This document shows, in pieces, positions 1-64,000 of a DNA stretch of 64,000 nucleotides (the first letter of the stretch is position 1; each line of letters opens with the position of its first letter). The stretch covers positions 32,463 through 96,462 of the forward strand of contig JANJXX010000005.1 of NCBI GenBank assembly GCA_024720975.1. The letters run 5' to 3'. The stretch is from Thermoproteota archaeon (lineage in GTDB: Archaea > Asgardarchaeota > Njordarchaeia > Njordarchaeales > Panguiarchaeaceae). The notes beneath the pieces are model-generated. The model saw nothing but the letters and a program-made list of their open reading frames with translations, was not told the DNA's origin and did no database searches. The position numbers and the translations under genes are program-made.

Positions 1-50
1 AGATAAGTCTCCCCTTATTTTATATTGCATCTCACCTCCAAGTGTGTTGA

Positions 51-1148
51 TTGTCTGACGTTATAATTGTGGGCGGAGGCTTCGCCGGAAACTTCTTGGC
101 GTATAAGCTAGCAGATAAAGGCATTAGCGTGAAAGTTTTTGAGGAGCATAGAACTATAGGGTATCCATCCCACTGCAGTGGATTAGTTAGTAGAAAAGGT
201 CTAAGTAGATTAGGGATACTTCAGGAAATATTAAGCAGAGGTATGGTATTATCAGCGCATAGATGTCTGCGAATTCGAGCTTATAATAAGTCTAGGATAA
301 TTCAGCTCAGCGGTGATGAGCTTTTTGTTATTGATAGACCCTCTCTCGACAGACTCCTATTCGAAAAAGCAGTGAATCGCGGGGCAGAGTATTACTTGGG
401 AGAAAAGGTAAGCGCGATAGAAAAGGATGGCTGCATTAAAATTCGCACAAAGCACTACAGATCTAAAATTGTCGTTGATGCAGAGGGAGCTGCAAAAAAA
501 CTCGCACGTGGATTTGTATCTAGACTTACAGAGACAATACCAGCCCTTCAGATAGATGTAAGTGCTCGATCTAATAAAAAGACAGATGGTATTATAGATA
601 TTTACTTTAATACTCCTGATTTTTTCTCGTGGATTATACCCATCGGGGATAACGTCTTTAGACTAGGCGTTGCCAGTAGATGGATCAATGATAAATACAA
701 ATTCCTAAGCGATCTGGCGAAGGTCAAACTAGGTTCATTCAAGGTAATCAACATTTTTGGTGGTCTCGTAAATACCGGTGGACCATTGGATAAATTCGTC
801 TTTGGCAAAGTCGCGCTTGTAGGTGACGCGGCGGGCCAGACAAAACCAACGACAGCTGGCGGAATTGTATGGAGTGGAATTTCGGCATGTCTCCTTGCAA
901 AAGTGATAGAATTAAATATTAGCGGATATGTAAACATGTCCGCCTATGAGAGGCTCTGGGAAAAACTGTTCGGTTCTCATGTTTTGTTAATGTCAATGAT
1001 CCGCAAAATCCTATATCTTGGCAATCCTCAAACGAAGTTGAACTTCCTACTATCGTTGCTTCCAAGCGTAATTACTGTGAGTTTTGATTATGATTTTCAA
1101 TTCGATTTAATTCAAAAATTAACTATGTACTCTAGGAAAAATCACTAG
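51..1148 (+). CDS. Geranylgeranyl reductase-family FAD oxidoreductase
   Basis: Rossmann motif DVIIVGGGFAG, PSHCSG, DR..LD, FSWIIP, GDAAGQTKPTTAGGI. Confidence 0.8.
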   Translation: MSDVIIVGGGFAGNFLAYKLADKGISVKVFEEHRTIGYPSHCSGLVSRKGLSRLGILQEILSRGMVLSAHRCLRIRAYNKSRIIQLSGDELFVIDRPSLDRLLFEKAVNRGAEYYLGEKVSAIEKDGCIKIRTKHYRSKIVVDAEGAAKKLARGFVSRLTETIPALQIDVSARSNKKTDGIIDIYFNTPDFFSWIIPIGDNVFRLGVASRWINDKYKFLSDLAKVKLGSFKVINIFGGLVNTGGPLDKFVFGKVALVGDAAGQTKPTTAGGIVWSGISACLLAKVIELNISGYVNMSAYERLWEKLFGSHVLLMSMIRKILYLGNPQTKLNFLLSLLPSVITVSFDYDFQFDLIQKLTMYSRKNH

Positions 1149-1198
1149 TGATGAAAAGAGGGTCATCCGACTGTAATGACGAAAACACTTATCTGAAG
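1146..1198 (+). ncRNA. Box C/D 2'-O-methylation guide sRNA
   Basis: C GTGATGA 1148-1154, guide AAAGAGGGTCAT, D' CCGA 1167-1170, C' ATGACGA 1176-1182, guide AAACACTTAT, D CTGA 1193-1196; canonical archaeal spacing. Confidence 0.85.
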
Positions 1199-1254
1199 GA
1201 TATAAATTTCTCATATACAAAGTTTTATGCAGGTAGTGGTAGTTACCCGCCCAA

Positions 1255-1890
1255 GTGCAGGTTCAGGAACGCAAACCACGGGGAATTATCATGAAGGTAC
1301 TTCAGAGTTGTATTGAAATAAAGATAGCTGTGATTGGAGATGAAGCCGTAGGTAAGACCGCAATTACGCGTAGATATCTTGGAGAGCCATTCACTGATTA
1401 TAAGCCAACTTTAGCTGCAGACCTATACTTGAAGCGTACTTCATACAATGTTGAACCTTTCGGGCGATGTGACATTATGTGGATTATAGTTGACATGTCG
1501 GGACGGCAGATATTTGAGTTTATTAGACAACAATACTATAGGGGTGCCAAAGCAGCAATTGTGGTTTTCGATGTTTCACAACCAGAGACATTCAAATCCA
1601 TTCCAAGATGGATAAAAGAATTTTGGAAGTATAGTGGTGGCATGAATCCTTTTATAATCATCGGTAACAAAATAGATCTTAGAGAGACAACGAATTGCAT
1701 CCCCTATGAATACGGAGCTAATTATGCTAAGGAGCTCTCTAGAGTAGCTGGGATGCCGATAACTTATGTTGAAACTTCAGCAAGGAATGGAATTAATATT
1801 GAAAAAGCATTTGAACTATTGGCGAATACTATAATTACCTCCCTAATCATGAAGCAAGAGAGCAGAGAGGTAGGAAAATTGCATGAGTGA
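1255..1890 (+). CDS. Rab/Ras-like small GTPase (start may be ATG 1291)
   Basis: G1 GDEAVGKT, G2 YKPT, G3 DMSGR, YYRGAKAAIVVFDV, G4 NKID, G5 ETSA. Confidence 0.9.
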   Translation: MQVQERKPRGIIMKVLQSCIEIKIAVIGDEAVGKTAITRRYLGEPFTDYKPTLAADLYLKRTSYNVEPFGRCDIMWIIVDMSGRQIFEFIRQQYYRGAKAAIVVFDVSQPETFKSIPRWIKEFWKYSGGMNPFIIIGNKIDLRETTNCIPYEYGANYAKELSRVAGMPITYVETSARNGINIEKAFELLANTIITSLIMKQESREVGKLHE

Positions 1891-3052
1891 GATTATCCTA
1901 GGAAGGCTCTCCGGTGAAGTGACCCTCAAATCTCGTGGAGTAATAAGGAGTTGGCTTAACCTTCTTGTCAAGCAAATAGAAAGAAGACTCCAGAGAAAGA
2001 ACCTAAAAGCAAGCATTCAAATTCTAGAATTGCGTGTAATTGTAGAGCCAAAAGAAGATTCTAATATTGAACTAATAGCCGATAGTGTTGCAAAGACTTT
2101 CGGTATAAAAGAAGTAATCATTGCTAAGAAAGTACCCTTAAACATTGATGATATAATTAGCGCATCAAGAGAAGTTGTGTCGAATTTCTCTGGGACATTC
2201 GCTGTCAGGACACACAGAGCCTACAAAGGATTTCCTGTAACAAGCATTGAGCTCAACAAAATTATTGGCGAGGTCTTGGTGAGAGAGAATAAAAATCTTA
2301 AGGTAGACCTCAAAAATCCAGATTTGGAACTGAGGATAGAAATACGGAAAGATGGCGCATATGTTTATAGAAAGAAAAAAGAGGGGCCCGGCGGTTTGCC
2401 GTATAGTGTTTCAGGAAGAGGCATAGCACTAATATCAGGTGGCATCGACTCATCAGTAGCTGCCTGGTTGGCGATGAAGAGAGGCATGAAGATAATCGCA
2501 CTTCATGCTGATATGGGGGAGTATTACTCTGATCGTGCGAGAAACAGAGCTAGGGCTGTATTAAAGTGGCTGGCTGACTGGGTGCCATCAGGTAAATTAA
2601 AAGCATATATAGTTCGTGTAGCAAAACTACATGAAAGGGTAAAGTTGCCCTCAGACGAGTTTAGGTGTGTCTTCTGTAAAATGCTGCTAGTAAAGCTAGC
2701 AGAGTTGGTAGCTAAAAAAGAATCTGCTCATGCGATCATAACTGGAGAAAGCCTGTCACAAGTAGCCTCGCAAACACCACAAAACATCAAAATTATAAAC
2801 CTTGTGACGAGTTACCCGATATTGCGGCCCTTGATATTTATGGATAAGTCAGAGATTGATAGCATAGCTCAAAAAATTGGTCTGTACAATATTGTAAGTA
2901 TTGATGTGGGCAGCTGTCTCCTTTTACCTCGCAGACCAGCTTTAAAAACCGACGATAGGTTTGCAACTAGGTTAATTGAGATCTTGTACTCATTACCACT
3001 CGAGGAGACTTTAGAAAGAGATGCTGTGGTTGAATTTATAAGTTCGGCATGA
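1883..3052 (+). CDS. thiI: tRNA 4-thiouridine synthase ThiI (THUMP + PP-loop, CxxC type, no rhodanese domain)
   Basis: GPGGLP, SGGIDS, CVFC, TGESLSQVASQT, RPLI..DK. Confidence 0.92.
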   Translation: MSEIILGRLSGEVTLKSRGVIRSWLNLLVKQIERRLQRKNLKASIQILELRVIVEPKEDSNIELIADSVAKTFGIKEVIIAKKVPLNIDDIISASREVVSNFSGTFAVRTHRAYKGFPVTSIELNKIIGEVLVRENKNLKVDLKNPDLELRIEIRKDGAYVYRKKKEGPGGLPYSVSGRGIALISGGIDSSVAAWLAMKRGMKIIALHADMGEYYSDRARNRARAVLKWLADWVPSGKLKAYIVRVAKLHERVKLPSDEFRCVFCKMLLVKLAELVAKKESAHAIITGESLSQVASQTPQNIKIINLVTSYPILRPLIFMDKSEIDSIAQKIGLYNIVSIDVGSCLLLPRRPALKTDDRFATRLIEILYSLPLEETLERDAVVEFISSA

Positions 3053-3257
3053 TATGGAGTATATACTCAGCGATTTATTGTGTATTGGCAATTTCTTGCT
3101 ATGTGCATAACGATTAACACGAACAAATAACAGCCACAAAAGTCAATATGATGTGAATACTAAAGGTTATAGATGGAGTTTAGCAAGTGCAAAACTTTTT
3201 AAGGTAAATACAGGGTATATATTTATATGGAATAAAGTTAATTCAGGTCTGGTGGAT

Positions 3258-4289
3258 ATGGCGCTGCAGCATGCAAAAAAGAATACAGAGAAAAATACTA
3301 TGCACCTAGTGACAATGAGTGACATGGATATGGATGCCCTTGAAAGCAATTTTATGCCAAAATACGGCGTCTGTCAATACTGTAATGTGCCTCTGGAATA
3401 TGATAATGAAAGGGATGAAGTTCGTTGCCCGGAGTGTGGACGCGTTTATGATAGCTTCATAGAACCTTATGCTGAGCTTGAATTTCCAAGAACGGAAGGG
3501 GAAGAAGAAGTCTCTCAGATGCACAGAAAGATAAGTTTGGCCGATAGATATTCAATAGAAAGTGAGATTCGAAGAAAACACTTAAAGGAAGCTAGTGACA
3601 TTCTTCGTAAAGCAGCTGAAATGCTAGGCTTGTCGGCTAGTAGTGCAATTGTTAGGACTGCTCAAGAATCTTTTGCTAAATATACTAAGATGCAAAAAAC
3701 TAGAAGTGACAGTTTGGAAATAACGGCATATGCTGCGTTATTAGCTACAGCTAGAGATTTGGGATATGCGATCACTGAGGAGACCCTGCTTACAGTCCTT
3801 GGAAAGAATGATCCTCAAGAGATAAAAAAGCTTGCTAAGCAAATAAGATCTAAGAGACGTGAAATAACTAATGTGCTAAAGTTGAGAACGTCGCTCGTAG
3901 AAGACTTAGATCAGCCTCTTAAGCTTCTTGAAATATATAGGGAGAGGTTCAAAAGTGTACCTATTTTAAGCGAGCACGTTGAGGCCATAACTCAGAAAGT
4001 TTATGATCTATGGAACAAGGCAAAAAACGACCTAATGAAACTAAATAAAATTCCAAAGAGTATAATAACGTCGCTAACGTATGTTGCGGCCTTGCTGGTA
4101 TTGCCACCGGAAAAGAGAGTTCGCATAAGGCAATTTGACATTACTGAAGTATTCCAGACGACACCAATAACAATAAGGGATGTACTGCCTATAATTCTTA
4201 AATACCTAACCCCCGAAGAGCGTCAAATATTGAAAGTTTGCATGAGGAGGGGAAGAAAGACATCAAAGTTAGTTAATAAAGATAAGTAA
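3258..4289 (+). CDS. Divergent TFB/TFIIB-like protein (start uncertain: 3258 or 3315)
   Basis: Zn ribbon CQYC-x14-CPECG followed by two cyclin-like helical repeats ending in an HTH-like QFDITEVFQTTPITIR. Confidence 0.7.
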   Translation: MALQHAKKNTEKNTMHLVTMSDMDMDALESNFMPKYGVCQYCNVPLEYDNERDEVRCPECGRVYDSFIEPYAELEFPRTEGEEEVSQMHRKISLADRYSIESEIRRKHLKEASDILRKAAEMLGLSASSAIVRTAQESFAKYTKMQKTRSDSLEITAYAALLATARDLGYAITEETLLTVLGKNDPQEIKKLAKQIRSKRREITNVLKLRTSLVEDLDQPLKLLEIYRERFKSVPILSEHVEAITQKVYDLWNKAKNDLMKLNKIPKSIITSLTYVAALLVLPPEKRVRIRQFDITEVFQTTPITIRDVLPIILKYLTPEERQILKVCMRRGRKTSKLVNKDK

Positions 4290-4510
4290 ATCAAGTTAAT
4301 AAACAGCTCACATCTATTTCTTTGATGCATCTCGAAACCGAAATAAGTTTGAGTATCAACATACCTTTGAAAGTCGTTAAACAGCGTTTTCAACTCAATT
4401 TCTAGCAGATTCTAAAATAATTAGACAAACGCTGAAACGGATCCTAATTTGACATTTTCATAGCAATGGAAAGCATACTACGGGCTCTTAGGCTCTTTTG
4501 CAAATGAAAA

Positions 4511-5848
4511 TCAGAGGATATATGTTTCAGTCCAATTAAAGTTGTTAACAAAGTTCATTAGATCGCTCTCTATATACTTAAAGTTCTCCTCAACGCCGTA
4601 CAAAACAATCATTCCGGTTAAGTCGTATTCCTCTATATTCGTGACAAACACATAGCACAGTAATTTAAGTTCCACACGGGGACCGAAGTCTGAAATCGTC
4701 CTCATAGTTGAGTTTAAATTAAGATACATTCTCGCAGTTTGTGAAGCTTGATACTTTCCTACCTTATATAGGGTCACAGTGGGTTCGAAGTGTCTGATAC
4801 CCTGCATTATTAGCCATGCTAGAAATTGCAGACTTATTATCTCCTGTAGAAGAGTCAGATCACAATCGCCTGTCTTTAAATCTATTATTTTCTTCGCACT
4901 GCGGATTAGATATAAGTTGATGCCTGCTTGGTACCAATAACTGTCCTCATATATATGTTGAGTAGGATATGTTATGAAAACTGTCCCGGAAACGCCTAGT
5001 GGCGACCATACGTAAGACATGCGCATTTCATGTATGCTCCAGTCGCCCGGCAGGAAGTTCTTGATACATTCATGAACTTTTCTCTCGGGAGACAACATGT
5101 AAAATCCTCCAACAAGCGCAATTGGCGCAACGATTATCAGTAGAAGAGCCAGCCCGAATGCTTGTCTCTTATAGTTAATCTTTCCCTTCACAGAAGAAAG
5201 CACAGTTTCGAGATCTAGCGCGAGCCATACTATGCCGTATAGAATTAGCGGTCCGGCGCTATCTATTATCATCAGGTATATTGTTGTTTTCACAAGCTCC
5301 AGCATAGTTCCAGAGAAGACATCTACAAACAATGTAGAATATAGCGTTAGATCTATGATAACCAATGCCGGAGGAGCTACTAATAGCATAATTGCACCCA
5401 AGGTTTGTGGTGGTATTCTGACCTGAGTGAAAACCGGCAGAAAACTTATTGCTAGAAGAAACAATCCAAATCCAGTTAACGAAATGCCGGCAATTTTTAT
5501 CCCCAATTCCGGTGAAGACAATAGAAAAACGCCCGAGCTCAGGAATAATACTGGGATAAGTATGTGTCGGGGACCAAGTTTTTCTAATCTACCTTGAATG
5601 AGGCTGAAGGCGACTCCAAGGAAAAGTGAGTATATTATGTATGATGGCACCTTCCACGCCAATAAGGGATCATGAAGAAGTGTAGCCATCACAAGAGGCG
5701 TTAAAGTTGCAATTATCGCTGTATCAAGAATTGGGACAAGGCTAGCTGCGAAAACTATGCCTACCTTATCTAGAACAGTGTAACCGAAACTTTCACCTAC
5801 CAGGCCAAGTATTGAATTCATCAAAACAAAGCACAAGATTATCAACAA
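4511..5848 (-). CDS. Multi-pass membrane protein with soluble C-terminal domain, function unknown
   Basis: 445-aa ORF with several hydrophobic segments in the N-terminal half. Confidence 0.6.
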   Translation of the reverse strand: MLIILCFVLMNSILGLVGESFGYTVLDKVGIVFAASLVPILDTAIIATLTPLVMATLLHDPLLAWKVPSYIIYSLFLGVAFSLIQGRLEKLGPRHILIPVLFLSSGVFLLSSPELGIKIAGISLTGFGLFLLAISFLPVFTQVRIPPQTLGAIMLLVAPPALVIIDLTLYSTLFVDVFSGTMLELVKTTIYLMIIDSAGPLILYGIVWLALDLETVLSSVKGKINYKRQAFGLALLLIIVAPIALVGGFYMLSPERKVHECIKNFLPGDWSIHEMRMSYVWSPLGVSGTVFITYPTQHIYEDSYWYQAGINLYLIRSAKKIIDLKTGDCDLTLLQEIISLQFLAWLIMQGIRHFEPTVTLYKVGKYQASQTARMYLNLNSTMRTISDFGPRVELKLLCYVFVTNIEEYDLTGMIVLYGVEENFKYIESDLMNFVNNFNWTETYIL

Positions 5849-6135
5849 TTTACGCAGATACCTTATCAGTTATGACACCTAGCTAATCAAACTACGCCTC
5901 TCAATGGTTCGAAAAGCTTGAAAAACCCAAACCATAAAATTGACAAAAATTCGTCAAATATCCTTAAGTACACAGTAATAAAGCTTTTTTAGACACAAGT
6001 AGCATTTATCTAGATAGATCTCGATTCAAAGTGATTCGATGAGCCGGTAATTTCCAAATGGTTGAGACTTCTATCGCGGGTTCCCCATAGCCATATATAG
6101 ATTCTTTGCGCTTTTGTCTAAGTAGGTAACATGTT

Positions 6136-6458
6136 GGACTGTTTTCTTTGTGAACTTTTTAAGCTATTTTAGCTACTACAGATACATAGAAACAAAAGAG
6201 AAACCAGTGAGCATAAAGATTTTTATACCTTAATTCTATATGAACTGATATTAGGCTCTCGCCTCAATGACGGCGTGGTGGTCATCAGAGGCGGGAGGAT
6301 ACACCTGTCTCTCGAGGCGGGCTTAGTGGTGCCCGTCGATGTAGCTCCCGATGACCCTGCGACAAATGAGCAGGTGCTGAGGGAGAAGCCCGTGTCGAGT
6401 ATATCTATGATATTTAAAATACCTAAACAAACCCAAATAAGCGACACGGACAACCACT
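6136..6458 (+). mobile_element. Non-autonomous tnpB-derived element / candidate omegaRNA locus, copy 1
   Basis: Left end GGACTG...TTTTTAAGCTATTTTAGCTAC and core 6257-6458 near-identical to 8998-9199; ends CAACCACT. Confidence 0.8.
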
Positions 6459-6550
6459 TAATGATGATTTTATATTTGTCTTAAGCTACTGCAATATCAT
6501 AGTTGATTTCCTAATGTATTATTGTTGGAATAGAGTATCGACTGAGTCCC

Positions 6551-7249
6551 GTGGTGAAATTAATGAGCGAACAGAAAGGGGAAGAATCCAAAATGTCAGA
6601 AGAATCGCAAGTCGAGGCGGAAGCTGAGAAGATCCTCAAAGAACTTGAAGCTGGCGAGATTAAGCTTTTTGATAGATGGAGTTGGAAAAACATAGTTGTA
6701 AGGGATCCGGGTCTTGTAACGTATATATCTTTAAAACCTATGTATGTTCCTCATAGCTTTGGTAGGCACGAAAAAACGCGTTTTGCGAAGGCGAAAGTTA
6801 ATATAGTTGAGAGATTGATAAATAGATTAATGACACCGGGCAGAGAAAAGGGTCAACCTAAGACCGGCAGGTTTACTGGTAAAAAACTTCATGCCATGAA
6901 AATTGTAGAGGCAGCATTTGAAATAATAGAAAAATTGACAAAGGAGAATCCTATACAGGTATTCGTGAGAGCAGTGGAAAATGTTGCTCCGAGAGAGGAC
7001 TATACATCTTTCAGAGTTGCAGGAATTATCAAGAAATTTGCAGTTGATATAAGTCCGCAGAGAAGGGTAGATTTAGCTCTTAAATTCATAGTATTAGGTG
7101 CTAGGCAACGTGCATGGAGATCACCAATTAGTATAGCCGAAGCCCTTGCAGAGGAGATAATTGAAGCAGCAAAGGGTCCAGATAATGTAAACTCAATAGC
7201 CGTAAGCAAAAAGATAGAATTAGAAAGGATAGCAGAAGCCGCCAGATGA
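6551..7249 (+). CDS. rps7: 30S ribosomal protein uS7 (archaeal)
   Basis: IKLFDRW, PHSFGRH..RF.K..IVERL, ENPIQV..RAVEN..PRED, VDISPQRRVDLAL, ELERIA. Confidence 0.97.
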   Translation: MVKLMSEQKGEESKMSEESQVEAEAEKILKELEAGEIKLFDRWSWKNIVVRDPGLVTYISLKPMYVPHSFGRHEKTRFAKAKVNIVERLINRLMTPGREKGQPKTGRFTGKKLHAMKIVEAAFEIIEKLTKENPIQVFVRAVENVAPREDYTSFRVAGIIKKFAVDISPQRRVDLALKFIVLGARQRAWRSPISIAEALAEEIIEAAKGPDNVNSIAVSKKIELERIAEAAR

Positions 7250-7251
7250 TA

Positions 7252-8004
7252 CTATTCCACAGTTTTCAAAAATTCTTCTATTGCTTCTATCGTTTGCTTA
7301 AGCATAGCTGAGAATAGTCTTTCCCCCTTTTCCCTTGATGCTCTACTAGGATAGCCCAGCGCACCAGTATCGGTAAATTCTATTGTTCTCCAGGGATATA
7401 TAGCTCTGCTCTTGCTTCGAAAATCGAGATGTTTACCCAAATGACGGAGCTTTGGATCGATAACCTTGTTAAGACGTACTAGATTAGGTTCTTCGAATAG
7501 CATTATGGATGTTTCAAATTCACAAGCATGTCCCCATACATCGCTCTCAAGAATTTCTTTTACTGTGTCGTTAATTAGTTCCCAAGGATTAATAAGGAGA
7601 GCATTGATCTTATATTCAAATTTCAATTTCCTAACAGCTTCTGAAAGTGCATTAGTATTACCCCCATGTCCATTTATAATTATTATGGCTCGAACGCCAT
7701 GCTTTGCTAAACTATTTGCAATTTCACAAACGAGTCTGATAAGAGTCTCAGAGGAAATTGTTATTGTTCCTGGAAAATCCATGTGATGCTCAGAGACACC
7801 ATAATACACCGGAGGAAGAACAAGTATAGAACCACCAAAATTCTTGGCTACTTCCAGGGAGAATTTGTATGCACTTATTGTATCAGTTATTAAGGGCAAA
7901 TGATATGCGTGTTGTTCCGTGCTTCCGATGGGTAAGATAGCGGCTCTTAATCTGGGAATAGCATTCTTGATTTCGTCCCAACTACAGAATCCCCATTCAT
8001 GCAT
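7252..8004 (-). CDS. Creatininase / creatinine amidohydrolase family protein
   Basis: PIGSTEQHAYHLP..TD, GVSEHH..FPGT, NGHGGN, HACEFETS. Confidence 0.9.
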   Translation of the reverse strand: MHEWGFCSWDEIKNAIPRLRAAILPIGSTEQHAYHLPLITDTISAYKFSLEVAKNFGGSILVLPPVYYGVSEHHMDFPGTITISSETLIRLVCEIANSLAKHGVRAIIIINGHGGNTNALSEAVRKLKFEYKINALLINPWELINDTVKEILESDVWGHACEFETSIMLFEEPNLVRLNKVIDPKLRHLGKHLDFRSKSRAIYPWRTIEFTDTGALGYPSRASREKGERLFSAMLKQTIEAIEEFLKTVE

Positions 8005-8165
8005 ATAAAATCCCTAGCACTAATTGCAGAATAGTTAGTCTCAAAATAAGATCCAGTAGAGTTTCTTTCAACTGAGAACAGAATTCAGCACTTAATTGCT
8101 CGTATTTTAAAAAGGTTATTTGGACTTAACAACCTAGCAAATATACCATTGAACGGTGAAAAACA

Positions 8166-8483
8166 ATGGCCGGAACAGAAGCTCCCACAATATATGTTGG
8201 AAAGAAGCCCATCGTTAGGTATCTAATGGCCGCGATTTCAATCCTATTGAATGAAAAGCCCGAAAAGCTCCGCATTAGTGCACGCGGGCGCATGATAAGC
8301 AAGGCTGTCGATGTAGCAGAAATGCTCAAAACACGCTATTTGCCTGGGATAGTTGATATAGATGCGATAAAAACTGGTACAGAAGAACTTCAAGATCCCA
8401 ACCAACCCGGTAGAGTTAACAGAGTCTCAACAATAGAAATCACCCTAAGAAGAACCGGCGAAATAGGAATTTCTAGAAGATAA
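8166..8483 (+). CDS. albA: DNA/RNA-binding protein Alba
   Basis: IYVGKKP..RY, ARGRMISKAVDVAE, VSTIEI. Confidence 0.95.
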   Translation: MAGTEAPTIYVGKKPIVRYLMAAISILLNEKPEKLRISARGRMISKAVDVAEMLKTRYLPGIVDIDAIKTGTEELQDPNQPGRVNRVSTIEITLRRTGEIGISRR

Positions 8484-8873
8484 AAACTAGCTTCTGTGCA
8501 GTCAGCCACTCTTTTTTCATTCCTCATTTATCAGACTATTATATTAATTTCTGCTGCCTTCATCTATCGAACTAGGATGACGACCCAATCCTAGTAATCT
8601 AACAATAGTAATACGTCTAGAACCCTTAACTTTAGATTAACCACTCTCTAATGTGGGTATACTCCACTTCTCCGGCTATTGGTCGTTATTCCGGATGATA
8701 TCCTACAGTTCATATCCTAATAGGAACCCAGCCAGCGCAAAGAAACTTTACCAGGCCGTGCCATAAGCTTTTATAATCATAGCCTTCCAGAGAGCGTAGT
8801 ACCCTTGAAAAATCTCCAGCCTTTGGGTTAAAGCAAGGTATATATGCCTATAACTTAAGATAAAAAGTAACAA

Positions 8874-9199
8874 GACTGTGTCTTCCGTAAAAGTTTTTAA
8901 GCTGTTTTAGCTACTATAGGTACTTGGAATCAGATTCAAGTGCAAGAAATGCGGATTCGAGTTTAACTCACACTACGTAGCTTGCCTAAACCTCTTCTCT
9001 CGCCTCAATGACGGCGTGGTAGCCATCAGAGGCGGGAGGATATATGCATACCTCGAGGCGGGCTTAGTGGTGCCCGTCGATGTAGCTCCCGATGACCCTG
9101 CGATAGATGAGCAGGTGGCGAGGGAGAAGCCCGTGTCGATAATACCCAAGATAATCAAAACACCTGAACAAACCCAAATAAGCGACACGGGCAACCACT
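8874..9199 (+). mobile_element. Non-autonomous tnpB-derived element / candidate omegaRNA locus, copy 2
   Basis: Same left end and core as copy 1; from 8932 it translates RFKCKKCGFEFNSHYVACLNL, the TnpB C-terminal Zn-finger half plus RuvC-III region, with no in-frame start upstream. Confidence 0.85.
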
Positions 9200-9640
9200 C
9201 TATCTCTTCTCTTTCTTCTTGCGGCCAGATACAAGCTCATATAGGGATATTCCATTAACCTTAATTACACGGTATTTTACACCGGGAATATCGCCAAACG
9301 AGCGTCCACGAACTCCTCCTATGGGTTGAATTAGAACCTCATCATGCTCATCAATCATTAAAAGTCCACCGTCATAAGGTACAAAGGCAGTTACAATTTT
9401 CCCATTTTTCTTTAATTTTACCTTCACACACTTTCTAAGAGCGCCTGTTGGTTTTCGTGCCTCGACTCCAACTTTTTTGAGGACAATCCCTAACGCCTGC
9501 GGAGCTCCCTCAAGTGGATCAAACTTCTTCTTGAATCTTAGGACTCTCCTCTTATAATCGAGGTCAGCCCATCGTGCTTTACTCCTCTTTTTCCTCAGTA
9601 TCCTTACTGCAAACTCTCCCCTTGGTGATTTCGTTACCAT
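9200..9640 (-). CDS. rps12: 30S ribosomal protein uS12 (start 9640, or 9712 with a 24-aa extension)
   Basis: [45 protein letters not shown]. Confidence 0.95.
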
Positions 9641-9900
9641 TTCTCCTTCCTCATTCTTATACATGCTTGCTAGGTAGTACACTATCATTTCAGGCTTTTT
9701 AAGGTAAGTCATTGCTTCACCTGGTTTGAATATGACCTATCAGCTATAGAGCTCAAGTAGATGGCTTAGTTTAAAGAACTTTAAAGTCGTGGTTACCTAA
9801 GATACCTTTCCTGCATTGAAGTAAGTCAGAAGAAGATACCCTACTCTAGCTCACTCAATAATCAAGTTTCTCGGCAACCGCTAAGTCTACAAGTCTAACT

Positions 9901-9960
9901 TAAAATTTCAAAATTCTTAGCAAAATTTCTTAAAAATTTCAAAAATTTCTTTTAAAAAAG
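9901..9960. promoter_or_regulatory. Phased AAAATTTC array upstream of the caspase-like gene
   Basis: AAAATT(T)C at 9902, 9910, 9922, 9933, 9942, roughly 10-bp period. Confidence 0.5.
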
Positions 9961-10018
9961 CTTTTTCAACTATACTGTATCAGAATATTATTCCTGATAA
10001 CTTCCCCAAGGCGATTCC

Positions 10019-11653
10019 ATGAAAGCGAAGGCAATAGCAATCCTAAGTTTCCTTCTAGTAGCCGCCCTTACTGCAATAAGTGTAAGCACAGTCTACGCAA
10101 AAAGCTATAATAAAACGCTTCCCGATTTCTCTGATTTCCTAGAGTCTAGAGACGTGGCTGCTATAATTTACGAATTTGTAGGATCCCTCAGTGCTGGCAA
10201 GGAAACTCCCCAATACAGCTTCTCCGTCGACTCTACAGTTACTAAAATAGAAGTAACCCTCAATATGCCAAGTGGTACTGACTTTGACTTGTCCGTCTGG
10301 GATCCCCAAGGCAGGCGTACTGGAGGCTGGACTTCGACGGATAAGTCTGTAAAAACTCAGATTCCAAATTCGAAATATTCAGGAGACTCAGCGAATCCTG
10401 AGTGGGTCACTGTAAGTCCTCCTGCAAGTACAGGTACTTGGAAGACTAGTTGTTATGCGTACTCAGGTTCTGGCAACTTCAAGATCACAGTAAAACTGTA
10501 CGTCACGTCAACAAGCCAGTATAAGTACATATTCTCGGGCTCAGTTAGCAGTGGCAAGGATAGCACGCAACACTCATTTAGTGTTCCATCTACAGCGACC
10601 AAAGTTGAAGTAACCCTTAATATGCCAAGTGGTACTGACTTTGACCTATCAGTTTGGGATGCTCAAAACAGGCGTACTGGAGGCTGGACTTCGACGGATA
10701 AGTCTGTGAAAAATCAAATTCCAAACGCGCAGTACTCAGGATACTCAGCGAATCCCGAGAAGATTACCGTAAGCCCTATAGACTCCACGTCAGTTGGTAC
10801 TTGGAAGACCAGTTGCTATGCATACTCAGGTTCTGGAACATACACAATAACAGCCGTGGTCACTCTGTCTACTAGCAACGGTGGTGGAAGTAGTGGAGGC
10901 AGTAATGGAGGTAGCAGTGGAAGTGGCGATGGTGTAGTTAGAAAGTGGGCTGTGATAGTTGGTATATCTGACTATAAGGCAATCTCAGACTTGTCATACT
11001 GTGATGAGGATGCAACGGATTGGTATAACTTCTTAACAGGAAAACTCGGCTGGCCCTCCTCGAACATCAAAGTTTATGGAGATGGCAGTAGTAGCAGTTA
11101 TTATCCAAAGTATGATGGTAAGGCGACGGAGTATAACGTCAAGCAGGCATTGAACTGGCTCGTAACAACGGCTGATGCCGATGATATAATCGCATTCATA
11201 TCATCCGGACACGGAAGTGGAGACGGTAAAGGAAACTCATACCTCTGCATGTGGGACAGTGGAGCTGGCGAGAACGGTCAAGATGGAAATCTCTGGGATT
11301 ACGAGCTAGCAGCAATACTCAAGAATGCAATTGCCGCTAAAATATTCGTATTCCTGGACCATTGCTACTCCGGTGGATTTGGAAACGACTTAATGAGCAT
11401 GCCCAATAGTGCTAGAGTATACCTGACGACAACATGTACTGAAAAAGGATATGGATATGATGATCCAAATCACAAAAACGGTGCATGGACATATTACTTC
11501 CTAGAGTACTCATGGATAGGAAAATATGGAGGATCCCCAGACGTAGCTCTAGAAGATGTATACGCATACGCTAAAAGTGCATACCCATACAGTGGAGGCG
11601 ACGCACCACAGCAATTCGATGGAAACCCCAACAGTCCATTCTACCTCAAATAG
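10019..11653 (+). CDS. Secreted caspase-family (C14-like) peptidase with two tandem PPC-like beta domains
   Basis: Signal peptide; two repeats containing GTDFDLSVWD; Gly/Ser linker; KWAVIVGISDY, SSGHG and DHCYSG (His/Cys dyad). Confidence 0.8.
   Translation: MKAKAIAILSFLLVAALTAISVSTVYAKSYNKTLPDFSDFLESRDVAAIIYEFVGSLSAGKETPQYSFSVDSTVTKIEVTLNMPSGTDFDLSVWDPQGRRTGGWTSTDKSVKTQIPNSKYSGDSANPEWVTVSPPASTGTWKTSCYAYSGSGNFKITVKLYVTSTSQYKYIFSGSVSSGKDSTQHSFSVPSTATKVEVTLNMPSGTDFDLSVWDAQNRRTGGWTSTDKSVKNQIPNAQYSGYSANPEKITVSPIDSTSVGTWKTSCYAYSGSGTYTITAVVTLSTSNGGGSSGGSNGGSSGSGDGVVRKWAVIVGISDYKAISDLSYCDEDATDWYNFLTGKLGWPSSNIKVYGDGSSSSYYPKYDGKATEYNVKQALNWLVTTADADDIIAFISSGHGSGDGKGNSYLCMWDSGAGENGQDGNLWDYELAAILKNAIAAKIFVFLDHCYSGGFGNDLMSMPNSARVYLTTTCTEKGYGYDDPNHKNGAWTYYFLEYSWIGKYGGSPDVALEDVYAYAKSAYPYSGGDAPQQFDGNPNSPFYLK
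10165..10862 (+). repeat. Intragenic tandem duplication (~355-bp unit)
   Basis: CAGGCGTACTGGAGGCTGGACTTCGACGGATAAGTCTGT and AATATGCCAAGTGGTACTGACTTTGAC each occur identically in both units. Confidence 0.85.
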
Positions 11654-11933
11654 TATTTGATCCTTTCCTACATTCCTTTTTCTAGTCCTTTCTCCCCTCT
11701 GATTAAGTTTGTATCAGGAGTGCACTTACAAGGCTGCCTTCTCGGGTTTAGAAGTTTCTCAATCACTCATTACTGTTAATTGACTTAGCGCAGACTTATA
11801 TCATGAGAATCGGAAGATTTGCAAAAATATTTCAAGACTTAATTGCATTTGGAGAAAGGCTATAATGAAGTACCTTGGGTCTTCAATATAAGTGGATCAG
11901 TCCTTTACAAGAGACTTGTCGTCCGGGTTTAAT

Positions 11934-12335
11934 TTATCGCCTATGCTGTGTGGAGAATTTGTATGGTAGTAATCTAGAGAGTTCTAGTATTACAGGTTCT
12001 CCTTCCTCTGAGCAAATAATCACCTCAAAATTGTCGTCAACGAACTCACTCATGACCTGTCTACAGGCACCGCATGGGGATGGGTTGATGTCAGGTGAAT
12101 ATATGAGAATTCGGTAGAATTTCTTTGCCCCCTCTGAGATGGCTTTAAAAAATGCTACCCTTTCAGCACATACGGTCAGTCCATATGATGCATTTTCTAT
12201 ATTGACTCCAACAAAGTAGCCTTTGTCTGTTTCAAGCACAGCGGAAACTCTTATTCTAGAGTAGGGGGCGTATGAGTTCTGAATGTATTGTTTTGCAATT
12301 TCTAAAAATCTCTCAATAAAGAGTTCTCTAGCCAT
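11934..12335 (-). CDS. cdd: Cytidine deaminase
   Basis: YAPYS, GVNIENASYGLTVCAER, PCGACRQ. Confidence 0.93.
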   Translation of the reverse strand: MARELFIERFLEIAKQYIQNSYAPYSRIRVSAVLETDKGYFVGVNIENASYGLTVCAERVAFFKAISEGAKKFYRILIYSPDINPSPCGACRQVMSEFVDDNFEVIICSEEGEPVILELSRLLPYKFSTQHRR

Positions 12336-12685
12336 CGGATAACACCTTAGGTCTACTTTGATCATGAGAATGAATTTTTGTAAGGTCCTAGGAGGCGTAT
12401 AAATCACTATTTTTGATTATTAGTCGTCACTTAATTTGAAATTGCGGGTAGCTTAACTTAGCTTCTCTCTAAAAGGTAAACGACTTTAAGCTAGGGCAAG
12501 CGAATGAGTATTAAAAACGTACTAATAATGACTAGCCGTTAAGTAAGTCAGATATCGTTAGAAGTCTTTAAAAAGTGAGAATGAGTAAATCTACTATATC
12601 GTGCTAATTGAATATGATATCCGATTATCTTCCTCAACTCTAGCTTATAGGTATAGTCTACTTAATCTTCCACAGGAGGAGAGCT

Positions 12686-13081
12686 TTGAGTAGTGATATT
12701 CACGATAAGCTGCACGAAATTGCCAACTCATACGATATAATATCACTCTACAGAATGGAAAAAGACGGGGAAGTCTTGCTCTATGTATTGACTTACGATG
12801 AGCTAAACTATGAGAAAAAGAAAGAGATCGAAAAAAGTTTAATCAGCTTATTTGAACCTACTAAATGCACTGTACTTTTTGTCTCAGATCTTCCTCCTCA
12901 GCATCTTAAACAAATGGTCGAGGGGTCAGAAATAATTTTCGTTCGTGACAAAAACTTGAGTGACTCAATACTAGCTGGAATACTTACTCTGAGTCTCGAC
13001 TTTCAATACCTTGCAAACGAGGGAATGAGCCTAATACTGAGGAGAAAAATAGCTGAAGCTCTAACCTCACGCGGTGAATAG
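12686..13081 (+). CDS. Degenerate minimal nucleotidyltransferase (MNT antitoxin-like)
   Basis: C-terminal half matches the MNT pattern (VLFVSDLPP..L...EG..IFVRD...LDF) but GS and DxD motifs are absent; directly upstream of a HEPN-like gene. Confidence 0.6.
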   Translation: MSSDIHDKLHEIANSYDIISLYRMEKDGEVLLYVLTYDELNYEKKKEIEKSLISLFEPTKCTVLFVSDLPPQHLKQMVEGSEIIFVRDKNLSDSILAGILTLSLDFQYLANEGMSLILRRKIAEALTSRGE

Positions 13082-13508
13082 GATGTTAGAGAGTTTATCG
13101 AGCGACCCGCTAAAGAGAGCATGCAAGATCATTGATTGTGCTCTTGAAACTCTTAAAAAAGTTCTAGGAAAGAGTGATAGCGAGGTGCTTTCATCAGAGC
13201 TTGAAACTTATGCGCTTAAGGGCTCGGCATTGTCTCTTGTTCAAGGTTTTTTAGATCTTGCGAACTATCTATCCGCGATTAAAGAGTATCATCCACTGAA
13301 CTACAGTGATATGATCTTGTACCTGATTCAGAATGATATTGTTGATAAGGAATACGAGAAGCTTGCAATAAAATTGGTAGATTTAAGGAATAAGCTCTTA
13401 TTTGTGAATAGTGGCGAATCCGTAGGGGATCTTCTCAATTTCCTCCGCGAAAATCTTAAGCGAATAGAAGAATTGTGCAACTCCCTGATTAGAGCATGTC
13501 TCTCGTGA
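13074..13508 (+). CDS. HEPN (DUF86)-like protein with degenerate RNase motif
   Basis: Q..LDLANY, P.NYSD, LRNKLLF in place of RNxLVH. Confidence 0.7.
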   Translation: MNRMLESLSSDPLKRACKIIDCALETLKKVLGKSDSEVLSSELETYALKGSALSLVQGFLDLANYLSAIKEYHPLNYSDMILYLIQNDIVDKEYEKLAIKLVDLRNKLLFVNSGESVGDLLNFLRENLKRIEELCNSLIRACLS

Positions 13509-13514
13509 AAGCGG

Positions 13515-13799
13515 TTGACTACTATGTCAAGAGGTAAAAAGGCAAGAATATGGGAGCGCCCACTTAGAATTGCTATTTTGGAAATTCTGGAGAGAAAGGG
13601 GGGTAGAATAACGGAGAAGGAACTCACGGATAAACTTAAGGAAATGTATACATCCATCTCAGAACATGAGATAAATGCTGAGTTAATGCATTTAGAATTA
13701 AACAGGCTAATCTATGTTGACTCATCTACGCCAACGAATAAAGTAATAGAGCTTCTCACAGAAAAGAAATGGTTCAAAGCTATAGGGGGAACGGAGTGA
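13515..13799 (+). CDS. Small winged-helix protein
   Basis: AILEILERKGGRITEKEL...EINAELMHLELNRLIYV wHTH pattern. Confidence 0.65.
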   Translation: MTTMSRGKKARIWERPLRIAILEILERKGGRITEKELTDKLKEMYTSISEHEINAELMHLELNRLIYVDSSTPTNKVIELLTEKKWFKAIGGTE

Positions 13800-14806
13800 T
13801 TCCACGCAAATTACCTCTAGGGAAAGTGCCTATAGATGTTCTTAAAAGGCTACTAGAACTAGCGCCACTAAGCGAAGATGTGATCGTAGGACCAGGTATT
13901 GGAATAGATGCGGCGATCATGAGATCAGAAGACGATTATATTATAGCTGCCTGTGATCCAATAACAGGTGCATCAAAAGAAATTGGCTGGCTATCGGTCC
14001 ATGTAAACGCAAACGACATATACGCGAGTGCCGGAAAACCTAGGTGGTACGTAGCAACTCTCCTTTTTCCCAAAGACTCAACAGAGGAGCAAATAGTAGC
14101 AATCATGCGGGGCATAAGAGAAGGTTTAGAAGAAACAGGCGCATCGCTTGTCGCTGGGCATACAGAGCTTACTAACAGAGTTACCGAAGCCATTGTTGTA
14201 GGAACAATGATAGGAAGTCCATTTATTCCGGGCAAGTATATTTCAAATAGGAGTGCGAAAGTGGGGGATGCGATAATAATGACCAAAGGTGCTGGAATAG
14301 AGGGTACATGGATTCTACTGGAAGAAAGGGGTAGCGAACTAGAACTACCCGCAAGAATCCTGAGTAAAATACCAGAACTTAAGAAAATGGTAAGTATCAG
14401 AAAGGACGTTCAAGCTCTCCTTAGAATAGGTATAAATAATATTCATGCGATGCACGACGCCACTGAGGGAGGGGTCCTAGGAGCCATATATGAAGTATCG
14501 GAGGCGTCCAGGGTAGGCTTCGAAATTTATGAGGAGAGCATTATTGTTAGAGAAGAGACTCAAATACTGTCTGAGATTCTGGGCATAGACCCCCTTAAGT
14601 TGATATCATCTGGCACGCTTCTAGCTACCGTCGATAAGGACTATGCAGAGGATGCCATAAAAGTGCTTAAAAAGGAAGGCATAGATTCATCAGTAATAGG
14701 GTATATAAGGGAGAGCGACAGGATATTAGTTAAGAAGGCTGGTGAAAGACTGCGCATTTCATCGCCACCCACAGATGAACTTTGGAGAATAATTGGAAGC
14801 TGTTAA
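13796..14806 (+). CDS. AIR synthase-related protein (PurM/HypE/ThiL superfamily)
   Basis: GPGIGIDAA, DPITGA, NANDI, GHTE, MHDATEGG, DPLKLISSG; GTG overlaps the upstream stop. Confidence 0.88.
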   Translation: MIPRKLPLGKVPIDVLKRLLELAPLSEDVIVGPGIGIDAAIMRSEDDYIIAACDPITGASKEIGWLSVHVNANDIYASAGKPRWYVATLLFPKDSTEEQIVAIMRGIREGLEETGASLVAGHTELTNRVTEAIVVGTMIGSPFIPGKYISNRSAKVGDAIIMTKGAGIEGTWILLEERGSELELPARILSKIPELKKMVSIRKDVQALLRIGINNIHAMHDATEGGVLGAIYEVSEASRVGFEIYEESIIVREETQILSEILGIDPLKLISSGTLLATVDKDYAEDAIKVLKKEGIDSSVIGYIRESDRILVKKAGERLRISSPPTDELWRIIGSC

Positions 14807-16050
14807 AATTGGTTGCGATAATCGGCTTAGCAACACGTCTTCAGATAGATTCTGTTGAGAACCAATACGAATACATCAAGCAGAACTTAGCAGACTCATA
14901 TGATGAAGACTTTGGTATTTTAACGAATGAAGCTTCACTACGAAAACTCATCACGAGACTAAAGAATCACAACATTATAATATCAGTTGTGCTCACTGGT
15001 GGAACTAAAAAGCTGATAGTCAACCTGGGAAAGCTAAGGAAGCCTATGATTCTAGTATCAAATGACAAACAAAATGCACTTTCATCATCTTTGCATGCAC
15101 TCTATATCCTTAGAGATCACAACAAAAAAATTCTACACATACAAGGCGACCTGAAGACGGTACCGTGGAATTCGGTAAGAAAAGTTATCTCAGGAATAAA
15201 TGGACTATTATCAAACCCGGCAAGAAATATAGTACTTATCGGCGTTTCTAGCAACTTTCTAGAGGAGGAAAAATATAACCTACATTCATTAAAAGATAAA
15301 TTTGGCTTGTCCGTAAAAACGGTGTCTCTTAGGAAGTTTCTTAAGCAGTTAACGAAAGCTGAACCCGATGAAGGCGCTATATCAAAGATGTTAAAAATTC
15401 TAGAAAAAACGAAGACGGATGATATCTGCGAGAAGATAGCTAAAATTCACGCCGTTAGCAAACTGTTAATGAAGGGATCCATTGCTGGGGGAATCAGATG
15501 TTTTCCAATAATTTCAAAAGTTGGAGTAACTCCCTGCTTTGTTGTCTCTGATTTTCTTGATGAAGGAAAAATTTTCGGATGTGAAGCAGATTTAGCGGCT
15601 ATAATATCAATGCTTCTAGCTAAGTACATAACCGGGGAGATACCATTTGTAGCAAATCCGATAACTCTAGAAAAAACTGGTAGACTAACTTTGGCTCATT
15701 GTACGGCCGCAACAAAGCTTTTTTCATCGGATGCGAAGTTATCCGAACATTTCGAATCAAAGAAAGGATATGCTGTGGAGGGAAGTTTTAGAGAGAACTC
15801 AACAATAACGCTTTTGAAAGTAGATCCCGGGTTTTCAAAACTCCTTTTGATCAGAGGACAAATTCTCGTCGGAAAGCGATTTTCCAACGAATTTTGTAGG
15901 AATCAAGTTGTAGTAGGCTTCGAGAAAGAGCCACTAAGAATACTTTCCGGAGAGTTTGCGCACCATTTGATAATGATATATGGGGATCATACAACCGAAC
16001 TTAAATACGCGGCAGAACTATTAGGACTTGAACTCGTGAATTATTACTAA
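14782..16050 (+). CDS. L-fucose/L-arabinose isomerase-like protein
   Basis: TGGT, IRCF, PC, GCEADL, LAHCT, HFES, CRNQ, HH..IYG. Confidence 0.7.
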   Translation: MENNWKLLKLVAIIGLATRLQIDSVENQYEYIKQNLADSYDEDFGILTNEASLRKLITRLKNHNIIISVVLTGGTKKLIVNLGKLRKPMILVSNDKQNALSSSLHALYILRDHNKKILHIQGDLKTVPWNSVRKVISGINGLLSNPARNIVLIGVSSNFLEEEKYNLHSLKDKFGLSVKTVSLRKFLKQLTKAEPDEGAISKMLKILEKTKTDDICEKIAKIHAVSKLLMKGSIAGGIRCFPIISKVGVTPCFVVSDFLDEGKIFGCEADLAAIISMLLAKYITGEIPFVANPITLEKTGRLTLAHCTAATKLFSSDAKLSEHFESKKGYAVEGSFRENSTITLLKVDPGFSKLLLIRGQILVGKRFSNEFCRNQVVVGFEKEPLRILSGEFAHHLIMIYGDHTTELKYAAELLGLELVNYY

Positions 16051-16156
16051 CCACCTTCTTAGTTACTTAGAATAATTCTCGTCATGATTAAGAAATCAGT
16101 GGTAAGAGTTCCAAAAAAGTGGGAGAGTATTATTTTAGATGCCAAGTGGTGTGGCT

Positions 16157-16202
16157 TCAATGACCCCGAGGAGGATTGTAGTTGCCTCCTCGGGGCCATC
16201 AA
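16157..16202 (-). terminator. Strong hairpin immediately after the speH stop codon
   Basis: Perfect 11-bp inverted repeat CCCCGAGGAGG/CCTCCTCGGGG (16164-16195), extendable with G-U pairs on the minus strand; lies between convergent genes. Confidence 0.5.
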
Positions 16203-16558
16203 GCACGTTGCTTTTCTGTGTGGGGCTCCCCCCGCATAAGAGTAATACTGAAATATTTTTCAGGCTTTAGCGATTCGATGATTAGCTGAGAGGCTTTGTG
16301 CGGGTCTATACCCCGACAAGTAAAGACGTCAACTGCAGCATAACAGAATTCAGGCCATGTATGTATTGAGAGATGCGACTCAGCTATAGCCACTATGCCC
16401 GTTACGCCTTGCGGATTAAACTTGTGAAAGTGATATGCAAGCACAGTACCGCCAGCCTCTTTACTGGCCCTTAAAAATAACTCTTCCAGAAACTCTTTGT
16501 CATTTAATAACTTCGGATCTACCCCATGTAGTTCTATAATTATGTGTTTTCCCAGCAT
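16199..16558 (-). CDS. speH: Pyruvoyl-dependent S-adenosylmethionine decarboxylase proenzyme (arginine decarboxylase paralog not excluded)
   Basis: GKH, HKF.PQGVTG, AESHLSIHTWPE, DVFTC. Confidence 0.88.
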   Translation of the reverse strand: MLGKHIIIELHGVDPKLLNDKEFLEELFLRASKEAGGTVLAYHFHKFNPQGVTGIVAIAESHLSIHTWPEFCYAAVDVFTCRGIDPHKASQLIIESLKPEKYFSITLMRGEPHTEKQRA

Positions 16559-16731
16559 CTTCCACCGCCGGTGGATATATGCTTAGAGTTATTAGAGATA
16601 TATTTAACTTAAAAAAGTGTAATTGCGTTACTCGTCTCGAAATTCATGCAACACAATAATTGTTTCTATATTGCTTAAAGAATCTTCTGTTGTTTAACCT
16701 AGGAAAAAAAGAATTACTGAGGTAATGCACA

Positions 16732-17820
16732 ATGACTAGGGAAAAAGCCTATGATTTGTTGCTTGAGATCGCTAAAAATGCAGAGAAAAAAACAGGTATT
16801 CCCGCATATCCTCGCTCAGTTTTAAATGTTATGTCAGCAGCAGCACTTTCTAACAATGTCTTTTGGGTGGCTAGATACTCTCGGGAAGCCTTCAATCTTC
16901 TTATCGAAATTCTCAAGGAATTAGAAAAAAGAAACCTGGTAAATCTGCAGGCTGGTGTTGAACTTACAGAAGAGGGGAAGAAGCTTCTACAAGATGTTGG
17001 GTACGAGATCAAGTTTAGAATCTGTGACCATTGCAAAGGACGAACTATACTGTTTGACGAGATCTTGGATAAAGACGTTGTGAGAGAATTTATTAAGATA
17101 CAAGAAAATAGACCCCCAGCAATCCAGGAATTTGATCAGGGTTTTGTTACTTCAGAGACAACCCTTGCAAGAGTAGCGTACATGTACTACAGAGGGGACT
17201 TAAGAAATAGAGACATAATAATACTAGGAGATGATGACTTACTTTCGATAGCTGTGGGGCTCACAAATTTAGCGAATAGGATCGTTGTAATAGACATAGA
17301 TAAAAGGTTAACTGAATTCATACAAAGAGTGTCTAACGAATATGGACTTCGCATAGAGGTTTATACAGAGGATTTGAGACGCCCGCTACCCGAGGATCTC
17401 TGCCGAAAGTTTGATGTATTTCAGACAGATCCGCTAGAAAGCTTGAATGGATTTAAAGTTTTTGTAGGCCGTGGAATCGCTGCACTTAGAGGGGAAAGAT
17501 GCGCTGGCTACTTTTATCTCACATTAGTTGATGCTTCGATAGACAAATGGAGAGAAATTCAAAGGCTTTTGTTGACAGAGTTCAATGTAGTCATCACTGA
17601 TATAATACCTGACTTCTCAGAATACGTGAACTGGAATTTGTATTTCGAGGAAATGCAAGCATGGAAAATCCTTCCAGAATCCCTAAGGCAAATACCAAGA
17701 GATGGCTGGTATGTTTCAACGCTCTTCAGAATCGAGACTCTTCGAGGCTCGCGGGGATTATTCGAGACCATATCTTCGGAGGAAAACATATATTATGATA
17801 AAGAGTTAGCATCAGCATGA
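16732..17820 (+). CDS. bpsA: N4-bis(aminopropyl)spermidine synthase (branched-chain polyamine synthase)
   Basis: CDHCKGR, RP....FDQG, GDL, LGDDDL, DIDKRL, FDVFQTDP. Confidence 0.88.
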   Translation: MTREKAYDLLLEIAKNAEKKTGIPAYPRSVLNVMSAAALSNNVFWVARYSREAFNLLIEILKELEKRNLVNLQAGVELTEEGKKLLQDVGYEIKFRICDHCKGRTILFDEILDKDVVREFIKIQENRPPAIQEFDQGFVTSETTLARVAYMYYRGDLRNRDIIILGDDDLLSIAVGLTNLANRIVVIDIDKRLTEFIQRVSNEYGLRIEVYTEDLRRPLPEDLCRKFDVFQTDPLESLNGFKVFVGRGIAALRGERCAGYFYLTLVDASIDKWREIQRLLLTEFNVVITDIIPDFSEYVNWNLYFEEMQAWKILPESLRQIPRDGWYVSTLFRIETLRGSRGLFETISSEENIYYDKELASA

Positions 17821-19283
17821 CAAAACAATTTCTCCCAGCTAGATCTTGCATAAATACATCCAGGATCCGGTGCCAAGAAATCTCCAAAATAGTTGTAAGC
17901 TCTAGCACGGCATCCTCCACACACGTATTTATATTGGCATTGTCCGCATTCACCCTTAAGTAAATCTCGATTGCGAAGCGACTCCAGAACCTTATTTTCT
18001 CTCCAGAGCTTTTCGAAATCATCCTCGAGGATATTGCCGATTTTCTTTCTAAGGAAAACGCAGGGATAGATATCACCATTGGGTTCTAGTGCCAAATAGA
18101 CACGCCCCGCACCGCAACCTCCTATTAATTCTAGCATGCTACCAAAACGCTTAGATTGTTCCCTAATTGTGTAGAAGTGGCCGGCTATAAACGGTTTTTC
18201 TGAGAATTCCAATCCTATCTCATAGGCGACCGCGGCATATTGTGGGGCTGTTGAAGCGGCAGAGAAACCATTATAAAGAGCGTTAGCTAGTATTTTCAAG
18301 ACCTCCCAGCGTTCCTCGGGACTCAGATCCCATTCTACAATATCTCGCCCCCTACCGACTGGGACGTAGTTGTATGCCATGAACATGTCAACTTTGAGCT
18401 CATTCTTGGCAAATTCAAGCATACGCTGGATTTCTTTGTGGTTCCTCTTTGTAATCGTCATGGAGACTTCGACAATAATGTTATGCTTCTTGAGGTTTTT
18501 TATGCCCCTAACAGCTTTTTCCCAGGCTCCAGGTACGCCTCTAAATTCATCATGGAATTGACTACTAGGCGAATCTAGACTAACTTGAGCAAAGATTAAA
18601 CCACTTTTAGCGAGCTTCTCAGCGATTTCATCTGTTATTAAAGTAGCATTCGTAGCCATGGCCAGATACATGTCATAATCATGGGCTCTTTTTAGAACTT
18701 CCCAGAAACCTGAGCCAAGTATAGGTTCGCCACCTGAAAGAGCAAGCATAGCTACGCCAGAATCTGCAAGCGTGTCAAGAGCTCTCAATTTTTCCTCGAC
18801 GCTCATTTCTGGTAATTCTATGCCTGCTGATGCATAACAATGCTTGCATTTTAAGTTACATCGGAAAGTGAAATCCCAGACTATCAGTAATGGAGCACCA
18901 GAGGAAAAAGGAACGCGCACGCCAAATATTTTGAAACCCTTAAGTAGGCTAGCTATGATTTTTCTTGCATAAGGCAACTTGAGCATGTTGAGAAATTCAT
19001 TCTTATCGACATCAAATTCTTTAATCAACCTGTCCATGTAGTACCTGAAAAATGGGTAAACAACATAAGCCACTAAAGATTCTCTAACATCCTCACCACA
19101 ATACATAGCGAGAAGGTATTCAATATAAGTTCTCTTTTTACCGCTCTTTCGGAGTAAGAATGACAGCGCTAGCTCTGAAAGCCGCGACTCGGCTAGTCGC
19201 TTTAAATTCATAATAACTTTTTTTGCATCCGTAGTAGTACTCATTTGAGATTCAGTACACGAAAATGCATTCAAAATAGTCAC
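17793..19283 (-). CDS. Radical SAM protein with SPASM domain
   Basis: CNLKCKHC, SGGEP, GCGAGR...G...PC, CGQC..VCGGCRARA...DPGC. Confidence 0.9.
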   Translation of the reverse strand: MTILNAFSCTESQMSTTTDAKKVIMNLKRLAESRLSELALSFLLRKSGKKRTYIEYLLAMYCGEDVRESLVAYVVYPFFRYYMDRLIKEFDVDKNEFLNMLKLPYARKIIASLLKGFKIFGVRVPFSSGAPLLIVWDFTFRCNLKCKHCYASAGIELPEMSVEEKLRALDTLADSGVAMLALSGGEPILGSGFWEVLKRAHDYDMYLAMATNATLITDEIAEKLAKSGLIFAQVSLDSPSSQFHDEFRGVPGAWEKAVRGIKNLKKHNIIVEVSMTITKRNHKEIQRMLEFAKNELKVDMFMAYNYVPVGRGRDIVEWDLSPEERWEVLKILANALYNGFSAASTAPQYAAVAYEIGLEFSEKPFIAGHFYTIREQSKRFGSMLELIGGCGAGRVYLALEPNGDIYPCVFLRKKIGNILEDDFEKLWRENKVLESLRNRDLLKGECGQCQYKYVCGGCRARAYNYFGDFLAPDPGCIYARSSWEKLFCHADANSLS

Positions 19284-19319
19284 CTTAAGTAATCATTAAG
19301 ATTTATTCATTACTATATA

Positions 19320-19339
19320 TCATTAACTAAAGTTAATGA
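19320..19339. promoter_or_regulatory. Palindromic operator-like site upstream of the radical SAM gene
   Basis: TCATTAACT-AA-AGTTAATGA beside a TATATA box; extra TCATTA half-sites near 19293 and 19307. Confidence 0.55.
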
Positions 19340-19463
19340 CATTATTGAAGAAACTAAGTGAGCATTATAGTAGTCCTGGTCCGAAGAAAATGACTGCTAT
19401 CTCTAATGGCATCGTAATTAGCGAGCAAGACGGGAGATTAATGCTTAGGGAAATAAAAACGAC

Positions 19464-21146
19464 TTAGCCAACGGATTTGAAGCGCCATTTACTATAAGCC
19501 CGACGCGCGCTTATTATTGCATGTGCATTAAGGCTCATCCAATACATCCCAGATTCTTCGAAGAGCTTTGCTGCTTTCTTAAGCAGTTTAATCGCTAGTT
19601 TTTCCCTCTCGTCAATGATTTTGTTGGAGATTTCGTTGAGAAATGATGCGTAAACGGGAGCGCTTCTGGGGAGTAAAAGTTTTTCAGCAGTCTTTACGGT
19701 TTCTAGAAGTAGGTATTCCTGGTGATTTTGAACAGATCCTAAAGCTACTGCGAATAGTATCTCACCAAGTTCATTTGCTCGAAGTTTTGCATGCTCTAGA
19801 TTGTTCAATATGTACCGAATGCCGTCAGTAAATTTTTTCTTCGAAAGATATTTGACAGCAATAATTAGGTAAAGTGGATCACTTAAACCGATCAGTCTTT
19901 CTATAGCTTTAGAGATGTCGTTCTCGCTGTCTGAGACTATGATTGTAATGAGTGATTCTAATCCAATCTTGTGTCTGGCTTCATTAATCAACTCTGAAGT
20001 GCTACTGAAAATTTCAGTGAGCTCACGAAACTTCTCATTGCTAGTTGCTACTTGAAAGAGCTCATTCCAAATCTCTAGGTGCTGAAGGCCGCTTATTTTG
20101 TTCTCTTTATTGAACGTTCTGATAGCATTTACCAGTAAAGTCTTAAGCCCAAGTCGCAAGGCAGCCGCGGCATATGCTTTAAAAACTCTTAGCGTACATG
20201 GTTGATCTTCAACCTCATAGCAAATGTTTATGGCCAAGTCTAGGTATGCTTGGCTACTTGATGCATCTTTGCTAAGCAAGTTTATTGCGTATTTTAGTGC
20301 AAGCTCTATTAATCCATTTCTTGCGCCTAGGTTATATAACTTGCTGATGATCAAATTCATGATTCCTATGGATTCGATATCACACTTCTCGAGTGCAACG
20401 GCTAATATTTTAGCAAGCATGTCAGCTTGATCCTTGGTTTCGACTTTACCCAGCGCCTTCGCAATCAATTCTGGAAAAAATCCAGGAATGCATTCAACTT
20501 CGTTTATATACTCCCAGAGAGTAATTAAGAAGTTACTGAGATCATTATTGACTAAATCAAGAAATTTCTTGTTAGTTTCCTCATTCGGTAGGTACGAAAG
20601 AGCAATTCCTAGTAAACTAAAATACAGTCTAGGATCAATAACTCTTATCTTATTGATGAAGTCGAAGCAAAGTGCATTGTTTCCTCTTTTAAGTAGCACT
20701 CGGATTAGATTTCTCGATAATAGTCTATCCTCAAAATCTGAGAATCCCCGCGATAGCAGTAGGTCAAAAACTTCGGTAGCATTCGGATTGACGAGAAATA
20801 GCTCTCTAAAATATATAACTTTGGCTTGATCAAAAGCGCTAGCATCGAATAGAGATAATAGTTCCCCGAGTTTCTCTAGATACTTCCCACTAGGAACAAT
20901 TCTCTTGATAAGGTACTCAAAAATTGTAAGTGCCGCTTGTTGCATCGAAGCCTTAAGAAAAGATACTATCGCTAAACGACCATATTGTAGCATAGACTCA
21001 AGGGTGTTAGAAAGATAGAGTAACTCCCTGTAGAATTTAGCAACAGCAAACCAAATAATTCTAGATTCATATCCGATCTCAGGCAATATTGGCTCGTTTT
21101 CCAATTGTCTTAGTATGCTCCTAGCTAATTTATAATCCTTAAGCAT
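19464..21146 (-). CDS. Alpha-helical repeat (TPR/HEAT-like) protein, function unknown
   Basis: 560-aa Leu/Ala-rich amphipathic helical pattern, no catalytic motif seen. Confidence 0.55.
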   Translation of the reverse strand: MLKDYKLARSILRQLENEPILPEIGYESRIIWFAVAKFYRELLYLSNTLESMLQYGRLAIVSFLKASMQQAALTIFEYLIKRIVPSGKYLEKLGELLSLFDASAFDQAKVIYFRELFLVNPNATEVFDLLLSRGFSDFEDRLLSRNLIRVLLKRGNNALCFDFINKIRVIDPRLYFSLLGIALSYLPNEETNKKFLDLVNNDLSNFLITLWEYINEVECIPGFFPELIAKALGKVETKDQADMLAKILAVALEKCDIESIGIMNLIISKLYNLGARNGLIELALKYAINLLSKDASSSQAYLDLAINICYEVEDQPCTLRVFKAYAAAALRLGLKTLLVNAIRTFNKENKISGLQHLEIWNELFQVATSNEKFRELTEIFSSTSELINEARHKIGLESLITIIVSDSENDISKAIERLIGLSDPLYLIIAVKYLSKKKFTDGIRYILNNLEHAKLRANELGEILFAVALGSVQNHQEYLLLETVKTAEKLLLPRSAPVYASFLNEISNKIIDEREKLAIKLLKKAAKLFEESGMYWMSLNAHAIISARRAYSKWRFKSVG

Positions 21147-21170
21147 TTAGTAAAACCAGCTAACACCATC

Positions 21171-21439
21171 AGTGGTTGCCCGTGTTTTTTTGTTCAGGTT
21201 TGCCTAGGTGTTTTGGATAACATGAATACTATTAACACGGGCTTCTTCCCCAGTACCTGCTTACCTATCGCGGGTCATAGAGGTACATCGACGGGCACCA
21301 ACGAGCCCGCCTCGGGGGATAGACATATCCTTCTGCTCCCCCTGGTGGCTACTCTACCGTCATTGAGGCGGGACACTTTTTGATTCCAAGTACCTATGGT
21401 AGTTAAAATAGCTTAAAAACTTTACAGAGAAAACAGTCC
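21171..21439 (-). mobile_element. Non-autonomous tnpB-derived element / candidate omegaRNA locus, copy 3
   Basis: Reverse complement reads GGACTG...TTTTTAAGCTATTTTAACTACCATAGGTACTTGGAATCA, CGCCTCAATGACGG, GAGGCGGGC..TGGTGCCCGTCGATGTA, GAAGCCCGTGT, ACACGGGCAACCACT. Confidence 0.8.
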
Positions 21440-21516
21440 AAGAGATTTGATGACATAAAAGCGCAGTAGTTGGAGCTTCCTAATAGCATATTGAAGAAGG
21501 ATTACTGGAGTATATG

Positions 21517-22347
21517 TCAGGTACTCATGGCAATTAGCAGCTCGCGAGCAATGGCTGCTGCTAGGGTCGCTGTTGTACTTCTGAGTTCCCCTCCTGTCAG
21601 CTCTACAATATCGGCGAACTTAGGCCTTAAGTATTTTAAGTATCGTAGCAGCAAGTTAGGAGGCAGACCGAAGGGCTCCGGTGTACCAACATCTGGGGCA
21701 TAAGCGGGGTCGAAAACGTCCAGGTCTAGGGAGATGTAATCAGCTTTTTTGAAAATGTCCTTAAGTACTGCTTCATTTTCAAGTATGTCATATGTCGAGT
21801 ATGCCTCAACACCAAATTCCTCCAGTGCTTTTAACTCTTCGGGGATACCAGTCCTGTAACCTAAGAGCACTACTCTGTCATAACCAAGGAGCTCACCAGC
21901 TCGCCTTAATGTGCATCCGTGCGAATACTTCAGTTCTTGATATGTATCTTCAAAATCTGGATCAGCATCAATATGCACATACATTTTAACTTGATTGTGC
22001 AAGTGCTGGAGTGTCATAATTGTTATAGAGTGATCTCCTCCAAGAAATAGGTATTTCTTTGCACCTATCGTTCCAAGTGCTTCACGAACCTTTTGCATTG
22101 TTTCTAAAAATCCGCCATGAATCACCTCAACATCTCCCCAGTCTGATATTGGAAACTCGCTGACGCTCCTCTTGAAAAACAAACTAAATTCATTTAGCGT
22201 TTTAGATGCTAACCTTATGAGTAGGGGGCCATGTCGACTTCCAACGAAAGCAGATTGGGTACTATCAAATGGTATGCCAAGCACTGCTATGTCTAGGTTT
22301 TTTGCAGCGGGCAAACCAAAAAGGGTTACATGGTTCAAGATAGGCAT
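21517..22347 (-). CDS. speB: Agmatinase / ureohydrolase
   Basis: GIPFD, GSRHGP, GGDHSIT, HIDADPD, SHG, SLDLDVFDP, PEP.G. Confidence 0.8.
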   Translation of the reverse strand: MPILNHVTLFGLPAAKNLDIAVLGIPFDSTQSAFVGSRHGPLLIRLASKTLNEFSLFFKRSVSEFPISDWGDVEVIHGGFLETMQKVREALGTIGAKKYLFLGGDHSITIMTLQHLHNQVKMYVHIDADPDFEDTYQELKYSHGCTLRRAGELLGYDRVVLLGYRTGIPEELKALEEFGVEAYSTYDILENEAVLKDIFKKADYISLDLDVFDPAYAPDVGTPEPFGLPPNLLLRYLKYLRPKFADIVELTGGELRSTTATLAAAIARELLIAMST

Positions 22348-22461
22348 TTTTGATTACCTCCTTTATGCATAGCGGGCATATTTGACTTAAATGATAATAC
22401 TTAACTACTTAACTTTGTAATTCTAAGATTAGCGAGCTTAATGACTGGAGGCATTATGATC

Positions 22462-23445
22462 CTAAACACGCGAATTAGAAAAGAAATTCTCTAGACGTAT
22501 TCTTTCAGCCGTCCTGCTCCTCAATTCTATCCTGCTTGGAATTAAGTGTGTTCCATCACACGATGGTGCTCTAAAGTACTTCGGTGTGGTTAAATTCTCT
22601 CGGCAGGTTGCATATGTAAGTTTAAGTTTGTTTGCTTCATCCACAACGGGCCATAAAATTCTCCTCCTTAATTGAATGGGAGCATAAGCATAACCCAACT
22701 TTATCTTCCCTCCCGGATAATAAAGTTTCATCCATTTGGCTTTCAGCTCTGGAAAGGCATTTACCATTCTAGCAAAGTTATCTGGTCGTGCTTTATATGT
22801 TGATGTTACTACATGCTTTGCTCCAATGCTTGCCACTTCCCTCACAAGCTCTCTCAAACTATTTTCATCGTCATTTAGGTACGGTATTACTGGATCCACC
22901 CTCACAGAAAATGGGACATTATGATCCTTAAGGATCTCCAGCGCCTTTAAGCGATTACTAGGCGGGGGTGCGTTCGGCTCTAGTCTTCTTGCCAAACTAT
23001 CATCCAGTGTAGTAATAGTAACACTTACAGCAACGTTATATCGAGAAAGCAAATCAATGTCCCTCAAAAGCGCATCACTTTTCGTCGTTATCTGAACACG
23101 CAGGCCCGCTGGAAGTAAGAGCTCAAGAACAGCTCTGGTTATGCCTAGAATCCTTTCCTCCGGTGGATATGGATCAGAGCTAAGACTCATATCTACAGGA
23201 AATCTAGGATCAATATACTTAAGATCTCTCCGGAGTCTATGATTGAGATATTGTTTCGGTTTGCTCTCTCTAGATCTAATGTAGGCAGTAGTATAGCAGT
23301 AGAGACAACGGTGCGAGCAGCCCGTGTAAGGATTTATAGTATACTTACGAGGACATGTACATAATGGGCTTCGCCAAGGATCAAAAGAGGTTAATACAGT
23401 GCCCAATAGAACCACTTCACACCTCTGGATTAGAAAACATATCAA
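22462..23445 (-). CDS. Radical SAM protein, spore photoproduct lyase-like
   Basis: FDPW..LCTCP.KY..NPYTGCSHRCLYCY, SSDPYP, TTKS, LEP.AP. Confidence 0.85.
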   Translation of the reverse strand: MICFLIQRCEVVLLGTVLTSFDPWRSPLCTCPRKYTINPYTGCSHRCLYCYTTAYIRSRESKPKQYLNHRLRRDLKYIDPRFPVDMSLSSDPYPPEERILGITRAVLELLLPAGLRVQITTKSDALLRDIDLLSRYNVAVSVTITTLDDSLARRLEPNAPPPSNRLKALEILKDHNVPFSVRVDPVIPYLNDDENSLRELVREVASIGAKHVVTSTYKARPDNFARMVNAFPELKAKWMKLYYPGGKIKLGYAYAPIQLRRRILWPVVDEANKLKLTYATCRENLTTPKYFRAPSCDGTHLIPSRIELRSRTAERIRLENFFSNSRV

Positions 23446-23758
23446 TCAGTGTTTTACGCATATAGAATGCCACTTTTGCAGATTCTTCACTCAAAGAACA
23501 GGCACAGGCACTGCAATTGGAACATTTGTACCAACCGCATTTGGGACAAAGATTACTCTCTGTACCATCAAATTTTGTGCCGCACACAAAACAGAAGAAT
23601 TTAGGCTTAATGAAGTAGCTGAGAGCATTTTCGATTATTTTAGACAGGGACAAACCTAGACTTGCGGCCTTTTCTTTCGCGCTTTTGAGTATTTCATCAG
23701 ATATAGTAACAGTTAATTTTCTCTTTGCCATATAAGTGACTCCTTCACAAACTGGCAA
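23417..23758 (-). CDS. Ribbon-helix-helix plus Zn-ribbon protein (putative regulator)
   Basis: KRKLTVTISDEIL..AK......LSKIIE; CFVC, CPKC, CSNC, CAC. Confidence 0.65.
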   Translation of the reverse strand: MPVCEGVTYMAKRKLTVTISDEILKSAKEKAASLGLSLSKIIENALSYFIKPKFFCFVCGTKFDGTESNLCPKCGWYKCSNCSACACSLSEESAKVAFYMRKTLIDMFSNPEV

Positions 23759-23868
23759 TACGCTGCTCTCTACCTACTACACTATAATGTAACTGATAAA
23801 CATTTTGCTTAGTATTTATATACGCCTAATGACTACTCTAAAAAACGGCTTCATACGTACAAATACGT

Positions 23869-24438
23869 ATGGTGGAGTCCATGGACAACTATGAGAAAAT
23901 CTCACCAATATTGGTCGGCATAACTGCGGCACTATATGCAGCGATAACCATTGCCATAGCGCCCTTTGCATACGGACCCATACAGGTTAGAATCTCAGAC
24001 GCAATGCTTGTCTTGCCCTTCCACAGGAAGTTCGGGAAGTCGGCAGTCTTGGGCCTTGCTGCAGGAGGATTTTTGGGAAACATAGCCTCACCATATTTGC
24101 CTTGGGACTTAATCACGGGCTTCGCGCTCAACTTAGTGGTAGGTTGGATAATGTATACACTGGGATACCATGCTAACAAGAGGTTTAAGATAAACGGAAG
24201 AACTAGGTTAACACTTGCATGCCTTGGAACAATAATAGGGTCCACTATAATTGCGTTAGTTGTTGGGTTTATGATAGTTTTAGTAGAACTACAAATAATC
24301 GATACAGTGTCATGGATGAGTATATCCCTGTTAATTTTCATAGGCGAGCTAATTGCACTTGCGGTTGGTGGTCTAATATTGTTGAGTGCTTTAGAGCGGG
24401 CATTGCCACCAAGTACTCAGGCTGCAAGTTCGATATAA
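23869..24438 (+). CDS. queT: QueT-family ECF S-component
   Basis: AALYAAIT..IAPFAYGPIQVRISDA, GLA.G.FLGN. Confidence 0.8.
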   Translation: MVESMDNYEKISPILVGITAALYAAITIAIAPFAYGPIQVRISDAMLVLPFHRKFGKSAVLGLAAGGFLGNIASPYLPWDLITGFALNLVVGWIMYTLGYHANKRFKINGRTRLTLACLGTIIGSTIIALVVGFMIVLVELQIIDTVSWMSISLLIFIGELIALAVGGLILLSALERALPPSTQAASSI

Positions 24439-24469
24439 ATTACTGAATTTTCCTTTTTTGGTGCTGTAA

Positions 24470-25192
24470 TTGATTTCTCTAGAAGCCAGAAACTTGACTG
24501 TAACGCTTAACGGACGCGCAGTATTGAGGGACATAAATTTGGGGTTTCAAGGGCCAGGATTATATTTTGTGCTCGGACAAAATGGTTCTGGAAAATCGAC
24601 ACTTCTTAGAAGCTTAGCTGGTTTGATACCCTTCGAAGGCGAAGTGTTATTGAATGGTATAGATATCAGAAAATATAGCAGAAAAGAGCTATCAAAAGCA
24701 ATAGGATACGTCTGGCAGAATCCTCTCTATGGGTTCTTCGAATCAACAGTAGAGCGGGAGATAAAATTTATACTTAGGAATTTAGATTTGGAGCAAACGA
24801 ACAGATTCGAGGAAGTAATCAAGCATTTTGGAGTTGGAAATTTTCTCAAGAGATCGCCATTTTCCCTTTCAGGTGGTGAAGCAAAAAGAGTATGCATGTG
24901 TAGCGTCCTAGTCGCGGACCAGCAAGTATATCTCCTAGACGAACCCGAAGGTGAACTTGATTATCAAGGTCTTGAAAAACTCATTGATTTTGTTAAATCT
25001 GAAAGCAAGAGAAAACTCATAATAATCGCAACCCATAACGCACTCCTATCATATAAAATGAGAGACACTACAGAGCGAATATTCATAATTTACAACGGAG
25101 AGATAATCAATAGCATAAAGCCAGAAGATCTTCTAAGCAACAACTCTCTCGTAAAAGTGGGAATAGTACCCATTCAATGGTGGCTAAGTTGA
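24470..25192 (+). CDS. ECF transporter ATPase
   Basis: GQNGSGKS, QNP, LSGGE, LDEP, ATH. Confidence 0.88.
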   Translation: MISLEARNLTVTLNGRAVLRDINLGFQGPGLYFVLGQNGSGKSTLLRSLAGLIPFEGEVLLNGIDIRKYSRKELSKAIGYVWQNPLYGFFESTVEREIKFILRNLDLEQTNRFEEVIKHFGVGNFLKRSPFSLSGGEAKRVCMCSVLVADQQVYLLDEPEGELDYQGLEKLIDFVKSESKRKLIIIATHNALLSYKMRDTTERIFIIYNGEIINSIKPEDLLSNNSLVKVGIVPIQWWLS

Positions 25193-25824
25193 ACTTGCTG
25201 AAGTTTATTGAGCTTCAGCAGAAAGAGACGCCACTTCATAAGATATCGATTCAAGTGAAGATATCATTGATACTTGCCCCGCCAATATTGGTTTCTTTAC
25301 TTCGCATTGAACCACCGCTCTCATATGTGATATATCTAACTCTTATACTGTCGCTTGAAGTTTCTATAGCGTTGGGGCTTAAGGCACCTAGATATCCTCT
25401 TGACATATTTGCTGCATTCGCTCTCCTCTTTGTCCTTGGGGGCATAGTATACAGCTTAAGAGGCAAGAGCATTATAAGCTTCTTTGCAGAGAGAAAATTT
25501 TGGTTTATCACACTGCTCTATATCGCATACTCGTTAGCATTTATTCTATCAACAACGAGTGTAGAACAACTTGAGATACTTCTTTCCAAAATCAAACTAC
25601 CCAAGCGATGGATAATAGCAACAATCATAGCTTACAACCTTATACCAGCAATGTACAACGAGGCCCGGCAGGTGCTAATGCACCAAGCAGCAAGGGGACT
25701 CCAACTGTCTAAGAATCCCTTCATCAGGCTCAGGCAATTAGTAGCCCTGTATATACCAATGATCTTTGTCTCCCTCCTACGCGGGGAATACCTGGAACAA
25801 TCACTAAGGGCAAGAGGGTACTAA
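25177..25824 (+). CDS. ECF transporter T-component
   Basis: Hydrophobic segments; ARG and RARGY motifs. Confidence 0.85.
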   Translation: MVAKLNLLKFIELQQKETPLHKISIQVKISLILAPPILVSLLRIEPPLSYVIYLTLILSLEVSIALGLKAPRYPLDIFAAFALLFVLGGIVYSLRGKSIISFFAERKFWFITLLYIAYSLAFILSTTSVEQLEILLSKIKLPKRWIIATIIAYNLIPAMYNEARQVLMHQAARGLQLSKNPFIRLRQLVALYIPMIFVSLLRGEYLEQSLRARGY

Positions 25825-25977
25825 TTGCTAGTCAAAAATTTGCTTTGCAAGCTGCTCATTTTTTTAGCTTTGAAGGAGCTTTTTATAGGATAGCGTATAA
25901 AAGTTATTTACATGGTGAGATCCTTTATATCACATATTTTTCTATTTTCTCTCCGGTTGACTATCTGGAGATCTACC

Positions 25978-27414
25978 ATGTCTATCAAGAAAATGATGAG
26001 TATAGAAGAAGTTGATGAAGTGCTTTCTCTCCAAGAAAAAACCTCCAAAAAGCTAGCGTACGTAGTGCTAGTGGCCATCGGATACTTTTGGGCAGTAGGC
26101 TTTGGTTTGCCAATAATGCTTTACCAACCGGGACTAAGCTACTTACTGAGTTTGTTATCAAGTATCCTCGGTGGGCTAGCAGGGTACATGCCCATAATCG
26201 TTACTGCAATTGCTATCGTATTCCTGTTAATGTTTGCTGCAGCAATTATTTTCCTCAAGCTCATAGCGAAGTTTGCTAAGGAATTCCTAATGGCAGTACA
26301 CATTATGGGCAGCATGTTTATATTAATCCTTGGGCTCATGTGCTTTGCAGCACCGTACGCAGAAGTGTGGGTTATTGGCGCATTATATATAGGGTTGGGT
26401 GTGCTAGCACTAATATCTTCCATTATGCAAAGGAGACGCATAATTCTCGTTGGAAGATTAATTGAAGTTTCAGGAAGGGCAGTTTATGATGAGAAAGGTA
26501 CAATATTGGCGGTGTTAGTCAAATCATTATTGATATTCTTAACATCGATAGCATTCATTATAACGGAAGTGCTCACAGTATTTTTTGCAATCGAAGTGTT
26601 TCAGGGATATGAATATGGGTCCTACATAGTAGTCGCGATTGCGAACATAACAGCGATTTTTTATTCGTGGGCAATAACATTTATAGATGTATTCTTCTCA
26701 GCGGTGATAGTTAGGATTATACATGATTGGTATAGATCACCAGAGTTGGACGTCGCTAGTTTCTCAAAAGGATTATCAAAAGCCTGGGAGGTTTCGGGAA
26801 CCATCGCGAAATATTCTCTTCTAATGGCAATACTGTACTTTGTTGTTCGTAGGGCTCGAAGGGAAGCACAAGATAGAAAAATTGGTTTTGCAGCAAAGTC
26901 AGTAGCTTTAGCAGCTGGAATCTCTGTCGCAATGCTTGAATTCTTGGGATTCTACTTAATACCAGCCGCGGTTATCAGAAGAGCAGGTTTTAAAAAATCC
27001 CTTAAGGATTCTATTGACAAGTTAAGGGGTCTCTTTATAGAGACCTTAATAGGGATGTACGGATTTGGCTTCACTCTTGCTATGTGTGCCTTCATAGCAG
27101 CTCTACTAATGGGCGGAATAGGCTGGATAATTGGTGTCGCGATATTTACTCCGCTACTTGGGCTAACTGAGGAAACAATTCGGGTCGGAATAATCACTGG
27201 AGTTGCATTCCTACTATTGACTCCAATACCCATAGCATTTGCCACATCTGCGGTCTCTGTTGCATTTAAGACAATAATGTACGAGTATGGTCTCGATATA
27301 GAGTTCGCTATCCGAGGCATGTATCTCCCGTCAAGGTTACCAGAAGATGTGAGAAAGATCTTTAATGAAACACTGGCCAGAAAAGGTCTGCAAATCCCGC
27401 AGATGATTGCCTAG
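25978..27414 (+). CDS. Choline transporter-like (CTL/SLC44/Pns1-like) membrane protein
   Basis: About 10 TM segments; RRRI..VGRLIEVSGRA, WY, GTIA..SLL.AI, EFL..Y...A.I...F..S patterns resemble the CTL family. Confidence 0.6.
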   Translation: MSIKKMMSIEEVDEVLSLQEKTSKKLAYVVLVAIGYFWAVGFGLPIMLYQPGLSYLLSLLSSILGGLAGYMPIIVTAIAIVFLLMFAAAIIFLKLIAKFAKEFLMAVHIMGSMFILILGLMCFAAPYAEVWVIGALYIGLGVLALISSIMQRRRIILVGRLIEVSGRAVYDEKGTILAVLVKSLLIFLTSIAFIITEVLTVFFAIEVFQGYEYGSYIVVAIANITAIFYSWAITFIDVFFSAVIVRIIHDWYRSPELDVASFSKGLSKAWEVSGTIAKYSLLMAILYFVVRRARREAQDRKIGFAAKSVALAAGISVAMLEFLGFYLIPAAVIRRAGFKKSLKDSIDKLRGLFIETLIGMYGFGFTLAMCAFIAALLMGGIGWIIGVAIFTPLLGLTEETIRVGIITGVAFLLLTPIPIAFATSAVSVAFKTIMYEYGLDIEFAIRGMYLPSRLPEDVRKIFNETLARKGLQIPQMIA

Positions 27415-27483
27415 TTTCCTAAAGTCTTTTCAGCTTTTGTATTTTTTAACTTTTTTTGTTCTTATTCCTCTTGGTGCAATAAG

Positions 27484-27960
27484 TTGTCTGCCTTAAAAGA
27501 GGCATCTAAAGCAACTCTCGCTGTATTTTTAGCAATAATAATAGGCTTGCTCATACAAAAGGCAATGACAGACCCAAGTCACTTCCACAATATGCTACTA
27601 GATCCAAAACAGATAATCGATTATATCTTCAGTAGTTTACTTAGTCCAGTGGGTAGTATTTCTCCATTTGTGATTCTGTTAGCAGTATTTGCCCTCATGG
27701 TATCTTCGTTTAGTTCGCTGCAGAAATTAGGAGTGGCTCCAACAGTTAGCATGGAGAAAGCGCCAAAGAAAAAAGTCAGAGAGGAAAAAGCCGAGGCAGC
27801 CCCTAAAGTCCCTGAAGTGAGGGAGCCGACTCCAACAGGTCCTACCGAACCGTGTCCAATCTGTGGTAAGCCAAAACCCATGGGAAGAGCAATTTGCAAG
27901 GAATGTGAAGAAAAACTCAAAGCAGGTCCAGAAGCTTTTTCAAAACCATCTGAGGGATAG
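27484..27960 (+). CDS. Two-TM protein with C-terminal Zn ribbon
   Basis: Two hydrophobic segments, Pro/Glu/Lys linker, CPIC..CKEC. Confidence 0.6.
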   Translation: MSALKEASKATLAVFLAIIIGLLIQKAMTDPSHFHNMLLDPKQIIDYIFSSLLSPVGSISPFVILLAVFALMVSSFSSLQKLGVAPTVSMEKAPKKKVREEKAEAAPKVPEVREPTPTGPTEPCPICGKPKPMGRAICKECEEKLKAGPEAFSKPSEG

Positions 27961-28090
27961 CATCACGCTAGATGCCGCTTTAGCATTATTAAAAGCGTTT
28001 TTTGATCCTAACTTTTGAGCAATTTGATGTAGCGAGTTATTAAAATGTAATTGCAGCTGCATATTATCCTTTTTAGACTGGTGATCATCC

Positions 28091-28801
28091 ATGTCTAGCG
28101 ATTATTTGATAAAGTTGGAGAATGTAACGAAGGAATTTAGCGGTAAAAAAGGTCGTGTAAAAGCTCTAGAGGACATAAATCTTGAGATTAAACGCGGAGA
28201 GTTTGTCGTTATTGTTGGTCCAAGTGGTGCAGGAAAGACAACTTTGCTAAATATAATGGCTGGTATGGACAGGCCGACAAAGGGGCGAGTTATATTCTCT
28301 GGGAGAGATTATGGCGATCTGGACGAAGAAGAACTCGCTAAATTAAGGAGGGAGAAGTTTGGTTTCATATTTCAGTTCTTTAACCTTATAGATTCACTAA
28401 CAGTAGTTGAGAATGTCATTGCACCGGCTTTGCCCTCTGACTTACCAATACGCGAAATAAGTGCAAGAGCTGAGGAGCTCCTAGCAGGAATGAAACTATT
28501 ATCAAAGAAATATAGATTTCCAAAAGAGCTTTCAGCGGGTGAACAACAGAGAGTTGCCATCGCTAGGGCTATGATAACTAAGCCTGAAGTTCTCTTTTGT
28601 GATGAGCCTACTGCACAGTTAGATGAGGAAATGACCGAAAAAGTACTTAATGACCTAATAGAAATAAACCGAGCTGGTACTACAGTAATCCTCGCGACGG
28701 CCTCAGAAACGGTAGCAAATAAATTGCGGCGCTCTGGAGCAAGAACGATACACATTGAATATGGGAAGATAACAAGTACTGAGACCCCGCGAAGGAGTTA
28801 G
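28091..28801 (+). CDS. LolD/MacB-type ABC ATPase (H-loop His absent)
   Basis: GPSGAGKT, GFIFQFFNL, LSAGEQQRVAIARA, DEPT; ILATAS in place of VTH. Confidence 0.85.
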   Translation: MSSDYLIKLENVTKEFSGKKGRVKALEDINLEIKRGEFVVIVGPSGAGKTTLLNIMAGMDRPTKGRVIFSGRDYGDLDEEELAKLRREKFGFIFQFFNLIDSLTVVENVIAPALPSDLPIREISARAEELLAGMKLLSKKYRFPKELSAGEQQRVAIARAMITKPEVLFCDEPTAQLDEEMTEKVLNDLIEINRAGTTVILATASETVANKLRRSGARTIHIEYGKITSTETPRRS

Positions 28802-28821
28802 CTCTTCTCTTAAATCATTTT

Positions 28822-29520
28822 TTAGTTTCCAAGCATTTTCTTGAACACAATAGGAGACACGACTATGTACCCTAGAATCGCAGATAACAACAACCAGAGA
28901 ATGTTCTGCAATGGATCAAGCGATAGTGAGATCATGGGATAAACTCCGAAGCAGAGGATTCCAATAATAACAGACACCAAAACTGATTTAATTCCAGCGC
29001 GCGTTTTAGTACTAGGAAAGCTTATGCTTGATATCATTAAGAATGCAGCCGCCAGCATCAGTGCTAGTGCTACTGCGGGACTTAAGGGATATATGCAATT
29101 AATTATGAGTCCTCCGAATAATGCAGCTCCAGTTATTGCCAATCCTTCAAAATATTCCTTAGAGCCGAATAAATTAAACCTCGCTAGTCTAAGTGCACCA
29201 AATGAAGCAAAAATAGCTCCTATTACTATTGCATATGGGGTCAACTGAGGATTTTTGTCAACGGTAATTCGTACTAGTAGAAATGCTGGTGCGACGCCGA
29301 AGGACACCTCATCGCAAAGTGAATCCAGTTCCCTACCAAAGTCACTAGCAGCGCCAAGTTTTCTTGCGATGAATCCGTCTGCGCCATCGAATATGATAGC
29401 CAATGTAATGAATAAAAAGCTAGTTAGGTAGTCACCGACGGATGCAAAGTATATCGCTATAAAACCTGAGACAACATTAGATAGCGTGAATATGTTAGGT
29501 ATTGTAAAGAAAAATTTCAT
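28822..29520 (-). CDS. pssA: CDP-alcohol phosphatidyltransferase, archaetidylserine synthase type
   Basis: PNIFT, DGADG..AR......FG..LDSLCD.VSFGVAPA, RLARFN, F.GL. Confidence 0.88.
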   Translation of the reverse strand: MKFFFTIPNIFTLSNVVSGFIAIYFASVGDYLTSFLFITLAIIFDGADGFIARKLGAASDFGRELDSLCDEVSFGVAPAFLLVRITVDKNPQLTPYAIVIGAIFASFGALRLARFNLFGSKEYFEGLAITGAALFGGLIINCIYPLSPAVALALMLAAAFLMISSISFPSTKTRAGIKSVLVSVIIGILCFGVYPMISLSLDPLQNILWLLLSAILGYIVVSPIVFKKMLGN

Positions 29521-29660
29521 ACCGCCTTTTCTAATGGTAACGCCCATTTTCAACGAACCAGAATCGACACTATGGTGTTAAAGTTCTAAAAGCTCCGAAA
29601 ATCGCTAAAAACACCGCTGATATAAATGAAAAATGATATAAAAACACTTGGTGTCTATAG

Positions 29661-31643
29661 ATGAATAAAAAGCTCTACACATTTCTAATACCTCTACTTA
29701 CTCTTTACATGGTAATTTTTGCAACGGTGCATGAAGCAGAATTTAGCAACCAATGTTGTAGTCCTATAAGTACAATCCTCCATTCCAATGAAAATCAAAC
29801 AAAGAATATGATTAAAATCACACTTTTTGTAGCACCGGATTCATCTTATGAAGTTCTTAAGAGGCTCTTCGAGATGGCGAATACCTCAGTAGATATCATA
29901 GCGTATGAAATGTGGAGCGAGAACATACTAGACTTGATAAATAAATCAGCCCGGCGAGGTGTAGAAGTTAGGGTTCTACTCGAAAAAGATCCGTATGGAG
30001 GAAGCGAATGGAATTTGAATATGTCTGCAATGCTGTATAAGCTGAAGCTAGAGGGACTTCCAATTGAAGTGAAACTAGAAAACAATGCAACTAGGTATCT
30101 TCACGCTAAAGCTCTTATTGTGGATAGCTCAGTAGTACTAATTACCAGCGAAAATTTTCTACCAACAGCATTTCCTCCGAATCTTACGAATATAGCTTTG
30201 CAACCATATCGCACTGTCTCTAGGGGTTGGGGCGTCGTAATTTTCGACGCAAACTTCGCTGCAGAGTGCAAAAAAGTATTTGATAATTTGTATGTTAATG
30301 AGTCAATTTACTATGATCCAAGTATGGGAGCAGGAGAGAAACCTACCATAACCGGGTATATGTCGTTTTCTCCTGTTTTTGAGGCCAAGGAAGTTCATGT
30401 GAATAATGTTAAATTTGTTTTGTCTCCATCGAATTCTATAACTTTGATGAAGGAAGCCCTTAATCTCGCTAAAAATATGGTTCTTATCGAGCAGATGTAC
30501 ATTATTGAAAGCGATCAAAGTGTATCAGATTTAATAAATATACTCGACCAAAAAGTCGACGAAGGTACGACAGTGCAAATAATTCTAGAGGACAACCCGC
30601 CTGGAAATTATAACAGCACCGCGCAAAGTCTAATCCAACGGGGGTTTCATGTAGTTCCAGCGTTCTACTACGAACCCAAGTTATTTTTGCATAATAAGGG
30701 AATACTAATTGATGACAGGTACGCGTTAGTGGGATCAATTAACTGGTCGGGCTCAGCATTACTCAAAAATATTGAGTTCGCTGCATTAATAGATGGTACT
30801 GAGGCAGCTCTATACTTTAAGAAAGTTTTTGAGTGGGATTGGAACAAAAGCTCTAGTGAGCCATTTGACACAGACTCTGATGGGCTTCCAAATTGTTATG
30901 AACGCGATAATGGTTTAAATCCCTACGAAGTTGATAGTGACTCCGATGGTCTAACTGATTATGATGAAGTGTTTAAATATGGCACAGATCCTAAAACTTC
31001 GGATGCAGTAACCGCAACAATAGAAAACTATACCAACGTAAGTGTTGTACCAAGTAAGAGTATTGTCATAAAATGGTCGCTCAAAAATAGGCATCATGTG
31101 TCTGAAGTATTAATCTGCGTTAATGGAACAGAAGTTCAGCGACTAGATCCTGATAAAACAAATGCAACTATTGAACTTAATGATAGGGCTTGGTCAATGG
31201 TAGAAGTTATACCAAAAGTTACAATACCCGTTAAAGTATTCCCATCGAGGGTAATTATCTACGTAGACTCTCAGCCTCCAGCTCTGGAGATACTATCCCC
31301 GCAGAACAATACTAGTGTAAAGAACAGAAACGTGTACATAAGACTCATTGTAATAGACGATACATCGGTAACGCTCACAATATATTTAAATAGCACTCAA
31401 GTTTACAAGAAGTCGATACAAACAAACATCACTGTGGATATACAAATTCATTTAGACTACGGCTTAAACTTAATAACTATTGTTGCGCGTGATGCTGCTG
31501 GTAATGAAGCAGAGAAACTTCTCTATATCTACACCACACCGGGCGCAGAGACGTTTTTATCTAATATGCTTAGTTTTGTTATAATACTGTTGTTGCTAAT
31601 TGCAGCGATAGTCCTGCTACGGAGAAAAAGGTCGGACTTTTGA
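29661..31643 (+). CDS. Surface-anchored phospholipase D-superfamily protein
   Basis: Signal peptide, two HKD motifs (HAKALIVD, HNKGILID), DxDxDG Ca-binding repeats, Ig-like domain (ARDAAGN), C-terminal TM followed by RRKR. Confidence 0.85.
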   Translation: MNKKLYTFLIPLLTLYMVIFATVHEAEFSNQCCSPISTILHSNENQTKNMIKITLFVAPDSSYEVLKRLFEMANTSVDIIAYEMWSENILDLINKSARRGVEVRVLLEKDPYGGSEWNLNMSAMLYKLKLEGLPIEVKLENNATRYLHAKALIVDSSVVLITSENFLPTAFPPNLTNIALQPYRTVSRGWGVVIFDANFAAECKKVFDNLYVNESIYYDPSMGAGEKPTITGYMSFSPVFEAKEVHVNNVKFVLSPSNSITLMKEALNLAKNMVLIEQMYIIESDQSVSDLINILDQKVDEGTTVQIILEDNPPGNYNSTAQSLIQRGFHVVPAFYYEPKLFLHNKGILIDDRYALVGSINWSGSALLKNIEFAALIDGTEAALYFKKVFEWDWNKSSSEPFDTDSDGLPNCYERDNGLNPYEVDSDSDGLTDYDEVFKYGTDPKTSDAVTATIENYTNVSVVPSKSIVIKWSLKNRHHVSEVLICVNGTEVQRLDPDKTNATIELNDRAWSMVEVIPKVTIPVKVFPSRVIIYVDSQPPALEILSPQNNTSVKNRNVYIRLIVIDDTSVTLTIYLNSTQVYKKSIQTNITVDIQIHLDYGLNLITIVARDAAGNEAEKLLYIYTTPGAETFLSNMLSFVIILLLLIAAIVLLRRKRSDF

Positions 31644-31667
31644 AACACATGTTAAAAATTCGCTAGA

Positions 31668-32840
31668 GTGTGTTTGGTGATGATTCTCGCTATAAAAGAT
31701 CTGACCGTTAGATACAAAGCTACAAGATACTCAATAGCTCATATAAAAGACTCAGTGGCGATGGCTGAACTCTCGAGACATTTTCTTCAAATGGAAAAAG
31801 AGAGTGTGCACATAACATTCATTAACAGAAAGTTTAAAGAAAAAGTGGAACTTCTTTTACGCAAGGAACTAGAGAAATTTAAAAAGACCGGAATAATGAG
31901 CATATACGCACTTAATGGAGTAAATTTGGACGTAGATGAAGGTAAGGTTGTTGCTGTAATAGGTGAGTCTGGTTCAGGAAAATCCACTTTGGCATTAGCA
32001 ATACTAAGAATACTCCCAGAAAATGCTGAAACCTCGGGTGATATAATCTTTGGCGGAGAGAGCCTATTCAAACTCGACGAAGAAAAAATGCGGCTTAAGA
32101 GAGCAAAAGAGTTTGGCTACATTGGACAAGGCAGTTATACGTACCTAAATCCACTAATGGAAGGCGCATTTCAAATATTTGAGTCGTCGCTCGTAGCAGC
32201 TAAGGATTTAGATGAGGCATCAAGGCTTTTTATTGATGCTATAAAAACCGTCAAGCTGGATAGTAGAACTCTACTTTCATATCCTGAAAAACTTAGTGGT
32301 GGCGAAGTTCGGCGAGTCGCTATTGCAATAGCGCTAGCAAAAAACCCTAGATTACTCATTTGCGATGAGCCGTTTAAGGGTATTGATCCATACATGGCAA
32401 TGCAACTTGTCAGCACTCTAAGAGAACTTAAGGAAAAACTTAAGGTAACTATGCTAATACTTACTCATGATCTTCCACTAATGGTTGAAATAGCCGATGA
32501 AATCGCTGTAATTTATCATGGGATAATAGTTGAGAAGGGACCTCTAGATAAGGTGTTCTCAAAGCCTGTACACCCATATACAAAAGGCTTAATAGGTGCG
32601 CTACCTGATATAAGGAATCCTGAAAAGAAGCTTGTATATGTGCCAGGCGAGCCCCTACCTAGAACGATAAGGTATGATTTCTGTCCATTCGCTAATCGTT
32701 GTCCTAGGTCTGATGAAAATTGCCTTGAGATGCTACCAAAGTTGAAGAAAGTGGATGATCGACAAGTAGCATGTGTGAAAGCTGATGAATTTCTTGAATT
32801 ATCCCCGATAGAGTTTTGGGGTCCATATTTGGATCTGTGA
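31668..32840 (+). CDS. Oligopeptide/dipeptide ABC ATPase (OppD-like) with N-terminal insertion
   Basis: GESGSGKS, LSGGE, DEP, THD, HPYTKGL, CPFANRC. Confidence 0.88.
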   Translation: MCLVMILAIKDLTVRYKATRYSIAHIKDSVAMAELSRHFLQMEKESVHITFINRKFKEKVELLLRKELEKFKKTGIMSIYALNGVNLDVDEGKVVAVIGESGSGKSTLALAILRILPENAETSGDIIFGGESLFKLDEEKMRLKRAKEFGYIGQGSYTYLNPLMEGAFQIFESSLVAAKDLDEASRLFIDAIKTVKLDSRTLLSYPEKLSGGEVRRVAIAIALAKNPRLLICDEPFKGIDPYMAMQLVSTLRELKEKLKVTMLILTHDLPLMVEIADEIAVIYHGIIVEKGPLDKVFSKPVHPYTKGLIGALPDIRNPEKKLVYVPGEPLPRTIRYDFCPFANRCPRSDENCLEMLPKLKKVDDRQVACVKADEFLELSPIEFWGPYLDL

Positions 32841-32963
32841 CCTCATGTCTAATAAGAGACATCAAGCGTTTTTTGAGGTTTCTTTAGGTTCCGTCTAATC
32901 ATCAATCCTTAGCAATTTGCTATCTTATATACTGTCCTGTTACTTTATTCTTGAAGAGCGTAA

Positions 32964-33197
32964 ATGGGAGACTTGATGAAAAGTAAAAATCCAGATATAA
33001 ACGCATTTCTTGCAATAATTTTGACATTAATGAGGGTTTCAGAGACCTGGAGTGAAATTCGTGGAAGAGTTGCGGACATGCTAGAAGATGTCATAGATGA
33101 ATTAGACCCCGAAACAGCTGATAGGATTCTATCTATCGCAGAACTTCTAGATAATCTCATACAAATCTTCGAAGGTAGAGTAAAAGCCCAAAAATAA
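32964..33197 (+). CDS. Small helical hypothetical protein
   Basis: 77-aa ORF with upstream TTATAT box. Confidence 0.5.
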   Translation: MGDLMKSKNPDINAFLAIILTLMRVSETWSEIRGRVADMLEDVIDELDPETADRILSIAELLDNLIQIFEGRVKAQK

Positions 33198-33365
33198 CCG
33201 GCTACTTTTAGTGCTGCAACTATTCTATTTCCTATGATCAGTATTTTTTACAATCATTAGAGCTCACCCTGAGCAGTTATTAGCATTATAGAAATCGTCT
33301 AGGATATTTCATATGGGTTCCAGTACTTGAAAATAAGGACACCTTTTTAGTCTAGTTGTTTTATA

Positions 33366-34109
33366 TTGATTACAGGACTGGGATTATCCAGCCATATTCA
33401 TTGCTACAGTAAGGCGTTGATTTTGAAAGCTTTAGTTTATGTGGCTAACAAATGTTTAGTCGGAGCGGGACTCGCTCTTATGATGTTACCTATTGTAGGT
33501 ATTCTAAAATTCTTCGTGACAGAACTCATATACTTCCTGGCGTTGATTTATGTTATAGTCATTTGTATCATGGGGCTTTTATTGATTCTCTCCTCTATAA
33601 GCTTCTATTCCCATGGACGCAGACTTGGCAGCGCTCTCGGTCTCACTTGTGCAATTTTAATAGCAATCGTTGGTTTTGGATATGTGCTTTCGGGATATTG
33701 GACAATGGCCTATATGACAAATCCCAACGAAGCTAGCCAGCTGGGTTTAGGAATCGCAACGACGATAATAAGAACGTCCCTCTTCTTTTATGGTTTTATG
33801 TCTACGTTCTTCTTTTTTGAAACAAGAAGCGGAGAACTAGGCGGCTACGGTGGAATCCTAGTGTTATTTTTCAGCTCATCAACATTCTTTTACGTCTTCT
33901 TCCTAGAATTCATTAGAACCCTACCAGGAGCAATATTTACACTGCTAGCAAGTGTAGGATACGTACTCCAAGGAGTAGCTCTCGATCATATTCTTAGTCC
34001 TCCAAAATTTAAGTATCCTCCACCGAGCAGAAGGAAGTATATTAACCTATTCGGTCCGGCAGTAGGAGAATACTGTCAGAGCCCTGAGCTCTCCAAAAAC
34101 TCAGCTTAG
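33366..34109 (+). CDS. Multi-pass membrane protein, function unknown (start probably later)
   Basis: 6-7 hydrophobic segments. Confidence 0.55.
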   Translation: MITGLGLSSHIHCYSKALILKALVYVANKCLVGAGLALMMLPIVGILKFFVTELIYFLALIYVIVICIMGLLLILSSISFYSHGRRLGSALGLTCAILIAIVGFGYVLSGYWTMAYMTNPNEASQLGLGIATTIIRTSLFFYGFMSTFFFFETRSGELGGYGGILVLFFSSSTFFYVFFLEFIRTLPGAIFTLLASVGYVLQGVALDHILSPPKFKYPPPSRRKYINLFGPAVGEYCQSPELSKNSA

Positions 34110-35366
34110 CCACTTTTTTAATGATGGAGTATTAAGTTGCTTTAGAAGCCAAGATTTTCCTTTAATGTTGATCTCTGTAAGGATTGGTTCCCTTGAAACA
34201 ACAAAGTCAACGCATTCACTAAGATCGCCTAAGAACAAGGGTCCCGAATCTAGTGCTAATCTAATGGACTCTCGTATTTGCCAGTTACCAACGGGGGCAA
34301 TATATTGAGGAGTAATTATTCTTATAGCTAAAACAGCAGCGATACGATTTTGTTTCTTTAACCATTCCAAAACAGAAGTTCTAATCGCGTAATAGCCGCC
34401 ATCCATTCGTGTTGGTTTGCCATCATAGCTTTCATAAATATGGAACGTCACAGGTCTACCAATGCCTTTTAACCAAATAGAACTAGGGAGCCAAATCTCA
34501 AACATTTCCATGGCCCAGTAGTCGTTTGGAATTATGAAAATGTAGTATTTGTTGCCAAGATACTCCCAGTGAAACAAATGGATTTTTGGAAAAGAGGGTG
34601 AGTGCCTGATTCGTGATAAAGCTGAGTTACCGATTATAGAATCAACTGCAGTTATCGCCCATCTTGTCGGGACTAATCTTCTCCTCTCGGCAATTCCTAA
34701 AAACCCTGCTGAAAATATCTTCTGAAGATAGTATACAGATATTCCGTGCTCCCTAAGATAACTCACGGCGTAGGAGGCACAAACACGATCAGTTATTATA
34801 CTCTCAACTTTTCGTGGAATTCTGGAGTTCGTCGCAAGCTCTAGTCTCTCAAGGGGTGCTGACCCGCCAAAAGGTGGTATGTCGAAATCAAGTCTTAGTT
34901 GTATTTTAGGCTCCTTCTTAAGTATAATCTCAACCTCTACGGGGTCCAAACTAATTATGGTTTCACCTAAGGGCTCCTCTATGGAGGGCGGCCTCTTTAC
35001 AATTCTTTGCTGAAATGGATAGAGAGATCGTATCCTTAGATCTAGTATCTGGGAGAAATCAAGTTTCTCCTCAGCCCACTTCTCAGGTTCCCATGGAATA
35101 GAATTAATAGCAGAAATAGGTCCAAGACTGACTTTGGGATATCCGAATTCTCCAACGAGAAACCACTCAGAGTATCCTCCAAGTCGGCGCTTAGAGAGAG
35201 ACTGTACCTCCCGTTTTAGTATCTTTTTCATAAGCATGGGACATACTCTTGCTCCGCAGAGCCTTCTAGAGCCTTTACAGATGACACATAGTACATCGCT
35301 GGATTTTCCCATGAAGAATACCATAGCTGAATGCTCTAAATAGTTCTCCTCTATAATGTAGTACAA
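34101..35366 (-). CDS. nreA: Archaeal DNA repair protein NreA
   Basis: C..CKG.RRLCG..VCP, VG..GYPKV..GP, RRLVPTRWAITAVD, GGYYA, PVG.WQIRE, C-terminal PIP-like SLKKWL. Confidence 0.88.
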   Translation of the reverse strand: MYYIIEENYLEHSAMVFFMGKSSDVLCVICKGSRRLCGARVCPMLMKKILKREVQSLSKRRLGGYSEWFLVGEFGYPKVSLGPISAINSIPWEPEKWAEEKLDFSQILDLRIRSLYPFQQRIVKRPPSIEEPLGETIISLDPVEVEIILKKEPKIQLRLDFDIPPFGGSAPLERLELATNSRIPRKVESIITDRVCASYAVSYLREHGISVYYLQKIFSAGFLGIAERRRLVPTRWAITAVDSIIGNSALSRIRHSPSFPKIHLFHWEYLGNKYYIFIIPNDYWAMEMFEIWLPSSIWLKGIGRPVTFHIYESYDGKPTRMDGGYYAIRTSVLEWLKKQNRIAAVLAIRIITPQYIAPVGNWQIRESIRLALDSGPLFLGDLSECVDFVVSREPILTEINIKGKSWLLKQLNTPSLKKWLS

Positions 35367-35432
35367 ATTTAACTTTATGTAAGCAGATGATGTTGCTGTC
35401 AGGTTGATGATCCTAACCTCTGGTGAATATTT

Positions 35433-36770
35433 ATGAAGAAAGCACTTACAATTGCCGGTGTTGACTCTGGAGGAGGAGCAGGCATAATTGCCGACATAAA
35501 GACATTCTCAGCGCTTAATGTTTGGGGAATGGCAGTCGTTACAAGTGTTACAGCGCAAAATACGACTGGAGTGTATGCTATTCAGGACATATCTCCTGAG
35601 ATTATTAGCGCTCAGATACGAGCAATAATAGGGGATATAGGCTTGGATGCGGCTAAAACTGGTATGTTAAAGACCAGTGAGATAATAAGAACAGTAGCCA
35701 GAGAGCTCTCTGAGGTCGATGTTCCACTTGTTGTTGATCCAGTTATGGTAGCACAAACTGGAGCTCCACTTATGGAACCTGATGCCAAAGAAGTTCTTGT
35801 GAAGGAACTTCTCCCACTAGCATTAGTTGTAACTCCAAACAGATATGAGGCCGAGGCTTTGTCTGGAATGGAGATAAGATCAATTCGAGATGCAGAAAAA
35901 GCGGCGAAGCTTATATGTGAGAAGTATAACCCAGAGGCCGTGATTGTAAAAGGGGGGCATCTTGAAGAGGCAGAAGCAATAGACGTTCTCTATTACAACG
36001 GTGAATACCACTACTTCAAAACTCCTCGATTGAAGACTAAGAATACGCACGGAAGTGGATGCACGTTTTCCGCAGCAATAACCGCTGAGTTAGCAAAAGG
36101 AAAAAAATTACCAGACGCTGTAAAAACAGCAAAAGAGTTCATGTACATTGCCATAAAGTACGGTCTAGCACTCGGCCGTGGAAGGGGGCCGGTTAATCAC
36201 ATGGCGTGGATATATAGAGAGGCCGAGCGATATACAGCTTTAGTAGCGGTTAGAGAGTTTGTAGAAAAATTAGAGTCGCTGAAGGAGATGAATAAGCTAA
36301 TTCCTGAAGTTGGAATGAATGTTGCATATGCACTCAACCACGCTGTGGACAAGAACGACATTATAGCCTTACCCGGCAGAATCAGAGCGACACCACGAGG
36401 TCCAAAAGCGTGCGCTCCTCCCGACTTTGGGGCATCTCAGCACCTAGCATCGTACATCTTGGTTTCTAGGGATTATGATCAGTCGATAAGAGCAGCAATA
36501 AACATTAAGTTCAGTGAGGAAACAATTGAAAAACTTCGTAAGCTGGGACTCAAAATATCATCTTATGATCGCATGAAGGAGCCTCCAGAGATAAAAGCTA
36601 TAGAAGGAGCAACAATACCATGGGGAACAAAGCAAGCAATAGAGGCTCTTGGTGGTCAAGTACCGGATGTTATATATCACAGAGGAGATGTCGGAAAAGA
36701 ACCCATGATAGTGATCCTATGTAGAGATCTAAATAAATTGATGCAAGTTCTTGAGAAAGTTTTGAATTAA
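35433..36770 (+). CDS. thiDN: Bifunctional HMP(-P) kinase / thiamine phosphate synthase ThiDN
   Basis: TIAGVDSGGGAG, TAQNT, DPVM, TPN, THGSGC; ThiN domain IPEVGMN, FGAS.H, GKEPM. Confidence 0.93.
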   Translation: MKKALTIAGVDSGGGAGIIADIKTFSALNVWGMAVVTSVTAQNTTGVYAIQDISPEIISAQIRAIIGDIGLDAAKTGMLKTSEIIRTVARELSEVDVPLVVDPVMVAQTGAPLMEPDAKEVLVKELLPLALVVTPNRYEAEALSGMEIRSIRDAEKAAKLICEKYNPEAVIVKGGHLEEAEAIDVLYYNGEYHYFKTPRLKTKNTHGSGCTFSAAITAELAKGKKLPDAVKTAKEFMYIAIKYGLALGRGRGPVNHMAWIYREAERYTALVAVREFVEKLESLKEMNKLIPEVGMNVAYALNHAVDKNDIIALPGRIRATPRGPKACAPPDFGASQHLASYILVSRDYDQSIRAAINIKFSEETIEKLRKLGLKISSYDRMKEPPEIKAIEGATIPWGTKQAIEALGGQVPDVIYHRGDVGKEPMIVILCRDLNKLMQVLEKVLN

Positions 36771-36802
36771 TTATGAGTTTTTCTTCAAAAAATTTAGGGG
36801 GC

Positions 36803-38275
36803 TTAGCCTTTCCATACAGCTATTGGTGCGGCGTAAAATACTTTCTTGGCAATCTGTGCTGTATGTGCGCTTTCAATAACTTCATGTAAATCCTTGTATG
36901 ACTGAGGTGCCTCCTCGGCAACAACCTCCAAAGATGTGGCCTTAACTAGAATCCCTTTGCTAGCTAGCCATTGGATTACTTGCTTTCCACTAAACCTCCT
37001 CGTAGCACCAGTTCTTGACATCTGGCGCCCAGCACCATGGACAGTTGAACCAAAAACCTCCTTCATAGCGGTCTCTGTGCCTACTAGGACGTAGCTTCCC
37101 TGCAACATATTTCCACCAACTAGTATCGGCTGGCCGATATCCCTATAATCGGCGGGGAGTTCTGGTCTACCAGGTGCAAAACCTCTCGTAGCTCCCTTTC
37201 TATGTACAATAACATCTACACTCGAACCGTCTATAATATGCCTCTCTACCTTAGCAATGTTATGCGCAACGTCGTATAGTAGGTCGAGTTTAACTCCTTC
37301 ACCAAAGATTTTCCAGAAAGATTCTCTAACCCAGTGCATTATCATTTGCCTATTAGCGAATGCGTAATTCGCTCCACACTTCATAGCTGCGAAATATCTC
37401 TCTCCCTCTGGACTCTTAAATGGTGCACATGCTAATTGCTTATCTCGTAATTTGATGTTGTATTTTCTAGCAGCGCTCTCCATAACCTCAATGTAGTCGG
37501 AGGCTATTTGGTGACCGAGACCTCTAGATCCCGTGTGAATCATTACAACGATCTGACCAACTTCTTTGATTCCTAACTTCTTTGCGATTTCCTCATCGAA
37601 TATCTGATCTACGACCTCAACCTCCATGTAATGATTACCAGCTCCTAAAGTTCCGAGCTGTGGAGCTCCCCTCTCCTTTGCTCTTCGCGATACAAATTCG
37701 GCCCTTGCCCCCTCTAATCTCCCATTATCTTCAATGTGTTCTAGGTCTTTTTTAGTACCGAAACCCTTCTCAACAGCCCAATAAGAACCCTCCTCAAGAA
37801 CTTCATCCAATTCCTGAAGGGTCAGTTTAATAACGCCTGATCTTCCCACACCAGCAGGAACGGTTCTCGCCACTTCGTCCAGTAATCGATTGAGTTTTGG
37901 TTTGACTTCATCAACAGTTAGGTCTGTAACGAGCATTCTGACTCCACAATTTATGTCGAATCCTACCCCACCTGGACTAATAATTCCACTTTCGATGTCG
38001 AATGCAGCGACGCCCCCTATAGGGAAGCCATAGCCTGTATGAGCGTCAGGAAGAGCAATAGCCCACTTTACAATCCCCGGAAGTGTAGTTAGATTGATAA
38101 GCTGCTGGATTGCCTCTGGCTCCATGTTTGAAAGCAACTTCTTAGACATATATAGTCTAGCCGGCGTTTGCATGTACGGTCTAAAATTTTTGGGAATTTC
38201 CCATACATTTGGTCTTACTTGTTTCACTTGGTTCCAAAATTCTTCCATCCTTATGTCTAATGGAGGACCTGCCAC
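36803..38275 (-). CDS. rtcB: RNA-splicing ligase RtcB
   Basis: PDAHTGYGFPIGG, GFDINCG, GTLGAGNHY, HTGSRG, HRKGAT, HGAGR, EEAP..YK; GGTGA RBS before GTG. Confidence 0.96.
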   Translation of the reverse strand: MAGPPLDIRMEEFWNQVKQVRPNVWEIPKNFRPYMQTPARLYMSKKLLSNMEPEAIQQLINLTTLPGIVKWAIALPDAHTGYGFPIGGVAAFDIESGIISPGGVGFDINCGVRMLVTDLTVDEVKPKLNRLLDEVARTVPAGVGRSGVIKLTLQELDEVLEEGSYWAVEKGFGTKKDLEHIEDNGRLEGARAEFVSRRAKERGAPQLGTLGAGNHYMEVEVVDQIFDEEIAKKLGIKEVGQIVVMIHTGSRGLGHQIASDYIEVMESAARKYNIKLRDKQLACAPFKSPEGERYFAAMKCGANYAFANRQMIMHWVRESFWKIFGEGVKLDLLYDVAHNIAKVERHIIDGSSVDVIVHRKGATRGFAPGRPELPADYRDIGQPILVGGNMLQGSYVLVGTETAMKEVFGSTVHGAGRQMSRTGATRRFSGKQVIQWLASKGILVKATSLEVVAEEAPQSYKDLHEVIESAHTAQIAKKVFYAAPIAVWKG

Positions 38276-38315
38276 GCTAATCACCGAGTAGAACAATATA
38301 ATTTTGTGAGTTTAA

Positions 38316-38377
38316 ATCTAATAGCATTTGAATTTCAGAATCCTTTCAGAATTTCGTTTAGGATCTAATAGCATTTG
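38316..38377. repeat. 15-bp direct repeat in the divergent rtcB promoter region
   Basis: ATCTAATAGCATTTG at 38316-38330 and 38363-38377, with TTTCAGAAT twice between them. Confidence 0.7.
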
Positions 38378-38553
38378 CTCAAAGCAAGTGAATCCAGCAC
38401 AAAGTATTTGATAATGGCGTCCGAAAATCAGGCAAGCAACATTAATAATTTGCTTTACAGTTATCTCAACTTTAGGTTGCATGGGCTAATTATTTTTGAA
38501 CTCACGAGATTTTTAAATGAAAAATGAAATGTTCATAGTGGTATATACTAACG

Positions 38554-39981
38554 TTGGTGCCTTTATTGAGCGTAAGAGAATTCGCTAGATTTCTCAATAC
38601 TCTGAGCAGCACCTTCTGCTATTATACATCTTTAGTGTTACCATTTGTGATCTTGGGTTTGCTAGCGTATACTAACTTTAATATCAAGCACCCTCTAGTA
38701 CCAGTAACAACATGGGTATGGATTCTCCTACTCTTGATAATTGCTCTGGAGTTTTTAAGTTTGTTGACTGGTAAGATACTCTTTGAGCGAGAGCTAGCCA
38801 ATCTTGCGAAACGAAAGTTAATTCCTATAAGGTCCATGAGAGGAGTAGATGTCGTAAGAAGAAATGTCATGAAAAATTCCTACTCGATTCTGGTCTCCTT
38901 GATACTAATAAGCATAGCATTCGTCTCGTATCTGGGTTCAATACTATACGATTTGATACCACTATTATTTGTTGCTATTGGCTTGGCTTTAACAGTATTT
39001 GGTATAATTCTACTTATACGAAGACCAAAAGTCCCAGTAATTGAGATTGGCGGTCTCCTAGATTTCTATACACCCGTCGAGTTTAAAGTCTATATAGATA
39101 ACATGTTCCAAGACACTTTGTCATCAATACTGGATCCACTATCATACCTTAAGTTTGATGATTGGATTGATTATGTTAGTAACTATCTAAGAGTTCCGCC
39201 AGGAATAGATAAACAAACCATTCTTGAGAGGGCCGTAGAAAAGATATTCCTTATGTATCTCCTCCATGTAGAATTTCCAGAAAAAATAACGAAGGACGTT
39301 CTATATTCTGAAATAGCAGAAACGCTTTCTAATCCCCACGACATTGAAAAATTGAAAAGACCTTCAATTCCTGGTCTATACAGCCCGGCCGACATTGAGA
39401 GGTTCATGAGGAGATTTGTCTCCTTAGCTCCGGAGGTGTCGCTAGCAATTGAAAGAATTTTCCTTACGTTGAGAGACAATCTAACAGAGTTCAAAACCTC
39501 AGAGCTTTACTTTGATGTCATCGCACCAGAAAGCACGAGAGGTCTTGACGGAATAAATATACTCGTATTTCTATTCAATAACTCTGATGAGTATAGAGAA
39601 AAGGCAAGGCCCGTGAAAGTTCATATAATCGCTCCAGGCTTTGAACCTGACAGGATAAGTCTAGATGTCAAACTAGACCCAAAGGGCGATTTCCAAATTG
39701 TAAGTGATAGACTAGAACCCTACTCTAAAGAGGGTGAAGATATCGTAGGAAAGCTTGCTGAGATCCTCCAAATAGGAGATAGCATACGGCTCCGGCTTAA
39801 ACCCTCCAGTTATGGTCTTAAAACAATAACTGTGCTTGTCGAGGATAAAGGAACTATAATTACTTCTAGGCAACTTAGTATCATAGTTAAGAGAGATCTA
39901 GCAGGGTTCTTTAGGAAGATTTTGGGAAGCGGTTCTATGCTAAGCGGAGTCGCGACATTAGTCTTGAAATTATTGTTTTAA
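38554..39981 (+). CDS. Membrane protein with large soluble domain, function unknown
   Basis: Four N-terminal hydrophobic segments, beta-rich C-terminal part. Confidence 0.6.
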   Translation: MVPLLSVREFARFLNTLSSTFCYYTSLVLPFVILGLLAYTNFNIKHPLVPVTTWVWILLLLIIALEFLSLLTGKILFERELANLAKRKLIPIRSMRGVDVVRRNVMKNSYSILVSLILISIAFVSYLGSILYDLIPLLFVAIGLALTVFGIILLIRRPKVPVIEIGGLLDFYTPVEFKVYIDNMFQDTLSSILDPLSYLKFDDWIDYVSNYLRVPPGIDKQTILERAVEKIFLMYLLHVEFPEKITKDVLYSEIAETLSNPHDIEKLKRPSIPGLYSPADIERFMRRFVSLAPEVSLAIERIFLTLRDNLTEFKTSELYFDVIAPESTRGLDGINILVFLFNNSDEYREKARPVKVHIIAPGFEPDRISLDVKLDPKGDFQIVSDRLEPYSKEGEDIVGKLAEILQIGDSIRLRLKPSSYGLKTITVLVEDKGTIITSRQLSIIVKRDLAGFFRKILGSGSMLSGVATLVLKLLF

Positions 39982-40077
39982 CTAGATTAGTAATACAAAC
40001 CCATGCTAAGTACTCCTTACTGATTGATTTTTTAACCAGGATTTGGCTCTTGGAAATAGTAATTAATTCAAGAGTAG

Positions 40078-41310
40078 CTATTTATACTCTCTTCCCAGAA
40101 TGCAAATGGTACATCTATCCAATCTAAGGTATCTTCTAGCAGTACTCTGAACAGCTTCTGGTTTGAGATTTTGGACTGTTTTTGCGATTTCTTTGTATAA
40201 CCTTAGAGCGTCGTTGAGGAATAGCTCATCATATGCCAAGACACTTGCCAGCCCAGATTTAGAGTCAGTTAGGCTGTATAGCGCCCCAAAAAACATATTC
40301 TTCATATCCTGCACCTCCTCCTCGGTGGGTCCGTTAGTAATTATGTCATCGATCTCCTCTAGTATAATGTTAATTGCTCTGTTCACGTGATGCGGCGGGG
40401 TACTTGTAGCAATTGCAAAGAATCCAGTGTCAATGAAAGCAACATTAAATGCCTCTACATGATAAACGAGACCCTCTTCTACTCGCAATCTTCTATAAAG
40501 CCGACTTGTCGGGAATGCAGTCAGTATTGCACTAAGTAGATTCAGAATTTCGGAGTGGTACTCACCTTTTGGTGCTGATATCCAACCCAGCGCCAGATAG
40601 TTTATTGGGAGGTCCCTATATTCAAAGTGATATCCCAGATCAGTCTCGGTTTTCAACTGTTTCCAACTTTTCTTACTTTCCAAAGCACTCCTCCAAATCT
40701 CTAAGGGTTCTAGCTTACCCATTTCCACGTTGCCAACAGCCGCTAGAACAGAGCCATTAGGTGACATGTTTTCTAATTCCGATCGAACATCGGCCAGGCT
40801 AACATCTCTGAAGGCTTTCTCAACGGTATCTGGTGAGTGTGTACCAGGTGTGTCCTCGCCGAAAAGTTTTCTCCTGAGAAATATGTCAATATACCTTGTA
40901 GGGTCACTGAAATTTTCTTCGAGCTCTCTGATTATAATAGCCTTCTCTCTTTTCAGCATGTCATCTGTCCAGGATTTAAAGTTCTCAAGTAGTATCTTCC
41001 CTATGCAATCTATTGCCTCTTTTTGGAAAATTGTCGGTACTATCCAGTATATGCCAAATTCATCCATGGAGACGTAACCGTTGACTTCTCCTCCAATTCG
41101 TTGAAACGTTGGAAAGACTTTATGCTCGGGTTTGAACAGCATATGCTCTAGTAAATGCACCGACTCCGGAAATGTTTCATTCCTAAATCCATGGGGCATC
41201 AGCAGTCTATAGTGAACTGTAAGATGCTTACGCTTATGTAGAATTACCTTGAGCTTGTTTTCTAAGGTATATTTTGTTATTTTAACTTTTGGAACCTTCC
41301 ACATTTTCAA
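40078..41310 (-). CDS. M16-family zinc peptidase
   Basis: Inverted motif HLLEH, REK.II..E, SRLYRRLR.EEGLVY. Confidence 0.9.
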   Translation of the reverse strand: MKMWKVPKVKITKYTLENKLKVILHKRKHLTVHYRLLMPHGFRNETFPESVHLLEHMLFKPEHKVFPTFQRIGGEVNGYVSMDEFGIYWIVPTIFQKEAIDCIGKILLENFKSWTDDMLKREKAIIIRELEENFSDPTRYIDIFLRRKLFGEDTPGTHSPDTVEKAFRDVSLADVRSELENMSPNGSVLAAVGNVEMGKLEPLEIWRSALESKKSWKQLKTETDLGYHFEYRDLPINYLALGWISAPKGEYHSEILNLLSAILTAFPTSRLYRRLRVEEGLVYHVEAFNVAFIDTGFFAIATSTPPHHVNRAINIILEEIDDIITNGPTEEEVQDMKNMFFGALYSLTDSKSGLASVLAYDELFLNDALRLYKEIAKTVQNLKPEAVQSTARRYLRLDRCTICILGREYK

Positions 41311-41382
41311 TTCAGCTTAAGCACTCACCTAATTAAAGTGTGAATTATTTTGTTTATGAGCACTAATTGGTGAGACTAGGAT

Positions 41383-42144
41383 ATGTCGCCAATAGGAATT
41401 ATTGGTGGGAGCGGATTCTATAAACTTGTAGGAATAGAAGGTCCCCAAAAAGTACATATAGATACACCCTTTGGGGAGGTAATAGCTACTAGAGGGTACC
41501 TAAGTAATAAGGAAGTGATATTCATACCCAGACATGGAGAAGATCACACGATTCCACCACACAAGATAAATTATCACGCAAATGCCTATGCTATGTACAA
41601 GCTACAAGTTGAAAAGGTAATTGCAACGAGTGCTGTCGGTTCTATGAGGAAAGATCTCAAACCAGGCGACTTCGTCCTGCCTGACCAGATAATAGATTTC
41701 ACCAAAAGCAGAAGGTATACATTCTTCGACGGGGATTTTGCAATTCAACTTAAAAGTGGAGAGTTGAGAGCAGGAGTTTATCATGTTGACGCAACTGAAC
41801 CTTACTGCAGAGAACTAAGGAAAATAATCTATCAGGTTGGCAAGGAAATGGGTCTTAAAATACATTTTGGGGGAACTTACGTGTGTACTGAGGGGCCCAG
41901 ATTTGAAACTCCAGCAGAAATAAAGTTTTTTAGAAAGATTGGTGGAGACATAGTTGGTATGACAAACTCACCGGAAGTCTTCCTCTTTAAGGAACTTAAC
42001 ATATGTTACGCTCTAATATGCGTTGTTACGAACTACGCTGCAGGAATGCAAAAGAAAGTCTCGCATGAAGAGGTCTTAGAAATATTTAAGAGGCGCTCAG
42101 AAGTACTTGCAGATTTGATAAGGCGCGTCGTTGCAAAATTATAG
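41383..42144 (+). CDS. mtnP: 5'-methylthioadenosine phosphorylase
   Basis: GIIGGSG, RHG.DH.IPPH, SAVGS, EGPRFETPAE, VGMT, VTNYAAG. Confidence 0.9.
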   Translation: MSPIGIIGGSGFYKLVGIEGPQKVHIDTPFGEVIATRGYLSNKEVIFIPRHGEDHTIPPHKINYHANAYAMYKLQVEKVIATSAVGSMRKDLKPGDFVLPDQIIDFTKSRRYTFFDGDFAIQLKSGELRAGVYHVDATEPYCRELRKIIYQVGKEMGLKIHFGGTYVCTEGPRFETPAEIKFFRKIGGDIVGMTNSPEVFLFKELNICYALICVVTNYAAGMQKKVSHEEVLEIFKRRSEVLADLIRRVVAKL

Positions 42145-42148
42145 AGCG

Positions 42149-43885
42149 ATGGAATATCAAATGAAGTGTAAATTTTGTGGCAGGGAAACGGAGGACAGAA
42201 ATGGGATATGTGAATATTGTGAACCGTTCGTTTGTGAAATTTGCGGGGCCAGATTATCAAGAGGCTACTGTGCAATTTGCGGTAGGCTCGTTTGTACTGA
42301 TGACTTTAAGTTCGTCGGATTTGCAAGGGTTTGCATTCAGTGTTTAGAAAACAACCCCAAGCTCATCGACTATAATTATTTTTTAAAGCTGGTATTCTCG
42401 AGGGCAAGAGAAGTTACCTCCTACGCAAGTGAAGAGTTCACAAAAGTGATGGAGTTTGGAGTTCCACCGAGTAGCGAACACTTGCATGTACACATAGGTC
42501 TCGATGATTTTGATTCTCCCTACGGATTGTGTACCACATATGTCATGGCAAAACTGCTTCAAGCATTAAAGGAAAGGTTCAGTATAGAGCTCCTTGACTT
42601 CCCCTTGTTGGTAAGACTCAATCCAAACATACCTTTAAAAACCAGGGGAAACGCGAGTGTAGCTGCTAGATTTAGGATACATAAAGCAGATGTATGCGAC
42701 CTCGTGGAGAATGTATGCAAGTTCGTAGGAAACATTTCTCATAAGTTTTTCAAGAAGACGCAGCCAGCTCTAGTGGTATATTTGACAGATAAGTATGCTA
42801 TAGATAAAGTGTTAAATTGGGCTTACATGCAATCTGTCAAGTCAGTCCTTCCCCCTAAGATTCTGCTCAAAAAGCTGAGTGAAATAAAGATAGGGCAGCT
42901 GATGGTATTTAGCCCCAGACTACAAACTCCGCGGGGCATCGTAGGTGCAATCGCGGCAATTGGTGCTGCGTTCGATGATTACACATTTGAGCTTATTGCT
43001 TATAGAAAAAGGGAAAACATATGGATGAAGAGGCAAGTAGATGAGAATTCAGTAATCGAGATGAACAGCAAATTATTCCCACTAGTTTTTGGAAACATCG
43101 ACGGCAAAAGAGTTTTAATAGTACCCAGAGGGCCAGACCCCGTGTTATTTGGAATACGCGGAGAAGCACCTGAAGTGGTTTACGAAGCCTTCAAAATAAT
43201 AAAGCATGAGGATATAGATTTATGGACAATATTCAGAACAAATCAAGCTACGAGCTCTCACATACGTAGCTTAGGTAGTAATATAGAGGATGCGCATCCC
43301 TATGAAACCGTAACCATAGATTGCAAGGTAGTTACTGCCAGTAGAAAGAATGATAAAATTATCCTAAAAGCACGGGCTGGAGGAATTCTTATAGAGGGTT
43401 TCGCATACAAGCTACAAAGACAGTTGCAGTCTAACCTACTCAAGCTAAGGCAAGATGATGTAATTAGGCTTATTATAGCAATTATGGATAAAAGGGAAAA
43501 CATAATCAGAGGAAATATAGAAGAGATAATACCATTGAAACTAAAGCCTGAGCTAATAAAGAGAAATCCACGCTGTCCACGTTGTTGTAGCAGGCTTAAG
43601 AAGAAATCAAAAAATGAGATGTACTGTAAAAAATGTGGTCTCAGAATTCCTGGATCATTTAAAATCGAAATAAAATACCCTCGCTCTGAACTGAGAATAC
43701 ATAAGAGGTACCTACCATCACCCAGGGCATATAGGCATCTAACAATGCCAAATGAGAGAGTTTATTTTAGATTCCAGAAGCTCCTAGGAAAAATTCGAGC
43801 ATATTTAACGGAGCCCGTGTTAGCAGAAAACAAAGAACTCACATTGGTAAAAGTGTTACCCATAAAAGATCCAGAGATCTCTTAG
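42149..43885 (+). CDS. tiaS: tRNA(Ile2) agmatidine synthetase with N-terminal Cys-rich extension
   Basis: IGLDDFDS..G.CTT, LVRLNPNIPLKTRGN, PRGPDPVLFGIRG, TNQAT, NPRCPRC, HLTMP..R. Confidence 0.92.
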   Translation: MEYQMKCKFCGRETEDRNGICEYCEPFVCEICGARLSRGYCAICGRLVCTDDFKFVGFARVCIQCLENNPKLIDYNYFLKLVFSRAREVTSYASEEFTKVMEFGVPPSSEHLHVHIGLDDFDSPYGLCTTYVMAKLLQALKERFSIELLDFPLLVRLNPNIPLKTRGNASVAARFRIHKADVCDLVENVCKFVGNISHKFFKKTQPALVVYLTDKYAIDKVLNWAYMQSVKSVLPPKILLKKLSEIKIGQLMVFSPRLQTPRGIVGAIAAIGAAFDDYTFELIAYRKRENIWMKRQVDENSVIEMNSKLFPLVFGNIDGKRVLIVPRGPDPVLFGIRGEAPEVVYEAFKIIKHEDIDLWTIFRTNQATSSHIRSLGSNIEDAHPYETVTIDCKVVTASRKNDKIILKARAGGILIEGFAYKLQRQLQSNLLKLRQDDVIRLIIAIMDKRENIIRGNIEEIIPLKLKPELIKRNPRCPRCCSRLKKKSKNEMYCKKCGLRIPGSFKIEIKYPRSELRIHKRYLPSPRAYRHLTMPNERVYFRFQKLLGKIRAYLTEPVLAENKELTLVKVLPIKDPEIS

Positions 43886-44150
43886 CAGCTAAAGGTTTCT
43901 GTTCTACTAGAAAAAGCCGATATTTCAACACTCTCTTCTAAAGGCTTTTTTTAAGTTGAGTGCATACTCCTTGCGATTTTTTGTCATGTTAAATGTCGGG
44001 AGACAAAGAATGCGGGTAACTTTTATATATCACTAGGCATACTCTACTAATAGAAATTGCATTTAGGTGCTCTAGGAAGTGTGCCGTAGAAGTTATTTTA
44101 GAGAACTTTGAAGAGCAATCTGAGCAATAATAATTTTATATACCTCCTTT

Positions 44151-44771
44151 TTGACTTCAAAAAGTCACCAATCAATCTATCTGGTGACAGTTTTGATCGA
44201 CAAGGAGAAAATAAAGAAAGCTGTTAGGCTCATACTGGAAGCGATAGGAGAGGATCCTGAGCGCCCCGGCTTACGCGAGACACCTCAGCGCGTAGCTGAC
44301 ATATACGAGGAAATACTCTCAGGGTACACAGATCAGGATGAATTAGTGGGTTTCGAGCATTTTGCCAATATGGTCATACTTAGAAACGTGAGATTTTATT
44401 CATTGTGCGAGCATCACATATTGCCATTCTACGGTAGTGTTGACATTGTCTATGTGCCAAATAATGCGGTTATAGGGGTCTCCAAAATAGTCAGGATTGT
44501 TCAAAAGTATGCGAGGAGGCTCCAGGTACAAGAAAAAATGACGACGGAAATTGCAGATGAAATATTCAACAGCGAGTATAAACCAAAAGGTGTTCTCGTA
44601 ATGAGTAGAGCTAAGCACATGTGTATGATTATGAGGGGTGTAAAGAATCCAAGCGTAATTACCTCTATCGTCTACAGAGGTATTTTTGAGACCGACAATA
44701 TCCTGAGAAGTCAAGCCATGATGTTGCTGGCTAGGAATACTGATCTCCTTGAGGTGGACATTTTTGGATGA
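44151..44771 (+). CDS. folE: GTP cyclohydrolase I, FolE type
   Basis: GEDPERPGLRETPQRVA, SLCEHH.LPF.G, ARRLQVQE, HMCM..RG. Confidence 0.93.
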   Translation: MTSKSHQSIYLVTVLIDKEKIKKAVRLILEAIGEDPERPGLRETPQRVADIYEEILSGYTDQDELVGFEHFANMVILRNVRFYSLCEHHILPFYGSVDIVYVPNNAVIGVSKIVRIVQKYARRLQVQEKMTTEIADEIFNSEYKPKGVLVMSRAKHMCMIMRGVKNPSVITSIVYRGIFETDNILRSQAMMLLARNTDLLEVDIFG

Positions 44772-45249
44772 AGAGGACAGAATATATCCTAAGATGCCAA
44801 TCGTCGCTGTTGGCGCTCTAATATATGATGAAGCTAGCAACAAAATACTTCTAATAAGGCGGGCTAACCCTCCTGGTGAAGGAAAATTTAGTATTCCAGG
44901 AGGTGTTGTGGAACTTGGAGAGGATCTAGTTAACGCTGTAAAGAGGGAGGTTAAAGAAGAAACGAATATAGACTGCGAAATCTTAGGGGTTATAGGAATA
45001 TCTAATATCGTAGTAAAAGATGACTCCGGAAGGATAAAGTGGCACTACATAATTATAGACTTTCTAATAAGGCCAAAGGGTTTAGAAACAAAACCAGCTA
45101 CCGATGCCCTTGAAGCTATATGGGTATCAGTGGATGAGGCTCTGAACTTAAATTTAACGTTAGCCACCAGAAAATTGCTGGAGAAGTTTAAGCAGTTTAT
45201 CTCTGCTAAAAACATTCCCATGATGAGTGTTGAGAATTTTGTCTACTAA
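44749..45249 (+). CDS. Nudix hydrolase
   Basis: Nudix box GGVVELGEDLVNAVKREVKEETN. Confidence 0.9.
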   Translation: MRWTFLDEEDRIYPKMPIVAVGALIYDEASNKILLIRRANPPGEGKFSIPGGVVELGEDLVNAVKREVKEETNIDCEILGVIGISNIVVKDDSGRIKWHYIIIDFLIRPKGLETKPATDALEAIWVSVDEALNLNLTLATRKLLEKFKQFISAKNIPMMSVENFVY

Positions 45250-45368
45250 AGTTTTTGTAGTCCAGGAGACGATTCAATAATTCCCAGAAGAATCGCTTAA
45301 AAATCTCTTGCTAAGTAGTTCTCGTTTATATAGATTTTTCTCTGGCGTTTAGTTGAAAGTATTTTGGT

Positions 45369-46808
45369 GTGTTGGTGCATTTTATGATAGATGAGGACGC
45401 TGCTATAAAGGCTATAGAGCTTGCATGTGAGAGGGGAGTCGATTACGTTGAGGCTCGAATTCAGGTAGATGAGGAGGAGTCTATATATATGAGAAATGGC
45501 ATCATTGAAGCATACGCTGTAGCAACTGTTGGTGGATTGTCTATAAGAGTTTTAAAGAATGGAGCCTTTGGTTTTGCTTCCACCGACGATATGTCGGCAG
45601 AATCCATTAAGAAAGCTGTTGATGCTGCTGTAAAATTGGCTGAAGTTCAAGAAAAGGGTACTAGTTCATTGTCTGAAGAGCCGAATTTTAGTGTAAGGTA
45701 CGATTTGATTCCATGTAAAAATGCATTTGAGATCCCTCTAGAAGAAAAAATAAAATTACTAGCGGATATTGACAAAAGTCTGCAAGCCCTTCAGGATGAC
45801 GTTAAAATACCCTTCCGCAATATAGAACTCCTAATAAGGCATACAAATAAGTTTTACGCAAACTCCGAGGGAACAAATGTCAGGAGTTTCATCCCCAGAT
45901 TGTACGTAAGCGCGTACTTTGTCCTGGCATTTAAAGATAGAACAATAACAAGACACACAGCTTTAGGTGAGGCTGTTGGATGGGAAAAAGTCTCCATTTG
46001 GGATCCAATAAAAGTATTCACGGATGACGCAGCAGCGTTGAAAAAAGTAATAACCAACGCTGTTCTTCCCAAGGCAGGTAAATATGACGTAATCATAGGA
46101 CCTGAAGTAAGTGGGCTAGCGACGCACGAATCCTGTGGGCACCCATTTGAACTAGACCGAATAATGGGTCGAGAAGGAGCACAAGCAGGAGAGTCATATG
46201 CATCCGTCGATCTATTAGGAAAAAGAATTGCTAAAAATTGTGTAACGATAATTGACGACCCAACAATACCAGGCTCTTATGGATTCTACCTTTATGACGA
46301 AGAGGGTGTAAGAGCAAGACCTAGATATTTGATTCATAAAGGCGTTGTAAATGAATTTCTCATGAACAGAGAATACGCAGCTAAACTTGGACTTAAAAGC
46401 AACGGCGCTGCAAGAGCTTCTTACTACAACAGAGAGCCCATAATAAGAATGGCAAACACATATATATCTCCCGGTGAATGTACATTTGACGAACTTATCG
46501 AGGACGTAAAAAGAGGCATATACATAAAGACATTCGGTGAGTGGAATATAGACGATCGCAGATACAACCAAATCTACGTCGGCCAAGAGGCATACATAAT
46601 TGAAAACGGGGAGATAAAAGAGCCTGTCTGGCGGCCAGTTCTTGAAATAACTACGCCAAGATATTATGCAAGTATAGATGCTGTCGACAAAAATCTTGCT
46701 TTCCAACCTGCCACGTGTGGTAAGGGCGACCCAAGTCAGGGTGTTCCAGTGTTCACTGGGGGGCCGAATGTAAGACTAAGAAATGTTAGAATAAGCTTTA
46801 GGGGGTGA
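45369..46808 (+). CDS. tldD: TldD metalloprotease
   Basis: HESCGHPFELD, DDPT..G.YGFY.YDEEG, RMANT, CGKG. Confidence 0.92.
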   Translation: MLVHFMIDEDAAIKAIELACERGVDYVEARIQVDEEESIYMRNGIIEAYAVATVGGLSIRVLKNGAFGFASTDDMSAESIKKAVDAAVKLAEVQEKGTSSLSEEPNFSVRYDLIPCKNAFEIPLEEKIKLLADIDKSLQALQDDVKIPFRNIELLIRHTNKFYANSEGTNVRSFIPRLYVSAYFVLAFKDRTITRHTALGEAVGWEKVSIWDPIKVFTDDAAALKKVITNAVLPKAGKYDVIIGPEVSGLATHESCGHPFELDRIMGREGAQAGESYASVDLLGKRIAKNCVTIIDDPTIPGSYGFYLYDEEGVRARPRYLIHKGVVNEFLMNREYAAKLGLKSNGAARASYYNREPIIRMANTYISPGECTFDELIEDVKRGIYIKTFGEWNIDDRRYNQIYVGQEAYIIENGEIKEPVWRPVLEITTPRYYASIDAVDKNLAFQPATCGKGDPSQGVPVFTGGPNVRLRNVRISFRG

Positions 46809-48151
46809 AATTCATGAGTGAAATAATAGAGATCTTAGATAAAGTATTCAGTAAAGCCGCTAAGATAGGAGAAAACGTGGCGGTATTTGCTAGTAAAAAA
46901 CTTAGTAGGCAAGTGCGGTTCAGCGTCAATAAAATCGATGTTTCAAGCGAATGGCATGAGTATGAGCTCAATGTTCTTGTAGAAAAAGATAGGAAGACAC
47001 AAATATTTAGCATAAGCTTTCAAGGACTTGAGCAGCTTGATGATATTCTTAAAAAAGTAGAGGCGGCACTAAAACTATCACCACCCAAACCCTATGAAGC
47101 ACCGCTTCCTGAGCCTTCCGAGAAATATCCATCAATACCAGATGCTTTTGATGAAGAGACCTTGAAAGACCCAAGCCGTCTCATAAAAATAGCCAATGAA
47201 GCCATAGACTCAGCATTAAGAGAGGGAGTTAAAAAAGTAGCTGGGGCCGTATACTCTAATGCTTATTGGATAGGCCTAAAAACCACCGCTGGATTTGAGA
47301 TGACACATAGTTTCACAAACAATTACCTTGATGTCAGAGTTTTTCACGGACCACTGGAGACAGGACATGCATCAATGGCTTCAAGAAGACTCAGAAACAT
47401 AGATCCCTGGAAAGTTGGTGAAACAGCTGCCTATTATGCAAACTTAGCTAGAAATCCCAAAAAATTTAAAGCCGGAGAGTATTCCGCTGTATTCTCACCA
47501 GATGCTGTTGCGTCAATACTAAACTTTGCTGGATTGATGGCGTCAGCATTCGCTGTTATTGCTGGATATAGTGCTTTCTCACAGAAGCTGGGACAAAAAG
47601 TTGCATCAGAGAAATTCACTCTTAGCGACAATCCATTAGTAACCGATAGCTTTAACCCGCTAATATTTGACATGGAGGGTGTCCCAACAAGGAACAATGT
47701 AATAATAGAAAATGGTATTCTCAAGGCGTATCTTCATAACAGGATAACGGCGAAACTTCTCAACGCAGAGCACACGGGAAATGCCGGTTGGGTATTTCCA
47801 AATCCTTGGAATTTAGTAGTTGGCAGGGGAGACATGAAATTCGAAGAGATGATATCAGAGCTAGGAAATGGACTCATCGTTGGCAATGTAACATACATTA
47901 GATTTCAAGACTACGTTAAGGGAGAATTCTCTGGTGTGATCAGAGATGGCGTTATTCTCGTAAAGAATGGCGAACCCATGCACGGAGTAATTGGACTAAG
48001 ACTCAGTGATAATATACTTAGATGGTTAGACAATATAAGAGGCGTAGGTAAAGACCAGGTGCAGCTCTATCACTGGTGGCTAGAAATGCATACACCAGTA
48101 GTATCAACGTATCTACTTGTTGACAAAGCGAGATTTACAGAAGCTTGGTAG
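46805..48151 (+). CDS. tldE: TldE/PmbA
   Basis: Follows tldD; FD.EGVP, TGNAG, GEFSG; no HExxxH. Confidence 0.85.
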   Translation: MKFMSEIIEILDKVFSKAAKIGENVAVFASKKLSRQVRFSVNKIDVSSEWHEYELNVLVEKDRKTQIFSISFQGLEQLDDILKKVEAALKLSPPKPYEAPLPEPSEKYPSIPDAFDEETLKDPSRLIKIANEAIDSALREGVKKVAGAVYSNAYWIGLKTTAGFEMTHSFTNNYLDVRVFHGPLETGHASMASRRLRNIDPWKVGETAAYYANLARNPKKFKAGEYSAVFSPDAVASILNFAGLMASAFAVIAGYSAFSQKLGQKVASEKFTLSDNPLVTDSFNPLIFDMEGVPTRNNVIIENGILKAYLHNRITAKLLNAEHTGNAGWVFPNPWNLVVGRGDMKFEEMISELGNGLIVGNVTYIRFQDYVKGEFSGVIRDGVILVKNGEPMHGVIGLRLSDNILRWLDNIRGVGKDQVQLYHWWLEMHTPVVSTYLLVDKARFTEAW

Positions 48152-48290
48152 TTCTTCCTCCTTTTTTGTACTCAAGTTTTCTGTTTTACAAAAAATGCCG
48201 AGTGGGATTATTATAATAATTCACGCTTGATTGCGCAGGTTTTTCCTAAGTATTTATAAGTGGGACTTGTTTTTCCTATTATTTTTGATC

Positions 48291-48346
48291 ACATATGATG
48301 AAAACGCCACCGTCAGATTGATGAAGACGCTCGGAAGTTCTGATCT
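48291..48346 (+). ncRNA. Box C/D guide sRNA
   Basis: C ATGATGA 48295-48301, guide AAACGCCACCGT, D' CAGA 48314-48317, C' TTGATGA 48318-48324, guide AGACGCTCGGAAGTT, D CTGA 48340-48343; TTTATAA box at 48253. Confidence 0.75.
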
Positions 48347-48456
48347 AGAGTCGCTGGAGATTATTCTGGAGGACGCATTTCCGATAAACTGATTCCATAC
48401 ACTTCTAAGTAATAAATGGTACATTTTCACGGAAACCATGCCAACAATTATGGTAG

Positions 48457-49368
48457 GTGTCTACTCTGGTTAGAGTCACCGTTCCGGGTGGAATATCAGC
48501 GATATTTGAACCCTGCATTCATAATGATCCGATAGCATCAGGAGCAAGGGGTGCTGGTATAGGCTTTAAGGATGCTGTTGAAGTTGAATTAAAGATTTTT
48601 CCCTCGGAGAAACTAATAATAGAGAACTCAATCAATGGACAGTTAGTTAGAGGAGGAATCGGTGAAATTGCCGTCAAAACATTCTTCGGTATGTTGGGTA
48701 TAGAGCCAGAATACAAAGTTATTATCAATCAAAAAATCTCAATCCCAATGGGATCAGGATTTGGCACAAGTGCGGCCTCAGCATTAGGAATAGTTCTGGC
48801 TTTGTCGAAAGAGCTCAATGTGCCATTATCAGTAGTACAAGCTGGCGATATAGCGCACTTAGCTGAAATCCGTGCTAAATCCGGACTTGGTACGGTTTCG
48901 GGTCTAGTCAACATAGGTGACATTGTTATAGTGGTGCATCCGGGCGCGCCATCTGTGTGCTTAGTTGATAGAATTCCCTTGCCTTCCCCTGACGTTAGGT
49001 TGGTAGTAGCTTCGAAGGGACGCATAGAAACAGCTGAAGCGTTAAGGGATAGGGACTTAGTTAATAAGGCCATGAAGCTTGGAAAAGTCGCAGTGGATGA
49101 GCTTCTCCAAAAGCCTACCATCGAAAATTTCTTTAAACTCGCCCGATGGTTCGCAGAGAATGTAGGACTAATGACGAAGACTATAGAGTATATTATAGTT
49201 GAGTTAAGTAAGTTTGCGATAGGAGCTGCACAGTCTATGATTGGTGATGCTATATTCGCTCTTGTATGGCGCGAAGATGTAGATGATGTACTGAAGATAA
49301 TAGACGACTTATGGCATGTATCGGGAATAGTTGGTGAACCCGTATCTTCTGGCTTCTATTTAGAATAG
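48457..49368 (+). CDS. pok: Pantoate kinase (GHMP family)
   Basis: VPG.IS.IF, G.RGAG, PMGSGFGTSAA, AHLAEI...SGLGTV, SMIGD. Confidence 0.85.
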   Translation: MSTLVRVTVPGGISAIFEPCIHNDPIASGARGAGIGFKDAVEVELKIFPSEKLIIENSINGQLVRGGIGEIAVKTFFGMLGIEPEYKVIINQKISIPMGSGFGTSAASALGIVLALSKELNVPLSVVQAGDIAHLAEIRAKSGLGTVSGLVNIGDIVIVVHPGAPSVCLVDRIPLPSPDVRLVVASKGRIETAEALRDRDLVNKAMKLGKVAVDELLQKPTIENFFKLARWFAENVGLMTKTIEYIIVELSKFAIGAAQSMIGDAIFALVWREDVDDVLKIIDDLWHVSGIVGEPVSSGFYLE

Positions 49369-49407
49369 TTGGTGTACAAGTATAAGTCAACTTACTTATT
49401 AGCTAAC

Positions 49408-49995
49408 CTAAGGTTTTTCCCTGATTTCAAGGATTTTTTTCCATAATTCGATGGCAGCAGCTCTGATATCGCTCTCCTTACAAAGCCCGCCAAATTTAGC
49501 AATGATTTTTTCTTCTGGGCTTGATAAAACTATTTCTAATGTTTCAATCTCGAGTTTTCTAGGTGGAATAGTCAGAGATCTTTTAGCTATACCCACGCTG
49601 CCCACAGCTTCTACTGGAATGGCAAAGAAACTTTGACCCTTAGGTAAGTACTTTGTAATGATGACAAGATTCGGGAATCCTTTAGGGTGAGCATGTATTA
49701 ATATCTGGTGTGATATAGGAATAGCTAATAGGGGCCTGAAGAGAGCTAGACTTACTACAACTAGAAATAAATACATTGTGATAATCAGTAGCATAGAACT
49801 AAGAAGTGGTGATTCCAGTTTTTCTATTGCATACGTTGATGCTAGTAGTAAAAATATAGCTGACGCCGATAAGAGAGCTTGAATCAATCTTGATTTTATC
49901 TTCAGACTGCGTAATGCGCTTTCGTATAAACCTATTTTTGTTTCATCTTGATCTATTACAAAGCTAAAGATTACGTTTGAAAATTGAGTTTCAAT
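49408..49995 (-). CDS. Hypothetical two-TM protein (start uncertain; longer ORF overlaps proS)
   Basis: Two hydrophobic segments then a beta-rich domain; fills the gap between pok and proS. Confidence 0.5.
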   Translation of the reverse strand: METQFSNVIFSFVIDQDETKIGLYESALRSLKIKSRLIQALLSASAIFLLLASTYAIEKLESPLLSSMLLIITMYLFLVVVSLALFRPLLAIPISHQILIHAHPKGFPNLVIITKYLPKGQSFFAIPVEAVGSVGIAKRSLTIPPRKLEIETLEIVLSSPEEKIIAKFGGLCKESDIRAAAIELWKKILEIREKP

Positions 49996-51454
49996 ATCTC
50001 TTTCCCAGGTAAAAATAGTGCCTCGCCTCTTTCCCACATATAACACAGTTCCCCTCAGCTTTCTCCTCGGGATTATGACCAAGTCCATTGAGTCCCAATT
50101 TCTCTTCGATGGAGAGCCCGCATGAATCATCTCCACACCAGGGTAGCTTTAGTATTCCACCTCCAAGTTCACTATACTTTTTAGCAGCTTCCTCTATCGA
50201 TTTGCACAAAATTATGTTAGATTCTAACCAATTCTTCGCTCGGCGGTAGAGCTCCTCGGAAATCTCCTTAAACAGCTTGTCGATGGTATCCTTTAGTTCG
50301 GCCTCAGCAACTGTGAGCCTCCTTAAAAGATCCCTTCTACACAAAGTTACTTTGTTTTCTTTGGTCTCTTTCTCGCCAATCTCTATTCTAAGTGGAACTC
50401 CTCGAAGTTCCCACCAATAGAATTTACTGCCCGGCGTGAGTTCAGGTCTATCATCCAACTTAACCCGATAACCATACTGCTTTAATCTCTCCGCTATCGC
50501 TTTAGCATACTTTAATATTTCATCTTGCATTTTCTCGTGAGGGATTGGTACTATTACTAATTGTATAGGGGCCACGTTCGGCGGTAAAATAAGTCCCCTT
50601 GAATCTCCATGTATTGAAAGCAGGACTCCAACAACGCGCTCTGATACTCCATAACATGTTTGGTAAACATATTTCCATGCTCCATCAACGTCTTGGAACT
50701 TTATGTCAAACGCGCGTGCGAATTTTTGACCTAAGTTTATAACGGAGCCTATTTCTATTGCCTTTCTATCAGGCATTACTGTAAAGAAGTCGAAGTTGTA
50801 TTCAGCTCCAGCAAAAGTATCCCAGGGAGGAGTTTTAAGGATGATATGCGGGATTAGCAGTGAGTTAAAGAAAGTACTGTATATAGTTATTGCCTCTTTG
50901 ATTTGCTGCTCAGCTTCCTCGTAAGTCCTATGTACTGTATGAGCCTCGTTAAATCTTACTATCTCTCTTACCCTGATTATTGGTTTAGTTTGCTCTGTTT
51001 CATATCTAAACACGTTGACTGTTTGATAGATTTTTAATGGAAGATCCCTATAAGATGTTATCCAAATGTTGAACATGTAGTACATTACAGTCTCAGAGGT
51101 TGGTCTTAGTAGAAGTCTCTGCTCAAGCTTTTTCGATATTGTACGCTCAACGACGAAGGTTTCGCCTGAGAAACCTTCAAGGAAATCCTTTTCCTTTGCA
51201 AAAATTTTTTCTGGAACCAGCATTGGGAAGTAGGCTTCTTCATGACCATAGGCCTCTAGAAGTTCCTCCAGAATTCGCATAGTCAATTTTAGAACTTTGA
51301 AGCCGTACGGTTTCCAAACGAGCATTCCTTTAAGTGGATATCGTTTATCAATCACTTCTGCATCTTCCGTGACAATGTCGTACCACTCGCTAAACTTCTC
51401 ATTCCTATCCGGAAGTTTATTCATGCATATCACACCTGCACGTTTTCTAATCAT
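49991..51454 (-). CDS. proS: Proline--tRNA ligase, archaeal/eukaryotic type
   Basis: FSEWY, LRPTSET, FRYE, FAGA, CYGVSER, GL.LPP..APIQ, GVPLRIEIG, C-terminal Y. Confidence 0.96.
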   Translation of the reverse strand: MIRKRAGVICMNKLPDRNEKFSEWYDIVTEDAEVIDKRYPLKGMLVWKPYGFKVLKLTMRILEELLEAYGHEEAYFPMLVPEKIFAKEKDFLEGFSGETFVVERTISKKLEQRLLLRPTSETVMYYMFNIWITSYRDLPLKIYQTVNVFRYETEQTKPIIRVREIVRFNEAHTVHRTYEEAEQQIKEAITIYSTFFNSLLIPHIILKTPPWDTFAGAEYNFDFFTVMPDRKAIEIGSVINLGQKFARAFDIKFQDVDGAWKYVYQTCYGVSERVVGVLLSIHGDSRGLILPPNVAPIQLVIVPIPHEKMQDEILKYAKAIAERLKQYGYRVKLDDRPELTPGSKFYWWELRGVPLRIEIGEKETKENKVTLCRRDLLRRLTVAEAELKDTIDKLFKEISEELYRRAKNWLESNIILCKSIEEAAKKYSELGGGILKLPWCGDDSCGLSIEEKLGLNGLGHNPEEKAEGNCVICGKEARHYFYLGKRY

Positions 51455-51809
51455 TTAGTTGATTGATATTTAATGTAAGTGAGGGGGATTAAGACTCTTC
51501 TAAAGACATTTTATAAATATTAATTATTCCAAATGCTCAAAAGCACAATGATAAGCACTTATATTAAATTATCAGTTTCCTCATGATCTGAAAGTTATTA
51601 GAAAGCGTTCTCAAGCACGTAGTATAAGTGAAAGACTTAGTAGTGGCGTAAATTTTTAAAAGTCTCGACTAGTCATGGAATGCCAAAGGATTCGAAGTTT
51701 GATAGATATGTTATCTATGGTCTACGGCAAATTAGAATAGTTTAAATAAAGGACTAGGAGATTTAATACTAAAAAATTCTAAAGTAGGAAGCACTTTGAG
51801 GTTGGTAAC

Positions 51810-54800
51810 TTGCACAAAATGTGTAACGCGGATACTCTAAAGGCTCTGCCAGAAATACTATTCAGAAATGCGTGTCCCAACTGCGGAGGGAATATAGACG
51901 CGAGGAGATTATTCCTCGGCATTCCTTGTGAGCTCTGTCTTCCTTTGAGTACGGAGGAAATAAAGCAAGCTAAGGAAAACATGGACTTTTACACATTCCT
52001 TGAGTTTATAGCTTCTAACACTAGGCTGCGCGAAGGGAGCAAGTTCAAAAGATACGTAGACTTAGAGCTTGAAGTCAGGAATTTAGACAAATTATCTGAA
52101 GCAATTTGTGGAAATAAACTCCACCCAATTCAAAGAACTTGGGTCAGGCGATTACTGAAGGGCTTGAGTTTCTCAATAACGGCAGCAACGGGCCTCGGTA
52201 AGACATACTTTGGAATCGTAGCAGCAATATACTATGCTATGAAAGGCAAGAAAACCCTATTTGTTGTTCCAACAGCAGCATTAGTAATGCAGGTTTTAGA
52301 CAAATTCCATCAAGCTCTAGCCAGTATAGGTAACAGAAGTATCACCGTGATCGGTTATCATGCCAGATTATCAGCAAGTGAAAAAGAAAAATTCGTGAAT
52401 AGCGTAAAAGAAGGAGCTTTTGACATAATTGTAATAACATCAAAGTTTCTAATTAGTTATTTCAAATTACTCGAGGGGCATAAATTTGACTTAATATTTG
52501 TCGATGATGTGGATGCACTTCTAAAATCTTCGAAGAATATAGACAATGTTCTCTATCTAGCTGGCTTTAGAAAGGAGCATATCGATGAGGCACTAAACTT
52601 AGTTATGAGAAAACAAAACTTTGCAAGGCTTAGAACAAAATCCAGAAGGAAGCTTTTAGAAGCTACAAGGAAGTTCAAAGAACTCATTGCTGAGTATAAA
52701 AGCAAAAATGGGGTAGGACAAATAATAGTCTCGTCAGCAACTGGAACCACCCGCGGACTGAGAGTAAAAATCCTCCGCGAGCTCTTAGATTTCACAATAG
52801 GATCTACTCGAGGTGGCTTCAGAAATATAGTCGACTCCTTCTATGTAATCAAACCTGGAGAGAAGAATGTGATCGCAAATATCATCCAAAAACTTGGGAC
52901 TGGTGGGGTTATATTTCTAAGCAGAGTTAACAGAAAAATCATTAGCAAGGTTGTAAACGACCTAGAGAAATTAGGTTTCAAAGTTGGGGATGCGACCAAG
53001 CAAGTAAACATAGATAAGATGATCAAAGCCTTCTCCAATGGTGAACTAGATATACTTATTGGAGCAGCTGCATACTATGGAAAGTTAGTCCGTGGTCTAG
53101 ACATTCCGCAAGCAATAAGATATGCTGTATTCATTGGTGTTCCTCACTTTAGATTTCCGCTGGAAATAACTGAAAAAACGCATCCATACAGGGGATATGT
53201 TATACTTAGTGAACTTGTGGGGCTTATAGAAGACAGAAAGAAGCAAACAGAACTTTTAAGGCTTGTGAGCAGCTTCAGAAGAAAATTCATGAGGTTAAGA
53301 CACGCTACTAGACAGCAAATTCTAGATTCTATTTTGGAGAAAAAACCCCTTCCCTCTAAGCAACTAGAGGCAATAAAAGAATTGTGTATAAATATTCTAA
53401 AGGTTGCTAAAGAATTATTGTCTGATAAAGATATCATAAGCAAGTTAAATAAAAGTCCCTTCGTAGAGGTAAGAGAAGATAATGGAAGGTTATATCTATA
53501 CATTCCAGACGCAAAAACATACGTGCAATGCTCAGGAAGAACCTCTCGTTTATATGCGGGAGGAATAACAAAGGGGCTTGCCGTTATTGTCACGCGTCGA
53601 AGAAAACTGCTCGAAAGTCTTCAATATCGAACTAGGCCCTACGCCATTACTGAGTGGTATGATTTTGAAAAGCTAGACATAGATAGTATCCTAGAGGATA
53701 TCAATAAAGACAGAGAAAAACTCAAAGAAATTATCAGCGGAAGTAGAGTCCCAGAACCTAAAGAATTAATGCACTCAGCATTGGTAGTTGTAGAGTCTCC
53801 AACCAAGGCGAAAACCATAGCAAGTTTCTTCGGAAAGCCTGCCAAAAGGATAATGAAGAATCTCATTGTTTATGAGGCCTCTACCGGTAAGCATGTGCTA
53901 AACATAATGGCAACAAGGGGGCACATATTTGACCTAGTATTAGAGGATATAGAGGTATCAGATATTGCTGCCATAAAAAGCTTCTTTGATATAAGCAGTA
54001 ACCTGTATGGCGTAAGAATCGAAAGCGATGGTGATAAAATTAACTATGTTCCAGAATATCATGTTCTAGGGATTTGCAGGAATTGTGGTAAGAGGTTTAC
54101 GGGCTTATACGAAAGATGTCCGAGGTGCGGAAGCGACGATATAGTATCGCAGCAGGATGTGCTAGAAGTGCTTTATGAAATCGCTAGCGAATCTGATGAG
54201 GTCATAATAGCAACGGATCCTGACTCTGAGGGAGAAAAAATAGGTTTCGATGTTGCTCTTATGGTGGCGCCATATTCAGAAAAAATAAGTAGAATAGAAT
54301 ACCACGCCATCACGCCATATGAATTTAAAAAAGCCCTTGAGAATCCACGTAGTATAAATCTAGATATGGTTAAAGCACAACTTGTTAGGAGAATTACTGA
54401 CAGGTGGGTTGGTTTCGTTTTCAGTCACCTATTGTGGAAACTCAAGCGCGTTAGAAAGAAATTCTTCTCTTACTCAGCAGGTAGAGTCCAGACACCAGTT
54501 CTTGGATGGATTATAGAGAGATTTGATGAATACAAAAAGAGTAAAGTTAAAGGATACACAATAAGACTCTCTAACGGATATTCGATAAACATCGAGGGGG
54601 ACATTATACCAAAGGAGGTTTTATCATCACTCATTGGAAAAAGTATAGAAGTAAACATTTCTAGCACGCGCGAGGAGACAATAAACCCTCCACCTCCATA
54701 CACCACTGCAGAATTACTAAAGGACCTATCAAACCAACTCAAAATGGGAAGTAGCGAAATCATGAGAATTCTACAAGAGCTTTTCGAATCCGGATTAATA

Positions 54801-55727
54801 ACGTATCACAGGACAGATTCGACTAGAGTAAGTCCAGAGGGAATAAACGTTGCAAAAGAGTACATAAAAAGTGAGCTTGGTGATCTTAATCTGTTCCAAC
54901 CCAGAACATGGGGAGATGAGAAAGAGGGAGCTCATGAATGCATCCGACCAACGATGCCAATAACGGCTAGCGCTCTCATAAGAATGCTGCAGACAGAAGA
55001 AATAGTACTACCAGTGAAGTTTACGAAAAAACACTTTGCTGTCTATCAACAGATATTTAAGAGATTTATGGCCAGTCAAATGAAGCCAGCTAGGGTTAGA
55101 ATTAGTACGATTGATCTTATGATTGATGGTGCAATTAAGCATAGACTTGAGGGTATAACGGACATTCTTGAGCCTGGATTTATGACAATATACCCATACA
55201 ACACTCTCCCAAGATTTGAAGGCGTGGAAATTGAACAGGTTAAGAGTGTGAAGATCATCAAAAAGCCCCTCTACTCAGAAAGTGATGTCATTGATAGAAT
55301 GCGGAGTGAGGGAATCGGTCGACCGTCAACGTATGCAATAGTTCTTGACACGCTTTTCAAGAGAGGCTACATAAAGGCAAGTCTGTACAGAAGAAAGATT
55401 TTTCCGCTGAAAAAAGGCATTTCCATATACCGGTTACTAGTAAATAGCATAAACTCATACGTAAAAGACCTCAAGAAAAAAGATGTAAAACTTGCAGAAG
55501 GTTTAAAGAGGTTTATTAGCGTTGATGGTACAAGGGATCTAGAGAAAAAAATGGACCTCGTCGAGCAGGGTAAAGAGGACTACCAGAAAATTCTAAGGGA
55601 GGTTCATGATTCGTTAGCAGGGCTCCTGAATGATTTGAGTAAGTACTATGCCAGAGAGCTTTTGCCCGCAATAGAGAAGGAGTTAGCACAAGCAAATAAA
55701 GGCTCTGATAGAACTCGTAAGGCTTGA
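51810..55727 (+). CDS. rgy: Reverse gyrase
   Basis: N-terminal CPNCGG..C..C, ATGLGKT, DDVD, RGLD.P, SGRTSR, VESPTKA, DPDSEGE, SAGRVQTP, ITYHRTDS, GIGRPSTY. Confidence 0.97.
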   Translation: MHKMCNADTLKALPEILFRNACPNCGGNIDARRLFLGIPCELCLPLSTEEIKQAKENMDFYTFLEFIASNTRLREGSKFKRYVDLELEVRNLDKLSEAICGNKLHPIQRTWVRRLLKGLSFSITAATGLGKTYFGIVAAIYYAMKGKKTLFVVPTAALVMQVLDKFHQALASIGNRSITVIGYHARLSASEKEKFVNSVKEGAFDIIVITSKFLISYFKLLEGHKFDLIFVDDVDALLKSSKNIDNVLYLAGFRKEHIDEALNLVMRKQNFARLRTKSRRKLLEATRKFKELIAEYKSKNGVGQIIVSSATGTTRGLRVKILRELLDFTIGSTRGGFRNIVDSFYVIKPGEKNVIANIIQKLGTGGVIFLSRVNRKIISKVVNDLEKLGFKVGDATKQVNIDKMIKAFSNGELDILIGAAAYYGKLVRGLDIPQAIRYAVFIGVPHFRFPLEITEKTHPYRGYVILSELVGLIEDRKKQTELLRLVSSFRRKFMRLRHATRQQILDSILEKKPLPSKQLEAIKELCINILKVAKELLSDKDIISKLNKSPFVEVREDNGRLYLYIPDAKTYVQCSGRTSRLYAGGITKGLAVIVTRRRKLLESLQYRTRPYAITEWYDFEKLDIDSILEDINKDREKLKEIISGSRVPEPKELMHSALVVVESPTKAKTIASFFGKPAKRIMKNLIVYEASTGKHVLNIMATRGHIFDLVLEDIEVSDIAAIKSFFDISSNLYGVRIESDGDKINYVPEYHVLGICRNCGKRFTGLYERCPRCGSDDIVSQQDVLEVLYEIASESDEVIIATDPDSEGEKIGFDVALMVAPYSEKISRIEYHAITPYEFKKALENPRSINLDMVKAQLVRRITDRWVGFVFSHLLWKLKRVRKKFFSYSAGRVQTPVLGWIIERFDEYKKSKVKGYTIRLSNGYSINIEGDIIPKEVLSSLIGKSIEVNISSTREETINPPPPYTTAELLKDLSNQLKMGSSEIMRILQELFESGLITYHRTDSTRVSPEGINVAKEYIKSELGDLNLFQPRTWGDEKEGAHECIRPTMPITASALIRMLQTEEIVLPVKFTKKHFAVYQQIFKRFMASQMKPARVRISTIDLMIDGAIKHRLEGITDILEPGFMTIYPYNTLPRFEGVEIEQVKSVKIIKKPLYSESDVIDRMRSEGIGRPSTYAIVLDTLFKRGYIKASLYRRKIFPLKKGISIYRLLVNSINSYVKDLKKKDVKLAEGLKRFISVDGTRDLEKKMDLVEQGKEDYQKILREVHDSLAGLLNDLSKYYARELLPAIEKELAQANKGSDRTRKA

Positions 55728-55772
55728 ATTCCATACGATTTAGGACGTACAGTCTGAGATATGAATTTCAAA

Positions 55773-56573
55773 TTATTGTGTCCTCCTAATAGTGATTTTA
55801 TCTCCTAACTTAACATTCAGCAGATCTTTGGCAGATGCTTGATTTGCTGCTATTTCTAAGTAGCCATGTGAAGTTTCTTTAAGGAGAACGAGCCTACCTA
55901 AGGGAACGTCACCGAATGTGCGTCCAACAGTAGCCTCTAATTTCTTATCTTGTGTTTCTATGATAACTTTTGTCCAAATTAGTTCACTGAATAAATCGCA
56001 GGGTACATTCAGGAAAATGTTTCCAAAGCTATCTATTGCTAATACTTCAGCCTCGTAGAAGCCATTTTCGATTGTAGGCTTTGGAAGTTCAATTCTAACC
56101 AATTCTTGGGGATCTACTACCGGGCCCAGATTCGTTATGGGAACTCCTATTGATAAGTATGCTGAGACGGGAGCAAAAATATCCCTTCCATGAAATGTAG
56201 TGCTTATCTCTGGAAGCATGAATTCTCTATTCTTGAGTTCGACGCACGTTATGATTCCGTCTTCCAGAGCAGCCATGGAAAGACAGCCATTATCAGGACC
56301 TACAAAAAAGAAATTTCTCGTCTTTATCGCTATTCCGCGCCTGGTAGTTCCAACGCCAGGGTCAACAACACAACAAAAAATTGTCTCTTTAGGAAAGTAC
56401 TTATAAGAGACCTTGAGTATGAATGCCGCATATTTGACATTAAAGTTAGGTATGCCATGCGACAAATCAACGATTTTAGCATTTGGGTTAATCCTATAGA
56501 TGACTCCCTTCATAATGCCGACAAATGGATCCTGAACGCCAAAATCTGTTATCAATGCAATGATTCTATTCAT
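55773..56573 (-). CDS. SAM hydroxide adenosyltransferase (DUF62, chlorinase/fluorinase family)
   Basis: TDFG..D.FVG.MKG, VVDPGVGT.R, GPDNG, TFHGRDIFAP, D.FGN. Confidence 0.92.
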   Translation of the reverse strand: MNRIIALITDFGVQDPFVGIMKGVIYRINPNAKIVDLSHGIPNFNVKYAAFILKVSYKYFPKETIFCCVVDPGVGTTRRGIAIKTRNFFFVGPDNGCLSMAALEDGIITCVELKNREFMLPEISTTFHGRDIFAPVSAYLSIGVPITNLGPVVDPQELVRIELPKPTIENGFYEAEVLAIDSFGNIFLNVPCDLFSELIWTKVIIETQDKKLEATVGRTFGDVPLGRLVLLKETSHGYLEIAANQASAKDLLNVKLGDKITIRRTQ

Positions 56574-57300
56574 GACATTCTCCCCAGCAGAAGTACAGGT
56601 TTTCTTGGGTGGGTTTCAGCTCGATAATATTGAACTCCGTTATGTAGCCGTCATAAACAAGCATCTTGTTTATTAGAGGTCTTCCAATGCCTGCTAAGAG
56701 TTTTATCGTTTCCGTAGCTTGTATTAGTCCGATTATTCCTGGAGTCGTGCCCAAGACAGGAACAAATTCCTTGTCTCTGGGTTCGCTTATCAAGCGACGA
56801 AGGCACAGCGTCTCATGGGGAACTATGTCAGTAACTTGACCATAGAGACCTTCTATACCTCCATGTATGAGGATCTTCTTACTCTTACAGATTGCTTCAT
56901 CGAGTATAAATCTCGTTTTCCAGTTGTCTAGGCAATCAACGATGATGTCCGCACTCTTAACAAGATCGAAAGCATTATCTTCAGCTATATGTTCATCTAA
57001 AGTATCTATATTAACCTCTGGATTGAGCGATTGAAGTCTCTCTTTAGCTACAGCAACTTTCTTTTTTCCTAAATCTTTACTTGTGTATAGTATCTGTCTG
57101 TTCAAATCTGACAGCTTAATTATATCAGGATCGACAAGAATAAGTTTCCCAATGCCGCTTGCTGCCAAATATATGCTTACAATAGAGCCAAGCCCTCCAA
57201 CGCCAGCTATAAGAACTCGAGCAGATTCGAGTCTTTTTTGACCCTCTTCTCCTATTATTGGGAGTTGTCTTGAGTATCTCTCTTTATTAAAAATAATCAT
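56566..57300 (-). CDS. ThiF/MoeB/UbaA E1-like adenylyltransferase
   Basis: RYSRQ, GVGGLG, SDLNRQILY, DCLDN..TR. Confidence 0.88.
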   Translation of the reverse strand: MIIFNKERYSRQLPIIGEEGQKRLESARVLIAGVGGLGSIVSIYLAASGIGKLILVDPDIIKLSDLNRQILYTSKDLGKKKVAVAKERLQSLNPEVNIDTLDEHIAEDNAFDLVKSADIIVDCLDNWKTRFILDEAICKSKKILIHGGIEGLYGQVTDIVPHETLCLRRLISEPRDKEFVPVLGTTPGIIGLIQATETIKLLAGIGRPLINKMLVYDGYITEFNIIELKPTQENLYFCWGECHE

Positions 57301-57315
57301 GACTTGCGCCCCGGA

Positions 57316-58482
57316 CTAAACTTTAGATGCTCCAGCAAATAAATGCAGGAGTTCACTTTGAATAAAGGCAACCCAAGTTTCATCGTTGGTCACAATGCCT
57401 ATAATACTATGGGGATCTACTATAGTCTCAGGAATAGCGGCTAAAACAGCCTCCTTCAAGTCCATCACAACTCCAAAAACCCTGACATTTTTCATAGTCC
57501 TTAATTGTACGGTTGGACCCCTTGATTTTAGTTCCTCTATTATTCGTTGATGGGCTGGAAAAGCTTCTGCAACTATCTGAATACGCACCTTAGGAGAAAT
57601 CTTTTGTATAAGCTCAACTGGAACGTAGTCGTATGTGGGAGCCGCGAGAACTATAAAGTTCTCTGCTCTCTTTATTAAATCACCTACATGTCCCTTAATA
57701 ATATCCAATCCCTTGGCAATCCTGACATCGTACTCAGGCCGGAACTCTTTCTCGAAGCCCTTAATGATCAGGGCATCGATACTTGCCTTAGTAAGGTTAA
57801 ACAGATCAAGGATTTCCTCGATTTTTTGTTTGACTCTCTTTTCCAGCAACTCCCTAGTCTTGGTTGCTAGTTCTTGTGCTAGTAATTCCATATGTGTCGC
57901 TAAATCTCTGCTATATGTACCAATGGAACTTCCAAGATTAGAAACTGTTGAGCTCTTAAGAGTGTGCAGTTCCTTAGATACGATTGTCTTGAAGTCTTCC
58001 AATACTTTGTTGAAGACGCTTCCAAGAGTCTTAAGAACGCTCTCATATAGAACATTCATGAGTGATGTTTCTATTGCGCTAGCTATACTTATAACCAGGT
58101 TCTCAAGACTTTTTGACATATTATTAATCATTTCTTTAATGCTCTCAGATATCGCATTCGTACTCTCTCGAACATCAGCAGTCAAGCCTCTTTCGAACTC
58201 CGTCACAGCAGTTGTTAGTTCATCTATCTGAAGCTTTATGAGAGAGTATGGTGGTAGAGCCTCGTACATTGGAGGATTTCCGGGGAATTCCCTCGCAAGT
58301 TTGGCGACAATAAGCTCCTTCAAAGCCTTCTCAAGAGTTAACGGATCTAGTCCAGTCAAATTTGAAATATCTCCCAGGGACCGTGGCCTCAGACCTATTA
58401 GTGCCGTATAAACTATCATAGCATCCTCCGAAATTTTCGCATACTTTAGGAGATTTTTTATTGATTCAACGTAGCCTGACAA
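57316..58482 (-). CDS. TrmB-like regulator (wHTH, long coiled coil, C-terminal effector domain)
   Basis: VY.ALI...G..S...GL......LKEL...L....PG.P..Y.ALPP; heptad-rich middle; LIKRAENFIVLAAP. Confidence 0.7.
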   Translation of the reverse strand: MSGYVESIKNLLKYAKISEDAMIVYTALIGLRPRSLGDISNLTGLDPLTLEKALKELIVAKLAREFPGNPPMYEALPPYSLIKLQIDELTTAVTEFERGLTADVRESTNAISESIKEMINNMSKSLENLVISIASAIETSLMNVLYESVLKTLGSVFNKVLEDFKTIVSKELHTLKSSTVSNLGSSIGTYSRDLATHMELLAQELATKTRELLEKRVKQKIEEILDLFNLTKASIDALIIKGFEKEFRPEYDVRIAKGLDIIKGHVGDLIKRAENFIVLAAPTYDYVPVELIQKISPKVRIQIVAEAFPAHQRIIEELKSRGPTVQLRTMKNVRVFGVVMDLKEAVLAAIPETIVDPHSIIGIVTNDETWVAFIQSELLHLFAGASKV

Positions 58483-58573
58483 TTTAAACCCTCCGTATAA
58501 AAGTGATAATTTAATTTCAAGATAAAAATCACTAGATTATGAGAGAGTTTACAGCGAGATGGTGTGACTTCCA

Positions 58574-59662
58574 ATGTCATCAAGGATAGGAATCGTAATT
58601 TATGGTCCAGAAAAATCTAGCAATTTTCTCCTGATGCAAAAAATTCATGAACTATACAGAGGAGTGGCTATGCATGATATAAGACACCTTGGTGGGGGTG
58701 GCATTGAAGGCATTAACTACTGCGAATTTCAAATTGGAGACATTATATATGAGTTTTATGTACCCCCAAGCGAATCTGCGTTAAAGGTTCTAAGGGAAAA
58801 ACTAGCTAAGAGAGCCAGTGCTATCATATTCGTAGCGCCAGCATCCAAGGCGTATCTAGACAAGACATATTCTCTAATCAGTGAATTGAAGCATACCCTG
58901 TTCGCAAAGCTCGGCCCAGAGGCCGAGCACTTTCCCTTAATTTACGCTATTAACATCTCAAAGCGCACGACTATTGTTGATATGGAACCAAAGGATCTCA
59001 TAGAAGCGCTTAGGCTGCCGCATGAATCAATAATACGTGTTTTTGACATAGATGATGAGACCGCAGTGCGTGAACTATTTGGTACAGCTACGCACTTGTC
59101 ATTCTTGTGGAATTTCAGTAAAAAACAGTATTTTATTGAACTTGATGAAGAGTTTAAAGCAACTGAGAGTAAATATTTCAAGATAATGCAACCTACTGAA
59201 GTAATCTCACCAGAATACGCCAAATTATTTGTAGAAGAGCGTGCTAGGTCGAGAGAAACACCTCATCCTAGAATAATAAGTGTTTCAGATTCTATTAAAA
59301 ATAAGCTAGCAAGAAATTACATTAATGAGATAACTCTACTAAAATTCGATAGCACAGTGGGATACATTCCTTCAGGATTTATCTTTGGTGCTGGCAAAAT
59401 CGTGAAATATGTAGAAGATCCCACTAGAATAGCAGAACTTTCTATAATAGCAAAACATTCAATAGGGACACTTCTTGTCGATGGTTTTACAACTGTAGGT
59501 TTTATCAAGCTAGCGGATCAAGGATTGCTAGTTCTAGAATCGACAATTCACCACATCAAAAAATTGACTAACATCGTCAAAAAGCTTCAAAGTGAAGTCT
59601 CACATCTTTCCTCAACTAACGTTAAGGAATTAGTGGGGGCGTTAGATAAACTCCTCTCATAA
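58574..59662 (+). CDS. Degenerate small-GTPase-fold protein with C-terminal longin/uDENN-like segment
   Basis: IGIVIYGPEKSSN (eroded P-loop), ASAIIFVA, PLIYAINISK (eroded NKxD); ITLLKFDSTVG. Confidence 0.45.
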   Translation: MSSRIGIVIYGPEKSSNFLLMQKIHELYRGVAMHDIRHLGGGGIEGINYCEFQIGDIIYEFYVPPSESALKVLREKLAKRASAIIFVAPASKAYLDKTYSLISELKHTLFAKLGPEAEHFPLIYAINISKRTTIVDMEPKDLIEALRLPHESIIRVFDIDDETAVRELFGTATHLSFLWNFSKKQYFIELDEEFKATESKYFKIMQPTEVISPEYAKLFVEERARSRETPHPRIISVSDSIKNKLARNYINEITLLKFDSTVGYIPSGFIFGAGKIVKYVEDPTRIAELSIIAKHSIGTLLVDGFTTVGFIKLADQGLLVLESTIHHIKKLTNIVKKLQSEVSHLSSTNVKELVGALDKLLS

Positions 59663-59761
59663 TAATATTTAAAAGGCATAGACAACGCTTGCATCATGTT
59701 CTTAGTGTGAACAGAAAAATCCGCGCGTTCAGTTCTCTTGCAAAAGCCCTAGGGGTCACCT

Positions 59762-60322
59762 TTGAGTGAGGTAGGCGAGGTTTATTTATCAACCCAAAAA
59801 GCTGCAAAGCTACTAGGTGTTCACCGCATGACTCTATATCGCTGGGCGAGAAGCGGAAAGATCCAGTGCATTAGAACACCAACAGGGCGAATTCACTTTC
59901 CACTTTCAGAGCTTGTTAAATTTAAACCTAAGATCAAAAACTCGAATGATGTTGCTATCTATGCGCGTATTATCGATGAGGAAGCAGTAAGGCGGAGATT
60001 ATTAGAGGAGCAAGTAGCGTTTCTCAAGAACTATGCTAGGAAAATGGGCTATAATATAGTGGAGGTGGTGAAGGATGTTGGCCTGTCTAATGAGAAAAGT
60101 CTTGTAAAGCTTTTGGAACTGGCAAAAGCTGGTAAGATACGGAAAATTCTCGTAGTTAGTAAAGATAGGCTACATACGATATTCCCAGAATTTCTTGAAG
60201 AGGTTTTCAGGATATTAGGCGCTGAAATTGAGGTGGTAGACTGGGATTCCGAGGAGTTTAAGCGAACAAGGGAACTAGAGATTGTTGAATTAGTGCAAAC
60301 TTTACTATTGAAAATGAAATAG
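59762..60322 (+). CDS. IS607 TnpA-like MerR-HTH serine recombinase lacking the catalytic Ser
   Basis: AAKLLGVHRMTLYRW..SGKI..IRTPTGR HTH; AIYARII in place of YARVS; KDRL retained. Confidence 0.8.
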   Translation: MSEVGEVYLSTQKAAKLLGVHRMTLYRWARSGKIQCIRTPTGRIHFPLSELVKFKPKIKNSNDVAIYARIIDEEAVRRRLLEEQVAFLKNYARKMGYNIVEVVKDVGLSNEKSLVKLLELAKAGKIRKILVVSKDRLHTIFPEFLEEVFRILGAEIEVVDWDSEEFKRTRELEIVELVQTLLLKMK

Positions 60323-60404
60323 AAGGTCACATGAGCATTCCCTTACGAATTTTAGGTTATTAACTCTATCAATTCTAGGCTTTGAGTCGGGTAGTATCCT
60401 AACA

Positions 60405-60770
60405 GGCCATTGTCAGTGTTAGTTGAATTAGCTATTTCCAGTTACTTTAACCATAATAAATTTCCCGAACGGGCTCTCTTATTCTGACACTGGCGCTAAT
60501 AGCAAATCATTAGAGATTGCACCAATGGCGCAACTCACACAGTCCTGGGAAGTGCAATATTGTTTTGTTACTGAGTAGAACATGCTCGTAACTTATCAGA
60601 TATGATGGCGTGAGGCTTTACCGTCCAACTTCTCAACCACCGGGGATGTATGTGTTAAATTCTTTTGTGTCTTAATGCATCATTGAGCCCCTCAAGCATG
60701 GAGCAAATACTTTAGCTCAAGTATCTTTAACAGTTAAAATAACTTAAAAACTTCTACTAAGGAAACAGTC
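60405..60770 (-). mobile_element. Decayed copy 4 of the tnpB-derived element
   Basis: Minus strand GACTGTTTCC..AAGTTTTTAAGTTATTTTAACT..AGATACTTG matches the left end; weaker matches GAGAGCCCGT and ACACTGACAA to the core. Confidence 0.5.
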
Positions 60771-60867
60771 TATCAAGCAAGAACTGGCCTTAATGCAGCG
60801 GGATTATCCTAAATAATCCGCGATTTTCAATCGGACTCTGCTAAATGAGCGTCTGCAGGTGGTTATA

Positions 60868-62220
60868 ATGTCGAGCTTGGAGAGGTTTATAAGAGTTGGG
60901 GCCCACTCGCACATAAGAGGGTTAGGTCTAGATGAAAAAGGCAACGCAAAGTTTGAAGGAGATGGTTTAGTAGGACAGTTGAAAGCTCGCGAAGCAGCTG
61001 GCTTAGTAGTCAAACTGATACGCGAAGGAAAAATGGCTGGGAGGGCCATTCTATTAGCTGGGCCCCCAGGTACTGGCAAGACAGCCTTAGCTATAGCTGT
61101 TGCTCGAGAACTTGGAGAGGATGTTCCATTCGTTCAGCTCTCTGGATCACAGATATACTCAGCTGAGGTATCTAAGACAGAGGTCCTCCTAAGAGCTCTC
61201 AGAAAAGCCATAGGTGTAAGGTTTAGAGAATATAGGCGTGTATTTGAAGGTGAGGTAGTTAAATTTGAACCTCACTTTGCTCCTCACCCATACAACCCCT
61301 ACCAACGAATAGTGAAAGAGGCAAAGTTAACATTAAGAACTAAGAAAGAACGCGTGACGCTAACAGTTGGTCCATCAGTAGCACAAGAATTGATTGCTAG
61401 GGGTGTAGAGGAGGGTATGGTAATAATCATAGACAAGGAGGGTGGACATGTAAGTGTACTTGGAATAAGCAAAGAAGCCTCTGTTCCTAGATATGATGTT
61501 GGTAAAATACCAGAAGTTGACGTTCCAGATGGACCCGTTGAGAAGGATAGAGAATTCATCTACATAACCACACTCGATGAATTAGATGAGCTATTTCACA
61601 AGAGATATTCTGGGGGCGGCTTCTTTAGCCTATTATTTGGAGGTAGAGAAGAGAGAAAGGAGATAGATCCAGAAACTCGCATGCAGGTTGATAAGTTTGT
61701 CAAGGAAGCCATTGAAGAGGGCAGAGCTGAAATAATACCTGGAGTCCTATTCATTGATGAAATTCACATGCTTGATATAGAAAGCTTCTCTTTCCTGAAT
61801 CGTGCTCTCGAGTCAGAACTTGCGCCCATAGTAATCATGGCATCAAATAGAGGCTTCGCTCGAATTCGCGGGACGGACATAGTTTCGCCGCATGGAATGC
61901 CTCTTGACTTACTTGATAGAGTACTTATAATTCCGACAGAGCCTTACAAAGCAGATGAAATCAAAGAAATCCTAAAAATAAGAGCAAAAGAAGAGAGAAT
62001 AAACCTATCCGCTGAGGCACTAGAGCTTCTTACAAAACATGGTGAGGCTGTAAGTCTTAGATATGCAATTCAACTTATGGCTCCAGCTTGGGAGAGAGCA
62101 AAATTAAACGGTCGAGACACGGTAACTCCTGAAGATGTAGAAGCAGTCAGAGAAAGATTTGCAAGCATAGAAGAGTCAGTTAAGCATCTAAAGGAGTGGG
62201 AGGAGCGCTTCATGAAATAA
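60868..62220 (+). CDS. TIP49/RuvB-like AAA+ helicase
   Basis: AHSHIRGLGLD, GLVGQ..AREAAG, GPPGTGKT, PGVLFIDEIHMLD, HGMPLDLLDR, SLRYA.QL. Confidence 0.95.
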   Translation: MSSLERFIRVGAHSHIRGLGLDEKGNAKFEGDGLVGQLKAREAAGLVVKLIREGKMAGRAILLAGPPGTGKTALAIAVARELGEDVPFVQLSGSQIYSAEVSKTEVLLRALRKAIGVRFREYRRVFEGEVVKFEPHFAPHPYNPYQRIVKEAKLTLRTKKERVTLTVGPSVAQELIARGVEEGMVIIIDKEGGHVSVLGISKEASVPRYDVGKIPEVDVPDGPVEKDREFIYITTLDELDELFHKRYSGGGFFSLLFGGREERKEIDPETRMQVDKFVKEAIEEGRAEIIPGVLFIDEIHMLDIESFSFLNRALESELAPIVIMASNRGFARIRGTDIVSPHGMPLDLLDRVLIIPTEPYKADEIKEILKIRAKEERINLSAEALELLTKHGEAVSLRYAIQLMAPAWERAKLNGRDTVTPEDVEAVRERFASIEESVKHLKEWEERFMK

Positions 62221-62267
62221 AAATACATCTGCGCTAGGATATTCTCTATATTTTTGGTGTAGTTCTT

Positions 62268-63002
62268 TTGCCTCTAATATTAGCCACAGATGTTGATGGT
62301 ACCATCACCGACAAAAATAGAAGATTAAGTTTAAAAGCAGCTAGACTCCTAAGAAAGCTTCAGGAAATGAAAGTCGTCGTAATTCTAGTATCTAGTCATG
62401 CATTTCCCGCTGTTAGCACTCTTGCGGATTACTTGGGAATAAACTATATTATTGCAGAGACGGGAGTTTGCGGAGGTTCTCCTTGGAAACCACTATTCGT
62501 TAGACATATAAAAAACAGAGAGGTTGTCCTAGAGAGTTTAATCAAGCATAACTTCACTCCTACGGAGTCGAATAGCTTCAGGTTGGGAGATATAGCAGTA
62601 TATCCGCCGAAGAATATGACTATAGACGATGCCTTAATATTGTTGGACAAAATTGTTAAAGAGTTTGACCTAGACTATACATATTCAGGCTTCGCGATAC
62701 ACATTTTCCCTCGAGGAGTTAACAAAGGTTGGGGACTTAGAACTCTACTCGAGTGCATCAAAACAAATGGTCCGATTATAGTCCTTGGTGACGGAGAAAA
62801 TGACATACCACTTTTTGAAAAAGCTGATTTAGCAATAACATCTATTGAAAGCCCAAAAAAACTTAGGGATGCTGCCGATATCATTATGCCCTTCAATAGT
62901 ATAGACACTACTTTATATACACTCGAAATAATCGAGAGATTCATTAAGTTAAGAAAGATCCCAGATTTAGACCTACTAAAACAAGTTCTAACCAGTGAAT
63001 GA
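62268..63002 (+). CDS. HAD-superfamily phosphatase (phosphoglycolate phosphatase/Cof type)
   Basis: DVDGTITD, AETG, SGFAIHI..GVNKG, GDGEND. Confidence 0.88.
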   Translation: MPLILATDVDGTITDKNRRLSLKAARLLRKLQEMKVVVILVSSHAFPAVSTLADYLGINYIIAETGVCGGSPWKPLFVRHIKNREVVLESLIKHNFTPTESNSFRLGDIAVYPPKNMTIDDALILLDKIVKEFDLDYTYSGFAIHIFPRGVNKGWGLRTLLECIKTNGPIIVLGDGENDIPLFEKADLAITSIESPKKLRDAADIIMPFNSIDTTLYTLEIIERFIKLRKIPDLDLLKQVLTSE

Positions 63003-63538
63003 CCTTGCCACAAGGTATTGAATTAGCAATAGCATATATTCTAGATAAAATTGGTGGAAAAGCATCGCTAGACGAAATACATAAGGCGACTGGAATATCC
63101 AAACTTGTGCTCCGAAAATATCTTTGGCATTGTCAAAGACGAAAACTAATTAAAAAAGATCTCGGTGTATACTACATAACGAACACAGGCCTTGAGGTCA
63201 TACGAAGAAGTAAGATATTAAACATTGGATACCGAATGCTAGCTGTAGTTTTCTATGATCGAATAGAACTGATCACACTAGGACGAAAATCTAGAATAAG
63301 AGCCGTTAGGAAGGATATAATAGTCAATCTACTAAGGAGAGGTCTTATATCAAGAGATGAAATAAAGAATTCACCAAATAGGAGAGAAATCCTAGCTGCA
63401 CTTAGGATTTTGCGTGTACTTAGACTGACCAAAAGCAGAGGCAACGTGATTTACATATCTCAAGATGGTGTAGATAGGCTGCTAACAATAGGAATTGACC
63501 CCAGCAAAGTATATAATACTACAGCAGATAATGACTAG
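62999..63538 (+). CDS. Winged-helix DNA-binding protein
   Basis: ASLDEIHKATGIS...LRKYL.......I....GVYYIT..G. Confidence 0.6.
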   Translation: MTLPQGIELAIAYILDKIGGKASLDEIHKATGISKLVLRKYLWHCQRRKLIKKDLGVYYITNTGLEVIRRSKILNIGYRMLAVVFYDRIELITLGRKSRIRAVRKDIIVNLLRRGLISRDEIKNSPNRREILAALRILRVLRLTKSRGNVIYISQDGVDRLLTIGIDPSKVYNTTADND

Positions 63539-63646
63539 TTTTTTGTTGGCTTTACTTTTAAGGTAAGCATTTAAATACAATCTAAGATTCTATCTTCTAT
63601 TATGGTATTGTTGAATAATTAATTGATTTTAACACCGGTGATAGTG

Positions 63647-64000
63647 GTGAGCGTATACGAAGGCTTAGTCCAGAGAAGGGCATTCTTCCCGATTTCGCCG
63701 TTTCTAGTGCCGTTGATTCTTGCAATGATTGTGACAGTGCTTTCGGCACCATTTGGCGCTGACCCAATAACAACATTTCTTTTCACATTCTTACTTCTCA
63801 TGTTAGTAGTTGGATTGCCACTGCTGCTATCTGGGCTGGCGATTCTGCCTGAATATGAGAGAGCAGCGGTCCTTCGCTTGGGCAGATACAAGGGGATGCT
63901 AGGCCCCGGAGTGGTTATTAGAGATCCCATTTTAGATAGAATTCAAAGATTCGACCTCCGAATTCAAACTATTGACATCCCGCAACAAGAAGTTTTAACA
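63647..64000 (+). CDS. SPFH/stomatin (band 7) protein, truncated at the window end (absent from ORF track)
   Basis: TM segments then ILPEYERAAVLRLGRYKGMLGPG...DLRIQTIDIPQQEVLT; GGTGA RBS. Confidence 0.9.
   Translation, partial: MSVYEGLVQRRAFFPISPFLVPLILAMIVTVLSAPFGADPITTFLFTFLLLMLVVGLPLLLSGLAILPEYERAAVLRLGRYKGMLGPGVVIRDPILDRIQRFDLRIQTIDIPQQEVLT

Follow-up and report, generated by a model that had tools for sequence, protein, structure and literature searches.

The window, that is, the whole 64,000-nt stretch of archaeal DNA that was analysed, contains four members of a dispersed repeat family (Table 1). Copies 1, 2 and 3 were confirmed to consist of a common left end of approximately 55-60 nt with TTTTTAAG, a copy-specific middle part and a GC-rich core of approximately 200 nt. 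The earlier note had ascribed the left end and the core to all four repeats; this held for copies 1-3, whereas copy 4 retained the left end only, and a search with the scaffold model R1 (a covariance model) with filters off found no scaffold there. The gene encoding ribosomal protein S7 (Pfam) begins 94 nt downstream of copy 1. The ends of the repeats, TGTNT... at the left and ...AACCAC at the right, are not inverted repeats, and AC is present both in the RGAC left flank and in the AACCAC right end of the copies from this genome and of their relatives. No target-site duplication beyond this AC core was seen at the element ends. Lacking the terminal inverted repeats and duplication of classical MITEs, the repeats resemble these only in their size and dependence. 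The Rfam search of the window returned no family matches.

Table 1. Positions of the repeat features in the window
Feature	Position	Strand	Remarks
Copy 1, left-flank motif GGAC	6136-6139	+	putative TAM and TnpA target; AC, putative core dinucleotide
Copy 1, left end	6140-6254	+	TATA-like box 6156-6163, diverged tnpA 5' leader, ~45-nt linker
Copy 1, complete omegaRNA scaffold, end AACCAC	6255-6457	+	R1, 166 bits
Copy 1, putative guide (first ~16-20 nt of right flank)	6458-6477	+	position by analogy with TnpB
Copy 2, left-flank motif AGAC	8873-8876	+	
Copy 2, left end with TATA-like box 8894-8901	8877-8931	+	98% identity to the left end of the C26 tnpB element
Copy 2, tnpB coding remnant	8932-8995	+	second zinc-ribbon CxxC and RuvC-III region, His replacing Asp
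Copy 2, complete omegaRNA scaffold	8996-9198	+	R1, 178 bits; 33/33 model pairs kept
Copy 2, putative guide	9199-9218	+	antisense to the 3'-terminal codons of the S12 ribosomal protein gene (9200-9712, -)
Copy 3, GGAC (21439-21436) and left end	21376-21439	-	TATA-like box 21419-21412; almost directly abuts scaffold
Copy 3, omegaRNA scaffold, partly eroded	21172-21375	-	R1, 109 bits
Copy 3, putative guide	21152-21171	-	a co-oriented ORF of 560 aa (19464-21146) lies 26 nt downstream
Copy 4, left-end remnant only	60718-60771	-	AGAC and ~50 nt, TATA-like box 60750-60743; BLAST

The parent element

One intact tnpB carrying the core as its 3' end was identified in the same metagenome-assembled genome (81% complete), on a separate contig (C26:52133-53452). 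Its ORF is full-length, and the TTG start codon coincides with the conserved N-terminus. The core equals the 3' end of this gene together with the downstream right end, as expected from the proposed derivation from tnpB. The earlier note had made that derivation depend on the existence of such a gene, and the claim stands, since a full tnpB with the core is present in the same genome. The middle part of copy 2 (8932-8994) does encode RFKCKKCGFEFNSHYVACLNL, which corresponds to the C-terminal end of the full TnpB; by tblastn, the coding remnant shares 92% identity with TnpB residues 362-438.

The parent element spans approximately 2.0 kb and comprises a serine-recombinase tnpA followed by tnpB, an order that was found at 24 of 37 related loci. 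In the autonomous relative L019, tnpA (215 aa, 2406-3053) overlaps tnpB (436 aa, 3010-4320), and its product carries the YARVSS motif and, as in IS607 transposases, combines a serine recombinase with an N-terminal MerR-like HTH. Given that tnpB lies downstream of or overlaps tnpA, that terminal inverted repeats are absent and that the same dinucleotide occurs at both ends, the parent was assigned by its sequence features to the IS607 family, which narrows the earlier choice between IS200/IS605 and IS607. The family is spread over distant lineages at 85-90% identity. In the genome studied, a tnpA N-terminal fragment matching PF00239 is fused to a scaffold on contig C11. Only fragments of tnpA, and no catalytically intact TnpA of the family, were found in the 81%-complete assembly, and the system may therefore currently be idle. 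A related element with restriction-modification cargo retains only approximately 87 nt of the right end.

TnpB matched PF07282 (55 bits, Pfam) and has the Cas12f/TnpB fold (Foldseek, E = 6e-19). The aspartate of VIDINE (RuvC-I), the glutamate of VRENL (RuvC-II) and the zinc ribbon CxxC...CxxC were invariant across alignment A2. The catalytic aspartate of RuvC-III (D-x-N-A-A-x-N-I), aligned with that of AsCas12f, is replaced by histidine in this subfamily and by glutamine in relatives of 55-60% identity, which makes the cleavage activity of the family uncertain. Residues 404-439 were predicted to be disordered in the AlphaFold model. TnpB clades with a conserved D-to-H change are regarded as probably active (PMC10691335).

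The core is an omegaRNA scaffold

The scaffold of approximately 200 nt is made up of the tnpB 3' end and about 32 nt beyond it, ending in ...GGGCAACCAC. In A3, the alignment of model R1, which includes 30 relatives, 96.4% of the pair cells were paired, compared with 40-53% when the partners were slid. Compensatory changes were found in 19 of the 38 pairs, a count that none of 500 shuffles reached, and a 5-bp pseudoknot connects the P2 loop with the terminal ACCAC. The covariation identifies the GC-rich core as the omegaRNA scaffold of TnpB; the covariance model suggested in the earlier note as a check was thus built and supports that reading. As in TnpB/OMEGA systems, the structured RNA overlaps the tnpB 3' end and finishes at the right end of the transposon. 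The R1 E-values for copies 2, 1 and 3 (1e-55 to 1e-33) were far past chance.

The suggested search for copies and for a parent revealed nine scaffolds in the genome, eight of them without tnpB, and their scores decay from 178 down to 90 bits. Copies 1 and 2 score 166 and 178 bits, compared with 180 for the scaffold linked to tnpB, and are intact, with 9/10, 3/3, 7/7, 5/5 and 7/8 helix pairs retained in copy 1. In copy 3, 7/10 pairs of P1 and 3/5 of P3 remain. Young copies thus keep intact scaffolds, whereas older ones, copy 3 among them, are eroding. The proposal that the derivatives kept both promoter and scaffold is accordingly borne out for the left end, with its predicted tnpA promoter, and for the scaffold, with the reservation that the older copies are eroding. 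Scaffold retention is not universal, as the element with restriction-modification cargo keeps only its short right end, and helix P1 is missing from C28 and L091.

Element boundaries and guides

RGAC (GGAC or AGAC) stands immediately before the shared left end in nearly all copies from this genome and in 17 of 21 relatives. By analogy with CboIS607, it may serve as both the TAM and the TnpA target. A BRE/TATA-like box is conserved approximately 17-24 nt inside the left boundary in these copies and in relatives, and the left end is predicted to contain the tnpA promoter. The transposase of the sole tested IS607 system needs 40 bp of the left end and just ~60 bp of the right end (10.1101/2023.11.20.567912). 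Since the box lies within those 40 bp, its retention does not in itself argue for function. At the right side, the core had been thought to end at CAACCACT; the conserved core ends in AACCAC, and the T that follows, present in only 5 of 9 copies from this genome and 15 of 31 relatives, is thus the first base of the flank.

No nucleotide-level empty site was obtained from four same-genus genomes. The genes flanking copy 1 are syntenic there, and at ~70-76% identity the DNA is too diverged to yield one. Reconstruction of the C26 donor joint from paralogous ABC-transporter genes was dropped, as the flanks seemingly come from different genes (an ATPase end and a permease end), which points to a rearrangement.

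As previously noted, each copy has different flanks. The proposed search of the genome with these 3' flanks gave a negative result: no second site preceded by RGAC was found there for any of the nine guides. Most had no second match at ≤2 mismatches over 16 nt, the copy 1 guide had no second genomic match, and the few closer matches, including one at 1 mismatch, all lacked RGAC. Copies showed no orientation bias toward neighbouring genes (four co-oriented, three convergent).

Deletion classes and their spread

The left-end variant, linker and junction of copy 1 recur at C8:2261-2588 and C23:98836-99143, and the architecture and junction of copy 3 at C24:36392-36658. The same junction at different loci indicates that the mini-elements spread as such, and not by an independent deletion each time. 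The earlier view of the repeats as independent internal-deletion derivatives is therefore right as to internal deletion, but independence does not hold for these copies. In four of the six two-ended classes in this genome, the right endpoint of the deletion falls between -70 and 0 nt relative to the start of the scaffold, and the independent mini-elements L092 and L098 from elsewhere likewise have endpoints near it. In the metagenome pattern scan, L098 was the only genuine mini-element, the three other matches being due to chance. Within classes, identities of scaffold versus left end were 86% vs 78%, 70% vs 60% and 71% vs 82%, with no clear sign of selection on the scaffold over the left end. 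As older copies also lose helices, these comparisons do not establish lasting selection on the stand-alone RNAs.

Discussion

We consider it fairly probable that the repeats are protein-less mini-elements, formed by internal deletion of an IS607 element, in which a left-end promoter and an omegaRNA gene provide guides for TnpB in trans. Homology to the full element, the covarying RNA structure, the spread of at least two deletion classes and the one intact tnpB are observed; use of the omegaRNA by TnpB in trans is plausible by analogy. Each derivative retains the left end with the predicted tnpA promoter and the last ~200 nt, comprising the complete scaffold and the right end. The promoter would drive the omegaRNA, whose 3' guide would be the right flank of the same copy, and the single genomic TnpB would load this RNA in trans. 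Once TnpA had excised a mini-element, TnpB would recognise the empty donor joint (RGAC, then the flank), and recombination would restore the copy. Such restoration has been demonstrated for bacterial IS605 and IS607. Copies 1 and 2, which are recent, seem capable of it, and older ones such as copy 3 are decaying.

It is less likely, though it deserves serious weight, that the repeats are inert relics, i.e., ordinary TnpA-mobilised deletion derivatives in which the scaffold was kept through its overlap with the right end or through deletion hot spots and the RNA has no role. The decay gradient from 178 to 90 bits, scaffold conservation within classes no higher than that of the left end, the failure to find an intact TnpA in the assembly and the location of the promoter inside the minimal left end in any case would all fit. 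Against this, independent deletion classes, here and elsewhere, end ~0-70 nt from the scaffold 5' edge, although the tested IS607 TnpA requires just ~60 bp of the right end and, as the element with restriction-modification cargo shows, ~87 nt can be enough. The counterpart remnants in Sulfolobus are, moreover, transcribed (PMC3674436).

We hold it to be improbable that the transcripts act independently of TnpB, as antisense or 3'-UTR regulators of the kind proposed for RNA-257 (PMC3674436) or as mobile outward promoters. Copy 2 reads antisense into the 3' end of the S12 gene, and copies 1 and 3 point at co-oriented genes 94 and 26 nt away; however, the copies lack orientation bias, and such effects would be by-products of insertion, not the reason for scaffold retention. 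Least probable of all is a domesticated guide library, in which a TldR-like binder with His/Gln in RuvC-III is steered by the cassettes onto host genes, for although the RuvC-III aspartate is replaced family-wide and the cassettes adjoin the S7 and S12 genes, the family differs from TldRs in being still transposon-borne (its relatives have tnpA and conserved ends, and it occurs in distant lineages at 85-90% identity), conserved D-to-H clades are deemed probably active (PMC10691335), 0/9 guides have a second genomic match after RGAC, and neighbour orientation is mixed.

Gene-less transposon remnants of this sort have already been described in bacteria and Sulfolobus, so the mini-elements are not a new kind of system. 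PATEs are gene-less IS200/IS605 elements encoding omegaRNAs for TnpB in trans (Meers et al. 2023, PMC10055086). They likewise keep both ends and the omegaRNA, which would need a TnpB encoded elsewhere, but they are bacterial and rely on a Y1 (HUH) transposase, single-stranded DNA and hairpin ends, whereas the present elements are archaeal and linked to an IS607 serine recombinase, with the tnpA promoter directly upstream of the scaffold. In S. solfataricus, RNA-257 1-4 derive from the orfB 3' end of ISC1904 (resolvase and orfB); these remnants have promoters and are transcribed (Martens et al. 2013, PMC3674436). By description, they resemble our copies as intergenic paralogous distal ends of orfB/tnpB from a resolvase-type IS in a thermophilic archaeon, each with its own promoter. 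RNA-257 was, however, read as an antisense regulator, the link to omegaRNA being ours, and its promoters were proposed to arise from point changes, whereas the present promoter is the element's own left end. SMN1 of Sulfolobus, mobilised by ISC1733, is also comparable by its description as a ~320-bp protein-less element of a crenarchaeon with transposase supplied in trans; the summary in PMC3718332 does not report omegaRNA content.

CboIS607 and the IStron share with the parent tnpA(S) and tnpB, an omegaRNA over the tnpB 3' end and right end, a pseudoknot beside the guide, and a single core dinucleotide that closes both TAM and scaffold (10.1101/2023.11.20.567912). There, the TAM is TGGG at the left flank, the right end is ..TCGG and the core is GG, compared with the putative RGAC and AC here. 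Their activity has been demonstrated, whereas that of the present elements, which have no group I intron and a replaced RuvC-III aspartate, is inferred. The RuvC-III-rearranged TnpB clades (Altae-Tran et al. 2023, PMC10691335) offer a parallel in the conserved change of the third aspartate to histidine in an otherwise functional-looking protein; the present TnpB differs in keeping the zinc ribbon, in its association with a serine recombinase and in the occurrence of glutamine at the same position. That the His/Gln clade is rewired or non-cutting and uses the promoter-equipped mini-elements as a mobile guide library in trans seems to us quite unlikely; if true, the dispersed library might serve, for example, to mark sites under RNA guidance, to recruit a recombinase or to control genes, and not for classical cut-and-copy homing.

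The family described here provides a defined scaffold of ~200 nt with its covariance model, the candidate TAM RGAC and a thermophilic TnpB whose RuvC-III motif carries an unusual His/Gln. It represents a clean natural case, in thermophilic archaea, of transposon derivatives cut down to a promoter and a guide-RNA gene. Several independent deletions stop at the scaffold edge, which favours the idea that mini-elements of this type persist because of their guide RNA as well as their transposase-binding ends.

Results

Mini-elements in the window and their parent

Reading and aligning the four intergenic stretches confirmed the three-part build of copies 1-3, which have in common a left end of ~55-60 nt with TTTTTAAG, a copy-specific middle and a GC-rich core of ~200 nt. 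Two details of the earlier note had to be corrected. The decayed core attributed to copy 4 was not found, as BLAST with the full element matched the left end alone and the covariance model of the scaffold (R1) gave no match on that strand with filters off. The end proposed for the core was also revised: conservation halts at AACCAC, and the next base is T in just five of nine own-genome copies and 15 of 31 relatives.

The search with BLAST and tblastn covered the 1.36-Mb MAG (29 contigs, 81% complete; the window lies on contig C25). The presumed intact tnpB parent carrying the core was recovered on contig C26, as the one full-length tnpB that the search gave. The core corresponds to the last ~170 nt of this gene and ~32 nt 3' of it. 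The gene begins with TTG at the position of ATG in relatives, and a purine-rich stretch precedes this start. On its 5' side the element has the same left end as the copies and a tnpA reduced to its HTH (~50 codons); the C26 element is therefore itself non-autonomous. No intact TnpA of the family was present in the 81%-complete assembly, and one derivative on C11 has ~115 serine recombinase codons fused to the scaffold. A complete element of ~2.0 kb was found in other genomes (L019), with tnpA (215 aa, YARVSS) overlapping tnpB (436 aa); the parent architecture is that of IS607. Homologues 85-90% identical occur in MAGs labelled Desulfurococcaceae, Zestosphaera, Ignisphaera, Acidilobaceae, Thermofilaceae and Bathyarchaeia, and thus the element moves between lineages.

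The HTH-only tnpA remnant, whose stop codon lies immediately 5' of tnpB, could serve as a small DNA-binding regulator. An element identical to that of C26 (TnpB 100% identical) was present on a 3.7-kb contig of another MAG (L018).

Coordinates and R1 scores of the features described
Feature	Location	Strand	R1 score (bits)	Arrangement
Copy 1	window ~6136-6458	+	166	stand-alone
Copy 2	window ~8873-9199	+	178	stand-alone
Copy 3	window ~21171-21439	-	109	stand-alone
Copy 4	window 60718-60771	-		left end only
C26 scaffold	C26		180	tnpB-linked
C11 scaffold	C11		170	stand-alone
C8 scaffold	C8		151	stand-alone
C28 scaffold	C28		95	stand-alone
C24 scaffold	C24		94	stand-alone
C23 scaffold	C23		90	stand-alone
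Weak match	C11:13570-13775	-	23 (E 2e-4)	
Full-length tnpB	C26:52133-53452			
tnpA remnant	C26:51902-52110 (L004:120-352)			HTH only
Recombinase-scaffold fusion	C11:200426-201024			
Class-mate of copy 1	C23:98836-99143			
Abutting ends	C23:98800-98840			
Abutting ends	L091 (~1500-1540)			
Methylase-endonuclease element	C23:5218-7347 (L012, L014)	-		
Scaffold at tRNA gene	L090 (G015:C1:~110000-110054)			stand-alone
TnpA-like gene	window 59762-60322	+		
TIP49	window 60859-62220			

Scaffold census and structure

Nine scaffolds, eight of them stand-alone, were detected by R1 in the MAG. Essentially all helices are kept in copies 1 and 2, P1 and P3 are partly lost in copy 3, and the C28 scaffold is without P1. 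Copy 1, the C8 copy and a C23 copy have a left-end variant, linker and junction in common at different loci, and copy 3 and the C24 copy form another such class. Class-mates with one junction at separate loci spread after the deletion, and so the earlier view of independent internal deletions does not hold for them. Copy 2, with identities of 98% and 95% to C26, and the C11 copy are unique deletions of recent date. Other genomes hold stand-alone scaffolds as well (L090, L091, L092 and L065), and a metagenome contig (L098) carries one mini-element of another subfamily.

The weak match on C11 may represent either the scaffold of a different TnpB family or a remnant of great age. At L090, the scaffold closes with AACCAC right against a tRNA gene, meeting the gene's 3' end in antisense, and the inferred guide would be complementary to the DNA of that gene.

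An alignment of 30 related loci at their 3' ends (A3), folded with RNAalifold, yielded five helices; standard pairs make up 96.4% of the pair cells versus 40-53% with slid partners. Compensatory changes were found in 19 of 38 pairs (86 cells), values attained by none of 500 shuffles. Pairing is possible between the P2 loop (GUGGU) and the terminal ACCAC, both of which are invariant; the data are thus compatible with this putative pseudoknot rather than proof of it by covariation. Similarity among relatives halts exactly 3' of AACCAC, as expected for the scaffold-guide boundary.

The C26 TnpB has a Cas12f1-like TNB zinc ribbon by Pfam, and its AlphaFold model (pLDDT 75) matches Cas12f and TnpB structures (E 6e-19). 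The RuvC-I Asp and RuvC-II Glu are invariant in the family. At the position of the third catalytic Asp of AsCas12f, the own subfamily has His and relatives sharing 55-60% identity have Gln. The usual DRD or NAD motif is found in more distant relatives. Several RuvC-III-rearranged clades, including Asp to His, were described by Altae-Tran et al., who argued that conserved replacements indicate retained activity (PMC10691335). The C-terminal ~36 residues are predicted by AlphaFold to be disordered, and the overlapping RNA accounts better for their conservation.

Element boundaries and the TnpA-like gene beside TIP49

The tetranucleotide RGAC stands directly 5' of the left end in nearly all own-genome copies and most relatives, and bases further 5' vary. 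In the one IS607 system studied, the TAM (TGGG) and the omegaRNA scaffold (..TCGG) close with the same core dinucleotide (10.1101/2023.11.20.567912). By analogy, we infer that RGAC would be both TnpA target and TnpB TAM, with AC serving as core and the right-end CCAC as a self-sequence escaping targeting. The same-genus genomes were too diverged to yield an empty site.

At two loci (C23 and L091), a right-end terminus (..AACCACT) lies directly before the left end or partial scaffold of another copy, an arrangement that looks like a circle junction or tandem insertion of IS607-type elements. In a further C23 element, an N6/N4 DNA methylase (PF01555) and a BsaWI-like type II endonuclease (PF18643), in a single orientation between the same IS607 left end and the terminal ~87 nt of the right end, take the place of tnpA and tnpB behind the left-end promoter.

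The copy 4 stub sits between TIP49 and a gene for a 186-aa IS607-type TnpA-like protein (HTH_17 and Resolvase N-terminal domain), the catalytic Ser motif of which is altered (YARII versus YARVS of active TnpA). Orthologues 42-54% identical lie beside TIP49 in four of four same-genus genomes, and also across the order; all are without the D.xSG and DRL.R motifs, and some retain YARVS. The two genes are in tandem in the window genome and divergent in at least two relatives (L100, L103). The protein looks like a domesticated recombinase-derived DNA-binding protein.

Discussion

A TldR-like regulatory role of the guides has no support, although the ribosomal protein genes S7 and S12 are, as it happens, neighbours of copies 1 and 2: no guide has a second RGAC-flanked site in the genome (16 nt, up to three mismatches, gave scattered low-complexity or paralogue matches only), the element is still borne by a transposon, and neighbour orientation is mixed (four co-oriented, three convergent).

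Observations stand on both sides of the question whether the RNA matters to the copies. Promoter retention proves nothing, because the minimal left end includes the promoter. In favour of an RNA role, the IS607 TnpA tested needs just 40 bp at the left end and 60 bp at the right (10.1101/2023.11.20.567912). Yet in four of six two-ended deletion classes of this genome, and in L092 and L098, the endpoint falls in the stretch from 70 nt 5' of the scaffold start to a few nt within the scaffold, where uniform endpoints over ~1.9 kb would place ~4%, a rough figure that depends on how copies were found. Against an RNA role, conservation of the scaffold within classes does not clearly exceed that of the left end, old copies erode, no intact TnpA of the family was found in the assembly and the methylase-endonuclease element keeps just ~87 nt of the right end.

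The identity and anatomy of the repeats are secure: they are IS607 mini-elements in which the promoter of the element itself stands before a complete omegaRNA gene. Elements of this kind have been described before, as PATEs with omegaRNAs, SMN1 (PMC3718332) and RNA-257. PATEs often encode omegaRNAs that TnpB must use in trans, according to Meers et al. (PMC10055086), and the homologous ISC1904 orfB-3' remnants of S. solfataricus (RNA-257 1-4) are transcribed and carry promoters of their own (PMC3674436); both precedents speak for an RNA role. For the young copies, use by TnpB in trans is the most likely candidate function.
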